Origin: Oscillospiraceae bacterium
Lineage (GTDB): Bacteria > Bacillota > Clostridia > Oscillospirales > CAG-272
Assembly: GCA_015063745.1 (NCBI GenBank)
Contig: SVTO01000003.1
Coordinates: 3,212-67,211 of the forward strand
Length of the DNA stretch: 64,000 nucleotides
Direction: 5' to 3'
This document shows positions 1 through 64,000 of this stretch, piece by piece. The position numbers and the translations under genes were made by a program. Numbering within the stretch: position 1 is the stretch's first letter; each line of letters starts with the position of its first letter. The notes beneath the pieces are model-generated. The model saw nothing but the letters and a program-made list of their open reading frames with translations. It was not told the DNA's origin and did not search any database.

Positions 1-22
1 CAACGCTCTTGTTCAGCGGATT

Positions 23-1963
23 ATGCCCTTTATGCGGCTGGAAATTGAGCGAAGCACGGTGCGGTTGGATGAACTGCGGATTCTGCCGTTCCCTTACGGA
101 TCCATCCGTGAAGGTCAGACGGATTTTATTTCGGAAGCTTTCCGTACCATCAAAAGCGGTGGCAGGTTGTTTGTATCCGCGCCTACAGGGATTGGCAAAA
201 CCATCTCTTCCCTATATCCTTCTCTGCGTGCGATCGGTGCCGGACTGGTTGACAAGGTCTTTTACCTTACCGCAAAAACCATTACCGGGAAAGCGGCTAT
301 GGATGCGGCTGTTAAGCTTGGACAATATGCACCCCATCTGCGTACGGCTCAGTTATTGGCCAAGGAATCCATATGCAATGCTTCCGCCGAACAAAAGAAT
401 GCGGCTGTCGTGAACAGATGTATTTACTGTTCCGGTAAGCGGGATCTGGGAAACGGGACGGAATTCCGTTCTTATCGTCAGAGACAGCAGGAAGCTGTAC
501 TGTCGGTTCTGGATTCCGGAATGGTATACACGCCCGAATTGTTCAAGAAAACCGCAGCTGAGTATGCTGTCTGTCCTCACGAGCTGGCGCTGGATGTCAG
601 TGAATACTGCGATCTGATCGTATGTGATTACAATTATGTTTTCGATGATCGGATCAGGCTGCATCGGTATTTCAAGAATCCGCTGCAATTTGAAAAATAT
701 GTGTTCTGCGTGGATGAAGCGCACAATCTGCCGGATCGGGTTCGTTCTGCGTATTCTGCTTCCCTTTCTTCTGCGCAGATAGCATTTCTGCGGGTAAAGC
801 AAAAAGAATGTTTTCCCGATGACACGCCTTTTTCGGATGCACTTACGCAGGCTGAGGATTGTCTGGCTTATATCAGATCCTTATGCGATGCGGAAAGTTA
901 TTCCCATACACAAAATGGGAAAGAAGTGCGGATCGGTTATTATAAGGATGCGGAAATTCCGGAAGATTTAATTCAGTCTTTTTCGGCCCTGCTCGGGATT
1001 ATGAACAAACGCATCCGCATGGACAACGATTTTGGACCGGAATTGTTGCCGTTCAAGGATCTGATTTCTGCATTTCTTTCAGCGGCTTCTTATGCGGACA
1101 GGCATTTCTGCTTCTTCTGTACCACGGAAGATGATTTTCTGACCATGCAGATTCTTTGTCTGGATCCTGCGGGGATTATTGATCTGATGCTGAAAGCGGC
1201 CAAGGCTTCCGTTCTCTTTTCCGCTACCCTCTCCCCGGGGGAATATTATCAGAATGTTACCGGCTCCCCCGACAGTATTTACCTGGATCTTCCCTCTCCG
1301 TATGATCCGAACAATCTCTGTCTGACAGCATTTGATGGGATCAGTACACGCTTCAGCGACAGACGGGACACCAGGGAGGATGCGGCGGAGATTATTGCAC
1401 AGGCAGTCAGTGCGAAAGAAGGCAAGTATATTGCTTATTTTCCCTCTTACGAGTATATGAGGGCGGTTTGCCGGAAATTCCGGGAGGTTCTGCCCGATGT
1501 GCCTGTGATTATGCAGAAGCAGGGGATGTCCTATCGGGAGAGAGAGCAATTTATCAGGGTGTTTTCCGGCAGTAAGTATCCTCATGTTGTGGGATTCTGT
1601 GTGCTCGGCGGGATGTTCTCTGAGGGGATTGACCTGCAAGGGGATTCGCTGATCGGTGTTATTATTGTCGGTACAGGTTTGCCGGGACTTTCGGCGGAGC
1701 TGAATCTTGTGGCTGAGTATTATGAGAATACCATGGAGAAAGGGCGGGAATTTGCGTATGTATATCCCGGGATGAACAAGGTTCTTCAGGCGGCGGGCCG
1801 TGTTATCCGTTCGGAAACGGACAAAGGTATGGTTTTACTGATCGATGACCGTTACAGCACACCGGAGATGAAGCTTTTGTTTCCCCCTCATTGGGAGCAT
1901 ATACGGTTTACGGAAGATCCGGCCTCTCTGGAGAAAATTCTGGAACGGTTCTGGGATGCATAA
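23..1963 (+). CDS. DinG/XPD(Rad3)-family ATP-dependent DNA helicase with Fe-S domain
   Basis: 646-aa ORF. Walker A SAPTGIGKT and DEAH box VDEAHNLPD. A Cys cluster (ICNA..RCIYC..VCPHE) lies between them, as in Fe-S XPD/DinG helicases. C-terminal QAAGRVIRS motif. The frame stays open to position 2, so the true start could lie left of the window. Confidence 0.8.
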   Translation: MPFMRLEIERSTVRLDELRILPFPYGSIREGQTDFISEAFRTIKSGGRLFVSAPTGIGKTISSLYPSLRAIGAGLVDKVFYLTAKTITGKAAMDAAVKLGQYAPHLRTAQLLAKESICNASAEQKNAAVVNRCIYCSGKRDLGNGTEFRSYRQRQQEAVLSVLDSGMVYTPELFKKTAAEYAVCPHELALDVSEYCDLIVCDYNYVFDDRIRLHRYFKNPLQFEKYVFCVDEAHNLPDRVRSAYSASLSSAQIAFLRVKQKECFPDDTPFSDALTQAEDCLAYIRSLCDAESYSHTQNGKEVRIGYYKDAEIPEDLIQSFSALLGIMNKRIRMDNDFGPELLPFKDLISAFLSAASYADRHFCFFCTTEDDFLTMQILCLDPAGIIDLMLKAAKASVLFSATLSPGEYYQNVTGSPDSIYLDLPSPYDPNNLCLTAFDGISTRFSDRRDTREDAAEIIAQAVSAKEGKYIAYFPSYEYMRAVCRKFREVLPDVPVIMQKQGMSYREREQFIRVFSGSKYPHVVGFCVLGGMFSEGIDLQGDSLIGVIIVGTGLPGLSAELNLVAEYYENTMEKGREFAYVYPGMNKVLQAAGRVIRSETDKGMVLLIDDRYSTPEMKLLFPPHWEHIRFTEDPASLEKILERFWDA

Positions 1964-1997
1964 AAGGTGTGAAAGTTTTGCCTTCACACCTTTTTGT
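1963..1997. terminator. bidirectional rho-independent terminator between convergent genes
   Basis: Inverted repeat AAGGTGTGAA (1964-1973) / TTCACACCTT (1983-1992). It is flanked by an A-run and a T-run. Confidence 0.6.
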
Positions 1998-2002
1998 TTT
2001 AT

Positions 2003-3073
2003 TTAGATTTCGATCAGTTCCTTGGGACAGTCGGTCAGGTTGATTTTTCCGTTTTCGCTCAGATATACCATGTCTTCGATACGGCAGCCGTATTTACCTT
2101 CAAGGTAGACACCGGGTTCTACAGTTACCAGTTCGCCGGTATGCAGAACCAGATCGGTAGCTCTGGCGTTCAGGTTGGGCGCTTCGTGGATCAGCAGACC
2201 TACGCCGTGACCAAGTCCGTGGCCGAAACATCCTTCGTAACCGGCGGCGTTGATGATGTCACGGGCTACTTTATCCACGTCGCTGTTTACCTTGCCGGCT
2301 TCCACGAATTCGAGGGCGGCCAGCTGGGCTTCGAGAACTGTGTTATATACCTTCTTCATTTCCGCATCTGCTTTACCGATGCAGATGGTACGGGTCATAT
2401 CGGAGTGGTAGCCTTCGATCATGGCACCGTAGTCCATGGTCAGGAAGCCTTTTTCCAGCTTCACGGGACGCGGTACGCCATGAGGACGGGAAGACTGGGT
2501 CCCGGATACGGCGATGGTATCAAAGGAAGGCTTTTCACTACCGTTCTTCTTCATAAAGTATTCCAGTTCGGCTACAACATCGGTTTCGGTCATGTCGTAG
2601 TGGATCATGGACAGCAGGTGATGGAATGCGCCTTCTGCGATTCTCTGGGCTTTGGTAACTGCTTCGATTTCGTCAGGCGTCTTGGCTGCTCTGATTTGGG
2701 AAAACATATTTCCGGTGGGAACAAATTCACAGGTGTTCAGCTGTTCTTTGAGGCTGGTCAGTTCGTAGCAGGTCAGGGCGCGGTCTTCGTAACCGATGGT
2801 TTTGAGGTTGTATTCGTTTACGATTTCGGACAGCTTCGGTTTGCCAGGTTCGCATACGGTACAGCAGGAGAAGGCTTCCAGCTTGGCGGCTTCGAAATAG
2901 CGGAAATCGGCAAACAGCCAGGACTTGTCCAGGGTGATAAGCATATATCCGTCGGGATTGTCGAAGTGGGACATATACAGATAGTTTTCCGGCGCAATTA
3001 CGTATACGGCGTCAAGGCCTTTCTCAGCCATTGCGTCTCTCAGTCTTTTATAACGGATTTCCATGATGTTCAT
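2003..3073 (-). CDS. Xaa-Pro aminopeptidase/dipeptidase (peptidase M24B)
   Basis: 356-aa ORF with M24 signature HGLGHGVGLLIHEAP and a creatinase-like N-domain. ATG 3073 is preceded by a GAGAGGA RBS. Confidence 0.85.
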   Translation of the reverse strand: MNIMEIRYKRLRDAMAEKGLDAVYVIAPENYLYMSHFDNPDGYMLITLDKSWLFADFRYFEAAKLEAFSCCTVCEPGKPKLSEIVNEYNLKTIGYEDRALTCYELTSLKEQLNTCEFVPTGNMFSQIRAAKTPDEIEAVTKAQRIAEGAFHHLLSMIHYDMTETDVVAELEYFMKKNGSEKPSFDTIAVSGTQSSRPHGVPRPVKLEKGFLTMDYGAMIEGYHSDMTRTICIGKADAEMKKVYNTVLEAQLAALEFVEAGKVNSDVDKVARDIINAAGYEGCFGHGLGHGVGLLIHEAPNLNARATDLVLHTGELVTVEPGVYLEGKYGCRIEDMVYLSENGKINLTDCPKELIEI

Positions 3074-3078
3074 TGGTT

Positions 3079-3594
3079 TTATCCTCTCTTTTCTTTCCGT
3101 TTATTATATTTTTTCATATATGGGATTTCGATAAGGCGTTTGGTTTTATTGAACAGATCCGTACGGTCCTTGATGGGGGGGACGATCACGGTGTACAGTC
3201 CTGCCTGTTTGCCGCAGGCGGCGTCAGTCAGAAGCTGGTCTCCCAGAAATACAGTTTCCTCCGGTGAGGCGGTCAGTTCGGCAAGGACTTTTTTTAATAC
3301 CTTTATGCCCGGTTTGCCGGCATCGGCGTATGCGGTATAGCCCAGCTTTTCGTTGAACTTTTCAATACGCGGCGGGTGGTTATTGGACAGGAAGGCAATT
3401 TTTATACCCGCTGCTTCCAAGGATTTGAGCCATGTCAGTACGGCTTCGGTGGGTTCCGGATCGCCGTAGGTTACGAGGGTGTTGTCTATATCCGAAACGA
3501 TATATTTTTTGCCTGCCTGCTGCATGTATTCGGGGGTCAGATCCGAAAACTTTTCCAGTACCAGATCGGGGATCAGGTAGGTTTCAAAAAGCAT
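3079..3594 (-). CDS. yqeG: YqeG-family HAD phosphatase (subfamily IIIA)
   Basis: 171-aa ORF with HAD motif I VSDIDNTL, LSNN, and motif GDQLLTD. Size matches YqeG-type proteins. AGAGGAG RBS. Confidence 0.7.
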   Translation of the reverse strand: MLFETYLIPDLVLEKFSDLTPEYMQQAGKKYIVSDIDNTLVTYGDPEPTEAVLTWLKSLEAAGIKIAFLSNNHPPRIEKFNEKLGYTAYADAGKPGIKVLKKVLAELTASPEETVFLGDQLLTDAACGKQAGLYTVIVPPIKDRTDLFNKTKRLIEIPYMKKYNKRKEKRG

Positions 3595-3693
3595 GTTATT
3601 CTCCTCTTGTGGGTTGCTTGGATAACCATACCAATATCATACCATATTTTAATCAAAAAAGAAAGTGTATTTCGGAATTTCCTGCAGAAATAT

Positions 3694-3737
3694 AAAAATA
3701 CAGACCCATGCCGGGCACAGGTCTGTATATATTTTTT
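3694..3737 (-). terminator. rho-independent terminator downstream of the Cys-rich gene
   Basis: Stem ATACAGACC (3698-3706) / GGTCTGTAT (3720-3728) with flanking A- and T-runs. Confidence 0.6.
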
Positions 3738-4302
3738 ATTCGGCTTTATCTTCTTCGCAGCAGCATTCTTCTGTGTTTTCTTCACAGCAGCATTCTTCTG
3801 CTTTTTCTTCGCAGCAGCAGCACTCTTCTGAGTTCTCTTCACAGCAACATTCCTCTGCCTTTTCTTCACAGCAGCAGCACTCTTCTGTGCTTTCTTCACA
3901 GCAACATTCCTCTGCCTTTTCTTCGCAGCAGCATTCTTCCTTTGCAGGTGTTTTAGTTCCGCAGATAGGACAGAAGTTGCAGGTATTGCTGATTTCGTTG
4001 CCGCAGCTTTCGCATACGATAACCTTTTTCAGAGATGCGATCTTCTTCTTCAGAGAAGCAACCTTTGCCTTGCTCTTGTCGATCTGCATGATGTATTCGG
4101 CAATTACTTCAGCGTTGTCGGTGCCGTCCCGTTCTGCTTCGTAAAACAGACGTCCGATTTCCTTGTAGAGTTCGGTCATCTTGTTTTCTTCGCTCTTAAC
4201 TGCCATGGTTGCCTTGGCAATGGCGGTCAGTTCGTTGGTTTTCTTTTTGGTTGCGTCAGCCGCTGTTTTAGCGTTCTTTTTCAGATCATCAAAAAATGCC
4301 AT
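3736..4302 (-). CDS. zinc-ribbon protein with C-terminal EECCC(C)EE tandem-repeat tail (function unknown)
   Basis: 188-aa ORF. Lys-rich helical N-half, then a CESCGNEISNTCNFCPICG zinc-ribbon-like motif, then 7 acidic Cys-triplet/quadruplet repeats. It is co-oriented 35 nt downstream of the esterase gene and followed by a terminator. Confidence 0.7.
   Translation of the reverse strand: MAFFDDLKKNAKTAADATKKKTNELTAIAKATMAVKSEENKMTELYKEIGRLFYEAERDGTDNAEVIAEYIMQIDKSKAKVASLKKKIASLKKVIVCESCGNEISNTCNFCPICGTKTPAKEECCCEEKAEECCCEESTEECCCCEEKAEECCCEENSEECCCCEEKAEECCCEENTEECCCEEDKAE
3751..3939 (-). repeat. in-frame coding tandem repeat (27-30 nt units, 57-nt higher-order period)
   Basis: Encodes EECCCEE-KA-EECCCEE-ST-EECCCCEE-KA-EECCCEE-NS-EECCCCEE-KA-EECCCEE-NT-EECCCEE. 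An exact 30-mer TTCACAGCAACATTCCTCTGCCTTTTCTTC occurs at 3838-3867 and 3895-3924. Confidence 0.9.
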
Positions 4303-4336
4303 GTTATCAAATCCCTTCTGTATTTTGTATTTGGAA

Positions 4337-5008
4337 TCAGCCGCGCTTCTGTGCTGCGAGCCATTCGATCATATCGGTCTGTTCATAGGCCGGTACCCAG
4401 CTTGCGTGACCTACCTTATCGTATGCGGTAAGGGTTACGCGTGCGCCATGCTTTCTGGCACAGGCTACCATTTCGGCGGAGTTATTGAAGGGTACGAGGT
4501 CGTCGTCCAGGCCATGAAAGGCACGGATCTTCATACCGGTCAGCGCATCGGTTCTCCAGGACAGGCCGCCGCCGCATACGGGTGCGCCGCAGGAGAATTC
4601 CTTGGGGTAGGTTGTGAGCATATCCCATGTACCGAAACCGCCCATGGACAGGCCGGTGATGGATACGCGGTCTTCATCGCCGTTGAGCATGGCTACCACT
4701 TCACGGATCCACTTCATCAGGGGATGTACCAGGTGGTTCCATACCATGTTTACGGGGCACTGAGGGGATACGGTGATTACACGCAGTCCCTTATAGTCGG
4801 GATCGGCGGAGAAAAGCTTCGGAACACCGTTTACCTTTACGATTTCAATCTGTTCGGGGCTTCCGTCACCGCGTTCGCCTGCACCGTGGAGGAATACGAT
4901 TACGGGCAGCTTTTCCTTTGCGGGGTCAAAGCCGGTGGGGGTTGTAATGATGCCGGCGAGTCTGCCGCATACTTCTGCTTCGGACTGATAATAGAATACT
5001 CTTTCCAT
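4337..5008 (-). CDS. alpha/beta-hydrolase esterase (carboxylesterase / PHB-depolymerase-like)
   Basis: 223-aa ORF with PVIVFLHGAGERG, nucleophile elbow GLSMGG, and a C-terminal His context GHASW. Confidence 0.65.
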   Translation of the reverse strand: MERVFYYQSEAEVCGRLAGIITTPTGFDPAKEKLPVIVFLHGAGERGDGSPEQIEIVKVNGVPKLFSADPDYKGLRVITVSPQCPVNMVWNHLVHPLMKWIREVVAMLNGDEDRVSITGLSMGGFGTWDMLTTYPKEFSCGAPVCGGGLSWRTDALTGMKIRAFHGLDDDLVPFNNSAEMVACARKHGARVTLTAYDKVGHASWVPAYEQTDMIEWLAAQKRG

Positions 5009-5220
5009 TTTTTCTTCTCCCTTATGTCATATGTCATATATCCAATGCCTGTCTTGGCCGGAATTTTGCTTTTTTATTATTATACAATATTTTTCCCCGC
5101 CTGTCAAATCGTATTTCCCTGTCTTTATGAATATTTTGCCGATATACTATAAATATTTTTGCGGGTTTCTGTAAATACTTTCTTTGGGGATATTTCGGAT
5201 AATTTTCGCGGAGGTTTTGA

Positions 5221-5661
5221 ATGAATACAGATCTGAAAACATATAAACGGTATGCGCAGGGGCGGGCTAAAAAGTCCCCGGTTATCAGAGACTGCATATG
5301 GGCTTTCTGTTCGGGAGGCGGAATCTGCGTTTTCGCGCAATGGATAAAGAACGGGCTGCTATCCGGCGGTACGGAGGAAAAAACTGCCGGGATGCTCGTT
5401 TCGGTGATTCTGATCGGTATTGCGTCGATTCTTACGGCTTTCGGGGTATTTGACAAGATCGCCAAGCACACCGGTGCGGGGACTCTTGTGCCGATTACGG
5501 GGTTCTCCAACGGGATCTCTTCCAGTGCGATTGATGCACGTTCGGAGGGTTTTGTGCTCGGGGTTGGGGCTAAGATGTTCCAGATTGCGGGGCCTGTGAT
5601 CCTGTATGGGTTATCGACAGGGGTGATTTATGGAATGATTTACTGGATAATTGGCTTATGA
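5221..5661 (+). CDS. spoVAC: stage V sporulation protein AC
   Basis: 146-aa ORF, collinear with the remembered B. subtilis SpoVAC sequence (GAGTLVPITGFSNGISSSAIDARSEGFVLGVGAKMF). Four hydrophobic segments. Confidence 0.88.
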   Translation: MNTDLKTYKRYAQGRAKKSPVIRDCIWAFCSGGGICVFAQWIKNGLLSGGTEEKTAGMLVSVILIGIASILTAFGVFDKIAKHTGAGTLVPITGFSNGISSSAIDARSEGFVLGVGAKMFQIAGPVILYGLSTGVIYGMIYWIIGL

Positions 5662-5666
5662 TAAAG

Positions 5667-5697
5667 AAAAGTGACGACTGATGCCGTCACTTTTTTT
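5667..5697. terminator. bidirectional rho-independent terminator
   Basis: Stem GTGACG (5671-5676) / CGTCAC (5685-5690). A-run upstream and T7 downstream. Lies between convergent spoVAC and the deacetylase gene. Confidence 0.65.
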
Positions 5698-5698
5698 G

Positions 5699-6391
5699 TT
5701 ATAGCAGAACTTCTTTATTGGTTCCGTAAAAGATATCACTTTTGTTGCTGATCAGTTTGAAGAAATCCTCCAGACGGTTCCAGTAATCCGGCGCATAGTC
5801 CATTTCGTAGGAATGTCCCCAGATATAAAAGATTTGCGGCGTTTTAGCTTCAAGGGCGACAAATTTTTGTCCCAGTTCCATCAGCGTATCAAAGTTCAGA
5901 TGATACACGCTGGGGTTGAAGCGGTACAGATTGTTCTGGGGATCGAAATTGCTGGTACAGGTGATCGTTCGGCAGTACTTTACGCCTGTGTTTTCTTTGA
6001 TGATTTTCGCGGTTCGGTCGTCATTGTTCACGCCACCACAGGGATAAGCCATTCCGATGACTTCATAGCCCACCATTTCGGACAGATTCAGGCGGTCTTT
6101 TTCGACCTGCCGGATAATTTCTTCGTCCGTTAAACCTGTCAGGTTCGGGTGGGTAAGGGTGTGTACTGCTACTTCATGACCTTCGTACACGCTTTTTACG
6201 TCTTCCGGCTCCAGCTTGAAGTGGGTGATTTTCTTTTCTCCGTAGTCAAATATATCTTTTTTTCCGAGCAATTCGGAATTGATATTGAAGGTACATTTTA
6301 ATCCGTATTTATTCAGCAGCTCGATCAGTCTGATATCCTGGGTAACGCCGTCATCATAGCTGAATGTGACGGTTTTCATCTTTTTATTCAT
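5699..6391 (-). CDS. polysaccharide deacetylase (CE4/NodB homology domain)
   Basis: 230-aa ORF with CE4 motifs FSYDDG and HTLTHP. Confidence 0.75.
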   Translation of the reverse strand: MNKKMKTVTFSYDDGVTQDIRLIELLNKYGLKCTFNINSELLGKKDIFDYGEKKITHFKLEPEDVKSVYEGHEVAVHTLTHPNLTGLTDEEIIRQVEKDRLNLSEMVGYEVIGMAYPCGGVNNDDRTAKIIKENTGVKYCRTITCTSNFDPQNNLYRFNPSVYHLNFDTLMELGQKFVALEAKTPQIFYIWGHSYEMDYAPDYWNRLEDFFKLISNKSDIFYGTNKEVLL

Positions 6392-6415
6392 GTCTATACC
6401 TTCTTTCTGCTCTTA

Positions 6416-7618
6416 TCATTTATTGGAGTAAAGCTTAGCAAGTCCGCCTTCGGAGGTTTCTCTGTAGAGGTGGGACAGATCCTTCCCTGTCTGGTACATG
6501 GTTTCCACCACCACATCAAAAGAAATTTTCCGGCTGGCATACAGGAAATTTGCAAGGCTGAGTGCGTTGATGGCACGCATGGCAGCTACGGCATTCCGTT
6601 CAATGCAGGGAATCTGCACCAAGCCGCATACGGGGTCGCAGGTGAGCCCGAGATGGTGCTCCATGGCCACTTCCGCTGCGTATTCGATCTGATCAATGCC
6701 CATTTCAAAAAGCTCACACAGGGCAGCTGATGCCATTGTACAGGCTGTTCCGATTTCCGCCTGGCATCCGCATTCCGCTCCGCTGATGGAGGCGTTTGTG
6801 CTGACGATATTTCCGATCAGGCCTGCAACAGCCAGGGCGCGGATGATGTCATCATCGGTGAAATGTTTTTTCTCCTGCATATATTTCAGCACCGCGGGAA
6901 CGACTCCGCAGGCGCCGCAGGTCGGAGCGGTTACTATGATACCGCAATCGGCGTTCTGTTCGCTTACAGCGAAGGCATAAGCACATACGAGGCGGTTTTC
7001 TTTGGTTTGGGGGCTTTCGTCGATGTGTTTCTGATTATACAGGAACTGTGCTTTTCTCTCCACTTCCAGGCCGCCAGGCAGTTTTCCTGTTTTACTCAAG
7101 CCTTCGAATATGGCGTTCTGCATGGTTTTCCATACGTTCATAAGGAAAGGCTTGATGTCGGACTGTTCATGGGCAAATACGTAGTCTGACAGGCGGATAT
7201 TATGGCTTTTACAGTATGCGGCGATATCGCTGAATGTCCGATGAGGGTAGATTTCCGGTGGAGCGAGTACTTTATCGCCGTCACCGCGGATTTCACCTCC
7301 GCCTATGCTATAGTAACGTTTTCGACCAATTTCGGATTCGTTGGTAAAGGCAATAAAATCCACGGTATTGGGATGACGGAAATCCGTTGATTCTTTGGAG
7401 AAGCAGATATGGGTTTCCACGTCCTTGAGGGTTTCCGAGATAGCTCTGTCCGTACCGTGGCCTTTTCCGGTTTTGGACAATGAGCCGTACAGAACGGCTT
7501 CAATTTTATCGGCCGTTGGGTACAGTTCGCGGAAATGTGCTGCTGCGTAGGCGGGGCCCATGGTATGGGAGCTGGAGGGGCCGCAGCCGATTTTGTATAT
7601 ATTTTTGATGGATTTCAT
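6416..7618 (-). CDS. sdaA: L-serine ammonia-lyase (Fe-S dependent, single-chain beta+alpha)
   Basis: 400-aa ORF. N-terminus KIGCGPSSSHTMGP matches L-serine dehydratases. Cys contexts PTCGACG and ECGCQAE are present. Confidence 0.85.
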   Translation of the reverse strand: MKSIKNIYKIGCGPSSSHTMGPAYAAAHFRELYPTADKIEAVLYGSLSKTGKGHGTDRAISETLKDVETHICFSKESTDFRHPNTVDFIAFTNESEIGRKRYYSIGGGEIRGDGDKVLAPPEIYPHRTFSDIAAYCKSHNIRLSDYVFAHEQSDIKPFLMNVWKTMQNAIFEGLSKTGKLPGGLEVERKAQFLYNQKHIDESPQTKENRLVCAYAFAVSEQNADCGIIVTAPTCGACGVVPAVLKYMQEKKHFTDDDIIRALAVAGLIGNIVSTNASISGAECGCQAEIGTACTMASAALCELFEMGIDQIEYAAEVAMEHHLGLTCDPVCGLVQIPCIERNAVAAMRAINALSLANFLYASRKISFDVVVETMYQTGKDLSHLYRETSEGGLAKLYSNK

Positions 7619-7950
7619 GTGATTTCACCTTTTTTTGCAAAAGCACAGAGGCAGAAAAATACCGACTGGAATACATATTTTATGCCTTGTGAACGCAGAC
7701 TTTTGAAAAATACAGGGCCTGCTTCATACCCGAGTGTAAAACAGAACAAAACGGAAAATACAGTGACCAGCATTCCCGGTATTTCAAAAGTTGTGAGCCG
7801 ACTTAAGAAAAATGCGGTCAACAATGTACCGATGGTTGCGCCGACAGTAATATTGCCTATCTTAATGATACCGACACAGTATCCGACAGCAAGCGAAATG
7901 AATATTGCTAATATTGGATTATTTGATAAAAAATCTAAGATGATATCCAT
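7615..7950 (-). CDS. small membrane protein resembling the N-terminal ~100 aa of YidE/YbjL/AspT transporters (possible truncated remnant)
   Basis: 111-aa ORF with about 3 hydrophobic helices. ILAIFISLAVGYCVGIIKIGNITVGATIGTLL resembles the start of ~550-aa YidE/YbjL proteins. Its stop overlaps the sdaA ATG (ATGA at 7615-7618). Confidence 0.4.
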   Translation of the reverse strand: MDIILDFLSNNPILAIFISLAVGYCVGIIKIGNITVGATIGTLLTAFFLSRLTTFEIPGMLVTVFSVLFCFTLGYEAGPVFFKSLRSQGIKYVFQSVFFCLCAFAKKGEIT

Positions 7951-8051
7951 ATTGAACCTTCTTAAAAAATAATATACTCAAGGTATGCCACCATATTATG
8001 TTCACGAAAAGCTTTTCAAATGTTTGATTGGTATCGTTTTACCACACCCCT

Positions 8052-8080
8052 ATTATACTCGCTTTTCCACTTTTGTGCAA
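8052..8080 (-). promoter_or_regulatory. sigma-A-type promoter for the small-ORF/sdaA/deacetylase operon
   Basis: On the minus strand: TTGCAC (8080-8075), 17-nt spacer, TATAAT (8057-8052). Confidence 0.45.
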
Positions 8081-8142
8081 TATTAATTTTTCAATCAAGA
8101 CACAATATTAGAGCTTCTATTTTTAAAATTATAATTTTAAGA

Positions 8143-9441
8143 TCAAAATTTCTTTAATTCATTTATCTCCGGTGAAGGCAACTGCAGATAACCCCAATTT
8201 TTAGGTCTCCATATCCACTTTTGTTCGGCAGTCAACATGGTTTTCTGAAAACACAGACCAGGTACACAGTCGAGATCGGTATTCCCGCCCTGTTCACTTT
8301 TATTGAAAAACGTATAATATGTTTTGTATTCGGCATCCATAAGCATTGATATATCCAGTTCGACATTCATTTCGACTGTTTCATCTTTCTGCCCGGAATA
8401 AAAATCATATACTATATATGTGCCTATAGCTGTATCTTCGAGATTCAGTATTTCAATTCGCAAGCCGAGTTTCTCAACATCGGTGAGATTTTTCCATTTG
8501 AAATGTAACTTCATTGGTTCATTGCCTTCGAAACTTACGTTGTCTTTTCCGATATAGTCCGCTTCCAGCAATTTGATTCTGTGATAAACTACGAATGACG
8601 GGCGTTTGTATTCTTCATAATTGCGATAGAATGCATCATTCATCTGGCGATCCATATATATGCTGATAGCATCTTCCACATTTCCCTGAAATACGACCTG
8701 TCCTTTGTCAAGTACAACACAACGGTCGCAAAGCTGCCGGATCGTATTCATATTATGGGAAACGTACAGGACGGTTCTTCCGTCCCGGTTGGCGGCATCT
8801 TTCATCTTATCCAGACACTTTTTCTGGAATGCCATATCACCTACCGCAAGAACTTCGTCCATGATCATGATCTCACTGTCCAGATGTGCGGCTACGGAAA
8901 AGGCAAGTTTTACGTACATTCCGCTGGAATATCGTTTTACGGGTGTATCTATAAAATCACGTACTTCCGAAAATTCGATGATATCTTCCAGTTTCGCATC
9001 GATTTCGGCTTTTGTCATACCGAGAATGGCGCCGTTCAGGTAGATGTTCTCACGTCCCGTCATTTGGGGATTGAAGCCGGTACCGACTTCAAGCATGGAG
9101 GAAATACGGCCGTATATATCGATTTCTCCTTCTGTCGGTGCCGTAACACGGGAAAGGAGCTTGAGCATGGTAGACTTCCCTGCTCCGTTACCGCCGATAA
9201 TGCCCAGGGCTTCACCTTGATATACAGTAAGATCTATACCGTTCAGAGCCATAAAGGTTTTTCCGACAAGGCGCTGGTCGGTACCGATCATTGAATTCGG
9301 GTCTTCTTTTCCGCGTATTCTTGCCCATAGACTTTGCAGATCTGCTGTAAGGGTTCCTCCGCCGATTTGTCCGAGCTTGTACATTTTTTTGACGCCGGAC
9401 AGCTGAATGGCAACTTCTCTGTTATTCTGTTTGTTGTTCAT
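8143..9441 (-). CDS. polysaccharide/teichoic-acid ABC exporter ATPase with C-terminal substrate-binding extension (Wzt/TagH type)
   Basis: Start taken at ATG 9441 (MNNKQ, AGGAGG RBS) rather than the longer ORF. Walker A GGNGAGKST, signature YSSGM, Walker B IMIMDE. About 170 aa extend beyond the NBD. Confidence 0.85.
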   Translation of the reverse strand: MNNKQNNREVAIQLSGVKKMYKLGQIGGGTLTADLQSLWARIRGKEDPNSMIGTDQRLVGKTFMALNGIDLTVYQGEALGIIGGNGAGKSTMLKLLSRVTAPTEGEIDIYGRISSMLEVGTGFNPQMTGRENIYLNGAILGMTKAEIDAKLEDIIEFSEVRDFIDTPVKRYSSGMYVKLAFSVAAHLDSEIMIMDEVLAVGDMAFQKKCLDKMKDAANRDGRTVLYVSHNMNTIRQLCDRCVVLDKGQVVFQGNVEDAISIYMDRQMNDAFYRNYEEYKRPSFVVYHRIKLLEADYIGKDNVSFEGNEPMKLHFKWKNLTDVEKLGLRIEILNLEDTAIGTYIVYDFYSGQKDETVEMNVELDISMLMDAEYKTYYTFFNKSEQGGNTDLDCVPGLCFQKTMLTAEQKWIWRPKNWGYLQLPSPEINELKKF

Positions 9442-9452
9442 TTTCAGCCTCC

Positions 9453-10298
9453 TTATACGGTATCCATAAATGTTTTTTCCACGTGGTTGAAAATCATGAT
9501 TCCGACAAGCATTACGACTACCGTGATACCCCATGACAAGGCGTAACTGAACCAGGATACAGTTCCCTGTCCAAGTACGGCATACCGGAACAATTCAACC
9601 GGTGCGGTTACCGGATTTATCATCAGAACGTTTTTCATAAAGCCGTCGGAAAGCTGTGACAGGGGGTAAACGATCGGGGTGGCATACATCCACAGCTGAA
9701 TACCGAAGGTTACTACGATGGAGAGGTCACGGTATTTTGTGGTAAGGCTGGAGATGATGATGCCGCAGCCGAGCGAAAGAATACCAAGATGGAGCAATAC
9801 CAGCGGGATGAGCAGCCAGGACAGCCAATTCGGTGCGACTGCGCCTTTAATCAGGTAGTAGGTCATGAAAAGCAGCACCAGGATCATCTGCACGCCGAAT
9901 TGGATGACGGATTCGAGCACATGGGATATGGGCATTGTCAGGCGGGGGAAATAGACTTTTCCGAATACGCCGGCGTTATTGACGAAGACAGATGCGTTTT
10001 TCGTCAGGCTTGAGGAGAAATAGATCCATATGGCGTTACTGCAGAGGTAGAAAAGCATCTGCGGGATACCGTCTGTGGAAATTCCGGCGATGCCGCCGAA
10101 GACAAAGGCATAAACCATACTGCTGATCAGAGGGTTTAGAAAAATCCAGGCGGGTCCGAGGATGGTTTGTTTGTATGTAACCACGAATGACCGCTTTGTG
10201 AACAACAGGATCAGGTCGCGGTATTTCCAGACTTCACGGAGGTTTAAGTCGAACAGGCTATGATGGGCTGTTATATGGGTATGGTGTTGGCTTGACAT
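9453..10298 (-). CDS. ABC-2 type polysaccharide exporter permease (Wzm/TagG type)
   Basis: Multi-pass hydrophobic protein directly upstream of the ATPase. Start taken at ATG 10298 with a GAGGT RBS; the ORF track's 10322 start is a GTG. Confidence 0.8.
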   Translation of the reverse strand: MSSQHHTHITAHHSLFDLNLREVWKYRDLILLFTKRSFVVTYKQTILGPAWIFLNPLISSMVYAFVFGGIAGISTDGIPQMLFYLCSNAIWIYFSSSLTKNASVFVNNAGVFGKVYFPRLTMPISHVLESVIQFGVQMILVLLFMTYYLIKGAVAPNWLSWLLIPLVLLHLGILSLGCGIIISSLTTKYRDLSIVVTFGIQLWMYATPIVYPLSQLSDGFMKNVLMINPVTAPVELFRYAVLGQGTVSWFSYALSWGITVVVMLVGIMIFNHVEKTFMDTV

Positions 10299-10321
10299 GG
10301 TTACCTCATGTAAAAAATTCA

Positions 10322-11323
10322 CTAAAGCTGTTTTCGATATTTAGAAGGAATACACTCTGGAAAGTATTTTATAAATAATTTATATGCAAGGCCGACATTA
10401 ATTTGTAAAATTATATACGCACATTTTTTCATGCGACATATCGATTTGTTTAATAAAAACTCTAAATACCGTTTTCGCATTAATTTATCAATTCTGAAAT
10501 ATCTAATTCTTTGTGCTTTTTCTTTATAGTTTGTAAATTTGTACAACGAGTAAATTCTAAATAGTGTATCTAAAGCATGATTATACTGTTCGGTACTACG
10601 ATTTTTGAAATAACCCGTAATAAGCAAATGTTCTTCAAGATGGTCACATATTTTTTTTTCATTTAACAATCCTTGTGTTATGCTGTTCTGTCTTATGTAG
10701 TAATAATACAGTGGTATGTCAATCAAGGCTATAGAAGTACTCGCTTCCAAAAGAGATAACGTAATTGAGGTATCTTCGAAATACCTACCAACAGGGAACC
10801 TTATACTATCAAACAATCCTCTTTTATATATTCTCCTCCATACATACCCTAACAAACGCCATACATGATTTGGAAAAAAATCATGTAATAGTTCAGAAGA
10901 ATCATATAAACTGATATGGTGTGTTCCTGACAACTCTGATATTATCTCTGTATCATTTTCATAAACTCTCATAAATTCACACTGAACAATGTCAACCTCA
11001 TAATCTGTAGCAGTTTGATAAAGAGTTTCGTACATTGTCGAATGTACAAAGTCATCACTATCTACGAATCCAATATATTCTCCCTTGGCAATATCAAGTC
11101 CTGCATTCCGGGCCGCTGATAGTCCCTCATTTTCTTTATGAATAACAATAATTCGCGAATCAATTTTTGCATACTCATCACAAATTGTGGGACAGTTGTC
11201 AGGAGAACCATCGTCAACCAATATCAGTTCAAAATCTGTGAACGTCTGCTCAAGGATACTATCAATACAACGGCGCAAGTATAGTTCTACTTTATATACG
11301 GGAACAATAATACTTAATTTCAT
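10322..11323 (-). CDS. glycosyltransferase family 2
   Basis: 333 aa with GT-A N-domain IIVPVYKVELYL..VDDGSPDNC..DSDD. Confidence 0.85.
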   Translation of the reverse strand: MKLSIIVPVYKVELYLRRCIDSILEQTFTDFELILVDDGSPDNCPTICDEYAKIDSRIIVIHKENEGLSAARNAGLDIAKGEYIGFVDSDDFVHSTMYETLYQTATDYEVDIVQCEFMRVYENDTEIISELSGTHHISLYDSSELLHDFFPNHVWRLLGYVWRRIYKRGLFDSIRFPVGRYFEDTSITLSLLEASTSIALIDIPLYYYYIRQNSITQGLLNEKKICDHLEEHLLITGYFKNRSTEQYNHALDTLFRIYSLYKFTNYKEKAQRIRYFRIDKLMRKRYLEFLLNKSICRMKKCAYIILQINVGLAYKLFIKYFPECIPSKYRKQL

Positions 11324-11328
11324 GAGTT

Positions 11329-12504
11329 CTAGCTTTCTATAATATCATAAAGTTTCTGAAGTTCTTTTGTGTTATTATATTCTTCGTTTTTTAGATTTTC
11401 AACGAACTTTTGACGTATTTCGGGGTGGGCGAGGAGTGTTTTTATACCCTCGAAGAGAGCTTCTGGAGTCATTGTGTCTACAATAAGTCCGTTTTCGCCA
11501 CTTACAAATTGTTCACACATCCCCGGAGCGTCGGTAGTTACTATTGGTTTCTGAAGAATTTTAGCTTCTATGGTAGTTGTGCAATACCCTTCCGAAAAAG
11601 AAGGTTGCACATAGATATCGCAGTTTTTTATATAAGGATAAGGATTATTTTTTGTGCCGAGAAGAATTACATGATTGGATACATTGTGTTTTTCGATTTC
11701 CCGCTCGATTTCTTCACGAAGAGGCCCGTCACCTATAAGATACCAATAGATATCGTATCCGGCATCGACAAGCATTCTCGCAGTTGCAGGAATCATTTGT
11801 TGACCTTTTTTATTCGCTAAACGTCCAACCGTCACAATATTTTGTTGTCCATATTTCATCACGTTATGGGATTCCATTGACTTTGTTTTAATTGATAACT
11901 TATCTAATAAATTATAAATAACATGTGTGTTATTGTGGCGTAGATAATAAGTATTAAAATAATTTTTAATACTATGTGAAACACAAATAATATCAGAAAA
12001 TTTTTCAAACAATCTCGTAAATAGTTGAGCATTTCTACCCGTATAATCCCATTCGCCATGAATCCAAGCAATCTTTTTTTTACTGCGCAATCTATTTAAT
12101 GCCACAGACACCACAAGAGGATTGTATGCCTGATAAGCAATAACACAATCAAAAGACTCATCACATAGATTAGGTAAACACTTTTGTGAGTAATATCCAT
12201 TTAAAAGATAATTAGAGTAGTTCAATCTCGCCATAATGCGAAAAAACACCCCATATGCCACACTAAACAACTTAAGTTTTTGTAATTGAGTAAGAATTAA
12301 TTTTTTTGTTGAAATCATGTTCCAATACTCAATTTTGGTATTTGAGTTGATTCTATTTTTCCAAGCGCCAGAATCATTCTCTAAATACAAAGTAACATCA
12401 TATCTTGAATAATCTATGTGTTGTAATAGTTCAATAATTGCTTTTTCTACGCCTCCAACTATCAAAGGTCCCATTACAAATGCGATTTTTCTTTTTGTAT
12501 CCAT
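11329..12504 (-). CDS. glycosyltransferase family 4 (GT-B)
   Basis: 391 aa with C-terminal motif EGYCTTTIEAKILQKPIVTTD..ENGLIV. Confidence 0.8.
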   Translation of the reverse strand: MDTKRKIAFVMGPLIVGGVEKAIIELLQHIDYSRYDVTLYLENDSGAWKNRINSNTKIEYWNMISTKKLILTQLQKLKLFSVAYGVFFRIMARLNYSNYLLNGYYSQKCLPNLCDESFDCVIAYQAYNPLVVSVALNRLRSKKKIAWIHGEWDYTGRNAQLFTRLFEKFSDIICVSHSIKNYFNTYYLRHNNTHVIYNLLDKLSIKTKSMESHNVMKYGQQNIVTVGRLANKKGQQMIPATARMLVDAGYDIYWYLIGDGPLREEIEREIEKHNVSNHVILLGTKNNPYPYIKNCDIYVQPSFSEGYCTTTIEAKILQKPIVTTDAPGMCEQFVSGENGLIVDTMTPEALFEGIKTLLAHPEIRQKFVENLKNEEYNNTKELQKLYDIIES

Positions 12505-12547
12505 TTATAGCCCCTCTAATATATAACTGACCTAATTTGCATTACAT

Positions 12548-13714
12548 TTATTTTCCAAGATAAATCTCCTCAAATTTTGCAAACTTACTGTCATTATTCA
12601 AAATATGCTCCATCCCTGCATTATTTCTGATTTTTTCTACCAAAACAGGGTTGTCAACCAGGTATTTCAGTCCGTTATATAATCCCTCTTCGCTATTTTC
12701 CACGATCCAGCCTGTCTCACCGTGTAACAGTTGTTCGCGTATGCCTGATACATCGGTTGCCAGAACAGCGCATCCGAGCACCTTTGCTTCAACCGTTACA
12801 GTCGGAAAACCCTCCCAACCGGATGGAAGCACGAACAGATCGCAATTTTTCATGTATTTATATGGGTTATCGGTCACTCCGTCGAGATAAACACATTCAT
12901 CAAGACCGAGTTCTTCGATTTTCCGCACAATAGCATCGTATTCAACACCCGTTCCGAGAATATGCCACGAAAAAATATACCCCTGTTCCTTGAGTTTCGC
13001 GAGAATACCAAGAAATCTCAGGTATTTTTTCTGCTCTGTCATTCTACCGACAGACAACATTTTGAAGCATTCCTCTCTATATGAAAAAGCATTGTCCCCT
13101 TTTTCAATAATTGTATCTGTATCAAAAAAGTTATATATTGTATAAGTTTTAGATTCCAATTGCGGATATCTTTTTATGAAATTGATCCGTGCTGATTCCG
13201 CTACACAGATCACTGCATCCAATTTATCGTATTCGGCAACAATGCTGTCGCTTTTCTCCGGGTGTGCCATGTTGGCCACATCAATGTGATACCACTGAAT
13301 ATATTTTTTTGCTTTGATATTCTTGAGTAGAAAAGTCGGCGGTTCTGTTTCGAGGTAGTTTATGGCTACATCATATTTTTTATTTTTATAATGTTTTGCT
13401 GCGAGTTTTTCTGCGAATTGACGATAGCCGACAATCTTGCTGAATGTCAGTTTACAGCATCCGGTTAGTTTTCCTTTCAGAGAAGGATTCGACTTTATCT
13501 GTGCGAGTGAGGCATAGTATTTGTTGGTATATTCACTGCTGCAAATTGCATTGAATTTGACACGGTTGTCAAATTGCGGTTTGAGAAGTCCTTTTTCGTA
13601 GAGTTCAAGTACCTCGACTTCATGCCCGTGTGAAACAAGGTAATTGGCAAAGGAAACGAGTACCTTTTCTGCACCGCCGAATATGAGCTGTGGGATGTAG
13701 ATGAGAAATTTCAT
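12548..13714 (-). CDS. glycosyltransferase family 4 (GT-B)
   Basis: 388 aa with N-terminal GGAEKV and C-terminal EGFPTVTVEAKVLGCAVLATDVSG..ETGWIV. Confidence 0.8.
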   Translation of the reverse strand: MKFLIYIPQLIFGGAEKVLVSFANYLVSHGHEVEVLELYEKGLLKPQFDNRVKFNAICSSEYTNKYYASLAQIKSNPSLKGKLTGCCKLTFSKIVGYRQFAEKLAAKHYKNKKYDVAINYLETEPPTFLLKNIKAKKYIQWYHIDVANMAHPEKSDSIVAEYDKLDAVICVAESARINFIKRYPQLESKTYTIYNFFDTDTIIEKGDNAFSYREECFKMLSVGRMTEQKKYLRFLGILAKLKEQGYIFSWHILGTGVEYDAIVRKIEELGLDECVYLDGVTDNPYKYMKNCDLFVLPSGWEGFPTVTVEAKVLGCAVLATDVSGIREQLLHGETGWIVENSEEGLYNGLKYLVDNPVLVEKIRNNAGMEHILNNDSKFAKFEEIYLGK

Positions 13715-14565
13715 AATCCGATCCTCTTGAGAACTTCTGGGCCGATTTCATAGCTTTTGACATCGTGTTTGGTGATACGTTTTTCTTCTGGATAAGGCTC
13801 ACGCCATTTAGGGCCATAACGATGTTCAAGATCTTTTATCGGTTCGCCGATAGTCATAAGTTCTGTGTCTTCGAAAGGTACCATGATGGGGTTTTCATAA
13901 CTTTCTCGTGGAATGAGATCATTTTCATATCCGCTGACACCTGTATACGGATTCTTCCCGGTATAACTCAGAAGCCCCATGTATTTTGTTTTTTTGTTAT
14001 TATATTGCATAGTCAGAGAGTCGATGATATTGCCGAGCTTCACTCTGTCGATATGAGACAGAAGAGAGAGTGCCTTTGTTGGAATACTTTGGGGAATTAT
14101 CTCTCCCTGTTTGATTTGAACAGCTGCGTCAAAGAACCATATAAGCTTTTGCTGGATTTTTCTCTGCCATCTTTTATCTGGTGCTGAATCGAGTGGCACG
14201 ATATCGACTGCAACTTCGGGATGAAGGTTTTCCGGATCCTCATGATAGTGGATCACCTTCGTTCCAAGAACACGTAAGACCGTGCGGTTATTTTTATATT
14301 TCGGATCTGTTTTATAATTGTGTACGAAATACTTATCCGAATACTGCGCCTGAAGGATCGAAAGAAGCCGATCATAGTCACTACGAGTCAGCGATATATC
14401 CACATCATCGTCCCAGGGGATAAAGCCTTTATGATTAATTGCGCCGAGGAGGGTCCCCGCGTGCAGATAATACCGCAGGCCATTTTCACGGCAGATCTTG
14501 TCGATATCTTTCATTGCGGAGAGCAATACTTTATGTAGTAGCTCGTTACCGTATTCGTTGGTCAT
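13711..14565 (-). CDS. LicD-family phosphotransferase (phosphocholine / polyol-phosphate transfer to glycan)
   Basis: Motif LHAGTLLGAINHKGFIPWDDDVDISL. Start taken at ATG 14565 (MTNEYG), which forms an ATGA overlap with the upstream GT2 stop. Confidence 0.8.
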   Translation of the reverse strand: MTNEYGNELLHKVLLSAMKDIDKICRENGLRYYLHAGTLLGAINHKGFIPWDDDVDISLTRSDYDRLLSILQAQYSDKYFVHNYKTDPKYKNNRTVLRVLGTKVIHYHEDPENLHPEVAVDIVPLDSAPDKRWQRKIQQKLIWFFDAAVQIKQGEIIPQSIPTKALSLLSHIDRVKLGNIIDSLTMQYNNKKTKYMGLLSYTGKNPYTGVSGYENDLIPRESYENPIMVPFEDTELMTIGEPIKDLEHRYGPKWREPYPEEKRITKHDVKSYEIGPEVLKRIGL

Positions 14566-15545
14566 GTTGTTCCTCTTCTTCGCTTTATTCTGATTAAACA
14601 ACGGTATATTCCAAATGGCAGCGTACAGATCATCCACATTCTTATTCTATCGGTTTGAAAGGCAAATTCGATTTTGGGGAAATTCCTTCTAATTTGCTTT
14701 AATTCGGTAATTAATTCTTTTGTTTCGTGAGGATACTTATTGTCAGACAATGCAACTTCGGTCAATGTCCACAGTAATGAAGTCCTGTAACGTGCTGCTG
14801 CCAGTTCGGTGAGTTCCGGGTAGTGCTTACGTATCCATGCGAGATTCTCCCGACAATGACGGTACCATGCGAATTTTTTGGGGGAGAATGACGATGTGGT
14901 TATGGATTCCGGACGTTTGATGTAGTGATAGAATACCTCATTTGTATAAACGACCCGTTCACATTTATCAAGCAGTTGCAGTGCGATCGCTTCATCCTCG
15001 TTGATCTCCCCTACTGGGAAACGGATATTTTCAAAAACTTCTCTTCGATATATTTTATCCCATGCAGACCAAGGATTGGATAGAAAGTGTGATATCGCTG
15101 ACATTTTATCTCGTACCTCGGTAACGTTACTGTTAACATTGGAGGTTTTGGTAATAATGGTACCATTGTCCGTTAACAATTCATCGGCAACACCACCGAT
15201 AGATATTTGTGCTGCGTTGGCTACTGCATTACTGATTAATGTTTCATACATATTGGGTTCTATCCAATCATCACTATCTATGAACGAAATCCAATCGCCG
15301 GTAGCTATATCCAATCCTGCATTACGTGCAGATGAGAGTCCACCGTTCGGTTTATGTACGACAACGACTCTGTTTTCTTTTTCTACGTAGTAATCACAAA
15401 TTGCTGGGCAGTTGTCTGGAGAACCGTCATTAACAAGGATGATCTCAAGATTTGTATAACTTTGTGATAAGATAGATTCCACACATCTACACAGATAAGG
15501 TTCAACTTTATAGACAGGAACTATTACAGAGATTTTTTCATTCAT
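14562..15545 (-). CDS. glycosyltransferase family 2
   Basis: 327 aa with VIVPVYKVEPYL..VNDGSPDNC..DSDD. About 60% identical by eye to the 10322-11323 GT2 over the first 100 aa. Confidence 0.85.
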   Translation of the reverse strand: MNEKISVIVPVYKVEPYLCRCVESILSQSYTNLEIILVNDGSPDNCPAICDYYVEKENRVVVVHKPNGGLSSARNAGLDIATGDWISFIDSDDWIEPNMYETLISNAVANAAQISIGGVADELLTDNGTIITKTSNVNSNVTEVRDKMSAISHFLSNPWSAWDKIYRREVFENIRFPVGEINEDEAIALQLLDKCERVVYTNEVFYHYIKRPESITTSSFSPKKFAWYRHCRENLAWIRKHYPELTELAAARYRTSLLWTLTEVALSDNKYPHETKELITELKQIRRNFPKIEFAFQTDRIRMWMICTLPFGIYRCLIRIKRRRGTT

Positions 15546-15547
15546 TT

Positions 15548-16684
15548 TTACACCAGAATACTTTCGAAGTCTGCAAGTGCATTTTCAAAAGAGATTTTTG
15601 CTTGTGCTTCGGGAATAACTTTTCTGTAACTTTCAAGAATTTCAGGATTTTTTAAAACCGATGATAAACCTTGATAAATAGCTTCCGTGGAATTCTCAAT
15701 GATTATTCCATATTTACCATCCCCCAACCACTCAGCAACTCCGCTACAGTTGGTTGCAATAACTGGAGTCCCGACAACCAAACTTTCTCCTATTACTAAA
15801 GGAAAGGCCTCGTCTCTGGAAGTCAGGAGAAACATATCTGCTTGTTTCAGATATTTATATGGGTTGGATTGATATCCAACTAATTTAATATAAGAAGATA
15901 ATTTTTTGTGGTCAATAAAACTTTCAAGAGTATTTTTTTCTATTCCCTCACCAATAATATATATCCTAAAATTTTTAATTCCATCGTCGATAATACGTTC
16001 ACTTGCCTTAAGAAGTCTGTCAAATCCTTTTTGTTCAACTAAACGTCCTATACACACGATATTTAAACCTTCTGCTTTTGAGAACTTAAATGCCTCGTTT
16101 GATTTATGAATAATTTCAGATACAGGTAAAGGGTTATGTACAACTACAAAAGGATAATCATTTCCGAATTTTTGCTTAAATTTTTCGGCACAGGCATTCG
16201 ATACGGGTACAATCAAATCAAATTTGTCATAAATCGGTTTTGCTGTTTCAGCACTTTTGAATTCTTTGAGCATGGAACCACGTTCGACAACGTCCATATG
16301 AACCCAACAGATCTTTCGTGATTTCTTGTTTGTGCTACCTGATATGACTTTTGCTGCACCGCCATCTGATGCCGCAATCTCAACATCATATCTTCCACGT
16401 ACAAACAGCCGGTAAAGCAACTTCGGAGGAAGATAAGCGATAAGACGAATAATCCCACGAACATAACGTTTGAAAAAGAAAGGAATAACCTTTACATTAG
16501 GATTAACGAGTGACTGACAGTCTCCACCATACATGAAGGTTTGAACTGTAACATCGTATTTATCAGGATCTAGATTGTTTACAATATCAAGAGTAACTTT
16601 TTCTATGCCGCCTTTGTCGAAAGCCTCAAGAAGAAATAATACTTTTCTTTTTATATTTATATCTCTTTTAACAACTGTTCCCAT
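15548..16684 (-). CDS. glycosyltransferase family 4 (GT-B)
   Basis: 378 aa with GGIEKV and DEAFPLVIGESLVVGTPVIATNCSG. Confidence 0.8.
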   Translation of the reverse strand: MGTVVKRDINIKRKVLFLLEAFDKGGIEKVTLDIVNNLDPDKYDVTVQTFMYGGDCQSLVNPNVKVIPFFFKRYVRGIIRLIAYLPPKLLYRLFVRGRYDVEIAASDGGAAKVISGSTNKKSRKICWVHMDVVERGSMLKEFKSAETAKPIYDKFDLIVPVSNACAEKFKQKFGNDYPFVVVHNPLPVSEIIHKSNEAFKFSKAEGLNIVCIGRLVEQKGFDRLLKASERIIDDGIKNFRIYIIGEGIEKNTLESFIDHKKLSSYIKLVGYQSNPYKYLKQADMFLLTSRDEAFPLVIGESLVVGTPVIATNCSGVAEWLGDGKYGIIIENSTEAIYQGLSSVLKNPEILESYRKVIPEAQAKISFENALADFESILV

Positions 16685-17706
16685 TTATTTACGATCATCT
16701 CCTCGTCAAATTTCTCCATATCCAGTACGGCATTTTTTGCAAATTCTGTACGGAGACTCTCATCTTCGATCAATCTGCAAATTCTGTCAGCCATCTTATG
16801 CACATCACCAGATTCGATCAGATAGCCGTTTACACCATCACGAATTACTTCGCTTGGACCGGTTTCAATGTCAAAACTGATAATAGGGAGGCCATGGGAC
16901 TTTGCTTCCAACAGCACCATGGGTAAACCTTCCATCTCAGAAGTGAGCACGTACATAGCTGCTTGTCTGTATTTTGAATCCATATCGCTGACTGATCCGC
17001 AAAAACAGATGTTTTTCTGCATTTTGGCTTCTGCGGTTTTCCGGAGCAGATCTTCTCTTTCGGGCCCGTCTCCGCAGATTACCCATTGCCAGTCAGGATG
17101 TTTTTCAAATATGATCTTTCCTATTGAAACAATCAGGTCAAATCGCTTTATTTTCCCGAGTGCTCCGGCTGATAGAATCGTTTTTGATGCTTCATTGTAC
17201 TCGTTTTCCTGTTTCTTTACAGGATTGGCAATAACGGTCACAGGTACGCATCTCTTAATATTGGTTTCATAATTGTACTTGTCGCGTTCTGTAAGCACGA
17301 CGATGGCACTACTCTTTCTTGCGGCAAATTTCCGCAGGTGTGGAAAGAGTCGGGAATTCCAGTTGTTGTAATAATTGGAATGTTCCCATGTTATTACTTT
17401 TGCCCCGGTGCCGGTCGCTGCGAGTATACCGATATAGCCCATTCCTGTATCAACATTTATGACAACATCTATAGTTTCTTTACGGATAAACTTATGAATC
17501 TCTTGAATTCGAGCAGGAGTTTGGGAGGCTTTTAAAATACTGTGGTACACATTTTCGTCCAACGGGAAGAATAACTGTCCGTGTTGAAAATGCAGGCTTA
17601 TTATTGACACCTTATGTGTTTGGGCCAGATTGGATGAAAGCCAGGCAGTCATGCGTTCCGTACCGCCGCTGCGGGACATATCGCCTTCGAGAAAAAGGAT
17701 GTTCAT
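16657..17706 (-). CDS. glycosyltransferase family 4 (GT-B)
   Basis: EGLPMVLLEAKSHGLPIISFD..VNGYLI. Start taken at ATG 17706 (MNILFLEG) with a GAGGT RBS. Confidence 0.8.
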   Translation of the reverse strand: MNILFLEGDMSRSGGTERMTAWLSSNLAQTHKVSIISLHFQHGQLFFPLDENVYHSILKASQTPARIQEIHKFIRKETIDVVINVDTGMGYIGILAATGTGAKVITWEHSNYYNNWNSRLFPHLRKFAARKSSAIVVLTERDKYNYETNIKRCVPVTVIANPVKKQENEYNEASKTILSAGALGKIKRFDLIVSIGKIIFEKHPDWQWVICGDGPEREDLLRKTAEAKMQKNICFCGSVSDMDSKYRQAAMYVLTSEMEGLPMVLLEAKSHGLPIISFDIETGPSEVIRDGVNGYLIESGDVHKMADRICRLIEDESLRTEFAKNAVLDMEKFDEEMIVNKWEQLLKEI

Positions 17707-17714
17707 TTTTAACC

Positions 17715-18830
17715 TCACAGATTTTCTAACATATCCTCCAATGCCTGAATCGTCTTTTCTTTACGGAAATATTTTCCGCGTTCTGCAGCCGCTCGACGAT
17801 ACTCTATGAGCATTTGTGGGTCGGAGAGCATCTTTTTCATTCCTTCATAGATACCGTCTTCGCTGTTTTCCACTACAAGTCCGTATTCGTTGTTCTCGCC
17901 AAGCAGTTCCTTTGCACCGGAACAATTCGTACTGACAACAGGTGTTCCTACGATCAGTGCTTCCGTTACTGCTGTTGAAAAACCCTCTCGTCTGGAAGAA
18001 CATACATATAAATCACAACGTGATACATACTGGTAAGGGTTTTCTTTGTATCCGAGAAGTACAAATGTGTCTTCGGCATGGTATTCTTTGATCTTCTGCC
18101 GCAAGTTTTCTTCCTCTTCGCCTACTCCGAGAATATACACGGTATGTTTTATGCCTTCGTCGATAAGACGTTTATGTACATTCAGAAGACGGTCAAAACC
18201 TTTGGTCTGCATCAGTTTTGCTACTGAGCACACGCGGAATCCTTCCTTGAAAAATGCCGAATCTTCGGGTTCTTTCTTTGCTTTTTCAAGGATTGTTTCG
18301 GTTTCATTTGTATTGTACAGCACGCTGATCGGGGTCTTTAACGGCATGGACAGCAAAAGTCTTTGCTTTACAGAATCAGCTACAGCGATCAGTCTGTCAT
18401 ATGAATTATACAGCTTTTGTGCTTCCGCAACGGAGCGGAAACCGACTGACGCCTGTTTTGGGGTATTCAATTCAATATGAAACCAGGCGATTCTCTTCTT
18501 TGCACAGTCTGGACATCCTGCGATGATACGGGAGGTAGGGCCTTCAAGGTAGGAAATCAGAATATCGTATTCGTCTTTAATCCAGAATTTATACAGCATA
18601 CGGGGTGGAAATATTTTCATCAATGCTGTTGTTCCGCGAGGTTGTCTTTTATATCCGGGGATATAGTGGACATGCGGCAGAAGATATTGACGGTTCACGC
18701 CTACATCGAACAATGTTTGGACTGTAACGTCATATTTTTGCGGATTCAGATTGTTTACCGCATTTACCAGAACCCGTTCTGCACCTCCGTGAGCCAGATT
18801 GGGAATCAGGAATAAAATCTTTTTTTTCAT
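17715..18830 (-). CDS. glycosyltransferase family 4 (GT-B)
   Basis: 371 aa with HGGAERV and EGFSTAVTEALIVGTPVVSTNCSGAKE. Paralogous to the 15548-16684 gene. Confidence 0.8.
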   Translation of the reverse strand: MKKKILFLIPNLAHGGAERVLVNAVNNLNPQKYDVTVQTLFDVGVNRQYLLPHVHYIPGYKRQPRGTTALMKIFPPRMLYKFWIKDEYDILISYLEGPTSRIIAGCPDCAKKRIAWFHIELNTPKQASVGFRSVAEAQKLYNSYDRLIAVADSVKQRLLLSMPLKTPISVLYNTNETETILEKAKKEPEDSAFFKEGFRVCSVAKLMQTKGFDRLLNVHKRLIDEGIKHTVYILGVGEEEENLRQKIKEYHAEDTFVLLGYKENPYQYVSRCDLYVCSSRREGFSTAVTEALIVGTPVVSTNCSGAKELLGENNEYGLVVENSEDGIYEGMKKMLSDPQMLIEYRRAAAERGKYFRKEKTIQALEDMLENL

Positions 18831-18839
18831 AATACTTCC

Positions 18840-19979
18840 TTACCAGAGCGAAGCGATATAATCAAAGAAATTCATTTGCGGATAGCCGATATCAAAGGGA
18901 CGGATGATGGCGTGTTCGTAATAAAAATAGCCGAGATAGCCTACGATACATAAAATAATCAGAATCGTGCGTTGTCTTGGTGTCCAGCGTTTCAGCAAAA
19001 ACGGCAGTGTTATGATCTGTCCGGGCAGGAAATAGTTTGCCAGGCGGGCAAAATAGTTCGCTGTTCCAAACAATCCAACGAACATGATCAGCGCGTTCAG
19101 CATTGCTAAGTTGAACATTAGATTGTCCGTTTTCGTCGAATTTTCAAACGTCTTTCTTCCTCCCAGCAATGCCATCATCAGAGGTACAAAGGAAACAAGT
19201 ACGCGGAATATATTGACCCCCTCTCCTACAAAAGAGGTTTCGTCATAATTGGCACCCATCATGTCTGTAATATCGAGTACGACACCCAGGAGATTTTCCA
19301 GCAGGAAACCTATGGAAATAAATACCGCCATGTAAATGAATGTTCGTTTAGTCCAAGGCTTAAACATCAGGAACAGTACCAGCAGATAAACCATTGAATA
19401 CGGGTGGAACATGGTAGCCAGACCTATACAAACGATATACCGTATCCACTTTTTGTCCAGAGCGGCAGAAATAGATAACAAGCAAAAAGCTGTTGCCATG
19501 CATTGTTTTATGGCAGCCAGCGTAAAGGTATAGAATCCGGTTGTAAACATAAGAAACACACCGAAAACCATTGATTTTGAGTAACGGCGCACGAAAAAAA
19601 CATACGGAATTATGTTTGCAAAAGCGTAAAAAATCAGAACATCCTGAAATGTGAAATGTAAGGTTTTGAGAATACTGTTGACAAACGACAATCCGATACC
19701 GTCTGCGAAATCAGGCAATTCGTTTGCTAAAAATCCCTCCAGATCAGGAGTCAGATACTCGTAGATTTCACGATAGGTGCCTGTATCATTTCCCCAGGTA
19801 CGCAGTCCGCAGAAAAACGCCAGGATCACTGTCAGAAGTACCGTGAAAAAAACATCCTTTCTGGATGATCCGGAAGCTGCCAGATTTTTGTCTCTTATAT
19901 CTATGATCAGGGCGATCAGCAATGAGACCGCCAGTAATACCCATAATCTTGTCACGCTGTTATGTCCTCGATGGAGCAT
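18840..19979 (-). CDS. EpsG-family polytopic membrane protein (putative polysaccharide polymerase)
   Basis: 379 aa with about 10 hydrophobic segments. N-terminal GNDTGTYREIYEYL is typical of EpsG-like proteins. Confidence 0.6.
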   Translation of the reverse strand: MLHRGHNSVTRLWVLLAVSLLIALIIDIRDKNLAASGSSRKDVFFTVLLTVILAFFCGLRTWGNDTGTYREIYEYLTPDLEGFLANELPDFADGIGLSFVNSILKTLHFTFQDVLIFYAFANIIPYVFFVRRYSKSMVFGVFLMFTTGFYTFTLAAIKQCMATAFCLLSISAALDKKWIRYIVCIGLATMFHPYSMVYLLVLFLMFKPWTKRTFIYMAVFISIGFLLENLLGVVLDITDMMGANYDETSFVGEGVNIFRVLVSFVPLMMALLGGRKTFENSTKTDNLMFNLAMLNALIMFVGLFGTANYFARLANYFLPGQIITLPFLLKRWTPRQRTILIILCIVGYLGYFYYEHAIIRPFDIGYPQMNFFDYIASLW

Positions 19980-19998
19980 TCTCTCCGCAAATATACTG

Positions 19999-20817
19999 TT
20001 ACTGCGTCGGAACGCCTTTTAGTTTCTTTCTGTGCAAATACGAATAAATTGTTTTCGGCAACAAGCCGACGATGATCGGACGAAGCATAAATACATACTT
20101 CCATTTGGGAAGTCTCAGTGTTTTTATCACCGTTTTTACCATCCGGGCCTCGTTCAGACGGTATCTGAACCTTCGTCTTTCTGCCGCATTTCGGTCGTCA
20201 CGCATTTTATAAAGCGGTTCGGACAGGTTTTTACCCTGATGACCAAGCGCGTAAATTTTCAGCCAGAGATGCCAGTCCTCTACTCGCAGCAGATTTTTAT
20301 CTTCTGTATACCCTCCGACTGTCTGCATAACTTCTGTACGTATGATACAAGGTGCATGACAGTGAACCGGCCCGTGAACTAGACTTTCCTTCACGGGATA
20401 TTCAGTGCAGGTAATGTAACCGGAAAAATCCCCCTCCTCATCAAAGTGAATCATGGTTGTGCTTACGACCGCAATTTCCGGCTCGTTTTCAAGTACATTC
20501 CGTTCAACCTCGAATCTGTTTGGAAGAGAAATATCATCGCCGTCCATGCGGGCAATATATTTTCCGGTAGCATACTTGAGGCAATGGTTGAGGGTATAAT
20601 TAAGCCCCCTGTTGCGCTCGTTTCGGATGAGAATGATCTTAGCCGGATATTTCTTTTGATATTCACCGGCAACGGCATATGTGTCGTCGGAAGAACCGTC
20701 ATCACACATGATCAATTCCCAGTTCTTATACGTTTGATTTATTATAGAATCTATAGCTTCCGGTAAAGTGGCGGCGCAGTTATAGATACCCATAATTACA
20801 GATATTTCAGCACTCAT
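19999..20817 (-). CDS. glycosyltransferase family 2
   Basis: 272 aa with ISVIMGIYNCAATL..CDDGSSDDT..ARMDGDD. Confidence 0.8.
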   Translation of the reverse strand: MSAEISVIMGIYNCAATLPEAIDSIINQTYKNWELIMCDDGSSDDTYAVAGEYQKKYPAKIILIRNERNRGLNYTLNHCLKYATGKYIARMDGDDISLPNRFEVERNVLENEPEIAVVSTTMIHFDEEGDFSGYITCTEYPVKESLVHGPVHCHAPCIIRTEVMQTVGGYTEDKNLLRVEDWHLWLKIYALGHQGKNLSEPLYKMRDDRNAAERRRFRYRLNEARMVKTVIKTLRLPKWKYVFMLRPIIVGLLPKTIYSYLHRKKLKGVPTQ

Positions 20818-21325
20818 CGTTATTCTCTTTGATTATGATTCTGTTTTCGGCACATACTACCGTTGCTCCGTCGGGAACATCTTTTGTTACAACACACCCT
20901 GCACCGATTTTCACATTGTTTCCGATATGAACACCACCAATAATTTTTGCACCTGCGCCAATACTAACATTGTCTCCAAGTGTCGGCGCACCGTCTTTGC
21001 CTTCGCCGATTGTTACCTGATGGAATATGGTACAGTTTCTGCCGATTGCTGCATTATGCGAAACGATTATACCGTTCAGACCGTGTGGCAGACGGGGCGG
21101 TTCTGCGAATACAGCGCCGCAATTCCGATGAGTTCCCATGGATGCGTTATTAAAGGCATCGGCTCGCTTAATATAGTACAGGCGGATCATGTCGCCGAAT
21201 TTCGTTCCTCTCTTGGGATCCACAACAATACTGCGGTATTTCCAATACTTTTTTTGATTATAGCGCTGAACAACAGAGCGCATATGTTCTTCCATACCGG
21301 AAAGTTTAATGTCGTTGTAAGCCAT
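20807..21325 (-). CDS. hexapeptide-repeat O-acetyltransferase (serine acetyltransferase-like)
   Basis: 172 aa with left-handed beta-helix repeats (IGRNCTIFHQVTIG, LGDNVSIGAGAKIIGGVHIGNNVKIGAGCVV). Confidence 0.75.
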   Translation of the reverse strand: MAYNDIKLSGMEEHMRSVVQRYNQKKYWKYRSIVVDPKRGTKFGDMIRLYYIKRADAFNNASMGTHRNCGAVFAEPPRLPHGLNGIIVSHNAAIGRNCTIFHQVTIGEGKDGAPTLGDNVSIGAGAKIIGGVHIGNNVKIGAGCVVTKDVPDGATVVCAENRIIIKENNDEC

Positions 21326-22433
21326 CTGTCATTCCATCCATCGTAATTTTCACAATCATTGTCTTATCAAACAAAGCAATCATACGTTCACGGCCCGCTT
21401 TACCCATTGTTTCGCGTTCTTCAGGCGATAAATTACAGAAGCGTTTCATCATACTGTATAGGCTTTCTTCATCTCTGACTTCACATAAATACCCGGTTAC
21501 ATCGTTCTCAACTGCTTCCATGCAACCGTTGATATTGCTTGTGATTACCGGTCTTCCGCAGGAGGCGGCTTCCAAAAGTACGTTGGACATACCTTCATGA
21601 TAACTTGGCAGAACAACACAGTGGGCTGTCTCGTAAAATTGCTTTATGTCAGTCTGATAACCGTGGAAATTGATGATCCCGTCCGCTTGCAACGTATTGA
21701 TTCTCAGCTGATAAGATTCTTCGAACAATCCGACTACATCCAAAATTACATTATCACCGTAGTCAGCTTTCAGTCTGATCATTGCTTCGAACAGTTCCTC
21801 CACACCTTTTTCTTTCATGATACGGCCGACAAATAAAAATCGGAGCGTATTTTCCTTTGGATATGGCAGCAAGGGATATTCGTTCGTATCAACTCCCGCT
21901 CCACGCAGGACTCTGGTATTATCTTTCTTTACAGCCCCGGCTTTTACCATCATGTCACGGTTGCCTTCATTTTCGAAAAAAATAATCTTCGCGTTTTTCA
22001 GTCCGGTTTTATACATGGCAAGAACCAGTCTGCGAAGCAATCCACCGCCTTCAATAGCAGACCCGAGTCCGGTGATATTGGATACAAACGGCACTTTCTT
22101 TTTACGGCAAGCGAGTCCGCCGTATATATTGGGTTTGATGGTATAGGCAATCACCAGATCAGGTCTAATTAATTTGACTATGCTGAGGTACTTTCTATAC
22201 AATCTGATATCTCTCAGGGGATTCATGCCGCGGCGTTCCAATTCTACTGCTACAAAACAGCATCCCAGTTTTTCTAATTCAGGTATGAACTCTCCCTCTG
22301 GAAGGGCGATATAGACCTCATTTTCCATTCGGATCAGTTCCTTCAACAATGCTTTGCGAAACTTATAGAGACCCATATCAAAGTTTGCCAGAACGAGAAT
22401 TCGCTTATTTTTTATGAGCCGGGACTCCGACAT
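21306..22433 (-). CDS. glycosyltransferase family 4 (GT-B)
   Basis: EGMSNVLLEAASCGRPVITSNINGCMEAV..VTGYL. ATG 22433 (MSESRL) preferred over GTG 22442. Confidence 0.8.
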   Translation of the reverse strand: MSESRLIKNKRILVLANFDMGLYKFRKALLKELIRMENEVYIALPEGEFIPELEKLGCCFVAVELERRGMNPLRDIRLYRKYLSIVKLIRPDLVIAYTIKPNIYGGLACRKKKVPFVSNITGLGSAIEGGGLLRRLVLAMYKTGLKNAKIIFFENEGNRDMMVKAGAVKKDNTRVLRGAGVDTNEYPLLPYPKENTLRFLFVGRIMKEKGVEELFEAMIRLKADYGDNVILDVVGLFEESYQLRINTLQADGIINFHGYQTDIKQFYETAHCVVLPSYHEGMSNVLLEAASCGRPVITSNINGCMEAVENDVTGYLCEVRDEESLYSMMKRFCNLSPEERETMGKAGRERMIALFDKTMIVKITMDGMTDGLQRH

Positions 22434-23010
22434 ATACTCCACTCTCCGAAATATCCTTCACAACAACAGCACCAGCTCCAATGATGCATCCGCCGCATAT
22501 TGTGGTATTATTTTTGACTGCTGCACCGATTCCTATATGAGTCCCCTGCCCTATTTTAACCGTTCCCCCAAGGGATGCTGCCGGTGATATGTGTACATAA
22601 TCGGCGAGAAGGTTATTGTGCTCGACAATGGAACCGGTATTGATGATGCAGTGACTGCCGACTTCTGCTTCCGCATTGATTACTGCATTCGGCATTACTG
22701 CGCATCCTTGTCCGATCTTTGCATACGATGATACTACAGCACGCGGATGAATGGCTGTATACCATTCTGCATCCATGGATTCAGCAAGGTTCTGTCTTAT
22801 GGCATTATTTCCGATAGCGATGATGAACTTATTGTTTTCGTATTTCCGATATTCTGTGATATTCCCGAGTACAGGTACGCCGAGAACAGTACTGTCTTTG
22901 GCAAGACTGTCGTCCAGAATACCGACTACGGTATCTCCGGCAGTTCGGATACAATCTATGACTACTTTGGCATGACCGCCGCCGCCGATAACGATGACCT
23001 GTTCAGACAT
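22405..23010 (-). CDS. NeuD/PglD-family amino-sugar N-acetyltransferase
   Basis: Start at ATG 23010 (MSEQVIVIGGGGHAKVVIDCI). N-terminal nucleotide-binding-like fold followed by hexapeptide repeats. Confidence 0.75.
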   Translation of the reverse strand: MSEQVIVIGGGGHAKVVIDCIRTAGDTVVGILDDSLAKDSTVLGVPVLGNITEYRKYENNKFIIAIGNNAIRQNLAESMDAEWYTAIHPRAVVSSYAKIGQGCAVMPNAVINAEAEVGSHCIINTGSIVEHNNLLADYVHISPAASLGGTVKIGQGTHIGIGAAVKNNTTICGGCIIGAGAVVVKDISESGVYVGVPAHKK

Positions 23011-23644
23011 TGATCTGCTCCTTTGTTCCCATAAACTCCTCCATCGTTGCTGAAGTTTCGGACGATATTCCCTCTCTGACAAATACACAGCGGATTGTCA
23101 GGAAAATTACTTTTAAATCTGTAATAAAACCGATATTCTTTACATACCACACATCATGGGCAAACCGCTCTTCCCAAGAAAGCAGATTGCGGCCGTGTAC
23201 CTGTGCCCAGCCGGTGAGTCCCGGGCGTACATCATGGCGGTGTTTTTGCTCTTCGTTATATCTGGGAAGATATCTTACCAACAGCGGTCTGGGGCCTACG
23301 ATGCTCATGTCACCCTTAAAGATATTCCACAGTTCGGGCAGTTCATCCAATGACAATGCGCGCAGTTTTTTTCCGAACGGTGTAAGACGTTCTTCATCAG
23401 GAAGAGGAACCCCTGTTGTCGGATCAACCGCATCGCGCATTGTACGGAACTTGTACAATTTGAATATCCTTTCCTCTTTGCCGGGACGTTCCTGACAGAA
23501 AATCACAGGACTTCCCAGCTTGGTTCTCACTAAGATTGCCGTGATCAGCAAAATCGGCGAAAGTACGATTAATGCAATGCCGGACAGAAGGATATCGAGA
23601 AAACGCTTTATGTATTTTTCGTAAAATGTTGGTTTATGTTCCAT
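23003..23644 (-). CDS. small monotopic polyprenyl-phosphate sugar-phosphate transferase (PglC/EpsL-like initiating enzyme)
   Basis: Start at ATG 23644 (MEHKPTFYEKY). One N-terminal hydrophobic helix, then PVIFCQERPGKEERIFKLYKFRTM and LDELPELWNIFKGDMSIVGPRP. Confidence 0.85.
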   Translation of the reverse strand: MEHKPTFYEKYIKRFLDILLSGIALIVLSPILLITAILVRTKLGSPVIFCQERPGKEERIFKLYKFRTMRDAVDPTTGVPLPDEERLTPFGKKLRALSLDELPELWNIFKGDMSIVGPRPLLVRYLPRYNEEQKHRHDVRPGLTGWAQVHGRNLLSWEERFAHDVWYVKNIGFITDLKVIFLTIRCVFVREGISSETSATMEEFMGTKEQINV

Positions 23645-23652
23645 TGTTTTCC

Positions 23653-24774
23653 TTAAAACATAGATTGAATAACAGTGCAGACACGATCTACGTCGTCCAT
23701 TGACATTTTTGTGTCGCTGGGCAGACACAGACCTTGCTTAAACAGTTCCTCGGAGACAGACCGGTTTTCGATCATCACATACGGTGCACCGGCAAATACA
23801 GGTTGACTGTGCATCGGTTTCCACAGCGGTCTGCTTTCCATATTGTTTTCGTTCAGTTTTTCTATCAGTGTCATCGGGGCAACACCGCATCCGCTCTCGA
23901 GCAGGATTGAGGTAAGCCAGCAGTTGGAAACTGTATTTTCAGATATGGGCTGAAATGAAATGGGCAACTTTGCAAGATTTTTCCTGTATCTTTGATAAAT
24001 ACTCTGTTTCTTGGCTATCCGCTCAGGCAAAACTTTCATCTGGCCTCGTCCGATACCGGCGCAGATATTACTCATGCGGTAGTTGTAACCGATTTCTTCG
24101 TGTTGGTACCACGGGAACGGTTCACGTGCCTGTGTTGCCAGTTTCAGGGCGTGTTCAGCGTTTGCTTTTTCTTCGCATACAAGCATACCGCCGCCCGATG
24201 TGGTTATGATTTTGTTTCCGTTAAAGGATAAAATGCCGAATTTGCCGAATGTACCGCACTTTTTCTCCCGGTATGTACTGCCCATTGCTTCTGCGGCATC
24301 CTCTATCAGCGGGATTTTGTATCTGTCACAGATTGCGCAGATCTCATCCAGCTTGGCAGGATTACCGTACAGGTGTACCGCGATGACGGCTTTAGGAACT
24401 CCGTAAAGCTTTATTGCTTTTTCCAGTGCGGACGGATCCATATTCCATGTCTCGCGCTCGCTGTCGATAAAAACCGGTTCTGCACCTACATAGGTTATCG
24501 GATTGGCAGATGCTGAAAAGGTCAAGTCCTGGCAGAAAACTTTGTCCCCGCTTTCGACGCCGGCACAAATAAGGGCAAGATGAATGGCGGAAGTACCGGA
24601 CGCCAATGCTACTGTATTTTTTGCGCCAAGGTATTTCTTTACGGTACTTTCAAACTCGGTTACATTTTCTCCCAGAGGTGCAATCCAGTTTTTTTGAAAT
24701 GCATCATGGATATACGCCAGCTCATAGCCTTCTTCAGACATATGGGGGGCAGATAAATAAATATGTTCAGACAT
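23653..24774 (-). CDS. DegT/DnrJ/EryC1-family PLP aminotransferase (PglE/EpsN-like)
   Basis: LASGTSAIHLAL and SFNGNKIITTSGGGML (PLP lysine context). Start taken at ATG 24774 (MSEHIYL) with a GGGAG RBS; ATG 24828 is an alternative. Confidence 0.8.
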   Translation of the reverse strand: MSEHIYLSAPHMSEEGYELAYIHDAFQKNWIAPLGENVTEFESTVKKYLGAKNTVALASGTSAIHLALICAGVESGDKVFCQDLTFSASANPITYVGAEPVFIDSERETWNMDPSALEKAIKLYGVPKAVIAVHLYGNPAKLDEICAICDRYKIPLIEDAAEAMGSTYREKKCGTFGKFGILSFNGNKIITTSGGGMLVCEEKANAEHALKLATQAREPFPWYQHEEIGYNYRMSNICAGIGRGQMKVLPERIAKKQSIYQRYRKNLAKLPISFQPISENTVSNCWLTSILLESGCGVAPMTLIEKLNENNMESRPLWKPMHSQPVFAGAPYVMIENRSVSEELFKQGLCLPSDTKMSMDDVDRVCTVIQSMF

Positions 24775-24881
24775 AAATGCCGCTCCCGTTTGCGTTTTTG
24801 CTTTTAATGGTTCTTTGTTGTGAATCATACAGTTCCATTTATTTCCGGCATAATTTTTGGTAAATCAGACTTATGCCGGTC

Positions 24882-25124
24882 TCATTGTATCTCCTGATCA
24901 AGAGCATCAAATTCAGGCGTACTGAAAAACTGGCCGAGGGTTATCTCAAATCCGTCACACAGTTTTTTGATGTTCACAATTCCCGGATTTTTGCTCTCGC
25001 CGTTTAATATACTTTTAACCGTCGCCTGTGGGACGCCGGAAATGATACTGATGCCATTCGGAGTTATTCCGCGTTCTTTACACAACTCCCGAATCCTCTT
25101 CGCCACTGTCTGCTGTGTATTCAT
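24882..25124 (-). CDS. XRE-family helix-turn-helix transcriptional regulator
   Basis: 80 aa from ATG 25124 (MNTQQTVAKRIRELCKERGITPNGISIISGVPQATVKSILNG). Sits directly upstream of, and co-oriented with, the glycan locus. Confidence 0.75.
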   Translation of the reverse strand: MNTQQTVAKRIRELCKERGITPNGISIISGVPQATVKSILNGESKNPGIVNIKKLCDGFEITLGQFFSTPEFDALDQEIQ

Positions 25125-25334
25125 CCGTCTTTCAACCCACTTACTTAATATGTTTTCAACATATTTATACAACATGTCACAATATATGATACACCAAACA
25201 CGCTGATTTTGTTAGTGATAACTCACTACTTATTCCCTTTCGTTTAAAATCTTACAATAAACATTGCTAAAAGTATCGCTATAACAAGTACATTCAGGAT
25301 AATGCTGGCAATGTACTTCAGAAATCTCAAAATT

Positions 25335-25913
25335 TTATCCGGGACTGTATCTGATAAATACATCCATAAGCAGCGAGCATACAAGTAATGTTACTGCCGC
25401 GCAGACTGCTGTCTGGGTATTCCGGTTCAGAATCCAGGACATTGCAATGATGCCGGAATCGATCATCAGAAAAACAAGACCGGTTCTGAGTTTCTTATAT
25501 CGCATGGTAATCAGGCTTACCACAACATCCGTTCCGCCCGTGGTTGCTCCGTTGCGAAACACAATCCCGAGCCCTGCTGCCTGCAGAATACCGCCGCAGA
25601 TAGCTGACAGATACGGGTCACTCAGCGGTACAGGAATCTGCATCTCCTGGATGGCTGTGATCATAGCCGATGAGATTACGGTGGCATAAACGGTTCCGGC
25701 AGCGAATGCTTTACCGAGTTTCCACGTGCCGATTAACAATAACGGCAGGTTTATGCTGAATATAATGACTCCGGTATTCAAGGGGATGAGTGAAGACAGC
25801 ATGATCGCCAATCCGCTGGCTCCTCCTGCTGCCAGTTTGTGCGGTTCCAGAAACAAAGCTACGGCGGCAGCATACAGCAAGCAGGACATTGTAATGATTG
25901 TGTATCTTTTCAA
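25335..25913 (-). CDS. YitT-like integral membrane protein (no DUF2179 C-domain)
   Basis: 192 aa and polytopic. Repeated GGASGLAIML / GGTDVVVSLI motifs are typical of YitT-family proteins. Confidence 0.55.
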   Translation of the reverse strand: MKRYTIITMSCLLYAAAVALFLEPHKLAAGGASGLAIMLSSLIPLNTGVIIFSINLPLLLIGTWKLGKAFAAGTVYATVISSAMITAIQEMQIPVPLSDPYLSAICGGILQAAGLGIVFRNGATTGGTDVVVSLITMRYKKLRTGLVFLMIDSGIIAMSWILNRNTQTAVCAAVTLLVCSLLMDVFIRYSPG

Positions 25914-25961
25914 TCCATCCTCCTATGGTTTGGTATCTTAAAACAAGCAAAACATTTCCAT

Positions 25962-25991
25962 TCATATTTACGTTACATAGAGTTCATAATA
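25962..25991 (+). promoter_or_regulatory. candidate forespore (sigma-G/F-type) promoter of the SASP gene
   Basis: TCATA (25962-25966), 18-nt spacer, CATAATA (25985-25991). Resembles the GnATR-N17/18-CATAnTA consensus. Weak evidence only. Confidence 0.35.
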
Positions 25992-26056
25992 TGACCAGAG
26001 AGCCGGAGCGGTTCTCTGAAACAAAATTTTTTGAATTTGAAATGGAGAAAATGATT

Positions 26057-26260
26057 ATGGCACAGAGAAGCAACAAAATTGTAGTTCCCGAAGCTAAGGC
26101 TGCTATGGAACAGTTCAAGATGCAGGCTGCTAACGAAGTTGGCGTTCAGCTCAATCAGGGCTATAACGGTCAGCTTACCAGCCGTGAAGCAGGTTCCATC
26201 GGTGGTCAGATGGTTAAGAAGATGATCGAATCCTACGAAAACAACCTGAGCGCAAAGTAA
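26057..26260 (+). CDS. alpha/beta-type small acid-soluble spore protein
   Basis: 67 aa from ATG 26057 (GGAGA RBS 8 nt upstream). EAKAAMEQFKMQAANEVGV and TSREAGSIGGQMVKKMIE match the two conserved SASP blocks. Confidence 0.9.
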   Translation: MAQRSNKIVVPEAKAAMEQFKMQAANEVGVQLNQGYNGQLTSREAGSIGGQMVKKMIESYENNLSAK

Positions 26261-26281
26261 AAGAGAGACGTATTTCTTTCC

Positions 26282-26316
26282 AGCCGGATTCCCTTATGGG
26301 TTTCCGGCTTTACTTA
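26282..26316 (+). terminator. rho-independent terminator after the SASP gene
   Basis: Stem AGCCGGA (26282-26288) / TCCGGCT (26303-26309) followed by a T-rich tract. Confidence 0.6.
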
Positions 26317-26436
26317 TTTATTGATTGCCAATTCTCTATATCTTATTCTCAATCCAAAAAATTCTTCAAAATATTGACAAGCCCGAATGGGTGTGCTACA
26401 ATATTTACAACATTATATCGTATGAGGAGGTTTCTC

Positions 26437-27099
26437 ATGGAACTCAAAGGAAAAAAGGCTGTATTCCTCGGTGACAGCATTACGGAAGGTGTCGGGGTTT
26501 CAAAGCATGAAAATATTTACTTCAACAGACTGAGGGTTCTCGGTGAGCTTGCGGAAGTGAAGGGCTACGGAATCAGCGGTACACGTATTGCTCGTCAGAT
26601 TACTCCCACTGAATATGCGCCTTTGTTCGACAGGGATTATTGTATGCGTGTGGAAGAACTGGATGAGGATGCGGATATTATCGTCGTTTTCGGCTGTACC
26701 AATGACTTCGGTCACGGTGATGCGCCCATCGGCACGCCGGAAGACCGTACGCCCGATACTTTCTGGGGAGCTTGCCATTATCTGATGAACCGTCTCCAGG
26801 AACGTTTCCACGGAAGAACCATTGTTTTTCTGACCCCTCTCCATCGCTGTGATGAAGATATGCCCAAGCAGATTCCCACCGGTCTGGATACACCCGTTAC
26901 TCTGGAAACCTACAATCAGATTCTCAAGACCGTTGCCGAATGGTACGCTATTCCGATTATGGATATGCGTGCGGTTTCCGGTATTCAGCCCCGTGTGCCC
27001 GTTGTTGCGGAGACATTATGCCCTGACGGACTGCACCCCAATGATGCGGGTCATGCACTGATGGCTGAGAGACTTTTTGGTTTCCTTAAAAATCTTTAA
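26437..27099 (+). CDS. SGNH/GDSL-family hydrolase
   Basis: Start ATG 26437 after a GAGGAGG RBS. Block I is AVFLGDSITEG. GCTNDFG and a C-terminal DGLHPN block are present. Confidence 0.75.
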   Translation: MELKGKKAVFLGDSITEGVGVSKHENIYFNRLRVLGELAEVKGYGISGTRIARQITPTEYAPLFDRDYCMRVEELDEDADIIVVFGCTNDFGHGDAPIGTPEDRTPDTFWGACHYLMNRLQERFHGRTIVFLTPLHRCDEDMPKQIPTGLDTPVTLETYNQILKTVAEWYAIPIMDMRAVSGIQPRVPVVAETLCPDGLHPNDAGHALMAERLFGFLKNL

Positions 27100-27111
27100 T
27101 ATGCTTTTTTG

Positions 27112-27149
27112 AAAAATCTCGTCGATTTTTTTGATGAGATTTTTCTTTT
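27112..27149 (+). terminator. rho-independent terminator
   Basis: AAATCTCGTC / GATGAGATTT inverted repeat followed by TTTTCTTTT. Confidence 0.5.
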
Positions 27150-27258
27150 GTTTACGGCGAATTTTGTGCACTTTTTTCACCGGTTTATTCTGAGAGTGTC
27201 TGTGTACGGTTTTTGCAGCTTTTCAACACCGAATATTTCTTTTTTTCACGGTTTTGTG

Positions 27259-27288
27259 TTGACAAATTCACATCCAATGTGTTAAAAT
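27259..27288 (+). promoter_or_regulatory. sigma-A-type promoter upstream of the DeoR regulator/dehydrogenase operon
   Basis: TTGACA (27259-27264), 18-nt spacer with an extended TG, TAAAAT (27283-27288). Confidence 0.45.
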
Positions 27289-27353
27289 AATACGGAACTT
27301 GTGTTACTTTAGATTCCGGACGTTTTACGCTTCGGGGTCGGAAAGGCTGTAAC

Positions 27354-28127
27354 ATGTATAACGACAGACGAGACAAAATTCGAACGCTTTTACTTTCGAA
27401 ACCCTTTGTTTCCCTTGCTGAACTGGAAGCTATGTTCCCCAATGTTTCCAGCATGACTCTGCGGCGCGACATCGAATACTTTGAAAAGGAACATGAAGCC
27501 ATCAAGGTACGCGGCGGTGCCAGATCTACCCGGTTCATTTCCGGTGAAGGTGATGCCACCATCAGTGCCAGACTGAAGGCAAATGTACATTCCAAAGACT
27601 GTATTGCTGCACGTGCGGCAGAATTTTTGGAAACCGGACGCTCCATCTTTCTGGATTCCGGTTCTACCCTGCAGCACATTTCCCAATACATTCCCAATGA
27701 CCGTTACATTTTCACGACGACTGACCCGGTACTTGCTCTGGATCTCTGCAAGATCGGTCTTCCTCTTGTGAACATCGTGGGCGGTAAGCTGGACAAGGAC
27801 AACCAGACCATTACCGGTCTACAGGCCAGCCGTTTTCTGGATGATGTGAACATCGATATCGCCTTTCTTTCTCCTTCCGGTCTTTCCCTGCGCGGCGGCT
27901 TTTCTGTAGGCAACTACAGCGAATGTGAGCTCAAGCGTATTGTTGTGGCCAAAGCGAGAATGGTGATTATCATGATGGACTCTTCCAAAATCGACAAGTC
28001 CATGCCTTACACCTTCTGCGATCTCACCAGAGCCGACATTCTTCTGACCGATGCGCCCCTGCCCGACGAGTTGGCTGCGTATGCCAGAGAAGAAAATGTC
28101 CGCGTGATCAATGTTCTGGAAGGCTGA
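27354..28127 (+). CDS. DeoR-family transcriptional regulator
   Basis: 257 aa with an N-terminal wHTH (SLAELEAMFPNVSSMTLRRDIEYFE) plus a DeoR C-terminal sensor domain. Confidence 0.8.
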   Translation: MYNDRRDKIRTLLLSKPFVSLAELEAMFPNVSSMTLRRDIEYFEKEHEAIKVRGGARSTRFISGEGDATISARLKANVHSKDCIAARAAEFLETGRSIFLDSGSTLQHISQYIPNDRYIFTTTDPVLALDLCKIGLPLVNIVGGKLDKDNQTITGLQASRFLDDVNIDIAFLSPSGLSLRGGFSVGNYSECELKRIVVAKARMVIIMMDSSKIDKSMPYTFCDLTRADILLTDAPLPDELAAYAREENVRVINVLEG

Positions 28128-28194
28128 TTTCGCGCATAATTTTCCCCATTCCTGTTTATAAAGAAATTTTATATATTAAGAAAGGACTAAACAT

Positions 28195-29496
28195 ATGGCT
28201 AATGTTGTTATCATGCCCCGTCAGGGACAAAGTGTGGAAAGCTGTATCATTACCACATGGCAGAAGCAAAAAGGCGACAAGGTGGCTATCGGAGATGTTC
28301 TGTTCTCATATGAAACCGACAAGTCCGCTTTTGACGAAACCGCTCAGGTGGAAGGTACCATGCTGGCTATCTTTGCCGCAGAAGGCGATGTTGTTCCCTG
28401 TCTCGATCCCGTTTGTGTGATCGGTGAAGAAGGTGAAGACATTTCTGCCCTCATTCCTGCCGGCGGTAATTCCGAAGAGGCTGCTCCCACCGAAGAAGCT
28501 GCCCCTGCTGAAGAAGCCGCTCCCGCTGCTGAAGCTGTTGTTACCGCTCCCGCTGCCGGTGACCGTGTGTTCATCTCTCCCAGAGCAAAGCTGCTCGCTC
28601 TGAAGACCGGATGCGATCTGTCCAAGGTTGCTCCTACCGGCCCTCACGGCAGAATCATTGAACGTGACGTAAACAAGGCACTGGATGCCGGCTTTACCAC
28701 CACTACCGACAAGATCGAAGCATTCCTGGCCGGTCAGCTGATCGTGGAAGAAGTTAAGGAAGAAGCTGCTCCCGCTCCTGTGGCTGCTGCTCCCGCTGCC
28801 GACGATCTCCGCGCTTACACTGAAGAACCCTTCTCCAATGTACGCAAGGTTATCGCCAAGTCCATGCACGCTTCCCTGTCCGAAATGGCTCAGCTTACTC
28901 TCAACTCCTCCTTCGACGCTACCGCTCTTCTGGAATACAGAAACAAGATCAAGGCTGCCGGCGAAGTTATGGGTATGGGTAAGATCACCATCAACGATAT
29001 GGTTCTGTACGCTGTTTCCAGAGTACTGCCCAACTATCCCGAAATCAATGCCAATGTTGTGGATAACACCTTCCGCAAGTTCAAGCACGCCAATGTTGGC
29101 ATGGCTGTTGACACCGACCGCGGACTTCTGGTTCCCGTTATCTTCGGTGCCGAAAAGCTGACTCTGGCCGAACTGGCTGCGAAGACCAAGGAAGCTGCAG
29201 GCAAGGCAAGAGAAGGCAAGCTGTCTCCCGATGAAATGTCCGGCGGTTCCTTCACTGTTTCCAACCTGGGTTCCATGGGTGTTGAAAGCTTCACTCCCGT
29301 TATCAATCCTCCCCAGACCGCTATCCTGGGTGTTTGCTGCACCACCAACCGCGTAAAGGCTGACGGCAGTGTATATCCGGCTATGGGTCTGTCCCTCACC
29401 TTCGACCACAGAGCTGTTGACGGCGCTCCCGCTGCCAAGTTCCTCAAGGAACTCTGCACTGCTCTCGAAAACTTCGAACTGCTGCTGGCTAAATAA
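28195..29496 (+). CDS. 2-oxoacid dehydrogenase E2 (dihydrolipoamide acyltransferase)
   Basis: 433 aa. One lipoyl domain (YETDKS), Ala/Pro/Glu linkers, a subunit-binding domain (ISPRAKLLALKTGCDL), and catalytic DHRAVDG. Confidence 0.9.
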   Translation: MANVVIMPRQGQSVESCIITTWQKQKGDKVAIGDVLFSYETDKSAFDETAQVEGTMLAIFAAEGDVVPCLDPVCVIGEEGEDISALIPAGGNSEEAAPTEEAAPAEEAAPAAEAVVTAPAAGDRVFISPRAKLLALKTGCDLSKVAPTGPHGRIIERDVNKALDAGFTTTTDKIEAFLAGQLIVEEVKEEAAPAPVAAAPAADDLRAYTEEPFSNVRKVIAKSMHASLSEMAQLTLNSSFDATALLEYRNKIKAAGEVMGMGKITINDMVLYAVSRVLPNYPEINANVVDNTFRKFKHANVGMAVDTDRGLLVPVIFGAEKLTLAELAAKTKEAAGKAREGKLSPDEMSGGSFTVSNLGSMGVESFTPVINPPQTAILGVCCTTNRVKADGSVYPAMGLSLTFDHRAVDGAPAAKFLKELCTALENFELLLAK

Positions 29497-29509
29497 GAGG
29501 TGAATATAT

Positions 29510-30883
29510 ATGTTTGATCTGATTATTCTCGGTGGCGGTCCTGCCGGTTACAATGCGGCTGAACGTGCTGCACACAACGGCATGAAGACCCTTGTTTGCG
29601 AAGAACGTGCACTGGGCGGTGTTTGTCTGAACGAAGGCTGCATCCCCACCAAGACTTTACTGTATTCCGCAAAAATTTTCGATTATGCCAACCATGGCGA
29701 CAAGTACGGTGTTACCGTTGAAGGTGCCAAGATCGACCACGCCAAGGTTGTTGACCGCAAGGACAAGGTAGTTAAGACTCTGGTTTCCGGTGTCGCTGCC
29801 AAGATGAAGGGTGCCGGCGTTACTGTTGTGAACGGTACTGCCAAGATTACCGGCAAGACTGCTTCCGGCTTCTCCGTTGTTTGCGGCGGTGAAACCTACG
29901 AAGCTGCCAAACTGCTGATCTGTACCGGTTCTGAAGCGGTTGTTCCTCCGATTCCCGGTCTGCGCGAATCCTATGAAGCCGGTCTGGCCGTTACCAACCG
30001 TGAAATTCTGGATCTGCGCGTTCTGCCCAAGCGTGTCGTTGTTGTGGGCGGCGGTGTTATCGGTCTGGAAATGGCTTCCTATTATAACTCCGTCGGCAGT
30101 GAAGTTACCGTTGTGGAAATGCTGAACAAGATCGCAGGTCCCACCGAAGCGGAAATTTCCTCCATTCTGGAAAAGAACTATCAGAAGAAGGGTGTCAAGT
30201 TCATTCTCGGCGCCAAGGTTGTTTCTGTGAACGGCAAGCCCGGTGCGGGTGTTGTTGCCTACGAAAAGGACGGTAAGACCGAAACCATCGAATGTGATCT
30301 GGTTCTGGTTTCCACCGGTCGTCGTGCACGCACCAAGGACATCGGTCTGGAAGAACTGGGTGTTCAGATGAACCGCGGTGCTGTGGTTACGGATGAACAC
30401 TGCCGCACTTCCATTCCCGGTGTATGGGCTGCAGGCGACGTGAACGGCAAGGTTATGCTGGCGCACACCGCTTACAGAGAAGGCGAAGTTGCCGTTTCCG
30501 ATATGATGGGTATTGCGGACCGTGTGGACTACCGTTCCATTCCTTCCGTTATTTACACCAACCCCGAAGTGGGTACTGTAGGTGAAACTCTGGATTCTGC
30601 CAAGGCTGCCGGTATTGATGCTGCCGAAGTTACCCTGTCCCTCCGTTACAGCGGTCGTTACATCGCGGAAAACGAAGGCGGCGACGGTATCGTTAAGGTT
30701 GTTTACGGCAAGGAACACAAGCAGATCCTCGGTGTTCATATGATCGGCGGCTATGCTTCCGAAATCATTTACGGTGCTGCTGCTATGGTTGCAAAGGAAC
30801 AGCGCGTTGCGGATGTTCAGAAAATCGTATTCCCGCATCCCACCGTTTGCGAAGTTATCCGCGAAGCTATGTTTACCATCTGA
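29510..30883 (+). CDS. lpdA: dihydrolipoyl dehydrogenase (E3)
   Basis: 457 aa with FAD motif GGGPAGY, redox-active CLNEGCIPTK, and NAD motif GGGVIGLE. Confidence 0.9.
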   Translation: MFDLIILGGGPAGYNAAERAAHNGMKTLVCEERALGGVCLNEGCIPTKTLLYSAKIFDYANHGDKYGVTVEGAKIDHAKVVDRKDKVVKTLVSGVAAKMKGAGVTVVNGTAKITGKTASGFSVVCGGETYEAAKLLICTGSEAVVPPIPGLRESYEAGLAVTNREILDLRVLPKRVVVVGGGVIGLEMASYYNSVGSEVTVVEMLNKIAGPTEAEISSILEKNYQKKGVKFILGAKVVSVNGKPGAGVVAYEKDGKTETIECDLVLVSTGRRARTKDIGLEELGVQMNRGAVVTDEHCRTSIPGVWAAGDVNGKVMLAHTAYREGEVAVSDMMGIADRVDYRSIPSVIYTNPEVGTVGETLDSAKAAGIDAAEVTLSLRYSGRYIAENEGGDGIVKVVYGKEHKQILGVHMIGGYASEIIYGAAAMVAKEQRVADVQKIVFPHPTVCEVIREAMFTI

Positions 30884-30942
30884 GTAAGCATCGAATTCTG
30901 TTTACCATTTTCTAAATTTACATTATAAAGGAGATACAAGCT

Positions 30943-33426
30943 ATGCCTAAGAGTCAATATGTAGATCCCGGTAAAGTATTCCAGCCCGGTTACCTGGATT
31001 TTGAAAGTATCCCGCTGTGCCGTTACAGCAAAACGCTTGATGAAGAAAAGCAGATCTACTCCAAGGAAGATTTCATGCGTATCTACCACGATATGCGTAC
31101 CATCCGTGAGTTCGAAACCATGCTGAACGAAATCAAGGTTAAGAGCGAATACAACGGTGTTCAGTACAACAACCCCGGCCCGGCTCACCTGTCCATCGGT
31201 CAGGAAGCTTCCGCTGTAGGTCAGGCTTACTGCCTCGACATCAACGACTTCACCTTCGGTTCTCACAGAAGCCACGGCGAAATCCTTGCCAAGGGTCTGT
31301 CCTCCATCAATAAGCTGGAAGACAAGGAAGTTTACGACATCATGAAGGAATTTCTCGACGGTACCATCCTGAATGTCGTTGAAAAGCACAACAACACCGG
31401 CAACATCAAGGACCTGGCTAAGGACTTCCTGCTGTACGGTGCTCTGGCTGAAATCTTTGCACGTACCACCGGCTTCAACAAGGGTCTGGGCGGTTCCATG
31501 CACGCTTTCTTCATTCCCTTCGGTATTCTCCCGAACAATGCTATCGTAGGCGGCGCTGCTCCCATCGCTCTGGGTGCTGCTCTGTACAAGAGATCCTGCC
31601 ACAAGAAGGGTATCGTTGTTGCCAACTCCGGTGACGGTGCTACCGGTCGTGGTCCCGTTCTGGAATCCCTGAACTTTGCTTCCATGGACCAGATCACCAA
31701 GCTGTGGGGCATGGACGGCAAGTACTCCGACGAAGGTATGCCCATCCTGTTCAACGTATTCAACAACTTCTACGGCATGGGTGGTCAGACCATGGGCGAA
31801 ACCATGGGTTACACCAACCCCGTTCGTCTGGCTGCAGGTTTCAATCCTACCCAGATGCACGCTGAAAAGGTTAACGGTTACGATCCTCTGGCAGTAATCG
31901 ATGCTACTACCCGCAAGAAGGAACTGCTCGTAAACGGCAAGGGTCCCGCTCTGCTGGAAGTTGCTACCTACCGTATTTCCGGTCACTCTCCTTCCGACTC
32001 CTCCACTTACCGTACTCAGGAAGAAATCGACGCCTGGAAGGAAGTTTGTCCCATCGCTGCATACCGCAAGAAGATGATCGAAGGCGGTATCGCTTCCGAA
32101 GCTGAATTCGATGCTATCGACGAAGAAATCATCGGTCGTACCACCAAGATCATCAAGCTGGCTATCGACGATGAAATCTCTCCCAGAATGGATCTGGAAA
32201 AGAACCCCGGCATGATCTCCGACATCATGTACTCCAATCAGCACGTTAAGTCCATGGATCCCTCCAGAGAACCTGAAGTGCTGATGCCCAAGGAAGAAAA
32301 CCCGAGAGTTAAGCAGCTGGCTACCAAGGCTCGTTATGCTTACGACGAAAAGGGTCAGATGCTGCCCAAGATGAAGCTGTTCGGTCTGCGTGACGGTCTG
32401 TTCGAAGCTATTCTGGACAAGTTCTACGAAGACCCCACCACCATCGCTTACGGTGAAGACAACCGTGACTGGGGCGGTGCATTCGCTGTTTACCGCGGTC
32501 TGACCGAAGCTCTTCCCTACCATCGTTTCTTCAATGCGCCCATTTCCGAATCCGCTATCGTTGGTTCCGCTGTTGGTTACGCTATCGCAGGCGGCCGTGC
32601 TATCGTTGAACTGATGTATGCTGACTTTATCGGCTGCGCAGGTGACGAAATCTTCAACCAGCTGGCTAAGTGGCAGTCCATGTCCGCCGGTATCCTGAAG
32701 ATGCCCGTTGTTCTCCGTGTTTCCGTTGGTTCCAAGTATGGTGCTCAGCACTCTCAGGACTGGACCGCTCTGTGTTCTCACATCCCCGGCCTGAAGGTTT
32801 GCTTCCCCGCTACTCCTTACGATGCCAAGGGTCTGATGAATGCGGCTCTGAACGGCACTGACCCCGTTATCTTCTTTGAATCCCAGAGAATTTACGATAT
32901 CGGTGAACAGTTCCACGAAGGCGGCGTTCCCACCGATTACTACGAAGTTGAATTCGGCGATCCCGATATCAAGCGTGTTGGTAAGGATGTTACCATTCTG
33001 ACCATCGGTGCTGTTCTGTACCGCGCTCTGGATGCTGCAAAGACTCTGGAAGAAAAGTACGGTATCTCCGCTGAAGTTATCGACGCTCGTTCCATGGTTC
33101 CCTTCAACTACGAAAAGGTTATCGAATCCGTTAAGAAGACCGGTAAGATCGTTATCGTCGGTGACGCTGTTGACAGAGGCTCCATCATGCGTGATATGGC
33201 TTCCAACATCACCGAAATGTGCTTCGATTACCTGGATGCTCCTCCGGCAGTATTCGGTTCCAGAAACTGGATCACTCCTGCATTCGAACTGGAAAAGTAC
33301 TACTTCCCGCAGGCTGACGGTATCATCGATGTTATCTCCGAAAAGCTCATGCCCATTCCGGGACATACTACCAAGTACAACGAAACTGAGCTTGAACACA
33401 TCGAAAGAAGCAAGAAGGGTCTGTAA
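30943..33426 (+). CDS. fused E1 alpha-beta subunit of a 2-oxoacid (acetoin/pyruvate/branched-chain type) dehydrogenase
   Basis: 827 aa. The N-half is E1-alpha with TPP motif GDGATGRGPVLESLN. The C-half is E1-beta (ISESAIVGSAVGYAIAGGRAIVELMYADF). AAGGAGA RBS. Confidence 0.85.
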   Translation: MPKSQYVDPGKVFQPGYLDFESIPLCRYSKTLDEEKQIYSKEDFMRIYHDMRTIREFETMLNEIKVKSEYNGVQYNNPGPAHLSIGQEASAVGQAYCLDINDFTFGSHRSHGEILAKGLSSINKLEDKEVYDIMKEFLDGTILNVVEKHNNTGNIKDLAKDFLLYGALAEIFARTTGFNKGLGGSMHAFFIPFGILPNNAIVGGAAPIALGAALYKRSCHKKGIVVANSGDGATGRGPVLESLNFASMDQITKLWGMDGKYSDEGMPILFNVFNNFYGMGGQTMGETMGYTNPVRLAAGFNPTQMHAEKVNGYDPLAVIDATTRKKELLVNGKGPALLEVATYRISGHSPSDSSTYRTQEEIDAWKEVCPIAAYRKKMIEGGIASEAEFDAIDEEIIGRTTKIIKLAIDDEISPRMDLEKNPGMISDIMYSNQHVKSMDPSREPEVLMPKEENPRVKQLATKARYAYDEKGQMLPKMKLFGLRDGLFEAILDKFYEDPTTIAYGEDNRDWGGAFAVYRGLTEALPYHRFFNAPISESAIVGSAVGYAIAGGRAIVELMYADFIGCAGDEIFNQLAKWQSMSAGILKMPVVLRVSVGSKYGAQHSQDWTALCSHIPGLKVCFPATPYDAKGLMNAALNGTDPVIFFESQRIYDIGEQFHEGGVPTDYYEVEFGDPDIKRVGKDVTILTIGAVLYRALDAAKTLEEKYGISAEVIDARSMVPFNYEKVIESVKKTGKIVIVGDAVDRGSIMRDMASNITEMCFDYLDAPPAVFGSRNWITPAFELEKYYFPQADGIIDVISEKLMPIPGHTTKYNETELEHIERSKKGL

Positions 33427-33447
33427 TTTCTGACATACCAACTCTTT

Positions 33448-33485
33448 GAGGGAGGCTCCTTTAGGGGCTTCCCTCTTTTTCTTTT
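33448..33485 (+). terminator. rho-independent terminator of the dehydrogenase operon
   Basis: GAGGGAGGCTCC / GGGGCTTCCCTC hairpin followed by TTTTTCTTTTGTTTTT. Confidence 0.7.
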
Positions 33486-33500
33486 GTTTTTGAAGATTGA

Positions 33501-33535
33501 AAAAAAGCTGTTGTTATGATCCCAACAGCTTTTTC
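33501..33535. terminator. second, bidirectional terminator
   Basis: A6, then GCTGTTG (33507-33513) / CAACAGC (33523-33529), then T5. Confidence 0.6.
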
Positions 33536-33563
33536 TAAGGTTTCTAATATTTTGCCTGCAGTG

Positions 33564-33790
33564 TTACTGCCTGTCTCGATTTCTCTGGAAAGTATAATAA
33601 TCTGCGTTACCGTCCGGGTGTGAGGATGTATACTTGAATCCGGCTTTTACAATTGTTTTCTTGACGGGAGATTATTGGGGAAATTTACGGCAGTGACTTT
33701 CTCGCAGTTTTCGTATTTTTAAGTGAGATATCGCAGAATTGCAGTCCCGATTCCCTTTCCGCGTTGATTTGGTAATACCAACTTTTCCTC
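33564..33790 (-). pseudogene. degraded GNAT (RimJ/RimL-like) N-acetyltransferase remnant
   Basis: My minus-strand translation gives three pieces in three frames broken by stops. They are LVLPNQRGKGIGTAILRYLT* (GNAT motif A), then VTAVNFPNNLPSRK, then KKTIVKAGFKYTSSHPDGNADYYTFQR*. No N-terminal half is present. Confidence 0.5.
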
Positions 33791-34289
33791 AACGTTCCAA
33801 TTCATTCTCCTTATACACAAGATGCTGTACAGTCAGGTTTTCATACGTAATTATCGGAACGATCTGCGGCGGATAAATCAATAATTCCGGTAGTTTTTCA
33901 ATCGGAATCCAGTAAAAACGTACCGGGAACTCTCTTTCTTCCAAAAATTCTTTTGTAATAAAACTATCCGCCTGAGGCAGACTGTCGGGCGAGGTCAGTT
34001 CCACCTGGAAATACGTACAGATCTGATGGCACTCTTTTTCTCCCCATGGAAAAAATATTTCAGCAACTGCACGGAGCGGCCCTACCGTTATTTCTGTATT
34101 GCATTCTTCCCTGAATTCTCTTGCCAGTGTTTCCTCGTTGGTTTCTCCAAGGGCAACGTGTCCTCCGGGAACCGCATAACCGTCATCATTGTCCGGCTTT
34201 TGCAAAAGTACTTTCCCGTCGCGGATCAGTATTCCTGCTGTACGGTAACTGAATACAAATTCCTCTGTGTGATAGCGAATATCCGGCAT
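33789..34289 (-). CDS. NUDIX hydrolase
   Basis: Start ATG 34289 (MPDIRYH) after an AGGAGA RBS. Nudix box GGHVALGETNEETLAREFREECN. Confidence 0.85.
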   Translation of the reverse strand: MPDIRYHTEEFVFSYRTAGILIRDGKVLLQKPDNDDGYAVPGGHVALGETNEETLAREFREECNTEITVGPLRAVAEIFFPWGEKECHQICTYFQVELTSPDSLPQADSFITKEFLEEREFPVRFYWIPIEKLPELLIYPPQIVPIITYENLTVQHLVYKENELER

Positions 34290-34476
34290 TGTTTTCTCCT
34301 TTTCCCTGTGAAAATCCATGATTGCATATAGAGCCATTGAGGTTTCAAATTATAGTATAACTTTTTTACTGTGTTATTGGCGTATGGTAAATTTTCTGTA
34401 AACATCAAATTTATGATTTACTGGCATATCCGTCGTTTTCTGTATATATAATTACGTATTATTTCTGAAAAATCTC

Positions 34477-34505
34477 TTGCAAAAACAGATGGAATGTGTT
34501 ATACT
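34477..34505 (+). promoter_or_regulatory. sigma-A promoter of the serS leader
   Basis: TTGCAA (34477-34482), 17-nt spacer with an extended-10 TG, TATACT (34500-34505). Confidence 0.6.
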
Positions 34506-34511
34506 ATCTTA

Positions 34512-34762
34512 TAGTTATGATGAAAGCTATCGTTTTATCTGACGGAATCAGAGAGGCATCGGTTGGTGTGAGGTGCTCCGTCTGAAACGTATCCACTTTC
34601 GGAGCTGCCGGTGAAAGCCGGAGGGTGGTACCCTTTACCGTACTGTTTGAGTGGTCTGTGTTTTGGCACAGGCAATATGGGTGGCAACACGGAGTCGATT
34701 CGTCCCATACTGTCTTCGGATAGAGGGAAGTCGGCTCTTTATTATTTTATTTATTTTTTGGA
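34512..34762 (+). promoter_or_regulatory. T-box riboswitch leader (Ser specifier UCC)
   Basis: K-turn-like ATGATGA (34516-34522) and stem I AGAGAG..GGTTGGTG. Specifier loop has TCC (34592-34594) followed by A, directly 5' of the resumed helix CTTTC pairing with GAAAG. T-box motif AATATGGGTGGCAACACGG at 34674-34692; its UGGC would pair with a G73 discriminator. A terminator helix and long T-tract end near 34760. Confidence 0.8.
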
Positions 34763-34771
34763 GGATGTACC

Positions 34772-36058
34772 GTGTTAGATTTAAAGTTTCTGAGAGAAAA
34801 TCCGGATGTTGTCAAGCAGAACATCAAGAACAAGTTCCAGGACAGCAAGCTGCCTCTGGTGGATGAAGTGATTGCTCTGGACGAGGAAAACCGCCGTGTT
34901 ATGCAGGAAGCGGATGAACTGCGTTCCAACCGCAACAAGTTCTCCAAGCAGATCGGTGCTCTGATGGGTCAGGGCAAGAAGGAAGAAGCGGAAGAACTGA
35001 AGAAGCTGGTGAGCGAACAGTCTGCCAAGCTGGCGGAAGATGAAGCAAAGGAAGCGGAACTGGCTGAAAAGATCAAGAAGATCATGATGATCATTCCCAA
35101 CATCATTGATCCCTCCGTGCCGATCGGCAAGGACGACAGCGAAAACGTGGAAATCGAAAAGTTCGGTGAACCTGTTGTTCCGGATTTCGAAATTCCCTAC
35201 CACACCGACATTATGGAACGTTTCAACGGCATTGATCTGGACAGTGCGCGCCGTGTTGCCGGTAACGGTTTCTACTACCTGATGGGTGACATTGCCCGTC
35301 TCCACTCCGCTGTGATCAGCTATGCGAGAGATTTCATGATCGACCGCGGCTTTACCTACTGTGTTCCGCCTTTCATGATCCGTTCCGATGTGGTTACCGG
35401 TGTTATGAGCTTTGCGGAAATGGAAGCCATGATGTACAAGATCGAAGGCGAAGACCTGTATCTGATCGGTACCAGTGAACACTCCATGATCGGTAAGTTT
35501 ATTGATCAGATCATTCCCGAAGAAGAACTGCCCTACACACTGACCAGCTATTCTCCCTGCTTCCGTAAGGAAAAGGGTGCGCACGGTATCGAAGAACGCG
35601 GTGTTTACCGTATTCACCAGTTCGAAAAGCAGGAAATGATCGTTGTCTGCAAGCCCGAAGATTCCATGGCATGGTATGACAAGCTGTGGCAGAATACTGT
35701 GGATCTGTTCCGTTCTCTGGATGTTCCCGTTCGTACGCTGGAGTGCTGCTCCGGTGACCTGGCGGATCTGAAGGTTAAGTCCTGCGACGTAGAAGCATGG
35801 TCTCCCCGTCAGCAGAAGTACTTCGAAGTCGGCTCCTGCTCCAACCTCGGTGATGCTCAGGCCCGCCGTCTGAAGATCCGTGTTGCTGCCGGCAAGAAGA
35901 AGTATCTGGCACACACTCTGAACAATACTGTAGTTGCTCCGCCCCGTATGCTGATTGCGTTCCTTGAAAACAATCTGAACGCGGACGGTTCCGTGAATAT
36001 TCCCGTTGCTCTGCGTCCCTACATGGGCGGCGTAGAAAAGCTGATGCCCAAGAAGTAA
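34772..36058 (+). CDS. serS: seryl-tRNA synthetase
   Basis: 428 aa with an N-terminal coiled-coil arm and a class II core. GTG start 6 nt after GGAGGA. Confidence 0.95.
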   Translation: MLDLKFLRENPDVVKQNIKNKFQDSKLPLVDEVIALDEENRRVMQEADELRSNRNKFSKQIGALMGQGKKEEAEELKKLVSEQSAKLAEDEAKEAELAEKIKKIMMIIPNIIDPSVPIGKDDSENVEIEKFGEPVVPDFEIPYHTDIMERFNGIDLDSARRVAGNGFYYLMGDIARLHSAVISYARDFMIDRGFTYCVPPFMIRSDVVTGVMSFAEMEAMMYKIEGEDLYLIGTSEHSMIGKFIDQIIPEEELPYTLTSYSPCFRKEKGAHGIEERGVYRIHQFEKQEMIVVCKPEDSMAWYDKLWQNTVDLFRSLDVPVRTLECCSGDLADLKVKSCDVEAWSPRQQKYFEVGSCSNLGDAQARRLKIRVAAGKKKYLAHTLNNTVVAPPRMLIAFLENNLNADGSVNIPVALRPYMGGVEKLMPKK

Positions 36059-36073
36059 TTCCGAAGGTGTTTT

Positions 36074-36832
36074 ATGGCTCTGAGAGATTTTTCCAAGGAG
36101 AAGTTTGACATCATCATTCAGGCCGGGCAGTCCAACAGCAACGGTCGGGGTGAGGGATGGGTGGATAATCCGTATGAACCTTCTGAAAATGTCTGGTATC
36201 TCACACCCGAATATACCATCGAGATGGCGAGAGAGTATGTGTCGAAAAATGTTATCTGGTCCAATGCTTCCCTTTCCTTTGTGCGGAAATACATGGAAGC
36301 CGGAATGCTCAATGAGGGTCGAAAGCTCCTGATTCTGCGTACGGCGGTTGACGGTACCAGTTTTTCGGAGAAGCGCTGGACGATGGATGGGGATTTGTAT
36401 CTGCGTATGATGGATATGATCCGTACTGCGCTTGAACTGAATCCGGAAAACAGACTTGTAGCTATACTTTGGCATCAAGGAGAGAATGATGTATATTTCC
36501 AGATGCCGCCGGAAGAATATTATAAGAATCTCTCCGGTCTGGTTCTGTCCATCCGAGATACTTTTGGCACACCTGCGCTTCCCTACATTGCCGGAGATTT
36601 CGTGCCCGGCTGGAAGAAGATATATCCTGTTTCTCCCGATCCGATTCTGAACACGATCAAACGGGTTTGCGAGGATCTGGATTCTGCGGTTTTCGTAAAC
36701 AGTGATGGGCTGATCTCCAATCATGAGGATGTTACCGGCGGAAACGGTAATGGGGATGACATACACTTCTGCCGCAGTTCCATGTATGAATATGGGGAAC
36801 GTTATTTTGAGGCTTTTTGTGGGCTTGTGTAG
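36074..36832 (+). CDS. sialate O-acetylesterase-like (SASA/DUF303) carbohydrate esterase
   Basis: 252 aa with QAGQSNSNGRG and ILWHQGEND motifs. Starts 15 nt after the serS stop with no intervening terminator. Confidence 0.65.
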   Translation: MALRDFSKEKFDIIIQAGQSNSNGRGEGWVDNPYEPSENVWYLTPEYTIEMAREYVSKNVIWSNASLSFVRKYMEAGMLNEGRKLLILRTAVDGTSFSEKRWTMDGDLYLRMMDMIRTALELNPENRLVAILWHQGENDVYFQMPPEEYYKNLSGLVLSIRDTFGTPALPYIAGDFVPGWKKIYPVSPDPILNTIKRVCEDLDSAVFVNSDGLISNHEDVTGGNGNGDDIHFCRSSMYEYGERYFEAFCGLV

Positions 36833-36849
36833 TGATTTTCTAAAATAAT

Positions 36850-36890
36850 AAAACCGTCCGGGTCGTGATTGATTCGGACGGTTTCTTTGC
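36850..36890. terminator. bidirectional rho-independent terminator
   Basis: AAACCGTCCG (36851-36860) / CGGACGGTTT (36875-36884) between convergent genes. Confidence 0.7.
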
Positions 36891-36896
36891 TTATGG

Positions 36897-38168
36897 TCAG
36901 TTTCTTTCGCATGCGTTGATGACTTTAAGTAGTGTCAGTCTGTCACGTACGTAAGGAGCATATTGCAGTGTTTTTTCGATGAATTCCTCTTCGTCAGGCA
37001 GGCCGATTTCGGAAAGACGGGATACACAGTCGGCTTTCTGCATCAGTCCCCGCAGCTCGTCCATGGAGGGGATTTTGGCCCATGCGGCGTGGATGGCTTC
37101 GTCGATTTTTGCTACGTCATCGATGCGGATGCCGTGGAGACTGGAGGATTCGTATGTGCCCTTCGGCATATTTTCCTTCAGGATACCGTCGGTGATTTTG
37201 CCGTAGACGGGTTCCAGATATTCGTGGGAGAATACCTTTTCCAGATTGATGTTTTTGATTTTTTCGTAGTCCAGGCCTTTCTTCATGGCTTTGTCGTATT
37301 TATCCATGACAAGGAGTGTGCCGATGGCTACCTGTTCACCGTGGAGACCGTCGGCTTCTTCGTTGATCAGCTCCATTTCCCACAGATGGGACATATGGTG
37401 TTCAGAAGCGGAACAGGGGCGGGAGTTACCGGTCAGCTGGATAGCGAGGCCGGAGATCAGCAGGGCGTAGAGGACGTTGCGGGTATAGTCCAGTTTGGAC
37501 AGGTTTGCGCGGTTCGCAATGGCTTTACGCACTTCCGTTACGGCATCGTTTGTCAGCTGTTTGATGGTATCACAGATGTATTCGCCGGTCAGGATATGGG
37601 CGGTTTCCCAGTCGAAGAGGGAGACGTATTTACCAAGCACGTCACCTACGCCGGATGCGGTCAGTCTTTCCGGTGCATCGGCACATACGGCGTGGTCTGC
37701 GAATACGGCTGTGGGAGGGGTGGACGGGAAGGAATGTTTCTGACCGTACCATGTCATAGCGGCGATTCCGGACATGAATCCGTCCACGCTGGCTGCGGTA
37801 GGATAGGAAACAAAGGGCAGCTTCAGTTCATGGGCGGCGTATCTTGTGATATCGTGGATGGAACCGGAACCGCAGGCGATCAGGATTTCGGCATTATGAT
37901 TTTTGGTATACTCGATGGCTTCGGCTGCGTAGGTTTCGGTGGCGTGTACATTGCCTTTCAGGACGCAGATATCGGCAGCACTTTCAAAGTTTTTCGTATA
38001 TTTTTCGGTATTTTCATCGCAGAATACGGCGACTTTTTTATAATTGTTTTCCTGCAGCCAGCGGAGCATATCCGTATGCACGTTTTCTTTCAGCACGCAG
38101 ACGCCGGTGATGACGCTGTGCTTTCTTCCGCAGGTACATTCTTCGGGAATGGAGAAGATGTTTTCCAT
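36897..38168 (-). CDS. sn-glycerol-1-phosphate dehydrogenase-like (AraM/EgsA-type, Fe-ADH superfamily)
   Basis: 423 aa with GSGSIHDITRY and TASGVGDVLGKYVSLFDWE, plus a His-rich metal site (SEHHMSH). Confidence 0.55.
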   Translation of the reverse strand: MENIFSIPEECTCGRKHSVITGVCVLKENVHTDMLRWLQENNYKKVAVFCDENTEKYTKNFESAADICVLKGNVHATETYAAEAIEYTKNHNAEILIACGSGSIHDITRYAAHELKLPFVSYPTAASVDGFMSGIAAMTWYGQKHSFPSTPPTAVFADHAVCADAPERLTASGVGDVLGKYVSLFDWETAHILTGEYICDTIKQLTNDAVTEVRKAIANRANLSKLDYTRNVLYALLISGLAIQLTGNSRPCSASEHHMSHLWEMELINEEADGLHGEQVAIGTLLVMDKYDKAMKKGLDYEKIKNINLEKVFSHEYLEPVYGKITDGILKENMPKGTYESSSLHGIRIDDVAKIDEAIHAAWAKIPSMDELRGLMQKADCVSRLSEIGLPDEEEFIEKTLQYAPYVRDRLTLLKVINACERN

Positions 38169-38268
38169 TTTTGTTTACCTCTTTTTTTGGGAAATTTGTC
38201 CCGGAGGGAATATTTCACTTACGGGGACAATAGGATGTATCAGTCTTAATGAGTGTCTGGAGGAAATT

Positions 38269-38763
38269 ATGTTTGTATGTGCCGTTCGTGCGAACACACT
38301 GAAATTCATTGGTATTATCGGTGCGGCCGTTCTGTCCCTTGCCCTGCTGGTACTTTTCATTCCGTCCTACGAAACCGTGACGACCGGGGCTATTGCGGAA
38401 GCTGCCGGATCATTCCGGTATGATAAAATCAAATCGGAGGCGGATGTACGGGCGTTTCTGGAACAGTTTGGCTGGCAGGTTTCCGAATCCCCGACTGAAC
38501 AGGTGGATATACGGATCCCCGGACAGTTTGACAAGGTGATGAATGCCTACAACGAACTGCAGAAAAGTCAGGGACTGGATCTTTCCCGTTACCGTGACAA
38601 GGATGTGGTACGGTACACTTATCAAGTGACCAATTACCCAGATTACAACGGTACTGTATATGCCAATGTGATCGTTTACAAGCACAAGGTGATCGGTGGG
38701 GATATCTGTTCGTCCGATGTTACCGGATTTATTACCGGTTTTATACAGGAAAACAAAAAGTAA
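38269..38763 (+). CDS. DUF4830-like membrane-anchored protein
   Basis: Start ATG 38269 after GGAGGA. One N-terminal TM. FLEQFGWQVSE..YNELQKSQGLDLSRY..VIGGDI resembles DUF4830 proteins of Clostridia. Confidence 0.55.
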   Translation: MFVCAVRANTLKFIGIIGAAVLSLALLVLFIPSYETVTTGAIAEAAGSFRYDKIKSEADVRAFLEQFGWQVSESPTEQVDIRIPGQFDKVMNAYNELQKSQGLDLSRYRDKDVVRYTYQVTNYPDYNGTVYANVIVYKHKVIGGDICSSDVTGFITGFIQENKK

Positions 38764-38770
38764 TATTTTG

Positions 38771-38805
38771 AGAGACCGGTATTTCTGTATCGGTCTCTTT
38801 TTCTT
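38771..38805 (+). terminator. rho-independent terminator
   Basis: AGAGACCG (38771-38778) / CGGTCTCT (38791-38798) followed by a T-run. Confidence 0.7.
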
Positions 38806-38937
38806 GGGTTATTATAAATTATAGCATTTCTGCCCATTATTGTCAAGATTATCGGAGATGCGGGATACTGCGGATGGTAGAAAGATGTTTCATGAAAATG
38901 TATTTCGTATATAATAATTGTTTTTTCGCAGAAATAG

Positions 38938-38966
38938 TTGACATTTATTTACTATTCGTTTATAAT
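38938..38966 (+). promoter_or_regulatory. consensus sigma-A promoter upstream of the acyl-CoA ligase gene
   Basis: TTGACA (38938-38943), 17-nt spacer, TATAAT (38961-38966). Confidence 0.6.
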
Positions 38967-39039
38967 ATATATATCTAATTATATAATCTTCTGATTATAT
39001 GCATTTTTCAGAATTATTTATCTCAGGGGGGACTCTGCT

Positions 39040-40791
39040 TTGAGTGCACAGAACAATACCAAAACTTTTCCCGTGAATGAGGTTACTCCGTTTTCTTCCA
39101 TTCGCGAGATGCTCGATATTGCCGAAAGAGAAGCCGGCGATCATGTTGCCTACAAGTTCCGTGTGAACGATGCTATCCGTGAAGTTACCTACAAGGAATT
39201 TATCCGCGATGTCAATGCACTGGGTTCCGCGCTGACCGAACTCGGCGTTATGGGCGAACATCTCTGCAACATCGGTGAAAACAGCTATCAGTGGATCGTG
39301 GTTTACCTGACCGCTCTGATGGGAACCGGTGTTTATGTTCCGATCGACAAGGAACTGCCCCAGGCTGATATCATGCACATTGCAAACAACAGCGAAAGCA
39401 CTGTTTTCTGCTACACCACCCGTTTCTCCGCTATGGTTCACGAACTGGCGGACAAGGATCTTTCCGGTTTCAAGTACTTCATTCATGTGGAAACACCCGA
39501 AGAAGAAGTGGCTGAAGAAACCGCTCCCCGTTTCCTCAGCTTCCGCAAGCTGATCGAACACGGTAAGGAACTGCTGGACAACGGTTATACCGCTTATCTG
39601 GATCAGGTTGTGGATCACTACGGTCTGAAGATGATCGTTTATACCTCCGGTACCACCGGTATTGCCAAGGGTGTTATGCTCTGCGAACACAACCTCTGCT
39701 CCGGTATTTACTACGGTCTGCAGGTTTCCAACATTCTGACCACCAGCCTGTCCGTACTTCCCTATCACCACACCTATGAAGCCGTTCCCGGTCTGCTGGT
39801 TGCTCTGCACAAGCATGTTACCGTATGCATCAACGAAAACCTGAAGACGGTTATGAAGAATCTGGCTACCTACAAGCCCGACTTCATTTATCTGGTTCCC
39901 GCTTTCGTGGAAGAATTCCATCGCCGTATCTGGCTCAATGCACAGAAATCCGGCAAGGAAAAGGGTCTGAAGGCGCTGATCAAGATTTCCAACGGTCTGC
40001 GCAAGGTTGGTATCGATGCACGCCGCAAGCTGTTTGCTACCATTCACGAAGCATTCGGCGGCAATCTGCAGGAAATCGTATGCGGCGGTGCGCCCATTCG
40101 TCCTGAAATCGGTGCGTTCTTTGACTCCATCGGTATTATGCTGATCAACGGTTACGGTATTACCGAATGTTCTCCTCTGGTTTCCGTAAACCGTATCCAG
40201 TTCAACGACTGGAACACTGTTGGTATGCCTCTGCCCTGCTGCCAGATCCGTATTGATGACGAAACTCCCGAAGGCATCGGCGAAATCTGTGTGAAGGGTG
40301 ACGTGGTTATGCTGGGTTACTACAAGAACCCCGAAGCTACTGCAGAAGTTCTAGATGAAGAAGGCTGGTTCCGTACCGGTGACTACGGTATGATCAACGA
40401 ACACGGTCAGCTGTTGATTACCGGCCGTAAGAAGAACATCATCGTTCTCTCCAACGGTAAGAACATTTATCCGGAAGAAATCGAAAACTATATCATGAAC
40501 ATTCCTTACGTTAAGGAAGTTGTTGTTTACGCTCCCAAGAACGAACACGGCGAAGAAACCAAGCTCGTAGCCGAAGTATTCCTGAACGACGATAAAGTTA
40601 AGGAACTGGAGATCACCGATCCTCAGGCTTCTCTGAAAACCGACGTTGCCAAGGCATGCAAGGAACTGCCCATGTACAAGAAGGTTGCTCAGGTTGTCAT
40701 CCGTGCTACCGAATTCGAAAAGAACTCTTCCAAGAAGATCAAGCGTCAGTGCATTGATCACGCCAAGCTGGACGATGCGGAAGGCAAATAA
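39040..40791 (+). CDS. long-chain fatty acid-CoA ligase (AMP-forming)
   Basis: 583 aa with AMP-binding motifs YTSGTTGIAKGVML, GYGITE and TGDYG. TTG start. Confidence 0.8.
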   Translation: MSAQNNTKTFPVNEVTPFSSIREMLDIAEREAGDHVAYKFRVNDAIREVTYKEFIRDVNALGSALTELGVMGEHLCNIGENSYQWIVVYLTALMGTGVYVPIDKELPQADIMHIANNSESTVFCYTTRFSAMVHELADKDLSGFKYFIHVETPEEEVAEETAPRFLSFRKLIEHGKELLDNGYTAYLDQVVDHYGLKMIVYTSGTTGIAKGVMLCEHNLCSGIYYGLQVSNILTTSLSVLPYHHTYEAVPGLLVALHKHVTVCINENLKTVMKNLATYKPDFIYLVPAFVEEFHRRIWLNAQKSGKEKGLKALIKISNGLRKVGIDARRKLFATIHEAFGGNLQEIVCGGAPIRPEIGAFFDSIGIMLINGYGITECSPLVSVNRIQFNDWNTVGMPLPCCQIRIDDETPEGIGEICVKGDVVMLGYYKNPEATAEVLDEEGWFRTGDYGMINEHGQLLITGRKKNIIVLSNGKNIYPEEIENYIMNIPYVKEVVVYAPKNEHGEETKLVAEVFLNDDKVKELEITDPQASLKTDVAKACKELPMYKKVAQVVIRATEFEKNSSKKIKRQCIDHAKLDDAEGK

Positions 40792-40823
40792 TGCAGATTC
40801 CTGCATAATAATGTACAAATTTC

Positions 40824-40866
40824 CGGGAAGGTACCTGTCAGAACGTACCTTCCCGTTGATTTTTAC
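40824..40866 (+). terminator. rho-independent terminator
   Basis: CGGGAAGGTAC (40824-40834) / GTACCTTCCCG (40845-40855) followed by TTGATTTTT. Confidence 0.7.
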
Positions 40867-41022
40867 GTTTATTTCGTTAGTTTGATTCTGATATATTCAT
40901 ATGCAATGTATATTTATAATATATTATTCCAAAAAACTCTCTAATACAGAGAGCGAAATTGCAGGTAATTTTGAGTAAATTGTAGTTTTTTCTCAAAGTC
41001 GCGTTTTTTTACTCGATACATA

Positions 41023-41051
41023 TTGCAATTTGTTTGATTTTGTGGTATATT
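41023..41051 (+). promoter_or_regulatory. sigma-A promoter of gdhA
   Basis: TTGCAA (41023-41028), 17-nt spacer with an extended TG, TATATT (41046-41051). Confidence 0.55.
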
Positions 41052-41088
41052 ATTACCGATAAATTTTCATGTATTTGGAGGAATACCA

Positions 41089-42432
41089 ATGAGTTACTTA
41101 CATGATGTACTCGCTATGGCTGAAAAGAAATATGCAGATCAGCCTGAATTTCTGCAGACCGTAAAAGAAGTTCTCGAATCTCTCGAGCCTGTTATCAACA
41201 AGAATGAAGAACTTTACAAGAGAGAAGCCATTCTCGAACGTATCATCGAACCCGATCGTCAGATTATTTTCCGTGTGCCGTGGGTAGATGACAACGGTCA
41301 GATCCGTGTAAATACCGGTTACCGTGTTCAGTTCAACAGCTCCATCGGTCCTTACAAGGGAGGTCTGCGTTTCCATCCTTCCGTAAACCTCAGCATTATC
41401 AAGTTCCTCGGTTTTGAACAGACCTTCAAGAACTCTCTCACCAGCCTTCCCATGGGCGGCGGTAAGGGCGGTTCCGACTTCGACCCCACCGGTAAGTCCG
41501 ACCGCGAAGTTATGGCATTCTGTCAGAGCTTCATGACTGAGCTTGCCAAGTACATCGGTCCCGATACTGACGTTCCCGCAGGTGACATCGGTGTTGGTGC
41601 AAGAGAAATCGGTTATCTGTTCGGCCAGTACAAGAGACTCCGCGACGAATTCACCGGCGTTCTGACCGGTAAGGGTATTCCCTACGGCGGTTCTCTGATC
41701 CGTCCCGAAGCTACCGGTTTCGGTGCTGTTTACTATGCAGTTGAAATGCTCAAGTATTTCGGTGACAGCATTGAAGGCAAGACCTTCGCTGTTTCCGGCT
41801 TCGGTAATGTAGCCTGGGGTACCGTTAAAAAGATCGCTGAACTGGGTGGTAAGGTTGTTACCATTTCCGGTCCCGACGGTTACATCTATGATCCCGATGG
41901 CGTAAGCACTCCCGAAAAGATCGACTACCTCCTGGAAATGCGTGCTTCCTGCCGCAACAAGGTTCAGGACTATGCCGATAAGTTCGGCGTTCAGTTCTTC
42001 CCCGGCGAAAAGCCCTGGGGTGTTAAGGTTGACATCGTTATGCCTTGCGCTACCCAGAACGAAGTTGGTATGGCTGAAGCTGAAAAGATCGTTGCCAACG
42101 GTGTTAAGTACTATGTTGAAGTTTCCAACATGCCCACCACCAATGAAGCTGTTGCTTACCTCAAGGCAAACGGCGTGATCGTTGCTCCTTCCAAGGCTGT
42201 TAACGCCGGCGGTGTTTCCGTTTCCGGTCTCGAAATGTCCCAGAACTCCATGCGTTATTCCTGGACTGCCGCAGAAGTTGACGAAAAGCTCAAGGGTATC
42301 ATGAAGAACATCTTCGACAACTCCGTTAAGGCTGCTCACGAATATGACCTCGGTGATGACCTCGTTGCCGGTGCCAATATCGCAGGCTTTACTAAGGTTG
42401 TAGCCGCTATGCTCGCACACGGTGCTTGCTGA
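41089..42432 (+). CDS. gdhA: NADP-specific glutamate dehydrogenase
   Basis: 447 aa with PMGGGKGGSDFDP and GFGNVAWG dinucleotide motifs. GGAGGA RBS. Confidence 0.93.
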   Translation: MSYLHDVLAMAEKKYADQPEFLQTVKEVLESLEPVINKNEELYKREAILERIIEPDRQIIFRVPWVDDNGQIRVNTGYRVQFNSSIGPYKGGLRFHPSVNLSIIKFLGFEQTFKNSLTSLPMGGGKGGSDFDPTGKSDREVMAFCQSFMTELAKYIGPDTDVPAGDIGVGAREIGYLFGQYKRLRDEFTGVLTGKGIPYGGSLIRPEATGFGAVYYAVEMLKYFGDSIEGKTFAVSGFGNVAWGTVKKIAELGGKVVTISGPDGYIYDPDGVSTPEKIDYLLEMRASCRNKVQDYADKFGVQFFPGEKPWGVKVDIVMPCATQNEVGMAEAEKIVANGVKYYVEVSNMPTTNEAVAYLKANGVIVAPSKAVNAGGVSVSGLEMSQNSMRYSWTAAEVDEKLKGIMKNIFDNSVKAAHEYDLGDDLVAGANIAGFTKVVAAMLAHGAC

Positions 42433-42455
42433 GTGAATTGAAATATTTTGGTTTT

Positions 42456-42525
42456 CCGGGGGAAGGAGAAAAACTTTTTGGAAAAAGTCTTTCTCCTTCC
42501 CCCGGACCCCTTTTCTCTTTTCAAA
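42456..42525 (+). terminator. long-stem rho-independent terminator
   Basis: CCGGGGGAAGGAGAA (42456-42470) / TTCTCCTTCCCCCGG (42491-42505) with an inner ACTTTTT/AAAAAGT extension, then a T-rich tract. Confidence 0.7.
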
Positions 42526-42631
42526 AACTTTGGAATAATTTTTGCTGTCGCTTGTTTGGCGGCAGTTTTTTTGTTATTTTTTCTGTTGGTTTTGCATAGG
42601 ATATGGCAGATTCTGTTTGGGAAGGGTTCAT

Positions 42632-45376
42632 ATGGGGGATAAAGTTTTATTGGGTATTTCGGGACGGCGGAAAGGTAAGGTAAGGGGCAAGGAGGGGGTT
42701 TGGTATTCCGGTGTTTCTTCGTCTGAGGTAGCCGGGCTGCGGGAAAGGTTTGGGGCGAATGTACTGAGCAGGCAGAAAAAGGTTGGGGTGGTTCGGCAGT
42801 TTTTCAGGAACTGCAATGATCCGATTATACGGATTCTGATCGGTGCGTTGGTTCTGAATATCGTTTTTATGTTTCCCGATGTGAACTGGATTGAAACAGC
42901 CGGGATTGGGTTTGCTGTATTTGTTTCCGCATTTGTCTCTACGATTTCGGAATATTCGGGGAACAGGGCTTTTGAACGTTTGTATGAGAAGCTTTCCGAT
43001 ACTGAGTATACTGTTTTACGGGACAATCTGACGATTCGGGTGCCTATCGGGGATATTGTGGTAATGGATCTGGTTTATCTCTCAGCGGGAGAAGTGGTGC
43101 CGGTTGACGGCGTTCTGGTTTCCGGAGAGGTACGGGTGGATGAATCTTCTCTGACGGGAGAAAGCACGACGGTTGGAAAAATGGCGTGTGGTGTGGATTT
43201 TTCCGCTATTTGTCCCGATAATCTGCCTGCTGCTTCAGTCGGTGATAAGAATGTTGTATTCCGCGGCAGCGCGATTTGCAGTGGGGAATGTACGGTTCTG
43301 GCGGTTCGGGTTGGGGATGGGACGATGTACGGGGCGTTGGCTGCGGAGCTGCAAGGGGATACTTTGCCCAGTCCTCTGAAGCAGCGTCTTTCTGCGTTGG
43401 CCCGGACCATCAGCAAGATCGGTTATGCTTCGGCTGTGTTTGTAGCGCTTTCGCATTTACTGCGTGTATTCTGGCTGGATGCCGGTATGCAATGGGATGT
43501 GACTTTACTGCGGATGAGGGATATCGGTTTTGTTTGGCGGGAATGTTTATCTGCTTTTACGATGGCGATTTCCGTGATTGTTGTGGCTGTTCCCGAAGGA
43601 CTGCCGATGATGATTACGGTTGTTCTTTCCTCAAATATGCAGAAGATGATGAAGAGCGGTGTTCTGGTACGGAAGTTGGTGGGAATTGAGACTTCCGGCA
43701 ATCTGAGTATGCTTTTCACGGATAAGACCGGGACCATTACCACGGGGGAACTATCCGTTGCAGACGTTTATACTCCGGATATTCGGTTTGATTCCGTGGA
43801 AAAACTTGCGTGCCATACTGCGCTGCGTGATGCTGTATTCTCCTGTGCGGCAGCTTGCGGATCCTTTGTTTCGCCCAATACCACGGAGAAGGCTATAAAT
43901 CGCTTTCTGAGGCTGGATGTTGGTTCTGATTACACTTTGCCTGTCGGCAGGCTTCCTTTTGATTCCGGGCGGAAATTCAGCGCTGGGAGGGTGGTGGATA
44001 ACGGGAGAGATATTCTGTATATCTGCGGTGCGCCGGAATATATTCTGCCCTGTTGTGACCGGTGGATGGATACGGATGGTTTATGCCATTCGATGGATGG
44101 GTTGACGAGGGAGAAAATCAAACGTGATATGGACATGGCGGCGGCGAATGAGTACCGGATTGTGCTGCAGGCTTTTGGGGATGGCGGTCATTTTTCCGAA
44201 GTGGAACGAATCGGACCAGACGGTATTTCTCTTGTGTTTACTGCCCTGTTTTTTCTGCAGGATGAAATTCGGCCTGAGGTGTCCGATGCTGTAAAAGATT
44301 GCCGGGATGCGGGGATACAGGTGGTTATGCTGACCGGTGACAATGCGCGGACTGCGGCTTCCGTTGCCGGCAAGTGCGGGATTTTATCCGGGAAATCTGC
44401 GGTTTATATACCGGGAATGGTTTATGATCGGGAAACGGAGCTGGTACTGAATGGGTCCGATCTGGTTGGTCTGTCGGACGAACAGCTGACGGAGATACTG
44501 CCGGATATTCGGGTAATTGCGCGGGTCTCGCCTACAGACAAGAGTCGGTTGGTACGGGTTTCTCAGGCAGCGGGACATATTGTGGGTATGACCGGGGATG
44601 GAATCAACGATGCACCGGCTTTGAAGGCTGCGGATGTGGGATTTGCTATGGGCAGCGGTACGGAGGTTTCCAAATCGGCCGGGGATATTGTGATTACGGA
44701 TAATAATTTTTCATCCATTCGCAAAGCTGTGCTCTTCGGACGGACGATTTTCCAGAGTATTCGGAAGTTTATCGTTTTTCAGCTGATTATGAATCTTTCG
44801 GCGGTTGGGGTGTCACTGGTCGGGCCGTTTGTCGGTGTGGAAAATCCGGTTACGGTGATTCAGATGCTATGGATCAATATCATTATGGATACTCTGGGAT
44901 CGTTGGCTTTTGCCGGTGAGGCGCCTCTCGCGGAATATATGAAAATGAAACCGCTGAACCGTACGGAACCCATTCTGACCGGTGGGCTGATACGGCAGAT
45001 ATTGATTTCGGCTGCGTACACCATTGCGCTTTGTGTTGTTTTCCTTTGTTCTTCCGCGTCGAAGATTTATTTCGGCAGAGGAAATGATCTGTATTTCCTG
45101 ACGGCTTTTTTTGCTTTGTTTGTATTTTGCGGGATCTGCAATGCCTTTACGGTTCGTACGCCGCGGGTGAATTTATTCGCTCATCTCGGGAAAAACAAGG
45201 CTTTTCTGCTGATCATGCCGGGTGTTGCGTTTGTGCAGCTGCTGATTGTATATTTCGGCGGTTCTGTATTCAGGACTGTACCCATTTCGGCGGATGCGCT
45301 TCTGTTCTGTCTGTTCTGTGCGCTGACGGTTCTGCCGGTGGATGCGGTACGGAAAATACTGTTCCGGGAGAAATGA
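42632..45376 (+). CDS. cation (Ca2+-type) transporting P-type ATPase
   Basis: Start taken at ATG 42632 (MGDKVLL). LTGES, the DKTGTIT phosphorylation site, and MTGDGINDAPALKAADVGFAMG. About 10 TM segments. Confidence 0.85.
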   Translation: MGDKVLLGISGRRKGKVRGKEGVWYSGVSSSEVAGLRERFGANVLSRQKKVGVVRQFFRNCNDPIIRILIGALVLNIVFMFPDVNWIETAGIGFAVFVSAFVSTISEYSGNRAFERLYEKLSDTEYTVLRDNLTIRVPIGDIVVMDLVYLSAGEVVPVDGVLVSGEVRVDESSLTGESTTVGKMACGVDFSAICPDNLPAASVGDKNVVFRGSAICSGECTVLAVRVGDGTMYGALAAELQGDTLPSPLKQRLSALARTISKIGYASAVFVALSHLLRVFWLDAGMQWDVTLLRMRDIGFVWRECLSAFTMAISVIVVAVPEGLPMMITVVLSSNMQKMMKSGVLVRKLVGIETSGNLSMLFTDKTGTITTGELSVADVYTPDIRFDSVEKLACHTALRDAVFSCAAACGSFVSPNTTEKAINRFLRLDVGSDYTLPVGRLPFDSGRKFSAGRVVDNGRDILYICGAPEYILPCCDRWMDTDGLCHSMDGLTREKIKRDMDMAAANEYRIVLQAFGDGGHFSEVERIGPDGISLVFTALFFLQDEIRPEVSDAVKDCRDAGIQVVMLTGDNARTAASVAGKCGILSGKSAVYIPGMVYDRETELVLNGSDLVGLSDEQLTEILPDIRVIARVSPTDKSRLVRVSQAAGHIVGMTGDGINDAPALKAADVGFAMGSGTEVSKSAGDIVITDNNFSSIRKAVLFGRTIFQSIRKFIVFQLIMNLSAVGVSLVGPFVGVENPVTVIQMLWINIIMDTLGSLAFAGEAPLAEYMKMKPLNRTEPILTGGLIRQILISAAYTIALCVVFLCSSASKIYFGRGNDLYFLTAFFALFVFCGICNAFTVRTPRVNLFAHLGKNKAFLLIMPGVAFVQLLIVYFGGSVFRTVPISADALLFCLFCALTVLPVDAVRKILFREK

Positions 45377-45377
45377 G

Positions 45378-45425
45378 AAAATCCTGTATCTGTATGGTTT
45401 TTCATACGGATACAGGATTTTTTGT
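45378..45425. terminator. bidirectional rho-independent terminator
   Basis: AAATCCTGTATC / GATACAGGATTT inverted repeat followed by a T-run, between convergent genes. Confidence 0.7.
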
Positions 45426-45988
45426 TATGGATTGATCCAGCTGTTCAGGTACCATATGCCGTTTTCGTATTCCAGTACGGCGATTGCGCAGTTACCGCAC
45501 CGCATACAGTTTCTCGGGAACGGCACTTCGGTCAGGATTTCAAACAGGCCTACCATCCAGCCCCTGTGACAGAAGGCTGCGACGGTTTCACAGTCGAGGG
45601 AGGCTGCATGATTCAGGAATTCCCGGATGCGGGTATAGAAGTCTTCCCTGGTTTCTCCACCGACATCGCTGTAGCCGACTTCATTGAAATGTTTTCGTTG
45701 TTCCGGGGGATTGTCGTCGATGGGGTGGCCGGCGATATTGCCTACGTTGATTTCGCGCAGGAGGAGAGTTTCCTCCGGTATACATCCCGGGACGGCGATC
45801 TGTGCTGTCTGCATGGCACGGTTCAGGTCGCTGGAGTAGATTTTATCAAATGGGATTCCCTGCAGATATTTTCCGGCGGTACGGGCGTCTTCCCGTCCTT
45901 TTTCGGTCAGATTTACGTTTGTCCAGCCGGTCCAGTGTCTGATCAGATTGGTTTCGCTTTCACCGTGACGTACGACATACAATTTCAT
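45425..45988 (-). CDS. histidine phosphatase family protein (phosphoglycerate mutase-like)
   Basis: 187 aa with N-terminal VVRHGESETN catalytic motif. Confidence 0.8.
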   Translation of the reverse strand: MKLYVVRHGESETNLIRHWTGWTNVNLTEKGREDARTAGKYLQGIPFDKIYSSDLNRAMQTAQIAVPGCIPEETLLLREINVGNIAGHPIDDNPPEQRKHFNEVGYSDVGGETREDFYTRIREFLNHAASLDCETVAAFCHRGWMVGLFEILTEVPFPRNCMRCGNCAIAVLEYENGIWYLNSWINP

Positions 45989-46074
45989 AGGATTTCCTCG
46001 TTTCTCGTTTCGTTTTACCGGTATTAGTGTATCATATAATTATGAATTTTTCAACTTTTCCCGCTTGTGGACAC

Positions 46075-46110
46075 AAAAAAGCCGCAATTCATGGGAACTG
46101 CGGCTTTTTT
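46075..46110 (-). terminator. rho-independent terminator ending the 7-gene minus-strand operon
   Basis: A6, then GCCGCA (46081-46086) / TGCGGC (46099-46104), then T6. Confidence 0.7.
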
Positions 46111-46120
46111 GGGATGTATC

Positions 46121-47161
46121 TTACTTGGTAATGGTAACCTTATTGATGGTACCAGCCTTATCGGGGTCGATGCCGCGGACGATGGTCATCTTGCAGGCCA
46201 GCATCTGGAACACCAGAACGTTGATGAAGGGAGAGGTCAGTTCGCTGCCGGTGTCGGGTACTACGATACCGTGAGTACCGGGCAGGATTTCTGCGGGATC
46301 GTTGGTTACTACCAGGATGTCCGCTTCTTCCTTCTTCAGCTTTTCGATGATGTCGTGGGAGTCACCGGTGGTAGCGCCCTTGGGAGACAGTACGAATACC
46401 AGGTCGTCCTTCTTAATCTGGGCGATGGGACCGTGGTGGAAGTCGGAGGTGGGATAACCCTTCATCTTCAGCTTGTTGGTTTCCAGCATCTTCAGTGCGC
46501 CTTCCAGAGCGATGGGGTAGGAGATACCTCTGCCCAGCAGAACGGCACCGGGGATGTTCTGGTACTTTTCAGCCAGTACTTCGATTTCACCAACGCAGTT
46601 GTCCATGAATTCCTGTACCTTATCGCCAACGCCTGCCAGTTCGGCAAGGAATGCGTCGTTTTCAGCCCACTTACCGGCTACAGCGGCCAGCAGTGCCATC
46701 TGGGTGGTAAAGGTCTTGGTAGCAGCGATACTTGCTTCGTGGCCGCATCCGCAGAACAGGTGATGCTTTGCGGTCTTTGCGATGGGAGAATCGGTATTGT
46801 TGGTAATGGCTGCGGTTACGGCACCCTGTGCGTTTGCGCTTTCCAGAACTGCCAGAACGTCTTCCGCTCTGCCGGACTGGGATACGCCGATAACCAGCAT
46901 ACCCTTCATGTTGATGTCAGCACCGTACTTGGTGAATACGGCGGGAGTACCCAGCATACAGGGCATACCTGCCAGGATACCGAACAGATACTGCGCATAG
47001 ATACATGCGTGGTCGGATGTACCTCTTGCTGCGAAGTATACGCCATGTACACCTGCGGCTTTTGCATCGCGAACCAGTTCGGCTACTGCGTTTTCATTGC
47101 TGCGAAGCACATTTCTCAGGGCCTCGGGCTGTTCGCGGATTTCTTTTTCAAGATTAATCAT
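46121..47161 (-). CDS. double-SIS-domain sugar-phosphate isomerase/deaminase (GlmS-isomerase-domain / NagB-II / FrlB-like)
   Basis: 346 aa with VSQSGRAED and EGALKMLE..HHGP motifs of GlmS-type SIS domains. GGAGGA RBS. Confidence 0.65.
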   Translation of the reverse strand: MINLEKEIREQPEALRNVLRSNENAVAELVRDAKAAGVHGVYFAARGTSDHACIYAQYLFGILAGMPCMLGTPAVFTKYGADINMKGMLVIGVSQSGRAEDVLAVLESANAQGAVTAAITNNTDSPIAKTAKHHLFCGCGHEASIAATKTFTTQMALLAAVAGKWAENDAFLAELAGVGDKVQEFMDNCVGEIEVLAEKYQNIPGAVLLGRGISYPIALEGALKMLETNKLKMKGYPTSDFHHGPIAQIKKDDLVFVLSPKGATTGDSHDIIEKLKKEEADILVVTNDPAEILPGTHGIVVPDTGSELTSPFINVLVFQMLACKMTIVRGIDPDKAGTINKVTITK

Positions 47162-47183
47162 CTCTTTGTCCTCCAGTGATAGA

Positions 47184-48143
47184 TTATATTAAATTTAATG
47201 TTTTGACAATAAAAATACCGACGAAAATGGTCAGGATGCAGGATACAGTTGACAGCAGCAGAATCTGGGCTGCCAGTTCCGCATCGTTCTTCATACGTTT
47301 GGCCATGATATAGCTGGACACAGCAGAAGGTGCGCCGAACAGAATCAGTACGACACCGAGTTCTGCACTGCGGAATCCGAGTAAAGCCGCTATGGTTACC
47401 ATGATGGCAGGTAGGATCACTGTTTTGCTCACGGCACCGCAAACTGCATAACCAACTCTTCCCTTCAGGCTCTCCGGTTTGAAATTAGCACCGAGGCTGA
47501 TTAAGGCAAGAGGGGTGGTCATGTTGCTCAGATAATTTAAACTCTTGGACAGAATTGCCGGGATTTCTACGGAGAAAAGCAAACAGAGCAGAGCAAGAAG
47601 TACGCCGATGATCAGCGGATTGGTGATAATATTTTTAATGATCGACCAAACCTTCTTTTTGCTCATTCTTTCGGATTTATCTTCCGTGAATAGGGATAAC
47701 GCTATGACGGAATAGGCATTGAACATCAGGATCACAAAGGGCATGACGCAGGCAATCGAGGTGATGCCTAGTTCTCCGAACATATTGTCCGCAAGGGGAA
47801 CACCCAGTACTGCGAAATTGGAACGGCAGATTCCCTGTATAATGGAACCGCGCTTTGGTCTGTCCTTGACAAACAGAACGGTCAGGGCGGTTACTACGAT
47901 AAAGGATGCCGTTACGGCGATTACACAGAATAGGATCAGCTTTCCGTTAACCAGATCATCCAGAGAGGATCCGACAACTTCCAGAAAAAGCATGACCGGC
48001 AGGGTGATTTTGAATACGATCTTCTCGGAGATATCGATGAATGCATCATTCACAAAGCCTATCCGGCGCAGGATGATGCCAATCACCACCAACACGAAGA
48101 TCGGGGCTACTGCATTGATACTGTAATTGAGATTGGATAACAC
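47184..48143 (-). CDS. AEC (auxin efflux carrier) family permease
   Basis: 319 aa with about 10 TM segments. N-terminus INAVAPIFVLVVIGIILRRIGF is typical of AEC/malate-permease proteins. GTG start after AGGAGG. Confidence 0.7.
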   Translation of the reverse strand: MLSNLNYSINAVAPIFVLVVIGIILRRIGFVNDAFIDISEKIVFKITLPVMLFLEVVGSSLDDLVNGKLILFCVIAVTASFIVVTALTVLFVKDRPKRGSIIQGICRSNFAVLGVPLADNMFGELGITSIACVMPFVILMFNAYSVIALSLFTEDKSERMSKKKVWSIIKNIITNPLIIGVLLALLCLLFSVEIPAILSKSLNYLSNMTTPLALISLGANFKPESLKGRVGYAVCGAVSKTVILPAIMVTIAALLGFRSAELGVVLILFGAPSAVSSYIMAKRMKNDAELAAQILLLSTVSCILTIFVGIFIVKTLNLI

Positions 48144-48158
48144 GGCTTCGCCTCCTGT

Positions 48159-48977
48159 TTATCCCAGAGACACGAAGTAGTCGTTGATACCGGCTGCTAC
48201 GGCCTTAACAAATTTGCTCTGCCATTCGGCATCCTGAATCTTTGCGGCATCGTCCGGACTGGTGATGAAACCGATTTCGATCAGGGAACCGGCTGTGTAA
48301 GTTTCTCGGATTACTGCGTAGGATTCGGCGGGTTTCATCTCAAGAACCCTGGCATCCATTCCGCTTTCAAAAGCATTGTTCAGGCTGGTGCTGATGGCAT
48401 TGGCCACGTCTTCCGAATAGTCCTTGGTCTTTATTTCCGTGTTGCAGAAGTACACTCTCGTTCCGCCGACCGTTTCATCCGTGTAGGAGTCACAGTGCAG
48501 AGAAATAAAGTAATCGACATTCTGTGAATTGACGTAGGCTGCTCGTTCATAGGGGTTGAACTTATTATTGCCGTCGTCCTCGGTGGTTTTCGGGAAGGCG
48601 GTACCGTCGTGGGTCATGAGAACTTTATATCCCATAGCTTCCAGCTCGGTACGCAGATCCAGGGCATAACGCAGGGTCAGTTCCCGTTCGTCACATTCCG
48701 TAACATATGTACTGGATGCACCCGCATCGTCGAATCCGTGACCGGGGTCCACGCAGATCGTGATACCGCCGCCGGTCTGTTCCACAGGTTCTTCTTCCTG
48801 CTTCTGACGGCCGACACCGATGGAAGGAATACCGCTTCCCTGCCACAGTCTGTCCTTGACCGTATCTTCCTGTTCGTCGCTTTCACAGGCGGAGAAGGTT
48901 AAGATCATGGAAGCTGCCAGCAGGATTCCGAATCCTTGTGTTATCTTTCGGAAAATCTTTTCGGTAAAGTTTTTCAT
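48159..48977 (-). CDS. N-acetylmuramoyl-L-alanine amidase (amidase_3) lipoprotein
   Basis: 272 aa with lipobox LTFSAC. Also ICVDPGHGFDDAGA and ISLHCDS motifs. Confidence 0.75.
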   Translation of the reverse strand: MKNFTEKIFRKITQGFGILLAASMILTFSACESDEQEDTVKDRLWQGSGIPSIGVGRQKQEEEPVEQTGGGITICVDPGHGFDDAGASSTYVTECDERELTLRYALDLRTELEAMGYKVLMTHDGTAFPKTTEDDGNNKFNPYERAAYVNSQNVDYFISLHCDSYTDETVGGTRVYFCNTEIKTKDYSEDVANAISTSLNNAFESGMDARVLEMKPAESYAVIRETYTAGSLIEIGFITSPDDAAKIQDAEWQSKFVKAVAAGINDYFVSLG

Positions 48978-48997
48978 TCTTGTACTTTGTCCGTTTA

Positions 48998-50227
48998 TTA
49001 TTCTTCAGAAATAAATGCTGCGGGGATTTTGGAAGCTGCGATCTTCTTCAGGCTTTCTGCCGTCAGTCCATCGATATCGTGAACAGATGCCATATCGTCG
49101 CTGTAGGTATTTACATCAACGACCTGATATTCGTTCTGTTCGGTATAATGGGTCATGACCGGAAGAATCTTAATGTTCTCCATACCGATACCTTCACTGT
49201 CGGACACAATATCCATGGTCAGTATTCCGCTGACTGCGGTAGAGGCGTCTTTGGCTGAGGTGATCAGATTTCCCAGAGAATACACAAGAAGGGTTTCGGT
49301 TCCGTCGTCATTTTCGATCCATTCCGCAGTTTCCAGAGTGGAGCCGTTATTGCCGATAATAAGATCTGCGCCGGCTTCTGCTATGGCTTTGGCAGGTTCG
49401 ATACGGTTGACGCCGTCCGCTTTGTTCCAGGTTACAGATACCACTACGATGTCCGCCTGTGAATCTGCGTAGGAAACAGCGGCTTTTACAGCTTCAGGAT
49501 CACCCAGATGCGGGATCACCAGTTCACTTTCGGGTGCTTCTTCCACAACGGACAGGAAGGCAATTTTTACGCCGTCCTTTTCATAAATCCGCACGTCACC
49601 GGCGTCCATTTCGTCATGATATGCACCGATCTGCAGAACTTCGCCGTTACATACATTTTCTACGGTGTCACGGATGCCTGCATCGCCGCAAATCCCGAAC
49701 TCTGTACCGGCTGTATTGATAACATCGAAGCCGAGGTCAATCAGAGCTGTCAGGGATTCTGCGGGCATATTGGGCGTTTCCGCTGAAGTAACGGAATAGG
49801 TATCTGGATCGGCACAGGGCACTTCCAGAGTGGTTAAAGCTACATCCGCATTGTGGATAAAAGGATATACGGCTGCGTACATGATCAGATAGCTGTATGC
49901 CTTTTCTCCGGATGCGCGGGATGCGGCGTCTGCTGTGATGCGGCTGTCGATATCAATTCCGCCGGATACTGCCAGACGGATATGTTTTTCCGTCGCTGCG
50001 GGATTTTCGGAGGCTTCGGTCGCTTTTTCGGTGGCTGCGGCATCTTCCGCCTTTTCCACGTAATTATGACGCTCTGCCTGCTCGAGGACGGGCATATCGG
50101 TCAGCTCATCGTATGTAATTTCACTTGACGCATCACGCATCTCCAGTACCCCGCAGGATGTTGCGGAGAACAGGAGTGCACCGGTGAGACAGAGTGATGC
50201 GGCAAGCTTCTTTATTGTGTTGTTCAT
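48998..50227 (-). CDS. CapA/PGA_cap-family metallophosphoesterase-like lipoprotein
   Basis: 409 aa with lipobox FSATSC. ADIVVVSVTWNKADG resembles the CapA motif DIVVVSxHWGxE. Confidence 0.6.
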   Translation of the reverse strand: MNNTIKKLAASLCLTGALLFSATSCGVLEMRDASSEITYDELTDMPVLEQAERHNYVEKAEDAAATEKATEASENPAATEKHIRLAVSGGIDIDSRITADAASRASGEKAYSYLIMYAAVYPFIHNADVALTTLEVPCADPDTYSVTSAETPNMPAESLTALIDLGFDVINTAGTEFGICGDAGIRDTVENVCNGEVLQIGAYHDEMDAGDVRIYEKDGVKIAFLSVVEEAPESELVIPHLGDPEAVKAAVSYADSQADIVVVSVTWNKADGVNRIEPAKAIAEAGADLIIGNNGSTLETAEWIENDDGTETLLVYSLGNLITSAKDASTAVSGILTMDIVSDSEGIGMENIKILPVMTHYTEQNEYQVVDVNTYSDDMASVHDIDGLTAESLKKIAASKIPAAFISEE

Positions 50228-50231
50228 AGAA

Positions 50232-51488
50232 TCACTTTCTGGATTCCAGAACCTTCTGTTCGTATTCCTTCATGGACTTTACCCAATTGTCACGAACCGG
50301 AACACCCTGCTTTTCACAGTAGTAGTCCCATACGGCTGCGAAGGGATAGGTCTTTTCTTCTTCCAGGTATGCCAGACGGGAGGTGTAGTCGCCTTCCGCT
50401 TCGAACTTATGCAGCTTTGCAATGGGTTCCAGTGCGGCCCACAGAATGGCCTTCTGCATGCTGCGTGCACCGATGGTCCAGCAGGCGATACGGTTGATGC
50501 TGGCGTCGAAGAAGTCAAGTCCTACAAATACTCTGTCTTCGTAGCCGCCGCGGAGGATTTCACAGGCGATTGCCTTCAGTTCGTCGTCGAAAATTACTAC
50601 GTGGTCACTGTCCCAGCGAACGGGGCGGGATACGTGCAGAGCGATACCGGGGAGGTAGGTCAGAACGGAGCTGATCTTATCGGAAACCACTTCGGTGGGA
50701 TGGAAGTGACCGGTATCGAGGGTCAGCAGCTTCTGGTGCTTCATGGCACAGCCCATGTAGAATTCGTGAGAACCGATGGTGCAGCTTTCAGCGCCGATAC
50801 CGAATACCTTACTTTCCATACCGTCGCGGGTATACTTGGGATCGGTGTCAAAGCTGAAGATTTCTGCATAGGATTCTGCCAGGATCTGTCTGGACTTGGC
50901 ACGGTTTACGGGAGTATCCTTGAAGCCGTCGGGAATCCAGAGGTTATTTACGGAAACCTGTCCCAGTTCCTTACCGAGATATTCGGAAATCTTACGGGAT
51001 GCCTTACCGTGCTCGATCCAGTAGTTACGGATGTTGGCGTCGTTATGGCTCAGGGTGAAGCCGTCTTCGGACAGGGGGTGGGAGAAGAAGGTGGGGTTGA
51101 AGTCCAGACCGATCTTCTGTTCCTTTGCCCACTGTACCCAGGAGGTAAAGTGTTCGGGAGCGATTTCGTTTCTTTCTACTTTCTTGCCCTGGTTGTCCAG
51201 ATAGATAGCGTGCAGAGCCAGCTTCTTCTTACCGGGGATCAGGCTCATCGCTTTTTCGAAGTCTGCGCGCAGTTCGGCGATGTTGCGTGCCTTTCCGGGG
51301 TAGTTACCGGTTGCCTGGATACCGCCGGTCAGCTTTCCGTCGGGGGTTTCAAAGCCGAGCAGGTCGTCGCCCTGCCAGCACTGGATGGATACGGGAATTT
51401 CACTTGCTCTTGCAATGGCTGCATCGGTGTCCACACCCAGTTCGGCGTAGATCTCACGGGCCAGTTCATATCTCTTTTCTGTACTCAT
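50232..51488 (-). CDS. rhaA: L-rhamnose isomerase
   Basis: Start ATG 51488 ([14 protein letters not shown]) after [18 protein letters not shown] and later blocks match RhaA. Confidence 0.88.
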
Positions 51489-51516
51489 GTTCTTTTCTCC
51501 TTTTTGTCTGTTTTTA

Positions 51517-52992
51517 TCAGTCACCGATCAGTTCACAGAACTTGCCGTATGCATCGTCCCACGCTGCTGCAGTTTCGGTATTGGGCTTATATTCTTTTAC
51601 GTCGAAGGAATCACGTACGATGGCTCTTGCTTCCCACAGATCCCTTACGTCGCCGGCTGCGATGCTCTGCATGGCGATATTACCGATACAGGTGGCTTCA
51701 ACGGGGCCTGCCACTACCATACGGTGGGATGCGTCTGCGGCAAACTGGGACAGCATTTCTTCCTTGGTGCCGCCGCCTACGATGTTGATGAAGGAATACT
51801 TTCTGCCGCTTACGGCTTCCAGCTTTTCTGCGGTCCATCTGTACTTCAGCGCAAGGCTTTCGAAGATGCAGCGCACGATTTCACCGACGGATTCGGGTAC
51901 GTACTGGCCGGTTTCCTTACAGTATTCGCGGATTCTCTTAGGCATATTGCCAGCGGTGGAGAAACGGTCGTCGTCGGGGTTGATGAAGCACTGGAAGGGC
52001 TTTGCGGCCAGTGCCATGGCGGACAGTTCGTCGAAGGAATACTTTGTACCTTCTCTTGCCCACTGACGGCGGGATTCCTGTTCCAGCCACAGACCCATGA
52101 TGTTTTTCATAACACGGATAGTACCGTCCACGCCGCCTTCGTTGGTCAGCTGGTACTTTTTGGACAGATCGTTGATCATGGGCGTTTTGCTTTCGATACC
52201 CATGAGAGACCATGTACCGCTGGAAACGTACAGGAAGTCTTCGTTTTCGGCGGGTACGGCCATTACGGCGCTGGCGGTATCGTGGGATGCCACCTTGATC
52301 ACCTTGGCGGTGGAGTTGCCGGTTTCTTCGCCGGGCAGCAGGGTGCCGAGGATGGTGCCGGGTTCTGCGATGTCACAGAAGATATTTCTCGGCAGGCCGC
52401 ATTTGTTCAGCAGTTCGTCTGCGTATGTACGGGTATAGGCGTTCAGCAGTGCGCCGGTGGAAACGATGGTGTATTCGGACAGTTTTTCCCCGGTCAGGAA
52501 GTAACCCAGCAGGTCGGGGGTATTCAGCATTTTGTCCGCCTGTTCAAGCAGCCAGGGTCTGTCTCTCTTATCGGCCATGAGCTGATACAGAGTATTGAAG
52601 TTCATGGACTGGATACCGGTGGTATCGTAGATTTCGTCCCAGGAGGCAAAGTTCTTGAACACGTATTCATCGATGCCGGAGGTTCTTGTATCGCGGTAAT
52701 GGAAGGGATTGGAGATGAGTGCGCCGGTCTTATCCAGATAACCGTAGTCAACACCCCATGTGTCGATACCGATGGTATCCACACCGCCGTCCTGTGTTCC
52801 CTTCAGGATCGCAGTTTTGATTTCAAAGAGCAGACGCAGGGTATCCCAGTAGAAGCCGGTGGGAGTGGTGACAGGGTCGTTGGAGAAACGGTGGATTTCG
52901 TCCAGAGTGAACTTCTTTCCGTCAAATCCGCCAATGATGCCTCTGCCGCTGGATGCGCCCAGGTCGATCGCAAGCATTTTCTTCTGTGCCAT
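51517..52992 (-). CDS. rhaB: rhamnulokinase
   Basis: Start ATG 52992 ([21 protein letters not shown]). FGGY-kinase fold. [11 protein letters not shown] is typical of RhaB. Confidence 0.85.
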
Positions 52993-53029
52993 AGCAAAAG
53001 CTCCTTTCACATTCGTTTATTCCTGCAGA

Positions 53030-53893
53030 TTATTCCGCAGTTCTGGGGAAGCAGTTTCTGAGGGATGTAATGGCAACTTCGAATGCTTCTTCAGCGGTTG
53101 CGAATACGTTGCCGATGGTTGTGGACATTCCACTTTTTTCCAGGGAACTCAAGCCGTCAAACACACGCAGGTGGGGTTCAACGGTAAGGATGAAGTCACT
53201 TCCCTTTCTCTTATTGTTGATGAGAGAAAGAATTTCCGGAATACCACCTATCCCCTCGCCTGCGGGAACGATGGTACCGTTCTTGGCGCAGTCCTTTATG
53301 TGCATATACTCCATATAAGGAGAGAGAAGTTCAAAGCAATGGGGATAGGGTTCGCAGCCACACTCGATAAAGTTGGCGGGATCGAACACGCAGCCTAGTC
53401 TGCCTTCATATGTCTTCAGCAGTTCCAGGCATCTTTCGGGAGTATCGCCGTAGATACCCTTTTCGTTTTCATGGCACAATCTTATACCGTAAGAATCGGC
53501 AATGTCCAGCATCTGGCCCATTCTGTCGATTACTTCGTTGGTGCAGTCCTCGTACTTTGCTTCGCCAACGTAGAAAGAGAACATACGAATGCGCTTGGTA
53601 CCGAAAATGTCTGCCAGTTCGCAGGTATGTTTCAGTGTGTCCAGGTGTGCGTCCATAGGATCGGTAATGTCTATCTTTCCGATGGGAGAACCTATTGCAG
53701 AAACGCCAATGCCGTATGCATCCAGTTTCTTCTTGGCGTCCATTGCCTGTGTGGTGGTCAGGTCGGATACGTTGATGCCGTCCACGCCGCGTACTTCGGA
53801 CATCTTTACTTTATTCTTTACCATTCCCTCGATCTGTTTATCCAGTTCGGGGGCGTATTCGTCGGAAAATGCGCTGAGAATAAATCTTGCCAT
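53030..53893 (-). CDS. sugar phosphate isomerase/epimerase (xylose isomerase-like TIM barrel)
   Basis: 287 aa with the pattern RMFSF..CHENE..DPANF of AP-endonuclease-2/TIM-barrel enzymes. AAGGAG RBS. Confidence 0.7.
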   Translation of the reverse strand: MARFILSAFSDEYAPELDKQIEGMVKNKVKMSEVRGVDGINVSDLTTTQAMDAKKKLDAYGIGVSAIGSPIGKIDITDPMDAHLDTLKHTCELADIFGTKRIRMFSFYVGEAKYEDCTNEVIDRMGQMLDIADSYGIRLCHENEKGIYGDTPERCLELLKTYEGRLGCVFDPANFIECGCEPYPHCFELLSPYMEYMHIKDCAKNGTIVPAGEGIGGIPEILSLINNKRKGSDFILTVEPHLRVFDGLSSLEKSGMSTTIGNVFATAEEAFEVAITSLRNCFPRTAE

Positions 53894-54047
53894 TTTTATA
53901 AACTCCTTATACTGAAAAGTATACTTTGATTTTTCGGGCTTTTTCGATACGCACAGTATCTATCTGTAGTATTATATCATTTTTTGCCGCTGTTTTCAAC
54001 CACTGAAATGGAAATTTTCCGTATTCGAGCAGGTTTTATTGTAATTC

Positions 54048-56411
54048 TTATTTCAATTCCACAACCGTAACGCCGTAATCTCCTTCGCCGTACTGGCCGG
54101 CACGGAAGGTGGATACGCGGCGGTCTTCCTTGAAATTCCGCCACAGGGCACTGCGGAGTGCACCCGTTCCCTTACCGTGGATGATGGTCACGCTCTTGAT
54201 ATTGACTACTTTTGCTTCATCCAGATATTTATCCACAACGAACCAGGCTTCCTCTACCGTCATGCCCCGGACGTCGCACTCGGTCTTGAAGCTGCGGTTT
54301 ACGGTCGCTTTTACGCTGCCGGATTTTTTGTTCTGCTTCGGCATATCCGATTCGTCGATCAGGCGCAGGTCCGAGGTATTGGCTCTGACTTTCACAGCGC
54401 CCATTTTTACGCTGACGTTGCCGTTTTTATCGGGATCGTCCATGAGGAAGCCTTTTGTGCCGAGATTACGGTGCTGTACGGCGTCTCCCTTGCGGAAGGG
54501 ACGGGGCGGGATATATTCCTCGTCGTCCTCTTCGATGGGATTCATATGATCGTCGTATTCTCTTACCTTCTGACGGATATCCTTGCGTGCAGAGGACATA
54601 CGGCTTGCAAAATCTTCCGCGTCTTTCTGGCGTTTCAGTTCTTCCAGTTCATCAAAAACATACTGGCTTGTGATTCTTGCGCCGTCCAGAATTTCCTGAG
54701 CTTTCTTGCGGATTTTTTCGGCTTCCTTTTCCGCTCTGCCCACTTTTTCGGAGAGTTCTTTTTCCGCATCCTTCTTGAAAGCGGCAAATTCATTCTTCAA
54801 CCGTTCCACTTCCGCTTTTTCCGCTTCCAGCTCGTGTCTGGTATGTTCCAGTTTTTCGATGACCGCTTCAAAGCTGCGGGAACCGGTATCCACGAAATTC
54901 TGGGCACGCTTGACAAGTCCTGCGGACAGTCCCAGTTTTTCGGAAATGGCAAATGCATTGGATTTGCCCGGGGTGCCGATGATGAGACGGTATGTGGGCT
55001 TTAAGGTATTGACATCGAATTCGCAGGATGCGTTGCACACGCCTTCGGTTTCGATGGCGTAGGATTTCAGTTCGGCGTAGTGGGTTGTGGCGGCACAGAG
55101 TGCTCCCGTCATGCGGACCTCTTCCAGGATGGACATAGCCAGTGCGGCACCTTCCACCGGGTCTGTACCGGAGCCGAGTTCGTCGAACAGGACTAAGGAT
55201 TTTTCCGTCATGGATTCCACGATCTTTACGATGCCCTTCATATGGGAGGAGAAGGTGGACAGGGACTGCTCGATGCTCTGTTCGTCGCCGATATCGGAAA
55301 ATACGTTATCGAACACGCCCAGTCGGGAGGAATCTTCTGCGGGGATATGCAGACCGGCCTGATTCATTAAGGCGAAGAGGCCGATGGTTTTCAGGGTTAC
55401 GGTTTTACCGCCGGTATTCGGACCGGTGATGACCAGCATACTCTTATCATCGCCGAGGGAGACGGTGATCGGCACGACGGTCTTTTTATCCAGCAGCGGA
55501 TGTCTGGCTCTTACCAGTTCCACTTCCTTTTTATCCGTGATCTTCGCGGGCGAGGCTTCCATATGGTAGGACAGCTCGGCACAGGCGAACAGGAGGGCCA
55601 GTTCGTTGATATTCAGATAGTTCAGCACCAGTGCATTGGCGGATACGGACACGCCGGCGGAAAGATCCCGCAGGATACGGTCGATTTCGTGGGCTTCCTT
55701 GCTTTCCAGCGTTCTCAGTTCGTTATTGGCTTCCACTACTGCCATGGGTTCGATGAACAGGGTTGCGCCGGACTGGGAGGTGTCGTGGATCAGGCCCTTG
55801 ACTTCGCTGCGGTATTCGGCTTTTACGGGAATGACGTAGCGGCCGCCGCGGGAGGTTACGATGTTTTCCTGCAGATATTTGGAGGAACCGGATACGTATT
55901 TCTGGAGGGTGTCCTTGATGCGGTTGTTGACCTGACGGATCTTACAGCGGATATCGGCAAGCTCGGGACTGGCTTCATCAGCCATAAAATCCTCAGCTAC
56001 GATGGATCGGGTGATTTTTTCTTCCAGCAGACGGTTGGGAACCAGTCTTTCGAAGATCTCGTTCAGCGATGTTTTCGGTGTGTGATCACCGCGGACATAA
56101 TCCAGCAGTACTCTCGCACAGCGCAGAATTGCCGCGCAGTCCAGGAGTTCGCGCATGGACAGAACGGCATCCTTCTCCGCCCTCTCCACTGCCGCACGGA
56201 TATCCCGGATTTCGCCGAAGGAGGGCTGACCTTTGAGACCTACCAGCTGTTTTGCGTCTGTGGTCTTCTGCTGCATTTTCCGCACTTTTTCGATATCGGA
56301 GGAAGGCTTCAGGTGCAGAGCCAGTTCTTTTGCGCCTTCGGTGGCGGTGAGAGAAGCGAGGATCTCTCTGATTTTATCAAATTCAAGTGTATACAGTGCT
56401 TTTTCGTTCAT
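54048..56411 (-). CDS. mutS2: endonuclease MutS2
   Basis: 787 aa with Walker A GPNTGGKT and a C-terminal Smr domain (IIHGKGTGALR). Confidence 0.93.
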   Translation of the reverse strand: MNEKALYTLEFDKIREILASLTATEGAKELALHLKPSSDIEKVRKMQQKTTDAKQLVGLKGQPSFGEIRDIRAAVERAEKDAVLSMRELLDCAAILRCARVLLDYVRGDHTPKTSLNEIFERLVPNRLLEEKITRSIVAEDFMADEASPELADIRCKIRQVNNRIKDTLQKYVSGSSKYLQENIVTSRGGRYVIPVKAEYRSEVKGLIHDTSQSGATLFIEPMAVVEANNELRTLESKEAHEIDRILRDLSAGVSVSANALVLNYLNINELALLFACAELSYHMEASPAKITDKKEVELVRARHPLLDKKTVVPITVSLGDDKSMLVITGPNTGGKTVTLKTIGLFALMNQAGLHIPAEDSSRLGVFDNVFSDIGDEQSIEQSLSTFSSHMKGIVKIVESMTEKSLVLFDELGSGTDPVEGAALAMSILEEVRMTGALCAATTHYAELKSYAIETEGVCNASCEFDVNTLKPTYRLIIGTPGKSNAFAISEKLGLSAGLVKRAQNFVDTGSRSFEAVIEKLEHTRHELEAEKAEVERLKNEFAAFKKDAEKELSEKVGRAEKEAEKIRKKAQEILDGARITSQYVFDELEELKRQKDAEDFASRMSSARKDIRQKVREYDDHMNPIEEDDEEYIPPRPFRKGDAVQHRNLGTKGFLMDDPDKNGNVSVKMGAVKVRANTSDLRLIDESDMPKQNKKSGSVKATVNRSFKTECDVRGMTVEEAWFVVDKYLDEAKVVNIKSVTIIHGKGTGALRSALWRNFKEDRRVSTFRAGQYGEGDYGVTVVELK

Positions 56412-56425
56412 AATACAACCTTTAT

Positions 56426-57226
56426 TCAGTTCAGTTCAAACAGACTCTTGTAGTAGTCCAGGGAATCGAAATTGCGTTCCAGGTGGTTCAGCATATATCT
56501 TTCCGCCGCGATGCCGAGGAGCTGGTTGTCCGCTTCTTCCAGCTGGAAGGACAGGAAACGCTTCGGGGATGCTTCGGAGATATACTGCAGGGCACGCAGG
56601 ACGGCGGGGGTGAGGCGGATATGGATCTTGGCGGTGGATTCGTCCAGCATATAGGTGGGAGACTGGACGTATTTGCTCTGGCAGTTTTTGCACAGCACAC
56701 GTCCGTTCATTACGTCCATATAGCTGTTTTCCGTAAGTGCTTCGCCGCAAAGTCCGCATCGCTCCAGTTCCGGTCGGAAGCCGCCATGGCAGATCACACG
56801 GAATTCATAGGCCGCTTTGATTCTGGACAGGGGAATGTCGTTCCGGTTGGCGATGGCGTACAGGGCGTTCAGAGTCAGCTGAAGCAGTTCCGGGTCCCCT
56901 TCGTCCTCCAGGGACAGTTCGTTTGCAATATCACAGAAATAACTGGCGAGGGACAGTTTTTCGATATCGTAACGGATGCCCATGAAGTTTTCGATGTAGG
57001 AGGTATCGGTGATGTAGAAATATTTATGGGTCTTGCGGAGCTGGAAGGTGCTGTAGGTGAACAGCTGGGCGGCGGCGTAGTGTTTGCTGCGGATGCTGCG
57101 CACACCTTTTGCGCTGACCACCACTTTTCCGTAGTCGGCGGTCAGCAGGGTCAGGATCTGGTCCGCTTCCCCTGTTTCCGTTTCACGGATCACAAGACCG
57201 TCTGTTTCGATTTCCCGTATTCCCAT
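56426..57226 (-). CDS. recO: DNA repair protein RecO
   Basis: 266 aa with an N-terminal OB fold and a CGLCGE..CKNC zinc motif. Conserved position downstream of era. Confidence 0.88.
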   Translation of the reverse strand: MGIREIETDGLVIRETETGEADQILTLLTADYGKVVVSAKGVRSIRSKHYAAAQLFTYSTFQLRKTHKYFYITDTSYIENFMGIRYDIEKLSLASYFCDIANELSLEDEGDPELLQLTLNALYAIANRNDIPLSRIKAAYEFRVICHGGFRPELERCGLCGEALTENSYMDVMNGRVLCKNCQSKYVQSPTYMLDESTAKIHIRLTPAVLRALQYISEASPKRFLSFQLEEADNQLLGIAAERYMLNHLERNFDSLDYYKSLFELN

Positions 57227-57236
57227 CTGGTTTTAC

Positions 57237-58130
57237 TCAATCAAGATCTTTCTTGTTATAGCCGAAGTTCAGCAGGCTGAAATCGCTGTCACGCCAGTTT
57301 TCCTTTACCTTTACCCACAGGTTCAGGTACACCTGGATGCCGAAGAAGGCTTCCATGTCTTCTCTGGCATAGGAACCGATGCGTTTCAGGGTTTCGCCGT
57401 TCTTGCCTACGATGATACCCTTATGGGAGTTCTTTTCGCAGAAAATTTCAGCACGGATGCGGAGCATTTTCTTGTCTTCGGTGAATTCTTCGATAACTAC
57501 TGCCGTTCCGTGGGGCACCTCGTCGGTGAGGATACGCAGGATCTTTTCACGGATGATTTCCGCGGCGATCTGCTTTTCCGGCTGGTCGGTCAGCATATCT
57601 TCGTCAAACATCCAGTCCCCTTCATACAGGAACTGGGAGGCTTCTTCCAACACCACGTCCACGTTCTTGCCGCTTTCCGCGCAGGTGGGGATTACAGCAT
57701 CGAAATTGTGGAGTGCGGCATAGGCAGAGATGGTTTCCGCCAGCTTTTCCTTCTGGATCAGGTCGATTTTGTTCAGTACGAGCAGGGACGGCAGTTCGCT
57801 TCGGCCGATCTGTTCGATCAGCTGCTTTTCGATTTCGCCCGGTGCGTGGCCTGCATCGGCAATCAGGATTACGGCATCCGCGGATCCTACGGAGGAACGG
57901 ACGGTTTTCATCATATAATCGCCCAGTTTATTCTTGGCCTTGTGCACACCGGGGGTGTCGAAGAATACGAACTGGTCTTCCCCTTTGGTCAGTACACCCA
58001 TGATACGGTTACGTGTGGTCTGGGGCTTGGAGGAGACGATGGCGATCTTTTCTCCCATCATATTGTTCATCAATGTGGACTTGCCTACGTTCGGCCGTCC
58101 TACAATGGCGATAAATGCGGTCTTTTTCAT
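57237..58130 (-). CDS. era: GTPase Era
   Basis: Start ATG 58130 (MKKTAFIAIVGRPNVGKSTL). G3 motif DTPG, G4 motif NKID, and a C-terminal KH domain. Confidence 0.93.
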   Translation of the reverse strand: MKKTAFIAIVGRPNVGKSTLMNNMMGEKIAIVSSKPQTTRNRIMGVLTKGEDQFVFFDTPGVHKAKNKLGDYMMKTVRSSVGSADAVILIADAGHAPGEIEKQLIEQIGRSELPSLLVLNKIDLIQKEKLAETISAYAALHNFDAVIPTCAESGKNVDVVLEEASQFLYEGDWMFDEDMLTDQPEKQIAAEIIREKILRILTDEVPHGTAVVIEEFTEDKKMLRIRAEIFCEKNSHKGIIVGKNGETLKRIGSYAREDMEAFFGIQVYLNLWVKVKENWRDSDFSLLNFGYNKKDLD

Positions 58131-58146
58131 AATTTCACTCCGTTTA

Positions 58147-58620
58147 TTATCTCGGCAATCCGATATTTTCCATAATTTCTTTCTGGCGTCTGCGCATATC
58201 TGCGTCATCTTCCTCGGACAGTTCGTGGTCGTATCCCAACAGATGCAGGGTGGAATGTACGGTCAGAAAGGCGGTTTCCCTCTCAAAGCTGTGACCGAAT
58301 TCCTTTGCCTGTTCGTCCGCTCTTTCCAGAGAAAGTACGATGTCTCCCAGTTCCGCTGCCATGCCTTCTTCCGGCATATCGTCCGGCTCCATGGTGTACA
58401 TGGGAAAGGACAGCACGTCTGTGGCGGAATCCTTGTCTCTGTATTCCTTATTCAGGGAACGGATGCCTTCGTTATCGGTGAAGGTGACGGATACGATAAC
58501 GTCGTTTTGGAAGTTTTCGTATTTCAGGGTACCGGCGATGGCTTTCTTGATTCTGGATTTCAGTACAAAGCCTGCTTTATGGGTGCTTTGTTCGTTGGAC
58601 CAGTAGATTTTGATTCTCAT
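58147..58620 (-). CDS. ybeY: rRNA maturation RNase YbeY
   Basis: HSTLHLLGYDH metal site. ATG 58620 chosen; GTG 58632, which overlaps the phoH stop, is an alternative start. Confidence 0.9.
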   Translation of the reverse strand: MRIKIYWSNEQSTHKAGFVLKSRIKKAIAGTLKYENFQNDVIVSVTFTDNEGIRSLNKEYRDKDSATDVLSFPMYTMEPDDMPEEGMAAELGDIVLSLERADEQAKEFGHSFERETAFLTVHSTLHLLGYDHELSEEDDADMRRRQKEIMENIGLPR

Positions 58621-58628
58621 TTTTGCTC

Positions 58629-59678
58629 TCACTTACTGTTGTCTTTCCGCACAGCCGGCTTGAAGCGGGTTTTCGTCCGTTCTGCGGCGTGGATTTTATG
58701 TTCCTGTTCGTATCTTTCGTAGGCGACGATGATGCGCTGTACCAGTCGGTGACGAACAACGTCCCGTTCGGTGAACTGGTGGATGGCGATATCGTCGATG
58801 TTCTTCAGAATCTGTACCGCCGCCGCCAGACCGCTCTTTTTTCCGAAGGGCAGGTCGGTCTGGGTCAGGTCACCGGTTACGACGATATGGGATCCGTTGC
58901 CCAGTCGGGTCAAGAACATTTTCATCTGCTCGGGAGTTGTGTTCTGGGCTTCGTCAAGGATGATGAAGGAATCGTCCAGAGTACGGCCGCGCATATAGGC
59001 GAGAGGAGCGATTTCGATGGTCATTTTTTCAATCATGCGGGCACAGTTTTCGGGGCCGAGCATTTCGTACAGGGCGTCGTAAAGAGGTCTCAGGTAGGGA
59101 TCTATCTTGCTCTGCAGATCCCCCGGCAGAAAACCGAGCCGTTCACCTGCTTCCACCGCAGGTCTGGTCAGAATGATACGGCTGACTTCGTGGTTCTTCA
59201 GGGCCTTTACTGCCATAGCCACGGCAAGGTAGGTCTTACCCGTACCGGCTGGTCCGATGCCAAGGACGATGGTGTTTTTTCGGATGGCATCCACGTATTT
59301 CTTCTGGCCGACAGTTTTGGCTTTAATGGGTTTACCGCGGACGGTGACAAGGAAGCAGTCATCGTCAAAGGCGGAAAGTTCTTCCACTCTGCCGTCCTGC
59401 ACCATACCGATTACGTAATCCACGCTCTGGTCGGTGATCTCCTCGCCAAGGGAACAGATACGCTTCATGTACTTGATGCAGTCGGCGGTCATGTTTACAT
59501 TGGATTCTTCCCCGTCGATAACGATGGTATCCCCTTCCTCACCGGCGGTCATCTGGTTGAAAATCCGGACGGAAAAGGCGTCCTCCAGCCGGTTTATATT
59601 TTTGTCGTAACTTCCGAAAATTTTACCCGTCATTTCGGAGCTGGGTATTCCTATTTTCTTTTGCATATATTCTCCCAT
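58629..59678 (-). CDS. phoH: PhoH-family ATPase
   Basis: 349 aa with Walker A GPAGTGKTYLA and Walker B FIILDEAQN. Confidence 0.9.
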   Translation of the reverse strand: MGEYMQKKIGIPSSEMTGKIFGSYDKNINRLEDAFSVRIFNQMTAGEEGDTIVIDGEESNVNMTADCIKYMKRICSLGEEITDQSVDYVIGMVQDGRVEELSAFDDDCFLVTVRGKPIKAKTVGQKKYVDAIRKNTIVLGIGPAGTGKTYLAVAMAVKALKNHEVSRIILTRPAVEAGERLGFLPGDLQSKIDPYLRPLYDALYEMLGPENCARMIEKMTIEIAPLAYMRGRTLDDSFIILDEAQNTTPEQMKMFLTRLGNGSHIVVTGDLTQTDLPFGKKSGLAAAVQILKNIDDIAIHQFTERDVVRHRLVQRIIVAYERYEQEHKIHAAERTKTRFKPAVRKDNSK

Positions 59679-59706
59679 GCAGTTTTATCTGCTGTGTAAT
59701 TTCCTA

Positions 59707-60912
59707 TTAAGGCACTGCCGCTTCGGACGAGGCGGTGAACTCAACGGTTTTGCCGATATCCTTCAGGCAGTACAGGAGGCAGTCGATACGGCAGGACTCT
59801 TCCGTGCGGGTGACTGTGAAGCTCTGGGACAGTAGTTCCCCTTCACCGATCGCTTCGCTTATTTTCTCCCGCAGGGTCTTCATGGCTGTGTCGGCCGCTT
59901 CTTCCGGCGTGATGGTTTTGGTTTCCGTGACATATTCTCTGTGAGTGGTTCTGGTTATGGTCACGGGAATGCTCCATCTGTCAAACAGGCATACTTCTTC
60001 CATCCTACATATTGTATCATAAGTTGTATACGGAATTCCAGCGTTTCTGAAAAGATTTATGTTTTTTTTGAAAATTTTTATGGTATTTTCCGTTTTTTCG
60101 CGGCCTGTGTACACTTTTTGAGCCTGTTCAAGGGAAATTTCCACGGACACCGGGCAGGCAACCCTGGCAAGCACTCTGCCTGCGGCGTATTCCAGACGGT
60201 ACTGATTTTCCTTCCGCATCTGCACAACTCCGCTGATCAGCATTTCGCCCGGCATGACAACATCCCCCACGGAAACCGCACTTTCGCCTTCCTTCACCTC
60301 CGCTATAACGATTTCTCCGGCTTCCGCGGCGATGATATTGGCGTATGTATTCTCCGGATGGTGTATGGTGTCCGGCTTTTTGGATTCACGTACCTGGACG
60401 TCGGCAACCGTGCCGTTCATGTAGACGGAGATCCAGGCGATACTGTCGCTTTCCGCACGGAATTTTGCGTGGAGGGTATCGAAATCTATGGACGGGTGCC
60501 AATCGCCTATGCCGCAGCCGAGCTCGGTCAGCAGGTCGATGATCTCGCTGTCGGGGACATTCGTATTACCGGTGATATCGATGCGCCAGATCAGGTTCCG
60601 GCTGAGCAGGCACCACAGGAGAAAAATGGCAAATCCGATGGGGAGGCCGGGTCTTCTGTGGAGAAACTGTATCAGCTTCGGCAGGCCGCAGAGTTCGCCT
60701 TCCGTGAATGGGAGACAGATCTCTCCGGCGACGTTTTTGAAATGGGCGTATTCTTTTTCCGGGATGGAAAGGCGGATTTGTTCGCCGAGGATGATTTCCT
60801 TATGGAAGGTGATCTGTTCTCTGAACAGGAGATTCATCAGTTCCGTACGGCAGCAGATGTCCGTGATAATCCATCGGTAACCGGCAAGGATTTTCCACAG
60901 CCATTCAAACAT
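59707..60912 (-). CDS. yqfD: sporulation protein YqfD
   Basis: Start ATG 60912 (MFEWLWKILAGY) after a G-rich SD. One central TM. Position and size between yqfC and phoH are as in other Firmicutes. Confidence 0.8.
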   Translation of the reverse strand: MFEWLWKILAGYRWIITDICCRTELMNLLFREQITFHKEIILGEQIRLSIPEKEYAHFKNVAGEICLPFTEGELCGLPKLIQFLHRRPGLPIGFAIFLLWCLLSRNLIWRIDITGNTNVPDSEIIDLLTELGCGIGDWHPSIDFDTLHAKFRAESDSIAWISVYMNGTVADVQVRESKKPDTIHHPENTYANIIAAEAGEIVIAEVKEGESAVSVGDVVMPGEMLISGVVQMRKENQYRLEYAAGRVLARVACPVSVEISLEQAQKVYTGREKTENTIKIFKKNINLFRNAGIPYTTYDTICRMEEVCLFDRWSIPVTITRTTHREYVTETKTITPEEAADTAMKTLREKISEAIGEGELLSQSFTVTRTEESCRIDCLLYCLKDIGKTVEFTASSEAAVP

Positions 60913-61222
60913 CCCCCTCCCCCCTTTCACCGAACCATATGCTGCAGATTTTGCCGTGGATGGTTAAAGTATCTCCGCGGAAGTTTTCCATCTGCAGTCC
61001 CTCTCCGATGATACCGCATTTTCCCCGTTTTGTATGCAGAACAATTTTGTTTGCATCGTATTCCAACACGCCTGTACAGCAGGTGATGCGGATCTCGCGA
61101 TTCCATTTGCAGTCGAACAACGGAATTTTCTCCAGGCCTTCGATTGGATAGCCGCTGAAGTCCGCCAAATGCTCCATCGGCGTTTTTCTGATTTTCCGGC
61201 GGGATTTTTCTGACAAGTTCAC
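60905..61222 (-). CDS. yqfC: sporulation protein YqfC (YabP family)
   Basis: 105 aa with a basic N-terminus, then IRITCCTGVLEYDANKIVL..LTIHGKI as in YabP/YqfC proteins. GTG start after AAGGAGG. Confidence 0.8.
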   Translation of the reverse strand: MNLSEKSRRKIRKTPMEHLADFSGYPIEGLEKIPLFDCKWNREIRITCCTGVLEYDANKIVLHTKRGKCGIIGEGLQMENFRGDTLTIHGKICSIWFGERGEGDV

Positions 61223-61299
61223 CGCCTCCTTTTCATAGGATTATACAGTTACGGTATACTCTATGCCGGGCGGGAATCCATCATGCTTCGGAGTACGTT

Positions 61300-62382
61300 A
61301 TGAAATTACGGCGGGTTGTTTTATTTTGTTTCATTATTCTGTTTATTTTAGGCATTTGCAGAAATAAGGATATTGTTTTTGAGACTTTCACAGAAGCTGC
61401 GGTACAATGCTGCCGGGGGCTTTTACCGGTGTTGTTTCCTTATATGGTGATCTCACGGATTCTGATTGCGCAGGATATGTTTTCTGCTGTGCCTGTCTTT
61501 CGTCCTTTGTGCAGGCTGCTTCGGCTCTCTTCTTCTGCCATGCCGGTATTCTGGCTTGGGAATCTTTGCGGGTTTCCGGTTGGGGCACAGCTTACGGGGA
61601 TGCTGCGGAAGGACGGGAGTATTTCCCGGGAGGAGGCTGGTCGGCTCTGTGCGCTGTCCGGGAATGTGAGTCCGGCGTTTGTGATTCAGATTGTCGGTGG
61701 GATGTTGTGGAAGGATGTGCGGTTCGGGGTATTTTTGTTTGCGGTGCAGTTTCTTTCCTGCTGTTTGTACGGCATTTATCTGGGACGGCGAACGAAAGAG
61801 GCAATGGTTGATTCCGGGGAACGGAACATGGGGCAAACGGAGGCTTTCGGTATCTCTTTCTGTCGGGCAGTAACGGAAAGCGCAGCAGGCTGTTTATCAC
61901 TTTGCGGATATGTTGTGTTCTTTTCGGTATTACTGGCGGTTTTGCCGTTTTCCGGGATCGGCAGAGTGATAATGGCCTGTGTTTTTGAATTCACTGCCGG
62001 GGTGGAAGAGGCGCGCATGATCGGTGGGATGGGCGGGCTCTTTCTGACCGGATTTGCTGTGGGATTCGGAGGGGTCTGTGTACTGGCGCAGGTATTGTTC
62101 GGATTGGGAGGAGAAGAGGTTTCTCTGAGGCCGTATCTTATCGGAAAGATATTCCAGGGAGCGGTCTGCGGGTTGGCGGCGGTCGGGTGGGGGATGTGCT
62201 TCACGATACTGTATAAAGGCGAGGCGGTGCTGTCAACACTGGAATGGTATGACGGAATAACGGATAGTATGGATGGTTGGGTATTTCCGGCGGTGATTCT
62301 TTTGCTTAGCGGTATACATTATCTGCTCTGTTTCCGCCGAAATTCCGTGAAATCTGACAATTCTTCCGGGAACGGACGGTAA
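61300..62382 (+). CDS. YlbJ-like sporulation integral membrane protein (nucleoside-recognition/Gate domain)
   Basis: 360 aa and polytopic. GLLPVLFPYMVISRILI resembles the YlbJ N-terminal block. Divergent from yqfC. Confidence 0.5.
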   Translation: MKLRRVVLFCFIILFILGICRNKDIVFETFTEAAVQCCRGLLPVLFPYMVISRILIAQDMFSAVPVFRPLCRLLRLSSSAMPVFWLGNLCGFPVGAQLTGMLRKDGSISREEAGRLCALSGNVSPAFVIQIVGGMLWKDVRFGVFLFAVQFLSCCLYGIYLGRRTKEAMVDSGERNMGQTEAFGISFCRAVTESAAGCLSLCGYVVFFSVLLAVLPFSGIGRVIMACVFEFTAGVEEARMIGGMGGLFLTGFAVGFGGVCVLAQVLFGLGGEEVSLRPYLIGKIFQGAVCGLAAVGWGMCFTILYKGEAVLSTLEWYDGITDSMDGWVFPAVILLLSGIHYLLCFRRNSVKSDNSSGNGR

Positions 62383-62457
62383 ATGTTGCGGAAACTATTG
62401 ATTTTTTGCCTCATTTTGCTTATAATATTAAAATGGTAAACAGGCAGAAATTTTACG

Positions 62458-62682
62458 ATGGGATGTGATGATTTGAAAAAGCAAAAACCGGAAATCGAGC
62501 GTTTCTGCAAATTCTGCGAACGGGCTTCCACTCTGTCGGATCCAGATGTTATGCTCTGCAGCCGTAAAGGTGTAGTTTCCGCCGCGCACGTCTGCCGCAA
62601 ATTTTTGTATGACCCTCTGAAACGAGAACCTTCCGCTCACGTATCCGACATTGAGCTGGAATTCGTTCCGCTGGACCTCTGA
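62458..62682 (+). CDS. small Cys-containing hypothetical protein
   Basis: 74-aa ORF with CKFC..C..C spacing and a YDPLKR motif. No clear RBS, so coding status is uncertain. Confidence 0.4.
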   Translation: MGCDDLKKQKPEIERFCKFCERASTLSDPDVMLCSRKGVVSAAHVCRKFLYDPLKREPSAHVSDIELEFVPLDL

Positions 62683-62761
62683 CCGGGTACAACAATCCGG
62701 CATTTCCCCGTATCATTCTGCAAATAAATACATTGTATAACATAACTTGGAGGACATAGAA

Positions 62762-63877
62762 TTGATTATTGCACTGGAAGAAGCAAAATACGCCCTCACA
62801 AACTTCAGAGACAATCTGAAAGAACTGGGCAACGCCCTTCGTATTGACAATCTCCGCAAGCAGGCGGAAGAACTGGAAGCCAAGACCTTAGATCCCGATT
62901 TCTGGAACGATCAGGCCAATTCCGGTAAAATTCTGCAGCAGGTAAAGCAGCTCAAGGACAAAATCGGCGATTATGACGATCTCTGCGCAAAGCTGGAAGA
63001 TACCATTACGCTGGCAGAACTGGCTATTGAAGAAAATGACGAAAGCATGACCGATGAGGTTATTGCCGAGCAGAAGGCCATTGAAGAAGCCGAGGAAAAG
63101 ATGCGTATCGAAATTCTTCTTTCCGGCGAATACGACCGCAACAATGCCATTGTCAGCTTCCATCCCGGTGCCGGCGGTACCGAAGCGCAGGACTGGGCTC
63201 TTATGCTGTACCGTATGTACACCCGCTGGGGCGAACGTCATGGGTATACCGTTAAGCTGGTGGACTGGCTGGACGGTGAAGAAGCGGGTCTGAAGTCCGC
63301 TACCATTACCGTGGAAGGTCCCAATGCTTACGGTTATCTGAAGAGTGAAAACGGTGTTCACCGTCTGGTGCGTGTTTCTCCCTTCGACTCTTCCGGAAGA
63401 CGTCATACTTCCTTCGCTTCCGTGGAAGTTGTCCCGGAATTCGATGATGACAACAACATCGAACTCAAGGACGAAGATCTGGAAATCACGGCTCACCGTT
63501 CCAGCGGAGCGGGGGGGCAGCACATCAACAAGACCGACTCCGCTATCCGTATTGTGCATATTCCCACCGGTATCGTTGTCGGCTGTCAGACAGAACGCAG
63601 CCAGCTGCAGAACAAGGAAACCGCTTTGAAGATGCTCAAGTCCAAGCTGATGGAAATCAAGGAACGTGAACAGTTGGATAAGATTGATGATATCAAGGGT
63701 AACAAGACTAATATCGAGTGGGGTGCACAGATCCGCTCCTACGTATTCATGCCATACACCCTTGCCAAGGATACCAGAACCGGTTATGAAGACGGTAATA
63801 TCCAGGCCGTTATGGACGGCGAAATCGATGGATTCATCAATGCTTATCTGAAAATGAACGCCGGTAAGCAGGCATGA
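62762..63877 (+). CDS. prfB: peptide chain release factor 2 (uninterrupted frame)
   Basis: SPF (VSPFDSSGRRHTSF) and GGQ (GAGGQHINKTDSA) motifs. Start taken at TTG 62762, 7 nt after GGAGGA; TTG 62747 is an alternative. Confidence 0.9.
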   Translation: MIIALEEAKYALTNFRDNLKELGNALRIDNLRKQAEELEAKTLDPDFWNDQANSGKILQQVKQLKDKIGDYDDLCAKLEDTITLAELAIEENDESMTDEVIAEQKAIEEAEEKMRIEILLSGEYDRNNAIVSFHPGAGGTEAQDWALMLYRMYTRWGERHGYTVKLVDWLDGEEAGLKSATITVEGPNAYGYLKSENGVHRLVRVSPFDSSGRRHTSFASVEVVPEFDDDNNIELKDEDLEITAHRSSGAGGQHINKTDSAIRIVHIPTGIVVGCQTERSQLQNKETALKMLKSKLMEIKEREQLDKIDDIKGNKTNIEWGAQIRSYVFMPYTLAKDTRTGYEDGNIQAVMDGEIDGFINAYLKMNAGKQA

Positions 63878-64000
63878 AAAAAGAAGAAAGCCGTTTTGCC
63901 GATTCCGTGATCTTTGAAGGGATGACTTCCATCCGCGCCTGTCTTGCTGCCTATGATTCTGACTTCAATGACCGGCGGATCTGCAATATCTGGTACGACA
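63874..64000 (+). CDS. 3'-partial ORF, possibly a TrmH/SpoU-family RNA methyltransferase N-terminus
   Basis: The ATG overlaps the prfB stop (ATGA at 63874-63877). The ORF MKKEESRFADSVIFEGMTSIRACLAAYD... stays open to the window end. The function guess is weak. Confidence 0.35.
   Translation, partial: MKKEESRFADSVIFEGMTSIRACLAAYDSDFNDRRICNIWYD

Follow-up and report, generated by a model that had tools for sequence, protein, structure and literature searches.

The window, i.e. the whole stretch of 64,000 nucleotides analyzed here, encodes a 188-residue protein in which a helical hairpin and a zinc ribbon are followed by a tail of Cys/Glu units. The protein is best described as a putative cytosolic scaffold with a polyanionic, poly-thiolate tail that may buffer soft metals and metalloids or thiol stress. 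This function is proposed tentatively from the combined analysis and has a real, though somewhat less than even, chance of being correct. The features of the locus are listed in Table 1.

Table 1. Features of the tail-protein locus in window coordinates.
Feature	Position	Strand	Details
Intrinsic terminator	3688..3728	-	14-bp stem 3728..3698, 3-nt loop, T-rich tail TTTTATATTT
CDS, 188-aa hairpin/zinc-ribbon/Cys-Glu-tail protein	3736..4302	-	ATG start, stop codon 3736..3738
Entire tail, residues 119–188	3739..3948	-	net charge about -25
Seven EEC(3-4)EE units, residues 122–184	3751..3939	-	63 aa, 23 Cys, 28 Glu
C4 zinc ribbon, residues 94–118	3949..4023	-	rubredoxin-like knuckles CxxC-x10-CPxCG
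Lys-rich antiparallel helical hairpin, residues 2–92	4027..4299	-	helix 2–59, tip AERDGTD, helix 64–92
Ribosome-binding site GAAGGGA	4312..4318	-	9 nt upstream of ATG
α/β-hydrolase (esterase) gene	4337..5008	-	Pfam Peptidase_S9, Abhydrolase_2
σA-type promoter TTGACA-17-TATAAT (predicted)	5079..5107	-	12/12 matches
SpoVAC-like gene	5221..5661	+	Pfam SpoVAC_SpoVAEB 7e-36; TIGR02838 146.9 bits, below the cutoff of 164

Overall architecture

The protein is 100% identical to P0001, a hypothetical protein from a Ruminococcaceae/Oscillospiraceae MAG. A first-pass annotation had proposed three parts, seven units, 23 Cys and 28 Glu; these are confirmed by translation, and the AlphaFold2 model agrees with the three parts. 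Hairpin and ribbon are predicted with pLDDT >90 (93–98 across residues 21–110) and the tail is predicted to be disordered (pLDDT <50). Such a disordered tail on a confidently modeled scaffold is as expected of an apo-metallothionein. Residues 1–118 would constitute a conserved basic scaffold, in which a Cys4 zinc (or iron) ribbon caps a long helical hairpin with a heptad pattern. Self-association of the hairpin is likely, and the protein may be oligomeric. The hairpin is the conserved core of the family, with Lys30, Gly50, Tyr54 and the motif EIGRLFYxAER conserved.

The zinc-ribbon motif CESCGNEISNTCNFCPICG comprises residues 97–115. Cys97, Cys100, Cys111, Cys114 and Gly115 are invariant in 70 sequences, with the spacing C97-x2-C100-x10-C111-x2-C114-G115. 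Two CxxC knuckles placed on β-hairpins and separated by 10–20 residues define a zinc ribbon, and this arrangement is found here; strands 94–96 and 103–105 of the ribbon are modeled at pLDDT >90. Pfam gives no ribbon match for the window protein at E≤1. The homologs P0032, P0107 and P0109 score 31–33 bits against PF13240 Zn_Ribbon_1 (cutoff 25). Because these homologs exceed the gathering threshold, the window protein is assigned by homology to the Zn_Ribbon_1/DZR type.

The protein as a whole is covered by no Pfam, NCBIfam, PDB or Rfam family. A Foldseek search of the PDB returned generic helical hairpins only (all E>0.4). A profile search of PDB sequences gave only noise at the level of ribbons or coiled coils, including the rubrerythrin C-terminal domain (E=1.4e-3) and the Rad50 hook (E=4e-3). 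The sequence of the window protein shows no evident signal peptide or transmembrane segment. The N-terminus (MAFFDDLKK..., MTIFNNIKR...) resembles an amphipathic helix.

Two known folds were considered and rejected. The hairpin, the C4 motif and the acidic tip AERDGxD are reminiscent of a secondary-channel factor of the DksA/TraR or Gre type. There is no corresponding Pfam match at E≤1, the TraR matches of homologs are marginal (E 0.02–0.09), the Foldseek hits in the PDB all have E>0.4, and the Cys spacing is 10 residues compared to 17 in DksA. A PspA-like protein was considered for the N-terminus (MxFF..K) and has no Pfam match to PspA_IM30. In the wider PspA/IM30/ESCRT-III group the only match is to the CHMP4B hairpin (E about 0.9, match probability 0.5).

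The Cys/Glu tail

The array consists of five EECCCEE and two EECCCCEE units joined by the linkers KA, ST, KA, NS, KA and NT. Tandem Repeats Finder reports periods of 27 nt (6.8 copies) and 57 nt (3.1 copies, 90% matches) for this region. Over the tail, Glu and Cys occur in a ratio of 29:23 (about 1.3:1). The probability of at least 23 Cys in 68 residues at a background of 1.5% is about 5e-25. Since the feature also recurs in more than 100 homologs, a chance origin is excluded.

Among 117 family tails surveyed, 103 contain at least 8 Cys, and the median is 15 Cys. Tails of these 103 proteins consist of 30% Glu and 21% Cys, with 0.6% His and 0.4% aromatic residues. In family tails C.C occurs 775 times (among them 177 CEC and 93 CTC), ECCCE 76 times and CCCC 71 times. 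The lengths of Cys runs are distributed non-monotonically (687 single residues, 63 pairs, 174 triplets, 68 quadruplets), i.e. CCC is more common than CC. The runs are mostly flanked by Glu or Asp, and in some tails of the family Cys and Glu alternate as true (Cys-Glu)n stretches, for example CECECECE.

In the proposed function, the disordered Cys triplets and quadruplets with their Glu flanks would form a high-capacity array of thiolate and carboxylate ligands, a ribosomally encoded analog of metallothionein or of (Glu-Cys)n phytochelatin. The array may sequester soft metal or metalloid ions, for example Cu(I), Zn(II), Cd(II) or species of the As(III)/Te(IV) type. With 23 thiolates its capacity would be comparable to that of the 20-Cys mammalian metallothionein. 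The same chemistry could absorb thiol-reactive stress in gut Clostridia, which are strict anaerobes with a reducing cytoplasm.

The earlier suggestion that the tail belongs to no characterized family holds for Pfam, NCBIfam, PDB sequences and Foldseek searches of the PDB. A protein search with the tail alone was uninformative: 946 candidates shared words with it and none was left after the composition correction of HMMER. Searching the literature for the strings EECCC and CCCEE returned only secondary-structure strings, and no description of the hairpin/ribbon/Cys-Glu-tail family was found in literature searches.

Conservation and selection

The family belongs to uncultured Clostridia of gut and rumen. 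More than 149 homologs were identified, and intact open reading frames are present in 39 species-level MAG genomes from rumen and from animal and human gut; the genome scan used an alignment of 23 closer sequences. Orthologs had been proposed as a check for loss of frame. The frame is kept: the tails of the closest relatives differ by indels of 69, 45, 9 and 3 nt, all multiples of three, without stop codons, and the conserved C-terminus (...KAE or ...TAE) is still reached in frame. On this comparative evidence 3736..4302 is a real gene. Compared to the relative L052, synonymous differences are found in 7 of 13 aligned Cys codons, and at two positions Cys is replaced. Comparable patterns with many synonymous TGC/TGT changes are seen in other pairs. 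These codon patterns indicate that the tail is translated and its Cys residues are under purifying selection.

The Cys content itself is variable. It ranges from 0 to 25 in family tails, even within the same syntenic position, and all examined tails are acidic. The SpoVAC-adjacent relatives L021–L024, L026–L028, L030, L033, L040 and L046, which have the same promoter, carry acidic tails with 0–3 Cys. Therefore, the core function of the family cannot depend on Cys. Cys-rich tails nevertheless predominate across the tree of the N-terminal domain (103 of 117).

Transcription signals and gene neighborhood

The first-pass annotation had given the gene a terminator of its own and placed it 35 nt downstream of an esterase gene. 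A 14-bp stem with a T-rich tail is indeed present. The stem is kept in two relatives (L052 and L010), where substitutions preserve its complementarity. The esterase gene lies upstream as described, at a distance of 34 nt rather than 35. The purine core of the ribosome-binding site is GAAGGGA in L052 and, with one base different, GAAAGGA in L010.

The window shares the esterase gene only with L010 and L052; about 30 other syntenic loci lack it. A matching promoter is located directly upstream of the tail-protein gene in every syntenic homologous locus examined. By this comparison, the esterase gene is an insertion between the ancestral promoter and the tail-protein gene in the window lineage. 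The two genes are probably co-transcribed, and the tail-protein gene would use the promoter of the esterase gene, which is ancestrally its own. The tail protein is probably highly expressed and abundant. The promoter looks constitutive rather than metal-inducible.

Upstream of the -35 element a conserved TGTTTACA-type block is present in some loci. Inspection of the promoter region by eye for a metal-sensor operator showed that this block corresponds to no nameable operator. No riboswitch or other RNA element reaches the gathering threshold in the window and seven related loci, and no gene for a metal sensor, efflux pump, chaperone or metal homeostasis is linked in any context examined. The lack of a linked metal-homeostasis gene or metal riboswitch argues against a metal-binding function, as do the syntenic relatives with Cys-free acidic tails.

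The SpoVAC-like gene is the divergent neighbor in 33 loci, in which the downstream genes differ. Distant members of the family adjoin spoVB-like, yabP, yabQ and divIC genes. Furthermore, Cys-rich proteins have been described in clostridial spore surface layers. A spore structural protein has accordingly been considered, with a Cys-rich tail that cross-links spore layers by disulfides (the alternative offered in the first-pass annotation) or an acidic tail that binds Ca2+ together with SpoVAC. The promoter disfavors this. It is a conserved near-consensus σA promoter (TTGAC-17-TATAAT), distinct from the separate -10-like motifs on the SpoVAC side, which by eye resemble σF/G promoters. Cys-rich coat and exosporium proteins are recognized by homology to CotY/Z, CdeC or CsxA and by σE/K signals; the promoter found here is σA-like, and searches of Pfam, NCBIfam and PDB sequences revealed no similarity to these proteins. 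The protein is also acidic, highly soluble and without a self-assembly domain. Despite the conserved SpoVAC-like neighbor, a structural role in the spore is highly improbable.

Linked genes also bear on a RiPP precursor, with the N-terminal domain as leader and the Cys/Glu tail as core peptide of a maturase (e.g. a radical-SAM enzyme forming thioethers, as for SCIFF/ranthipeptides). SCIFF peptides and ranthipeptides have Cys-rich cores, the C-terminus of the tail protein is Cys-rich and the organism is a Clostridium relative. Within about 6 kb, however, the window and the syntenic loci contain no radical-SAM, MNIO/DUF692, lanthipeptide or transporter genes. The adjacent maturase and short leader of RiPP loci are thus missing in the window and the syntenic loci, and a folded, conserved 'leader' of 120 residues is atypical. 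A radical-SAM gene two genes upstream in RecJ-RelA contexts is part of a conserved housekeeping array. With no linked maturase, the RiPP precursor was rejected and is scarcely credible.

Superfamily and portability of the tail

A profile of the hairpin and first zinc ribbon retrieved 483 representatives at E≤1e-30 and 7029 at E≤1e-10. By profile similarity, hairpin and ribbon define a large unnamed superfamily. Its proteins are small or medium-sized and have no enzymatic domain. Most of the top-scoring representatives examined carry 2–19 additional Cys4 ribbons connected by Pro/Ala/Glu linkers, and their matches to Pfam Zn_Ribbon_1, DZR, DUF7575 and DUF7577 span the ribbons only. In the window subfamily, a ribbon-free Cys/Glu tail replaces the additional ribbons. 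Since the sister proteins carry 2–19 Cys4 ribbons, a variable number of C-terminal thiolate metal sites recurs in the superfamily.

Similar Cys/Glu segments are found on SHOCT-like helical proteins, N-terminal transmembrane anchors, DUF6110, STAS, GrpE and TusA-DsrE proteins and in a loop of MntP. Because these scaffolds are unrelated, the tail is regarded as a portable module. Portability argues for an autonomous chemical function over a motif for a specific partner.

The function may instead reside in the hairpin/zinc-ribbon domain, joined to a generic polyanionic tail. The protein would then be a helper in membrane or envelope stress or a charge-mimic regulator, and Cys a lineage-specific embellishment with a secondary role. 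Constant acidity at 0–25 Cys is consistent with this, and the pI of 8.8 of the N-terminal domain compared to the tail charge of -25 suggests intramolecular electrostatic regulation. The N-terminus that resembles an amphipathic helix points in the same direction, as do other scaffolds with multi-unit Cys/Glu tails, which are membrane-anchored or apolipoprotein/YtxH-like helical proteins. A distant subgroup has the gene 8–30 nt behind xpaC-telA, a toxic-anion/envelope-stress pair, an arrangement that equally favors the proposed metal or thiol-stress buffer; TelA/XpaC have been linked to daptomycin resistance (PMC6811118). The purifying selection on Cys, the preference for CCC and CCCC runs and the predominance of Cys-rich tails, on the other hand, speak against a generic polyanion, and the hairpin has no match to PspA, DksA/TraR or another functional family. 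Overall, this possibility is rather unlikely.

The tail could also be a protein thiol redox buffer or oxidant scavenger. Its Cys clusters would be reversibly oxidized (CxC/CCC disulfides, persulfides) and re-reduced by thioredoxin, protecting a strict anaerobe from O2, reactive oxygen species and electrophiles. The thiol density is very high in a soluble, acidic and disordered context, the promoter appears strong and constitutive, and the module is found on many scaffolds including a TusA-DsrE protein of the sulfur-carrier type. The link of the distant subgroup to the telA/xpaC stress genes and the weak resemblance of the ribbon profile to the rubredoxin-like C-terminal domain of rubrerythrin (E=0.0014) are in line with such a role. 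Genes for thioredoxin, peroxiredoxin or a reductase are not linked in the contexts examined, Cys-free relatives exist, and flanking carboxylates are expected from general chemistry to raise the thiol pKa and lower reactivity. Such a redox buffer is rather unlikely. Redox buffering and metal binding are compatible with each other.

Comparison with known thiolate systems

With metallothioneins the window tail shares the high Cys content, CxC, CC, CCC and CxxC patterns, the lack of His and aromatic residues, evolution by modular repeats and predicted disorder without metal. Its 23 Cys in 68 residues place it within metallothionein composition (Cys >15–30%; CxC, CC and CxxC; few aromatic residues or His). 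CCC clusters are a hallmark of the Cd-induced subfamily 7a metallothioneins of Tetrahymena and infrequent in other metallothioneins (PMC1808422). MymT is a bacterial metallothionein (PMC11672702). No metallothionein model of Pfam or NCBIfam, including the SmtA/BmtA and MymT families, matches the window protein at E≤1. SmtA/BmtA are further bacterial metallothioneins.

In other respects the window protein differs from metallothioneins. Classical metallothioneins are of low mass and consist essentially of the Cys-rich domain, whereas 120 of the 188 residues of the larger, 21-kDa window protein belong to the folded hairpin/ribbon scaffold to which the tail is fused. Known metallothioneins favor Lys, Ser or Gly; the window tail is Glu-rich and strongly anionic, and such Glu-rich flanks are atypical. 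Unlike metallothionein genes, the window gene gives no sign of metal-responsive regulation. Indirect support for the predicted metal binding of the tail comes from the CxC/CC/CCC/CCCC patterns, the lack of His and aromatic residues and the arrays of Cys4 ribbons that take the place of the tail in sister proteins. The metallothionein-like, metal-binding reading is the most economical one, as a prediction.

Phytochelatins, (γ-Glu-Cys)n-Gly, and the synthetic phytochelatins (Glu-Cys)n-Gly (EC8, EC11, EC20) resemble the window tail in an essentially two-letter Glu/Cys composition. Phytochelatins are made enzymatically with γ-linkages (n=2–11) and alternate Glu and Cys. The window tail is encoded in-frame as part of a larger protein, which precludes the γ-glutamyl linkage of the phytochelatin-synthase type, and places Cys triplets and quadruplets between Glu pairs. 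Apart from engineered EC constructs, we know of no ribosomally encoded counterpart of phytochelatins, and literature searches retrieved no natural one. Such peptides can be made on the ribosome in α-linked form, and host cells that produce them reportedly gain the ability to bind Cd (PMC4292183).

A folded domain followed by a disordered tail with vicinal Cys as metal ligands is also known from metallochaperones and related proteins. E. coli SlyD, HypB and UreE and H. pylori GroES have metal-binding Cys/His-rich tails, and the C-terminus of FeoB is comparable. These tails are short, dominated by His and serve identified enzymes or transporters, whereas the window tail lacks His, is much richer in Cys and is not linked to a client. 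The copper storage proteins Csp1 and Csp3 provide a cytosolic, thiolate-rich, high-capacity sink for Cu(I) and are not always controlled by Cu sensors (PMC11672702). In contrast to the window protein, which has its Cys in a disordered tail and shows no homology to them, they fold into four-helix bundles, and their Cys residues line the core.

The tail might also bind iron. As outlined in PMC10647171, Cys-rich C-terminal FeoB peptides (CCAASTTGDCH) were studied for binding of Fe(II), Mn(II) and Zn(II). Under anaerobic conditions, tail and rubredoxin-like ribbon might assemble or store iron as Fe(II) or in iron-sulfur clusters. Cys and Glu suit Fe(II) as ligands, CPxCG knuckles are common to rubredoxins and the profile weakly matches the rubrerythrin C-terminal domain. 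The CxxCxxC...CP spacing typical of cluster-binding sites is absent, however, and suf, isc or nif genes are not linked. Consecutive Cys are, by general chemistry, geometrically poor cluster ligands, and the tail is predicted to be disordered. A role in iron or iron-sulfur binding is very unlikely.

Implications

Bacterial proteins of the metallothionein type are few, namely SmtA/BmtA, MymT and the Csp proteins, and to our knowledge gut Clostridia are not among their described sources. Should the Cys/Glu tails bind metals, they would represent a new and widespread class of cytosolic metal/thiol buffer. Nature would then also have its own version of the (Glu-Cys)n 'synthetic phytochelatins' that were engineered and are used in bioremediation. 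Dozens of species-level genomes contain the family; they come from rumen, livestock and human gut, where bacteria encounter dietary Cu and Zn as well as high sulfide. The analysis defines both a large unnamed superfamily, in which 1–19 zinc ribbons follow a helical hairpin, and the EECCCEE-type portable module.

A far-reaching and quite unlikely extension is that Glu/Cys modules replace low-molecular-weight thiols and phytochelatins in gut and rumen Clostridia. Their main carrier, expressed at a high level, would be the hairpin/zinc-ribbon family, in addition to the membrane anchors, SHOCT-like proteins, GrpE, STAS and other scaffolds that bear such a module. In organisms without a known glutathione or bacillithiol system, soft metals and thiol redox state would then be buffered in the cytosol chiefly by these tails. 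One small protein makes the buffering of thiophilic metals and thiol stress in strict anaerobes experimentally approachable.

The Cys-tail gene and its product

The product of the Cys-tail gene has a Lys-rich N-terminal half, followed by the CESCGNEISNTCNFCPICG motif (residues 97–115) and seven EEC{3,4}EE units (residues 122–184). Five units are EECCCEE and two are EECCCCEE; they are joined by the dipeptides KA, ST, KA, NS, KA and NT, and the C-terminus reads ...DKAE. Translation thus reproduces the three-part, 188-residue ORF of the first-pass annotation, with 28 Glu and 23 Cys in the array. The probability of finding 23 Cys in 68 residues by chance is ~5e-25 (1.5% background). The period-57 repeat signal points to recent amplification of a higher-order two-repeat unit. 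The gene has its own terminator and lies downstream of an esterase gene, as claimed before, but the gap measures 34 nt instead of 35 nt.

Features of the Cys-tail gene and of related contexts
Feature	Position	Strand	Description
SpoVAC-like gene	5221..5661	+	Stand-alone; TIGR02838 146.9 bits, below cutoff (164); no spoVAD/AE after it
Sigma-A-type promoter	5107..5079	-	TTGACA-17-TATAAT; 12/12 positions match
Esterase (alpha/beta-hydrolase)	4337..5008	-	Between conserved promoter and Cys-tail gene
Ribosome-binding site	9 nt before ATG of Cys-tail gene	-	GAAGGGA; read from sequence
Cys-tail CDS	3736..4302	-	ATG-initiated ORF, 188 codons
Tandem repeat array	3751..3939	-	Tandem Repeats Finder: period 27 (6.8 copies); period 57 (3.1 copies, 90% matches)
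Intrinsic terminator	3728..3698	-	14-bp stem; 3' of Cys-tail stop codon
xpaC-telA context (loci L007, L008, L049)	~2400-5600 / 3400-6500		xpaC is Halogen_Hydrol

Several long overlapping ORFs in alternative frames, 3665..4144 (+), 3708..3956 (+) and 3573..3899 (-), were rejected as by-products of low-complexity DNA; the conservation pattern gives them no support. Across the repeat, such frames encode for example SSQQHSS repeats.

Conservation and selection

A search of 5.8 billion proteins returned 149 homologues. The best, from a Ruminococcaceae/Oscillospiraceae MAG, is 100% identical and carries no annotation beyond hypothetical protein. A helical N-domain, a CxxC...CxxC pattern and a Cys/Glu-rich tail of varying length and pattern are common to nearly all of them. 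Scanning one genome per species located the gene in 39 loci, all from uncultured MAGs labelled Oscillospiraceae, Ruminococcus, Clostridia or Eubacteriales. Their sources are ruminant rumen, caecum and rectum, chicken and human gut.

The first-pass annotation had named frame-breaking indels or stop codons in relatives as the main observation that would speak against translation of the repeat. None is present. The tail frame is open in every one of the 39 loci, a few of which are 5'-truncated at contig ends. In DNA alignments with the closest relatives (L052 and L010), tail lengths differ by 69, 45, 9 and 3 nt, all multiples of three. After these indels the C-terminus, the stop codon and the terminator hairpin are conserved, and base changes in the terminator stem preserve complementarity. 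Cys residues are kept despite many synonymous TGC/TGT differences: of 13 Cys codons aligned between the window and L052, 7 show synonymous differences; two Cys positions are replaced, and 12 further pairs show similar patterns. Judged from these sequence comparisons, the Cys-tail gene is a real, translated and conserved gene.

Structure model

Structure prediction, proposed earlier as a check, was carried out with AlphaFold2 and a 70-sequence family alignment. The model is confident for a helical hairpin and a zinc ribbon (pLDDT 93–98 across residues 21–110), and pLDDT is below 50 in the tail (residues 120–188). The hairpin consists of helix 2–59, an AERDGTD tip and helix 64–92, and residues 94–118 are modelled as a two-hairpin zinc ribbon. 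C97, C100, C111, C114, G115 and G50 are invariant in the family alignment, K30 and Y54 are near-invariant, and the EIGRLFYxAER motif is invariant among closer relatives. Helix 1 has twice the length of helix 2, with 3–4 heptad spacing of hydrophobic positions in residues 3–53 of the alignment consensus. Nothing else in the chain pairs with its N-terminal half, so the hairpin scaffold probably self-associates. The scaffold (residues 1–120) has a pI of 8.8 and the tail a net charge of about -25.

Pfam and NCBIfam give only coiled-coil noise for the window protein, in agreement with the earlier statement that the tail was not recognised as any characterised family. Several homologues exceed the Pfam Zn_Ribbon_1 threshold, and the family profile weakly matches the rubrerythrin C-terminal domain (E=1.4e-3). 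Since CPxCG knuckles are common to rubredoxin-type sites, zinc and iron sites look alike in the sequence. Fe-S or Fe(II) binding appears improbable to us.

The superfamily and its tails

When 1.84 billion representatives were searched with a profile, 29,300 matched at E<=1e-3, 7,029 at <=1e-10 and 483 at <=1e-30; in the weakest, the zinc ribbon alone may be matched. Most top matches share the hairpin and first ribbon and continue with 2–19 extra zinc ribbons that have Pro/Ala/Glu linkers between them; apart from one FHA fusion, they contain no other domain. Cys/acidic tails resembling that of the window protein occur in matches P0136, P0149, P0183, P0229 and P0233. The examined members bear no functional names, only hypothetical protein and one ribbon-based autoannotation. 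The representative library (P0121-P0269) shows a very large, unnamed superfamily of helical hairpins with 1–19 tandem zinc ribbons. By sequence, the Cys-tail protein is placed in this superfamily and in the zinc-ribbon fold class.

Of the 117 tails in the Cys-tail subfamily, 103 carry 8 or more Cys; the median is 15 and the maximum 25. Tail composition is Glu 30%, Cys 21%, Ala 12%, His 0.6% and aromatic 0.4%, and the residues next to Cys runs are mostly Glu or Asp. In the family tails (P0001-P0120) the lengths of these runs are distributed non-monotonically (1:687, 2:63, 3:174, 4:68, 5:0, 6:1), with doublets less favoured than triplets and quadruplets. The ECCCE unit recurs in members with only 30–40% identity and in differing genomic contexts (e.g. 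P0089, P0090, P0095, P0104, P0111). Cys-rich tails are found throughout the N-domain tree, with several nested clades having acidic tails of 0–3 Cys.

Metagenome contigs were scanned for EECCCEE-encoding DNA (at least 120 loci). The matches listed comprise chance occurrences in folded proteins and Cys/Glu-rich acidic segments on unrelated scaffolds. Among them, multi-unit tails are carried by SHOCT-like/apolipoprotein-like helical proteins (L053, L080, L167, L159) and by proteins whose only transmembrane helix is N-terminal (L101, L105, L113, L137, L068). Single units among these matches occur in DUF6110 (L102), STAS (L123), DUF1292 (L153, weak Pfam match), the GrpE N-terminus (L165, L056), a TusA-DsrE protein (L070), an MntP cytoplasmic loop (L066) and a hairpin-family member without ribbon (L112). 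Also in the listed set, which includes L074, is a cyclophilin-like fragment with such a segment. The transmembrane anchors, the cyclophilin-like fragment and the ribbon-less member were recognised by eye, the other scaffolds by Pfam. This distribution points to a portable module; selection appears to act on segment chemistry, not on a specific hairpin partnership.

Genomic context and promoter

A divergent SpoVAC-like neighbour is present in 33 loci (L001-L048), mostly ~200 bp upstream of the Cys-tail gene; this pairing may be functional or merely ancestral synteny. Downstream genes differ by locus, with a YqeG phosphatase and an M24 peptidase in ~10. In MAG SIG670 (L019 and L034) the SpoVAC/Cys-tail/YqeG/M24 block occurs twice, with tails of 14 and 21 Cys, which could reflect segmental duplication or a strain mixture in the bin. 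The spacer between SpoVAC and the Cys-tail gene has grown to ~1 kb in L029 (~5100-5900), where the added sequence holds direct repeats (GGGGCGCCGCCTGCGTAAGGCATCTTCCCGAAATTTTCGGGAAAC...), and in L013 (~4000-5000), where it holds a small ORF for an apparent membrane protein.

Between these divergent genes lies a strikingly conserved promoter for the Cys-tail gene, near-consensus and of sigma-A type, TTTAATTTGACttt-N-GTGTATAATA. An A/T-rich block, AAATGTTTACATTTTAA, is conserved ~20 nt upstream of the -35 in many loci (L024, L025, L031, L042, L009...). Candidate roles for this block are UP element, second promoter or operator; it matches no operator known to us. Rfam found no riboswitch in the window or in 7 related loci. 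The SpoVAC side has separate -10-like motifs, CATACTA and GGGAATACTG, which look by eye like sigma-F/G promoters. A role of the Cys-tail protein in spore cross-linking or Ca binding is quite improbable. It shows none of the defining features of spore-coat Cys-rich proteins.

The esterase is confined to the window, L010 and L052, and in ~30 other loci the promoter lies directly upstream of the Cys-tail gene. The esterase gene was therefore inserted into the leader of a gene that was originally monocistronic under a strong promoter, and both are now probably co-transcribed.

In one distant subgroup (three loci) the homologue follows udk in a RecJ-RelA-...-radical-SAM-udk array, continued in two of the three by a spoVB-like gene, mazG, yabP, yabQ and divIC. 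In another (two species), it lies immediately 3' of xpaC-telA with gaps of 8–30 nt. TelA and XpaC are proteins of toxic-anion and envelope stress (PMC6811118), and this arrangement suggests an operon tied to either stress. A function centred on the hairpin, possibly in envelope stress, with the acidic tail being generic, would fit this context; we regard it as unlikely.

Metal sensors, efflux pumps, chaperones, thioredoxins and RiPP maturases are absent from all contexts examined. A RiPP precursor, whose defining features the protein also lacks, is very improbable.

Proposed function

The Cys-tail protein may be a cytosolic, probably abundant and likely oligomeric scaffold of hairpin and Cys4 ribbon, displaying a disordered polyanionic poly-thiolate tail. 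The tail would bind soft metal or metalloid ions as a high-capacity array of ligands, and its thiols would act as a sink for thiol-reactive stress. We hold this combined role to be possible and prefer it tentatively. The analysis establishes the protein's anatomy, selection, expression signals, portability of the tail and family relationships; we infer metal binding, the kind of metal, stoichiometry, oligomerisation and physiology. The model draws on several observations. The motif repertoire and composition of the tail are of metallothionein type; among metallothioneins, CCC clusters typify the Cd-induced Tetrahymena 7a group (PMC1808422). The Glu/Cys chemistry is of phytochelatin type, and (Glu-Cys)n peptides with alpha linkages, which ribosomes can make, are reported to give host cells Cd binding (PMC4292183). 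Sister proteins have variable Cys4 zinc-site arrays where the tail would be, and disorder of the tail without metal is expected. Cytosolic thiolate sinks such as MymT and Csp do not always have a dedicated sensor (PMC11672702). Three findings chiefly count against a metal-ligand array: no metal-homeostasis gene is linked to the Cys-tail gene in the contexts examined, its promoter looks constitutive, and some syntenic relatives have acidic tails free of Cys, so that whatever the core role of the family is, it cannot depend on Cys. A thiol redox buffer would use the same Cys residues; we consider it unlikely.

Tested likewise, the protein shows none of the defining features of DksA/TraR, PspA or Csp. 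The proposed working resembles that of metallothioneins, but the protein belongs to no metallothionein family: there is no homology, and it has a large scaffold and Glu-rich flanks. Being ribosomal, it is not a phytochelatin. By analogy, it may represent a bacterial form of metallothionein/phytochelatin-like thiolate buffer not described before. With a function that rests on inference, the Cys-tail family is striking, conserved, widespread in an important habitat and easily testable.

What the first reader, a model, noticed from the sequence alone, without database searches (positions are those of the whole stretch)
8143..25124. 17-gene surface-glycan locus with hybrid ABC-exporter / EpsG-polymerase architecture
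All genes are on one strand with gaps of 43 nt or less, or with overlaps. In transcription order the genes are:
- XRE regulator;
- PLP aminotransferase;
- PglC-like phosphoglycosyltransferase;
- PglD/NeuD-like N-acetyltransferase;
- GT4;
- O-acetyltransferase;
- GT2;
- EpsG-like polytopic protein;
- three GT4;
- GT2;
- LicD;
- two GT4;
- GT2;
- Wzm permease;
- Wzt ATPase.

Export by Wzm/Wzt implies a fully cytoplasmic, ABC-dependent assembly route. An EpsG/Wzy-like polymerase normally belongs to the Wzx/Wzy route. No Wzx flippase, chain-length regulator or LCP ligase is present in the window. With nine GTs plus LicD and two acetyltransferases, the product should be a complex, phospho-substituted heteropolymer of unknown structure.
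Basis: partly seen in the sequence, partly recalled or inferred. Interest (0 to 1): 0.6.

Follow-up and report, generated by a model that had tools for sequence, protein, structure and literature searches.

The report
Sugar-coat gene cluster with swapped exporter
A gut Clostridia bacterium carries an intact 18-gene cluster for a complex surface sugar polymer in which the usual "flippase" of the polymerase-dependent pathway has been replaced by an ABC pump. The same swap recurs in several related species, so the two textbook assembly routes appear to be mixed here.

Summary
Window 8143-25175 (minus strand) carries 18 tightly packed genes, not 17, and every family assignment was reproduced by Pfam/NCBIfam. 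The 64-kb window has no Wzx, chain-length regulator, LCP ligase or 4,6-dehydratase.

The EpsG-like gene is intact and under strong purifying selection. It keeps the conserved outer-face residues of the family.

Orthologous loci in Oscillospiraceae/Clostridia MAGs share the module aminotransferase-PGT-PglD-GT4-...-EpsG. About 30 end in a Wzx flippase. Seven, including this one, end in Wzm-Wzt. None with EpsG visible shows both.

L016, L165 and L166 carry almost the same glycosyltransferase set (50-84% identity). They have Wzx where this locus has GT4-GT2-Wzm-Wzt. On an EpsG tree the ABC association arose at least four times.

Wzt carries a C-terminal beta-domain like the carbohydrate-binding domain of Aquifex Wzt.

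Best reading (about 0.45): an Und-PP-linked unit primed by a diNAcBac-type sugar and about ten sugars long is exported by Wzm/Wzt in place of Wzx, then polymerised outside by EpsG.

Rivals are an EpsG acting as ligase and a Wzx encoded elsewhere. I found no published precedent. This is a new variant of known kinds, supported by comparative evidence only.

The parts
24882..25175 (-). XRE/Cro-C1-type HTH regulator. The start may be M18 at 25124.
   Evidence: Pfam HTH_26 at 36 bits and HTH_3. No homologue at this position in related loci.
23653..24828 (-). PLP sugar aminotransferase of the DegT/PglE/EpsN/LegC type. The likely start is 24774 (373 aa).
   Evidence: PF01041 at 328 bits. TIGR04181 LegC family at 380 bits, below its cut-off of 420. 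Gene call.
23003..23728 (-). Small monotopic polyprenyl-phosphate phosphoglycosyltransferase, PglC/EpsL-like. The likely start is 23644 (213 aa).
   Evidence: PF02397 Bac_transf at 209 bits. 53-84% identical in related loci.
22405..23088 (-). PglD/NeuD/EpsM-type N-acetyltransferase. The likely start is 23010 (201 aa).
   Evidence: PglD_N plus Hexapep. TIGR03570 at 223 bits, above its cut-off of 160.8.
21306..22442 (-). GT4 (GT4a), PglA/EpsD-like. Probably the first glycosyltransferase acting on the primer.
   Evidence: Glycos_transf_1 plus Glyco_trans_4_2. Conserved directly after PglD in nearly all related loci. The EpsD analogy is from PMC10653937.
20807..21325 (-). Hexapeptide O-acetyltransferase, WcaB/SAT-like.
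   Evidence: Hexapep at 47 bits. NCBIfam EpsC/CysE/WcaB hits, all below cut-off.
19999..20817 (-). GT2 (GT2a), similar to B. subtilis EpsE.
   Evidence: PF00535 at 119 bits. NF053739 EpsE at 301 bits, below its cut-off of 450. No transmembrane hairpin.
18840..19979 (-). EpsG-family polytopic GT-C-like protein, the Wzy-type polymerase candidate. The likely start is GTG 19955 (371 aa).
   Evidence: - PF14897 at 130 bits.
- 1483 homologues, typically about 371 aa long among the closest.
- AF2 model with pLDDT 85.9 and about 10 TM helices.
- Foldseek best hits are PglB and AftA.
- Under purifying selection.
- Conserved residues are retained.
17715..18830 (-). GT4 (GT4b).
   Evidence: Orthologues 60-74% identical in both Wzx-type and ABC-type loci.
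16657..17718 (-). GT4 (GT4c).
15548..16684 (-). GT4 (GT4d).
   Evidence: Present in ABC-type L009, L164 and L167 and in Wzx-type L016.
14562..15545 (-). GT2 (GT2b).
13711..14637 (-). LicD-family phosphotransferase, which adds a phospho-alcohol or phosphocholine-type substituent. The likely start is 14565 (284 aa).
   Evidence: PF04991 at 138 bits. No CDP-alcohol synthase in the locus.
12548..13714 (-). GT4 (GT4e). This is the last gene shared with the Wzx-type orthologous loci.
   Evidence: In L016 and L166, Wzx follows this gene directly.
11329..12504 (-). GT4 (GT4f). Part of the 3' module that is absent from the Wzx-type comparators L016, L165 and L166.
10322..11323 (-). GT2 (GT2c). GT2c-like genes often sit next to Wzm in conventional ABC-type loci.
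9453..10322 (-). Wzm ABC-2 permease. The likely start is 10298 (281 aa).
   Evidence: PF01061 at 70 bits. 86-87% identical in L009 and L167.
8143..9534 (-). Wzt ATPase with a C-terminal beta-sandwich domain, a putative carbohydrate-binding domain. The likely start is 9441 (432 aa).
   Evidence: - ABC_tran; NCBIfam TagH/Wzt-type hits.
- AF2 C-terminal region 270-432 is all-beta with pLDDT 85-97.
- Foldseek top hits are full-length A. aeolicus Wzt over about 425 columns.
- The 71%-identical homologue P0297 hits Wzt_C.

Best explanation
This is an intact operon for a large, O-acetylated, phospho-substituted surface heteroglycan in an uncultured gut Oscillospiraceae/Ruminococcaceae bacterium.

Proposed pathway:
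1. Priming. A 2,4-diacetamido-trideoxyhexose (diNAcBac-type) sugar is made by a dehydratase encoded elsewhere plus the aminotransferase and the PglD-type acetyltransferase. The small PGT puts it on undecaprenyl phosphate.
2. Elongation. Nine soluble GTs, LicD and the O-acetyltransferase extend this primer in the cytoplasm to a unit of about ten sugars.
3. Export. The locus descends from a Wzx/EpsG(Wzy)-dependent locus family. Here the 3'-terminal Wzx has been replaced by a GT4-GT2-Wzm-Wzt module. The Wzm/Wzt exporter, whose Wzt carries a carbohydrate-binding-type domain, recognises the finished unit and moves the Und-PP-linked glycan across the membrane in place of Wzx.
4. Polymerisation. EpsG, a Wzy-type GT-C enzyme with its conserved residues on the outer face, then joins exported units into the polymer.

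What is shown: gene content, conservation, the transporter swap and its recurrence, the intact EpsG, and the CBD-like domain.

What is inferred: the identity of the primer sugar, that Wzm/Wzt carries the same lipid-linked unit that EpsG uses, and that EpsG polymerises.
For: 1. Every family assignment is confirmed.

2. Orthologous loci with nearly the same GT set carry Wzx exactly where this locus has GT4f-GT2c-Wzm-Wzt.
- L016: PGT 83%, GT4b 74%, GT4d 66%, LicD 84%, GT4e 65% identity. Its next ORF is 60% identical to the Pfam-confirmed L166 Wzx.
- L165 and L166 show the same pattern.

3. Among EpsG loci with a visible transporter, 30 have Wzx only, 7 have Wzm(/Wzt) only, and none has both.
- The 30 Wzx-only loci are 29 from the count plus L165.
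- The seven are the window, L001+L167, L009, L164, L039, L072 and L089; L001 is placed there through its continuation L167.
- Two ABC-type loci can be seen from end to end, the window and L001+L167. Neither holds a Wzx.

4. On an EpsG NJ tree the ABC-associated genes fall in four separate places, with a Fitch minimum of 4 changes. The pairing has therefore been assembled repeatedly.

5. EpsG is under purifying selection within ABC-type loci: pN 0.13-0.17, pS 0.68-0.81 and saturated. R52, D57, Y61, Q151, H184, N282, N300, R304 and Y308 are kept in all seven ABC-associated EpsG proteins.

6. EpsG is the only Wzy candidate in the Wzx-type relatives whose gene calls were seen, and PF14897 is an accepted Wzy family (PMC10715181).

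7. The Wzt top structural matches are CBD-bearing A. aeolicus Wzt chains over about 425 columns. NBD-only entries align over about 255. A Wzt_C hit appears in a 71%-identical homologue.

8. ABC-type EpsG loci have 8 or more GTs between the PGT and the exporter, against a median of 5 (range 3-8) in Wzx-type loci. This fits recruitment of a channel-type exporter for very large units.

9. ABC-type and MOP-type lipid-linked-glycan flippases can substitute for each other in other systems: Wzk for MurJ (PMC4990322), and PglK/Wzx (my own knowledge).
Against: - There is no experimental evidence of any kind, and the organism is uncultured.
- Only 64 kb of this genome is visible, so a Wzx encoded elsewhere cannot be excluded. 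L. lactis uses a flippase (CflA) from another locus for three systems (PMC9574508).
- Every characterised Wzm/Wzt system exports a cytoplasmically completed polymer and needs no Wzy. A CBD on Wzt normally goes with chain-terminating caps on polymers.
- L109 shows Wzx, five GT2 genes and Wzm-Wzt on one strand, so dual systems may exist in this group.
- The window's own Wzt C-terminus gives no Pfam hit, and the NBD part of the model is poor.
- No PCP/Wzz co-polymerase lies nearby. The same is true of the Wzx-type relatives whose flanks were seen.
- The GT-count correlation rests on few ABC loci.
Confidence: 0.45

Rival explanations
1. Classical ABC-dependent route. The whole chain, including any repeating domain made by iteratively acting GTs such as GT4f/GT2c, is finished in the cytoplasm. 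It is capped, recognised by the Wzt CBD and exported. EpsG does not polymerise. It acts as a ligase or oligosaccharyltransferase-like GT-C that moves the exported Und-PP-linked chain onto its final acceptor: another glycan, a lipid anchor or a surface protein.
For: - Wzt resembles the CBD-bearing transporters of capped polymers.
- The best structural matches of the EpsG model are PglB and AftA, not a polymerase.
- Ligase-like Wzy_C proteins do occur in related Wzm/Wzt loci such as L139 and L157.
- Ligases and polymerases fall in related GT-C clans (PMC10920833).
- There is no LCP or other attachment enzyme in the locus.
Against: - EpsG proteins 52-55% identical (L012, L015, L016, L021) sit in Wzx-type loci. 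In the fully annotated Wzx-type relatives L165 and L166 (39-43% identical) EpsG is the only possible Wzy.
- The same conserved residues are kept in both contexts.
- All nine GTs are single-domain. They differ from the Wzx-type comparator L016 by only two extra GTs, so nothing marks a polymerising GT.
- The Foldseek hits are weak (E 0.04-0.9, TM at most 0.5).
Confidence: 0.2
2. Two pathways sit side by side or cooperate, as in lactococcal or enterococcal rhamnose-rich wall polysaccharides. The PGT-to-GT4e genes plus EpsG make a Wzy-type unit that is flipped by a Wzx encoded elsewhere in the genome. GT4f, GT2c and Wzm/Wzt make and export a separate polymer primed by a TagO/WecA-type enzyme encoded elsewhere. 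The two products may be joined outside the cell.
For: - Relatives of this Wzm/Wzt (47-75% identity) mostly sit in GT2-rich loci with no PGT or EpsG within 10 kb.
- A GT2c-like gene often accompanies Wzm.
- L109 has Wzx followed by five GT2 genes and Wzm-Wzt.
- Known dual-chain systems combine an ABC exporter with a GT-C polymerase (PMC9574508, PMC7188991).
- The dehydratase is already encoded off-locus here, so off-locus components are plausible.
Against: - Wzx and Wzm/Wzt are mutually exclusive at the same 3' position in 37 EpsG loci.
- Every known dual-chain system keeps its Wzx in the locus (PMC9574508).
- Two extra GTs are few for a separate polymer pathway, and there is no second initiating transferase in 64 kb.
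- The swap recurs in at least four EpsG lineages. That would need the loss of the in-locus Wzx and reliance on a trans copy each time.
Confidence: 0.2
3. The arrangement is a recent, non-functional accident: a deletion or recombination removed Wzx, or the MAG was mis-assembled. On this reading the EpsG half is on its way to decay.
For: - Low-GC mosaic composition.
- A truncated permease gene at the 3' boundary.
- Wzx fragments or split Wzx genes in relatives L020 and L017.
Against: - The same architecture is assembled independently in several samples and species: L001, L002 and L003 from three records, plus L009, L164 and L167.
- All 18 ORFs are intact.
- Synonymous sites are saturated while EpsG stays conserved.
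- Making Und-PP-linked units without export would sequester the lipid carrier and be selected against (general knowledge).
Confidence: 0.03

Closest known systems
Wzx/Wzy-dependent EPS/CPS loci of Firmicutes, in particular Bacillus subtilis epsA-O (EpsN/EpsM/EpsL/EpsD/EpsE/EpsG/EpsK)
   Same: - Aminotransferase, PglD-type acetyltransferase and small PGT, the enzyme types that in B. subtilis make and transfer diNAcBac, followed by a PglA/EpsD-like GT4 (PMC10653937).
- An EpsE-like GT2 (301 bits).
- An EpsG-family polytopic protein.
- The orthologous MAG loci do end in a Wzx, like EpsK.
   Different: - No Wzx/EpsK, no EpsAB-type chain-length regulator and no EpsC dehydratase in the window.
- Nine GTs rather than five.
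- LicD is present.
- Export genes are Wzm/Wzt.
- The primer sugar is inferred from enzyme families, not shown.
ABC-transporter-dependent O-polysaccharide export by CBD-bearing Wzm/Wzt (E. coli O9a, Aquifex aeolicus; PDB 7k2t, 8dku, 8dl0)
   Same: - ABC-2 permease plus a Wzt/TagH-type ATPase at the end of a GT operon.
- The C-terminal beta-domain matches full-length A. aeolicus Wzt.
- The CBD concept is described in PMC7685785.
   Different: - Those systems have no Wzy-type protein. They start from WecA-type GlcNAc-1-P transferases and use few, often multi-domain, polymerising GTs plus a dedicated terminator.
- Here there is a PglC-type PGT, nine single-domain GTs and a conserved EpsG.
Dual-chain rhamnose-rich cell-wall polysaccharides (Lactococcus lactis cwps; Enterococcus faecalis EPA)
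   Same: One locus combines an ABC exporter with a GT-C polymerase that works on lipid-linked oligosaccharide units outside the membrane. Phospho-substituted units are common (PMC9574508, PMC7188991).
   Different: - Those loci always include a Wzx-family flippase (WpsG or an Epa Wzx), rhamnose synthesis genes, two separate initiating enzymes and a further GT-C or LCP for joining.
- None of these is present here.
ABC-type flippases of lipid-linked glycans that replace MOP flippases (H. pylori Wzk, C. jejuni PglK)
   Same: They give a functional precedent: an ABC protein can move an Und-PP-linked glycan that a Wzx/MurJ-type protein would otherwise move (PMC4990322; PglK/Wzx interchange from my own knowledge). 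PglK also works on a diNAcBac-primed glycan.
   Different: - Wzk and PglK are single-polypeptide MsbA-like exporters, not two-component Wzm/Wzt channels.
- Their products are ligated or transferred to protein, not polymerised by Wzy.
S-layer glycan loci of Geobacillus/Aneurinibacillus (Wzm/Wzt plus the polytopic transferase WsaB)
   Same: A Gram-positive, PGT-initiated, ABC-exported glycan handled outside the membrane by a polytopic membrane transferase encoded in the same locus (PMC2943079).
   Different: - WsaB is a Wzy_C/O-antigen-ligase-family oligosaccharyltransferase, not an EpsG-family protein.
- No S-layer gene or rhamnose pathway is seen here.

Membership tests
Wzx/Wzy-dependent pathway | Initiating polyprenyl-phosphate phosphoglycosyltransferase in the locus | tested here: met
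   PF02397 at 209 bits, window 23003-23728.
Wzx/Wzy-dependent pathway | Wzy-type polytopic polymerase (Pfam EpsG, Wzy_C or O-ag_pol_Wzy) | tested here: met
   PF14897 at 130 bits. The gene is intact, conserved and under selection. Polymerase activity itself is not testable here.
Wzx/Wzy-dependent pathway | MOP-family Wzx flippase | tested here: not met
   No Polysacc_synt/MOP protein in 64 kb by Pfam of the large ORFs, by six-frame Wzx HMM or by tblastn. The rest of the genome is not visible.
Wzx/Wzy-dependent pathway | Chain-length regulator or co-polymerase (Wzz/CpsC-CpsD) | tested here: not met
   None in the window. Also not seen in the visible flanks of related loci. L164 has CpsB downstream.
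ABC-transporter-dependent pathway (Wzm/Wzt) | ABC-2 permease plus Wzt/TagH-type ATPase encoded with the GTs | tested here: met
   PF01061 and PF00005. NCBIfam TagH/Wzt-type hits. Foldseek hit to A. aeolicus WzmWzt at E 1e-26.
ABC-transporter-dependent pathway (Wzm/Wzt) | Carbohydrate-binding domain on Wzt (the subclass with capped chains) | tested here: inconclusive
   - A confident all-beta C-terminal domain.
- Full-length Wzt chains are the best structural matches.
- Wzt_C hit at 26.9 bits, below the cut-off, in a 71%-identical homologue.
- The window's own C-terminus gives no Pfam hit. Ligand binding is untested.
ABC-transporter-dependent pathway (Wzm/Wzt) | Polymer completed in the cytoplasm; no Wzy-type enzyme required | tested here: not met
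   A conserved EpsG/Wzy-type gene is an integral, selected part of the locus. Where polymerisation takes place is not testable with these tools.
Dual-chain Rha-CWPS (L. lactis cwps / E. faecalis epa) | Rhamnan genes (rmlABCD, Rgp GTs), two initiating enzymes, a Wzx flippase, and a GT-C or LCP for joining | tested here: not met
   No rml genes, only one initiating transferase, no Wzx and no LCP. The defining features are taken from PMC9574508.
Three/four-component extracytoplasmic glycosylation (GtrB/CsbB-like GT2 + GtrA or Wzx flippase + GT-C) | Membrane-anchored GT2 making Und-P-sugar, together with a small GtrA-type or Wzx flippase | tested here: not met
   None of the three GT2 proteins has a transmembrane hairpin. 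There is no room for a small 4-TM gene in the tightly packed operon, and no Wzx.
diNAcBac (bacillosamine) primer pathway (PglF/E/D/C; EpsC/N/M/L) | 4,6-dehydratase, aminotransferase, N-acetyltransferase and a small PGT | tested here: inconclusive
   Aminotransferase, acetyltransferase and PGT are present. The dehydratase is absent from the window, but lies beside related loci L164, L004 and L165. The sugar identity is not testable here.

The most novel reading that the evidence does not exclude
A two-component Wzm/Wzt channel-type ABC exporter, guided by its carbohydrate-binding domain, serves as the flippase for very large Und-PP-linked repeat units. These units are then polymerised outside the membrane by a Wzy-type (EpsG) enzyme. 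This would be a third, mixed assembly route. It would have arisen repeatedly in gut Oscillospiraceae by swapping Wzx for Wzm/Wzt at the end of otherwise orthologous loci.
Probability: 0.38. Interest if true: 0.8.

Novelty: new variant of a known kind. Interest (0 to 1): 0.58.

Why it matters
Bacterial surface glycans are sorted into Wzx/Wzy-dependent, ABC-dependent and synthase-dependent routes. Genome annotation, capsule and O-antigen typing tools, and glycoengineering all rely on that split.

Here orthologous loci differ mainly in Wzx versus Wzm/Wzt while keeping a selected Wzy-type enzyme. That gives a natural experiment on three questions:
- whether the two export machines are interchangeable;
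- what limits the size of unit a Wzx can flip;
- what a Wzt carbohydrate-binding domain reads on a non-polymeric substrate.

The loci are abundant in human and animal gut metagenomes. More than 120 clusters of Wzt at 68% identity or above were listed. The product is therefore probably a common, uncharacterised surface antigen of gut Clostridia.

Tried and rejected
- A profile search of EpsG against PDB sequences gave only noise.
- Promoter/terminator consensus scans were uninformative. Promoter-like sites were fewer than in shuffles and there was no clear terminator after Wzt.
- No Rfam family was found in the window. No inverted repeat lies upstream of the operon, so there is no sign of an invertible promoter here.
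- Literature searches for a described Wzy + Wzm/Wzt system without Wzx found none.
- Rejected: EpsG as a pseudogene.
- Rejected: assembly artefact, because there are independent assemblies.
- Rejected: three-component side-chain glycosylation.
- Rejected: Wzx remnant hidden in the locus.
- Rejected: GT4d as an ABC-specific marker, because it also occurs in Wzx-type L016.
- A correlation between GT2c similarity and Wzt similarity was looked at and was not convincing.
- L168, the context of a Wzt homologue named by its source as Dysosmobacter sp. (read from a Logan assembly), did not reach far enough upstream to show whether EpsG is present.

Full report
**Observation**

ORF listing shows an unbroken run of minus-strand ORFs from 8143 to 25175. 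In transcription order the genes are:
- an HTH (XRE-type) regulator;
- a DegT/LegC-like PLP aminotransferase;
- a small Bac_transf phosphoglycosyltransferase (PGT);
- a PglD/NeuD-type N-acetyltransferase (above the TIGR03570 cut-off);
- GT4;
- a hexapeptide O-acetyltransferase;
- an EpsE-like GT2;
- an EpsG-family polytopic protein (PF14897, 130 bits);
- three GT4;
- GT2;
- LicD;
- two GT4;
- GT2;
- an ABC-2 permease (Wzm);
- an ABC ATPase (Wzt).

That makes 18 genes, not 17. The window is part of JGI metagenome contig Ga0318466_10007314, 80 kb. One of its proteins is named by NCBI as coming from a Ruminococcaceae/Oscillospiraceae MAG. Independent gene calls on that contig agree.

With those start sites all junctions are overlaps or gaps of at most 43 nt. 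The exception is XRE to aminotransferase, at 53-107 nt. GC drops to 35-45% in the locus against about 47-53% outside it.

**Surroundings**

Both flanks are housekeeping genes.
- On one side: YitT, a GDSL lipase, DeoR and a 2-oxoacid dehydrogenase complex.
- On the other side: a truncated Asp-Al_Ex permease fragment, serine dehydratase and a polysaccharide deacetylase.

I found no Wzx/MOP flippase, Wzz/CpsCD regulator or LCP ligase in the 64 kb. Three searches support this: Pfam of the large ORFs, a six-frame search with a Wzx HMM built from related loci, and tblastn with Wzx proteins.

The UDP-GlcNAc 4,6-dehydratase that the aminotransferase/acetyltransferase pair needs is also absent. It lies beside related loci L164, L004 and L165.

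**Is the EpsG gene real and functional?**

- It has 1483 database homologues with E at most 0.001, typically about 371 aa long among the closest.
- An AlphaFold model built on 26 homologues is confident (pLDDT 85.9) and shows about ten membrane helices.
- Among ABC-type loci (the window, L001, L009, L164), non-synonymous differences are 0.13-0.17 per site. Synonymous sites are saturated at 0.68-0.81. This indicates strong purifying selection.
- Positions conserved in 29 Wzx-associated EpsG proteins are G50, R52, D57, Y61, Q151, H184, N282, N300, R304 and Y308. All seven ABC-associated proteins keep them.
- By the positive-inside rule, the R52-Y61 cluster lies in the first external loop near the N-terminus. 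This is my inference. It resembles what the CAZy survey of polysaccharide polymerases describes for one inverting clan (PMC10920833).
- PF14897 is one of the three Pfam families to which Wzy polymerases belong (PMC10715181).

**Comparative genomics, the main result**

A scan of one genome per species found 77 loci encoding EpsG relatives. Most by far come from Oscillospiraceae and other Clostridia MAGs. Nearly all share the 5' module aminotransferase-PGT-PglD-GT4-...-EpsG.

The 3' ends fall into two classes:
- Many end in a polytopic protein of about 510 aa. Several of these are Pfam Polysacc_synt (Wzx). The rest belong to the same family by an HMM built from them.
- A minority end in Wzm(-Wzt). 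These are L009 (Candidatus Flemingiibacterium; EpsG 76%, Wzm 86%), L039 (Faecousia), L072 (Bianqueaceae), L164, L001 with its continuation L167, and L089, which has a very divergent EpsG.

Counting loci with EpsG and a visible transporter gives 30 with Wzx only, 7 with Wzm only, and none with both (plus L165 and L001).

The most telling comparators are L016, L165 and L166. They have orthologues of almost every biosynthetic gene here. In L016 the identities are PGT 83%, GT4a 68%, GT4b 74%, GT4c 65%, GT4d 66%, LicD 84% and GT4e 65%. In these loci a Wzx follows GT4e directly, or follows one further GT2. The window has GT4f-GT2c-Wzm-Wzt at that position.

On a neighbour-joining tree of EpsG, the ABC-associated proteins sit in four separate places. 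At least four changes of transporter type are needed.

The window's upstream GDSL-lipase flank is conserved with L001 at 74% identity. The locus therefore occupies the same chromosomal site in a related species.

**The exporter**

Close Wzt homologues are very numerous. The scored set was capped at 8000 candidates, and all 120 clusters listed are at least 68% identical.

The AlphaFold model is poor in the ATPase part because the alignment is shallow. It is confident (pLDDT 85-97) for an all-beta C-terminal domain, residues about 270-432.

The best PDB matches are the full-length, CBD-bearing Wzt chains of the Aquifex aeolicus O-antigen transporter, aligned over about 425 columns. ATPase-only entries align over about 255 columns.

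A 71%-identical homologue hits Pfam Wzt_C just below its cut-off. The window's own C-terminus does not hit. So Wzt probably carries a carbohydrate-binding domain. In known systems such a domain reads a terminal cap on a finished chain (PMC7685785).

Relatives of this Wzm at 47-75% identity mostly sit in conventional GT2-rich ABC loci with no EpsG in view. The Wzm-Wzt module therefore appears to have been borrowed from ordinary ABC-dependent loci. It often has a GT2c-like gene beside it.

**How it most likely works**

Shown:
- an intact, conserved operon;
- a recurrent exchange of Wzx for Wzm/Wzt at the same position in orthologous loci;
- a selected, catalytically intact EpsG in both contexts;
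- a CBD-like domain on Wzt.

Inferred:
- The primer is a diNAcBac-type sugar on undecaprenyl phosphate, by analogy with B. subtilis EpsC/N/M/L and EpsD (PMC10653937).
- Nine single-domain GTs, LicD and the O-acetyltransferase build a unit of about ten sugars.
- Wzm/Wzt exports that Und-PP-linked unit in place of Wzx.
- EpsG polymerises it on the outer face.

A possible reason for the swap is unit size. ABC-type EpsG loci have eight or more GTs between the PGT and the exporter. Wzx-type loci have a median of five, range 3-8.

Interchange of ABC-type and MOP-type flippases has precedent in other protein families: Wzk for MurJ (PMC4990322), and PglK/Wzx from my own knowledge. I put this reading at about 0.45.

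**Rivals**

(a) Classical ABC route, with EpsG acting as a ligase-like transferase for the exported chain (about 0.2).
- For: the CBD; Wzy_C ligase-like genes in other Wzm/Wzt loci.
- Against: EpsG relatives sit in Wzx-type loci, where in the annotated cases they are the only possible Wzy; nothing marks a polymerising GT.

(b) Two pathways, with a Wzx encoded elsewhere (about 0.2).
- For: this cannot be excluded from 64 kb; L109 shows Wzx, five GT2 genes and Wzm-Wzt together; L. lactis shares an off-locus flippase among systems (PMC9574508).
- Against: the mutual exclusivity; all known dual-chain loci keep their Wzx in the locus.

(c) A non-functional accident or mis-assembly (about 0.03).
- Against: independent assemblies and the evidence of selection.

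Side-chain glycosylation by a three-component system is rejected. No GT2 here has a membrane hairpin, and there is no small flippase gene.

**Comparison with what is known**

The locus works partly like a B. subtilis eps-type Wzy pathway and partly like a CBD-type Wzm/Wzt pathway. It fails one defining test of each:
- it has no Wzx and no co-polymerase;
- it has a Wzy-type enzyme.

It is not a member of the lactococcal/enterococcal dual-chain class, because it has no rhamnan genes, no second initiator and no Wzx.

Full-text searches found no description of a Wzy-type enzyme working with Wzm/Wzt without Wzx. In E. coli the two gene sets are presented as alternatives (PMC7685785).

I rate it a new variant of known kinds. 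The evidence is comparative only, and the mechanism remains a hypothesis.

Noticed in passing
window 7615-7950 (-): A 111-aa ORF matches only the first ~97 of 167 profile positions of the Asp-Al_Ex permease family. It lies immediately downstream of Wzt and overlaps the start of the serine dehydratase gene. It looks like a truncated permease remnant marking the 3' boundary of the glycan island.
   Followed up: partly
window, whole 64 kb; L164 19077-20972; L165 20125-21144; L004 1-248: The UDP-GlcNAc 4,6-dehydratase (Polysacc_synt_2) needed upstream of the aminotransferase/acetyltransferase pair is absent from the window. It is present next to related loci. In L164 it follows Wzt and is followed in turn by a CpsB-type phosphatase gene.
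   Followed up: partly
L001/L002/L003 3309-4813: The orthologous ABC-type locus in a related MAG is preceded by a small HTH gene, a DUF6514 gene and a serine resolvase. This suggests possible DNA-inversion control. The window has no resolvase and no inverted repeat upstream.
   Followed up: partly
L020 15606-15905; L017 17271-18835: Two related loci show damaged Wzx genes: a 100-aa Wzx fragment in L020 and a Wzx split into two ORFs in L017. These are either Wzx decay in progress or assembly errors.
   Followed up: no
L109 1183-2733 and downstream: A metagenome contig carries a Wzx, then five GT2 genes, then Wzm-Wzt on one strand. The contig end hides what lies upstream. This may be a true dual Wzx + ABC locus.
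   Followed up: no
window 3736-4302 (-): A 188-aa ORF has a zinc-ribbon-like CxxC...CxxC motif followed by a C-terminal run of repeated EECCC(C)EE(K/N) units. It is unusually rich in cysteine and glutamate. The coding score is good (0.278), and JGI's precomputed annotation lists no Pfam family.
   Followed up: no
window 61300-62382 (+): A 360-aa ORF has about 7 predicted transmembrane segments, no Pfam hit and a low coding score. It is unclear whether this is a real gene.
   Followed up: no
window 26296-27099 (+) vs L001 2-556: The GDSL lipase flanking the locus is 74% identical to the one flanking the orthologous locus in L001. The other flank differs: serine dehydratase here, BlaI/BlaR-like genes in L167. 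The glycan island therefore sits at a conserved site with one variable border.
   Followed up: partly
L001/L167 and L163 (GINT1_N, GNAT, GT8, 257-aa genes); L164 (DUF6625): Close ABC-type relatives carry extra genes inserted between GT2b and Wzm: a GINT1_N-domain protein, a GNAT acetyltransferase, a GT8 and a DUF6625 protein. The middle of the locus is a hot spot for gene gain and loss.
   Followed up: no
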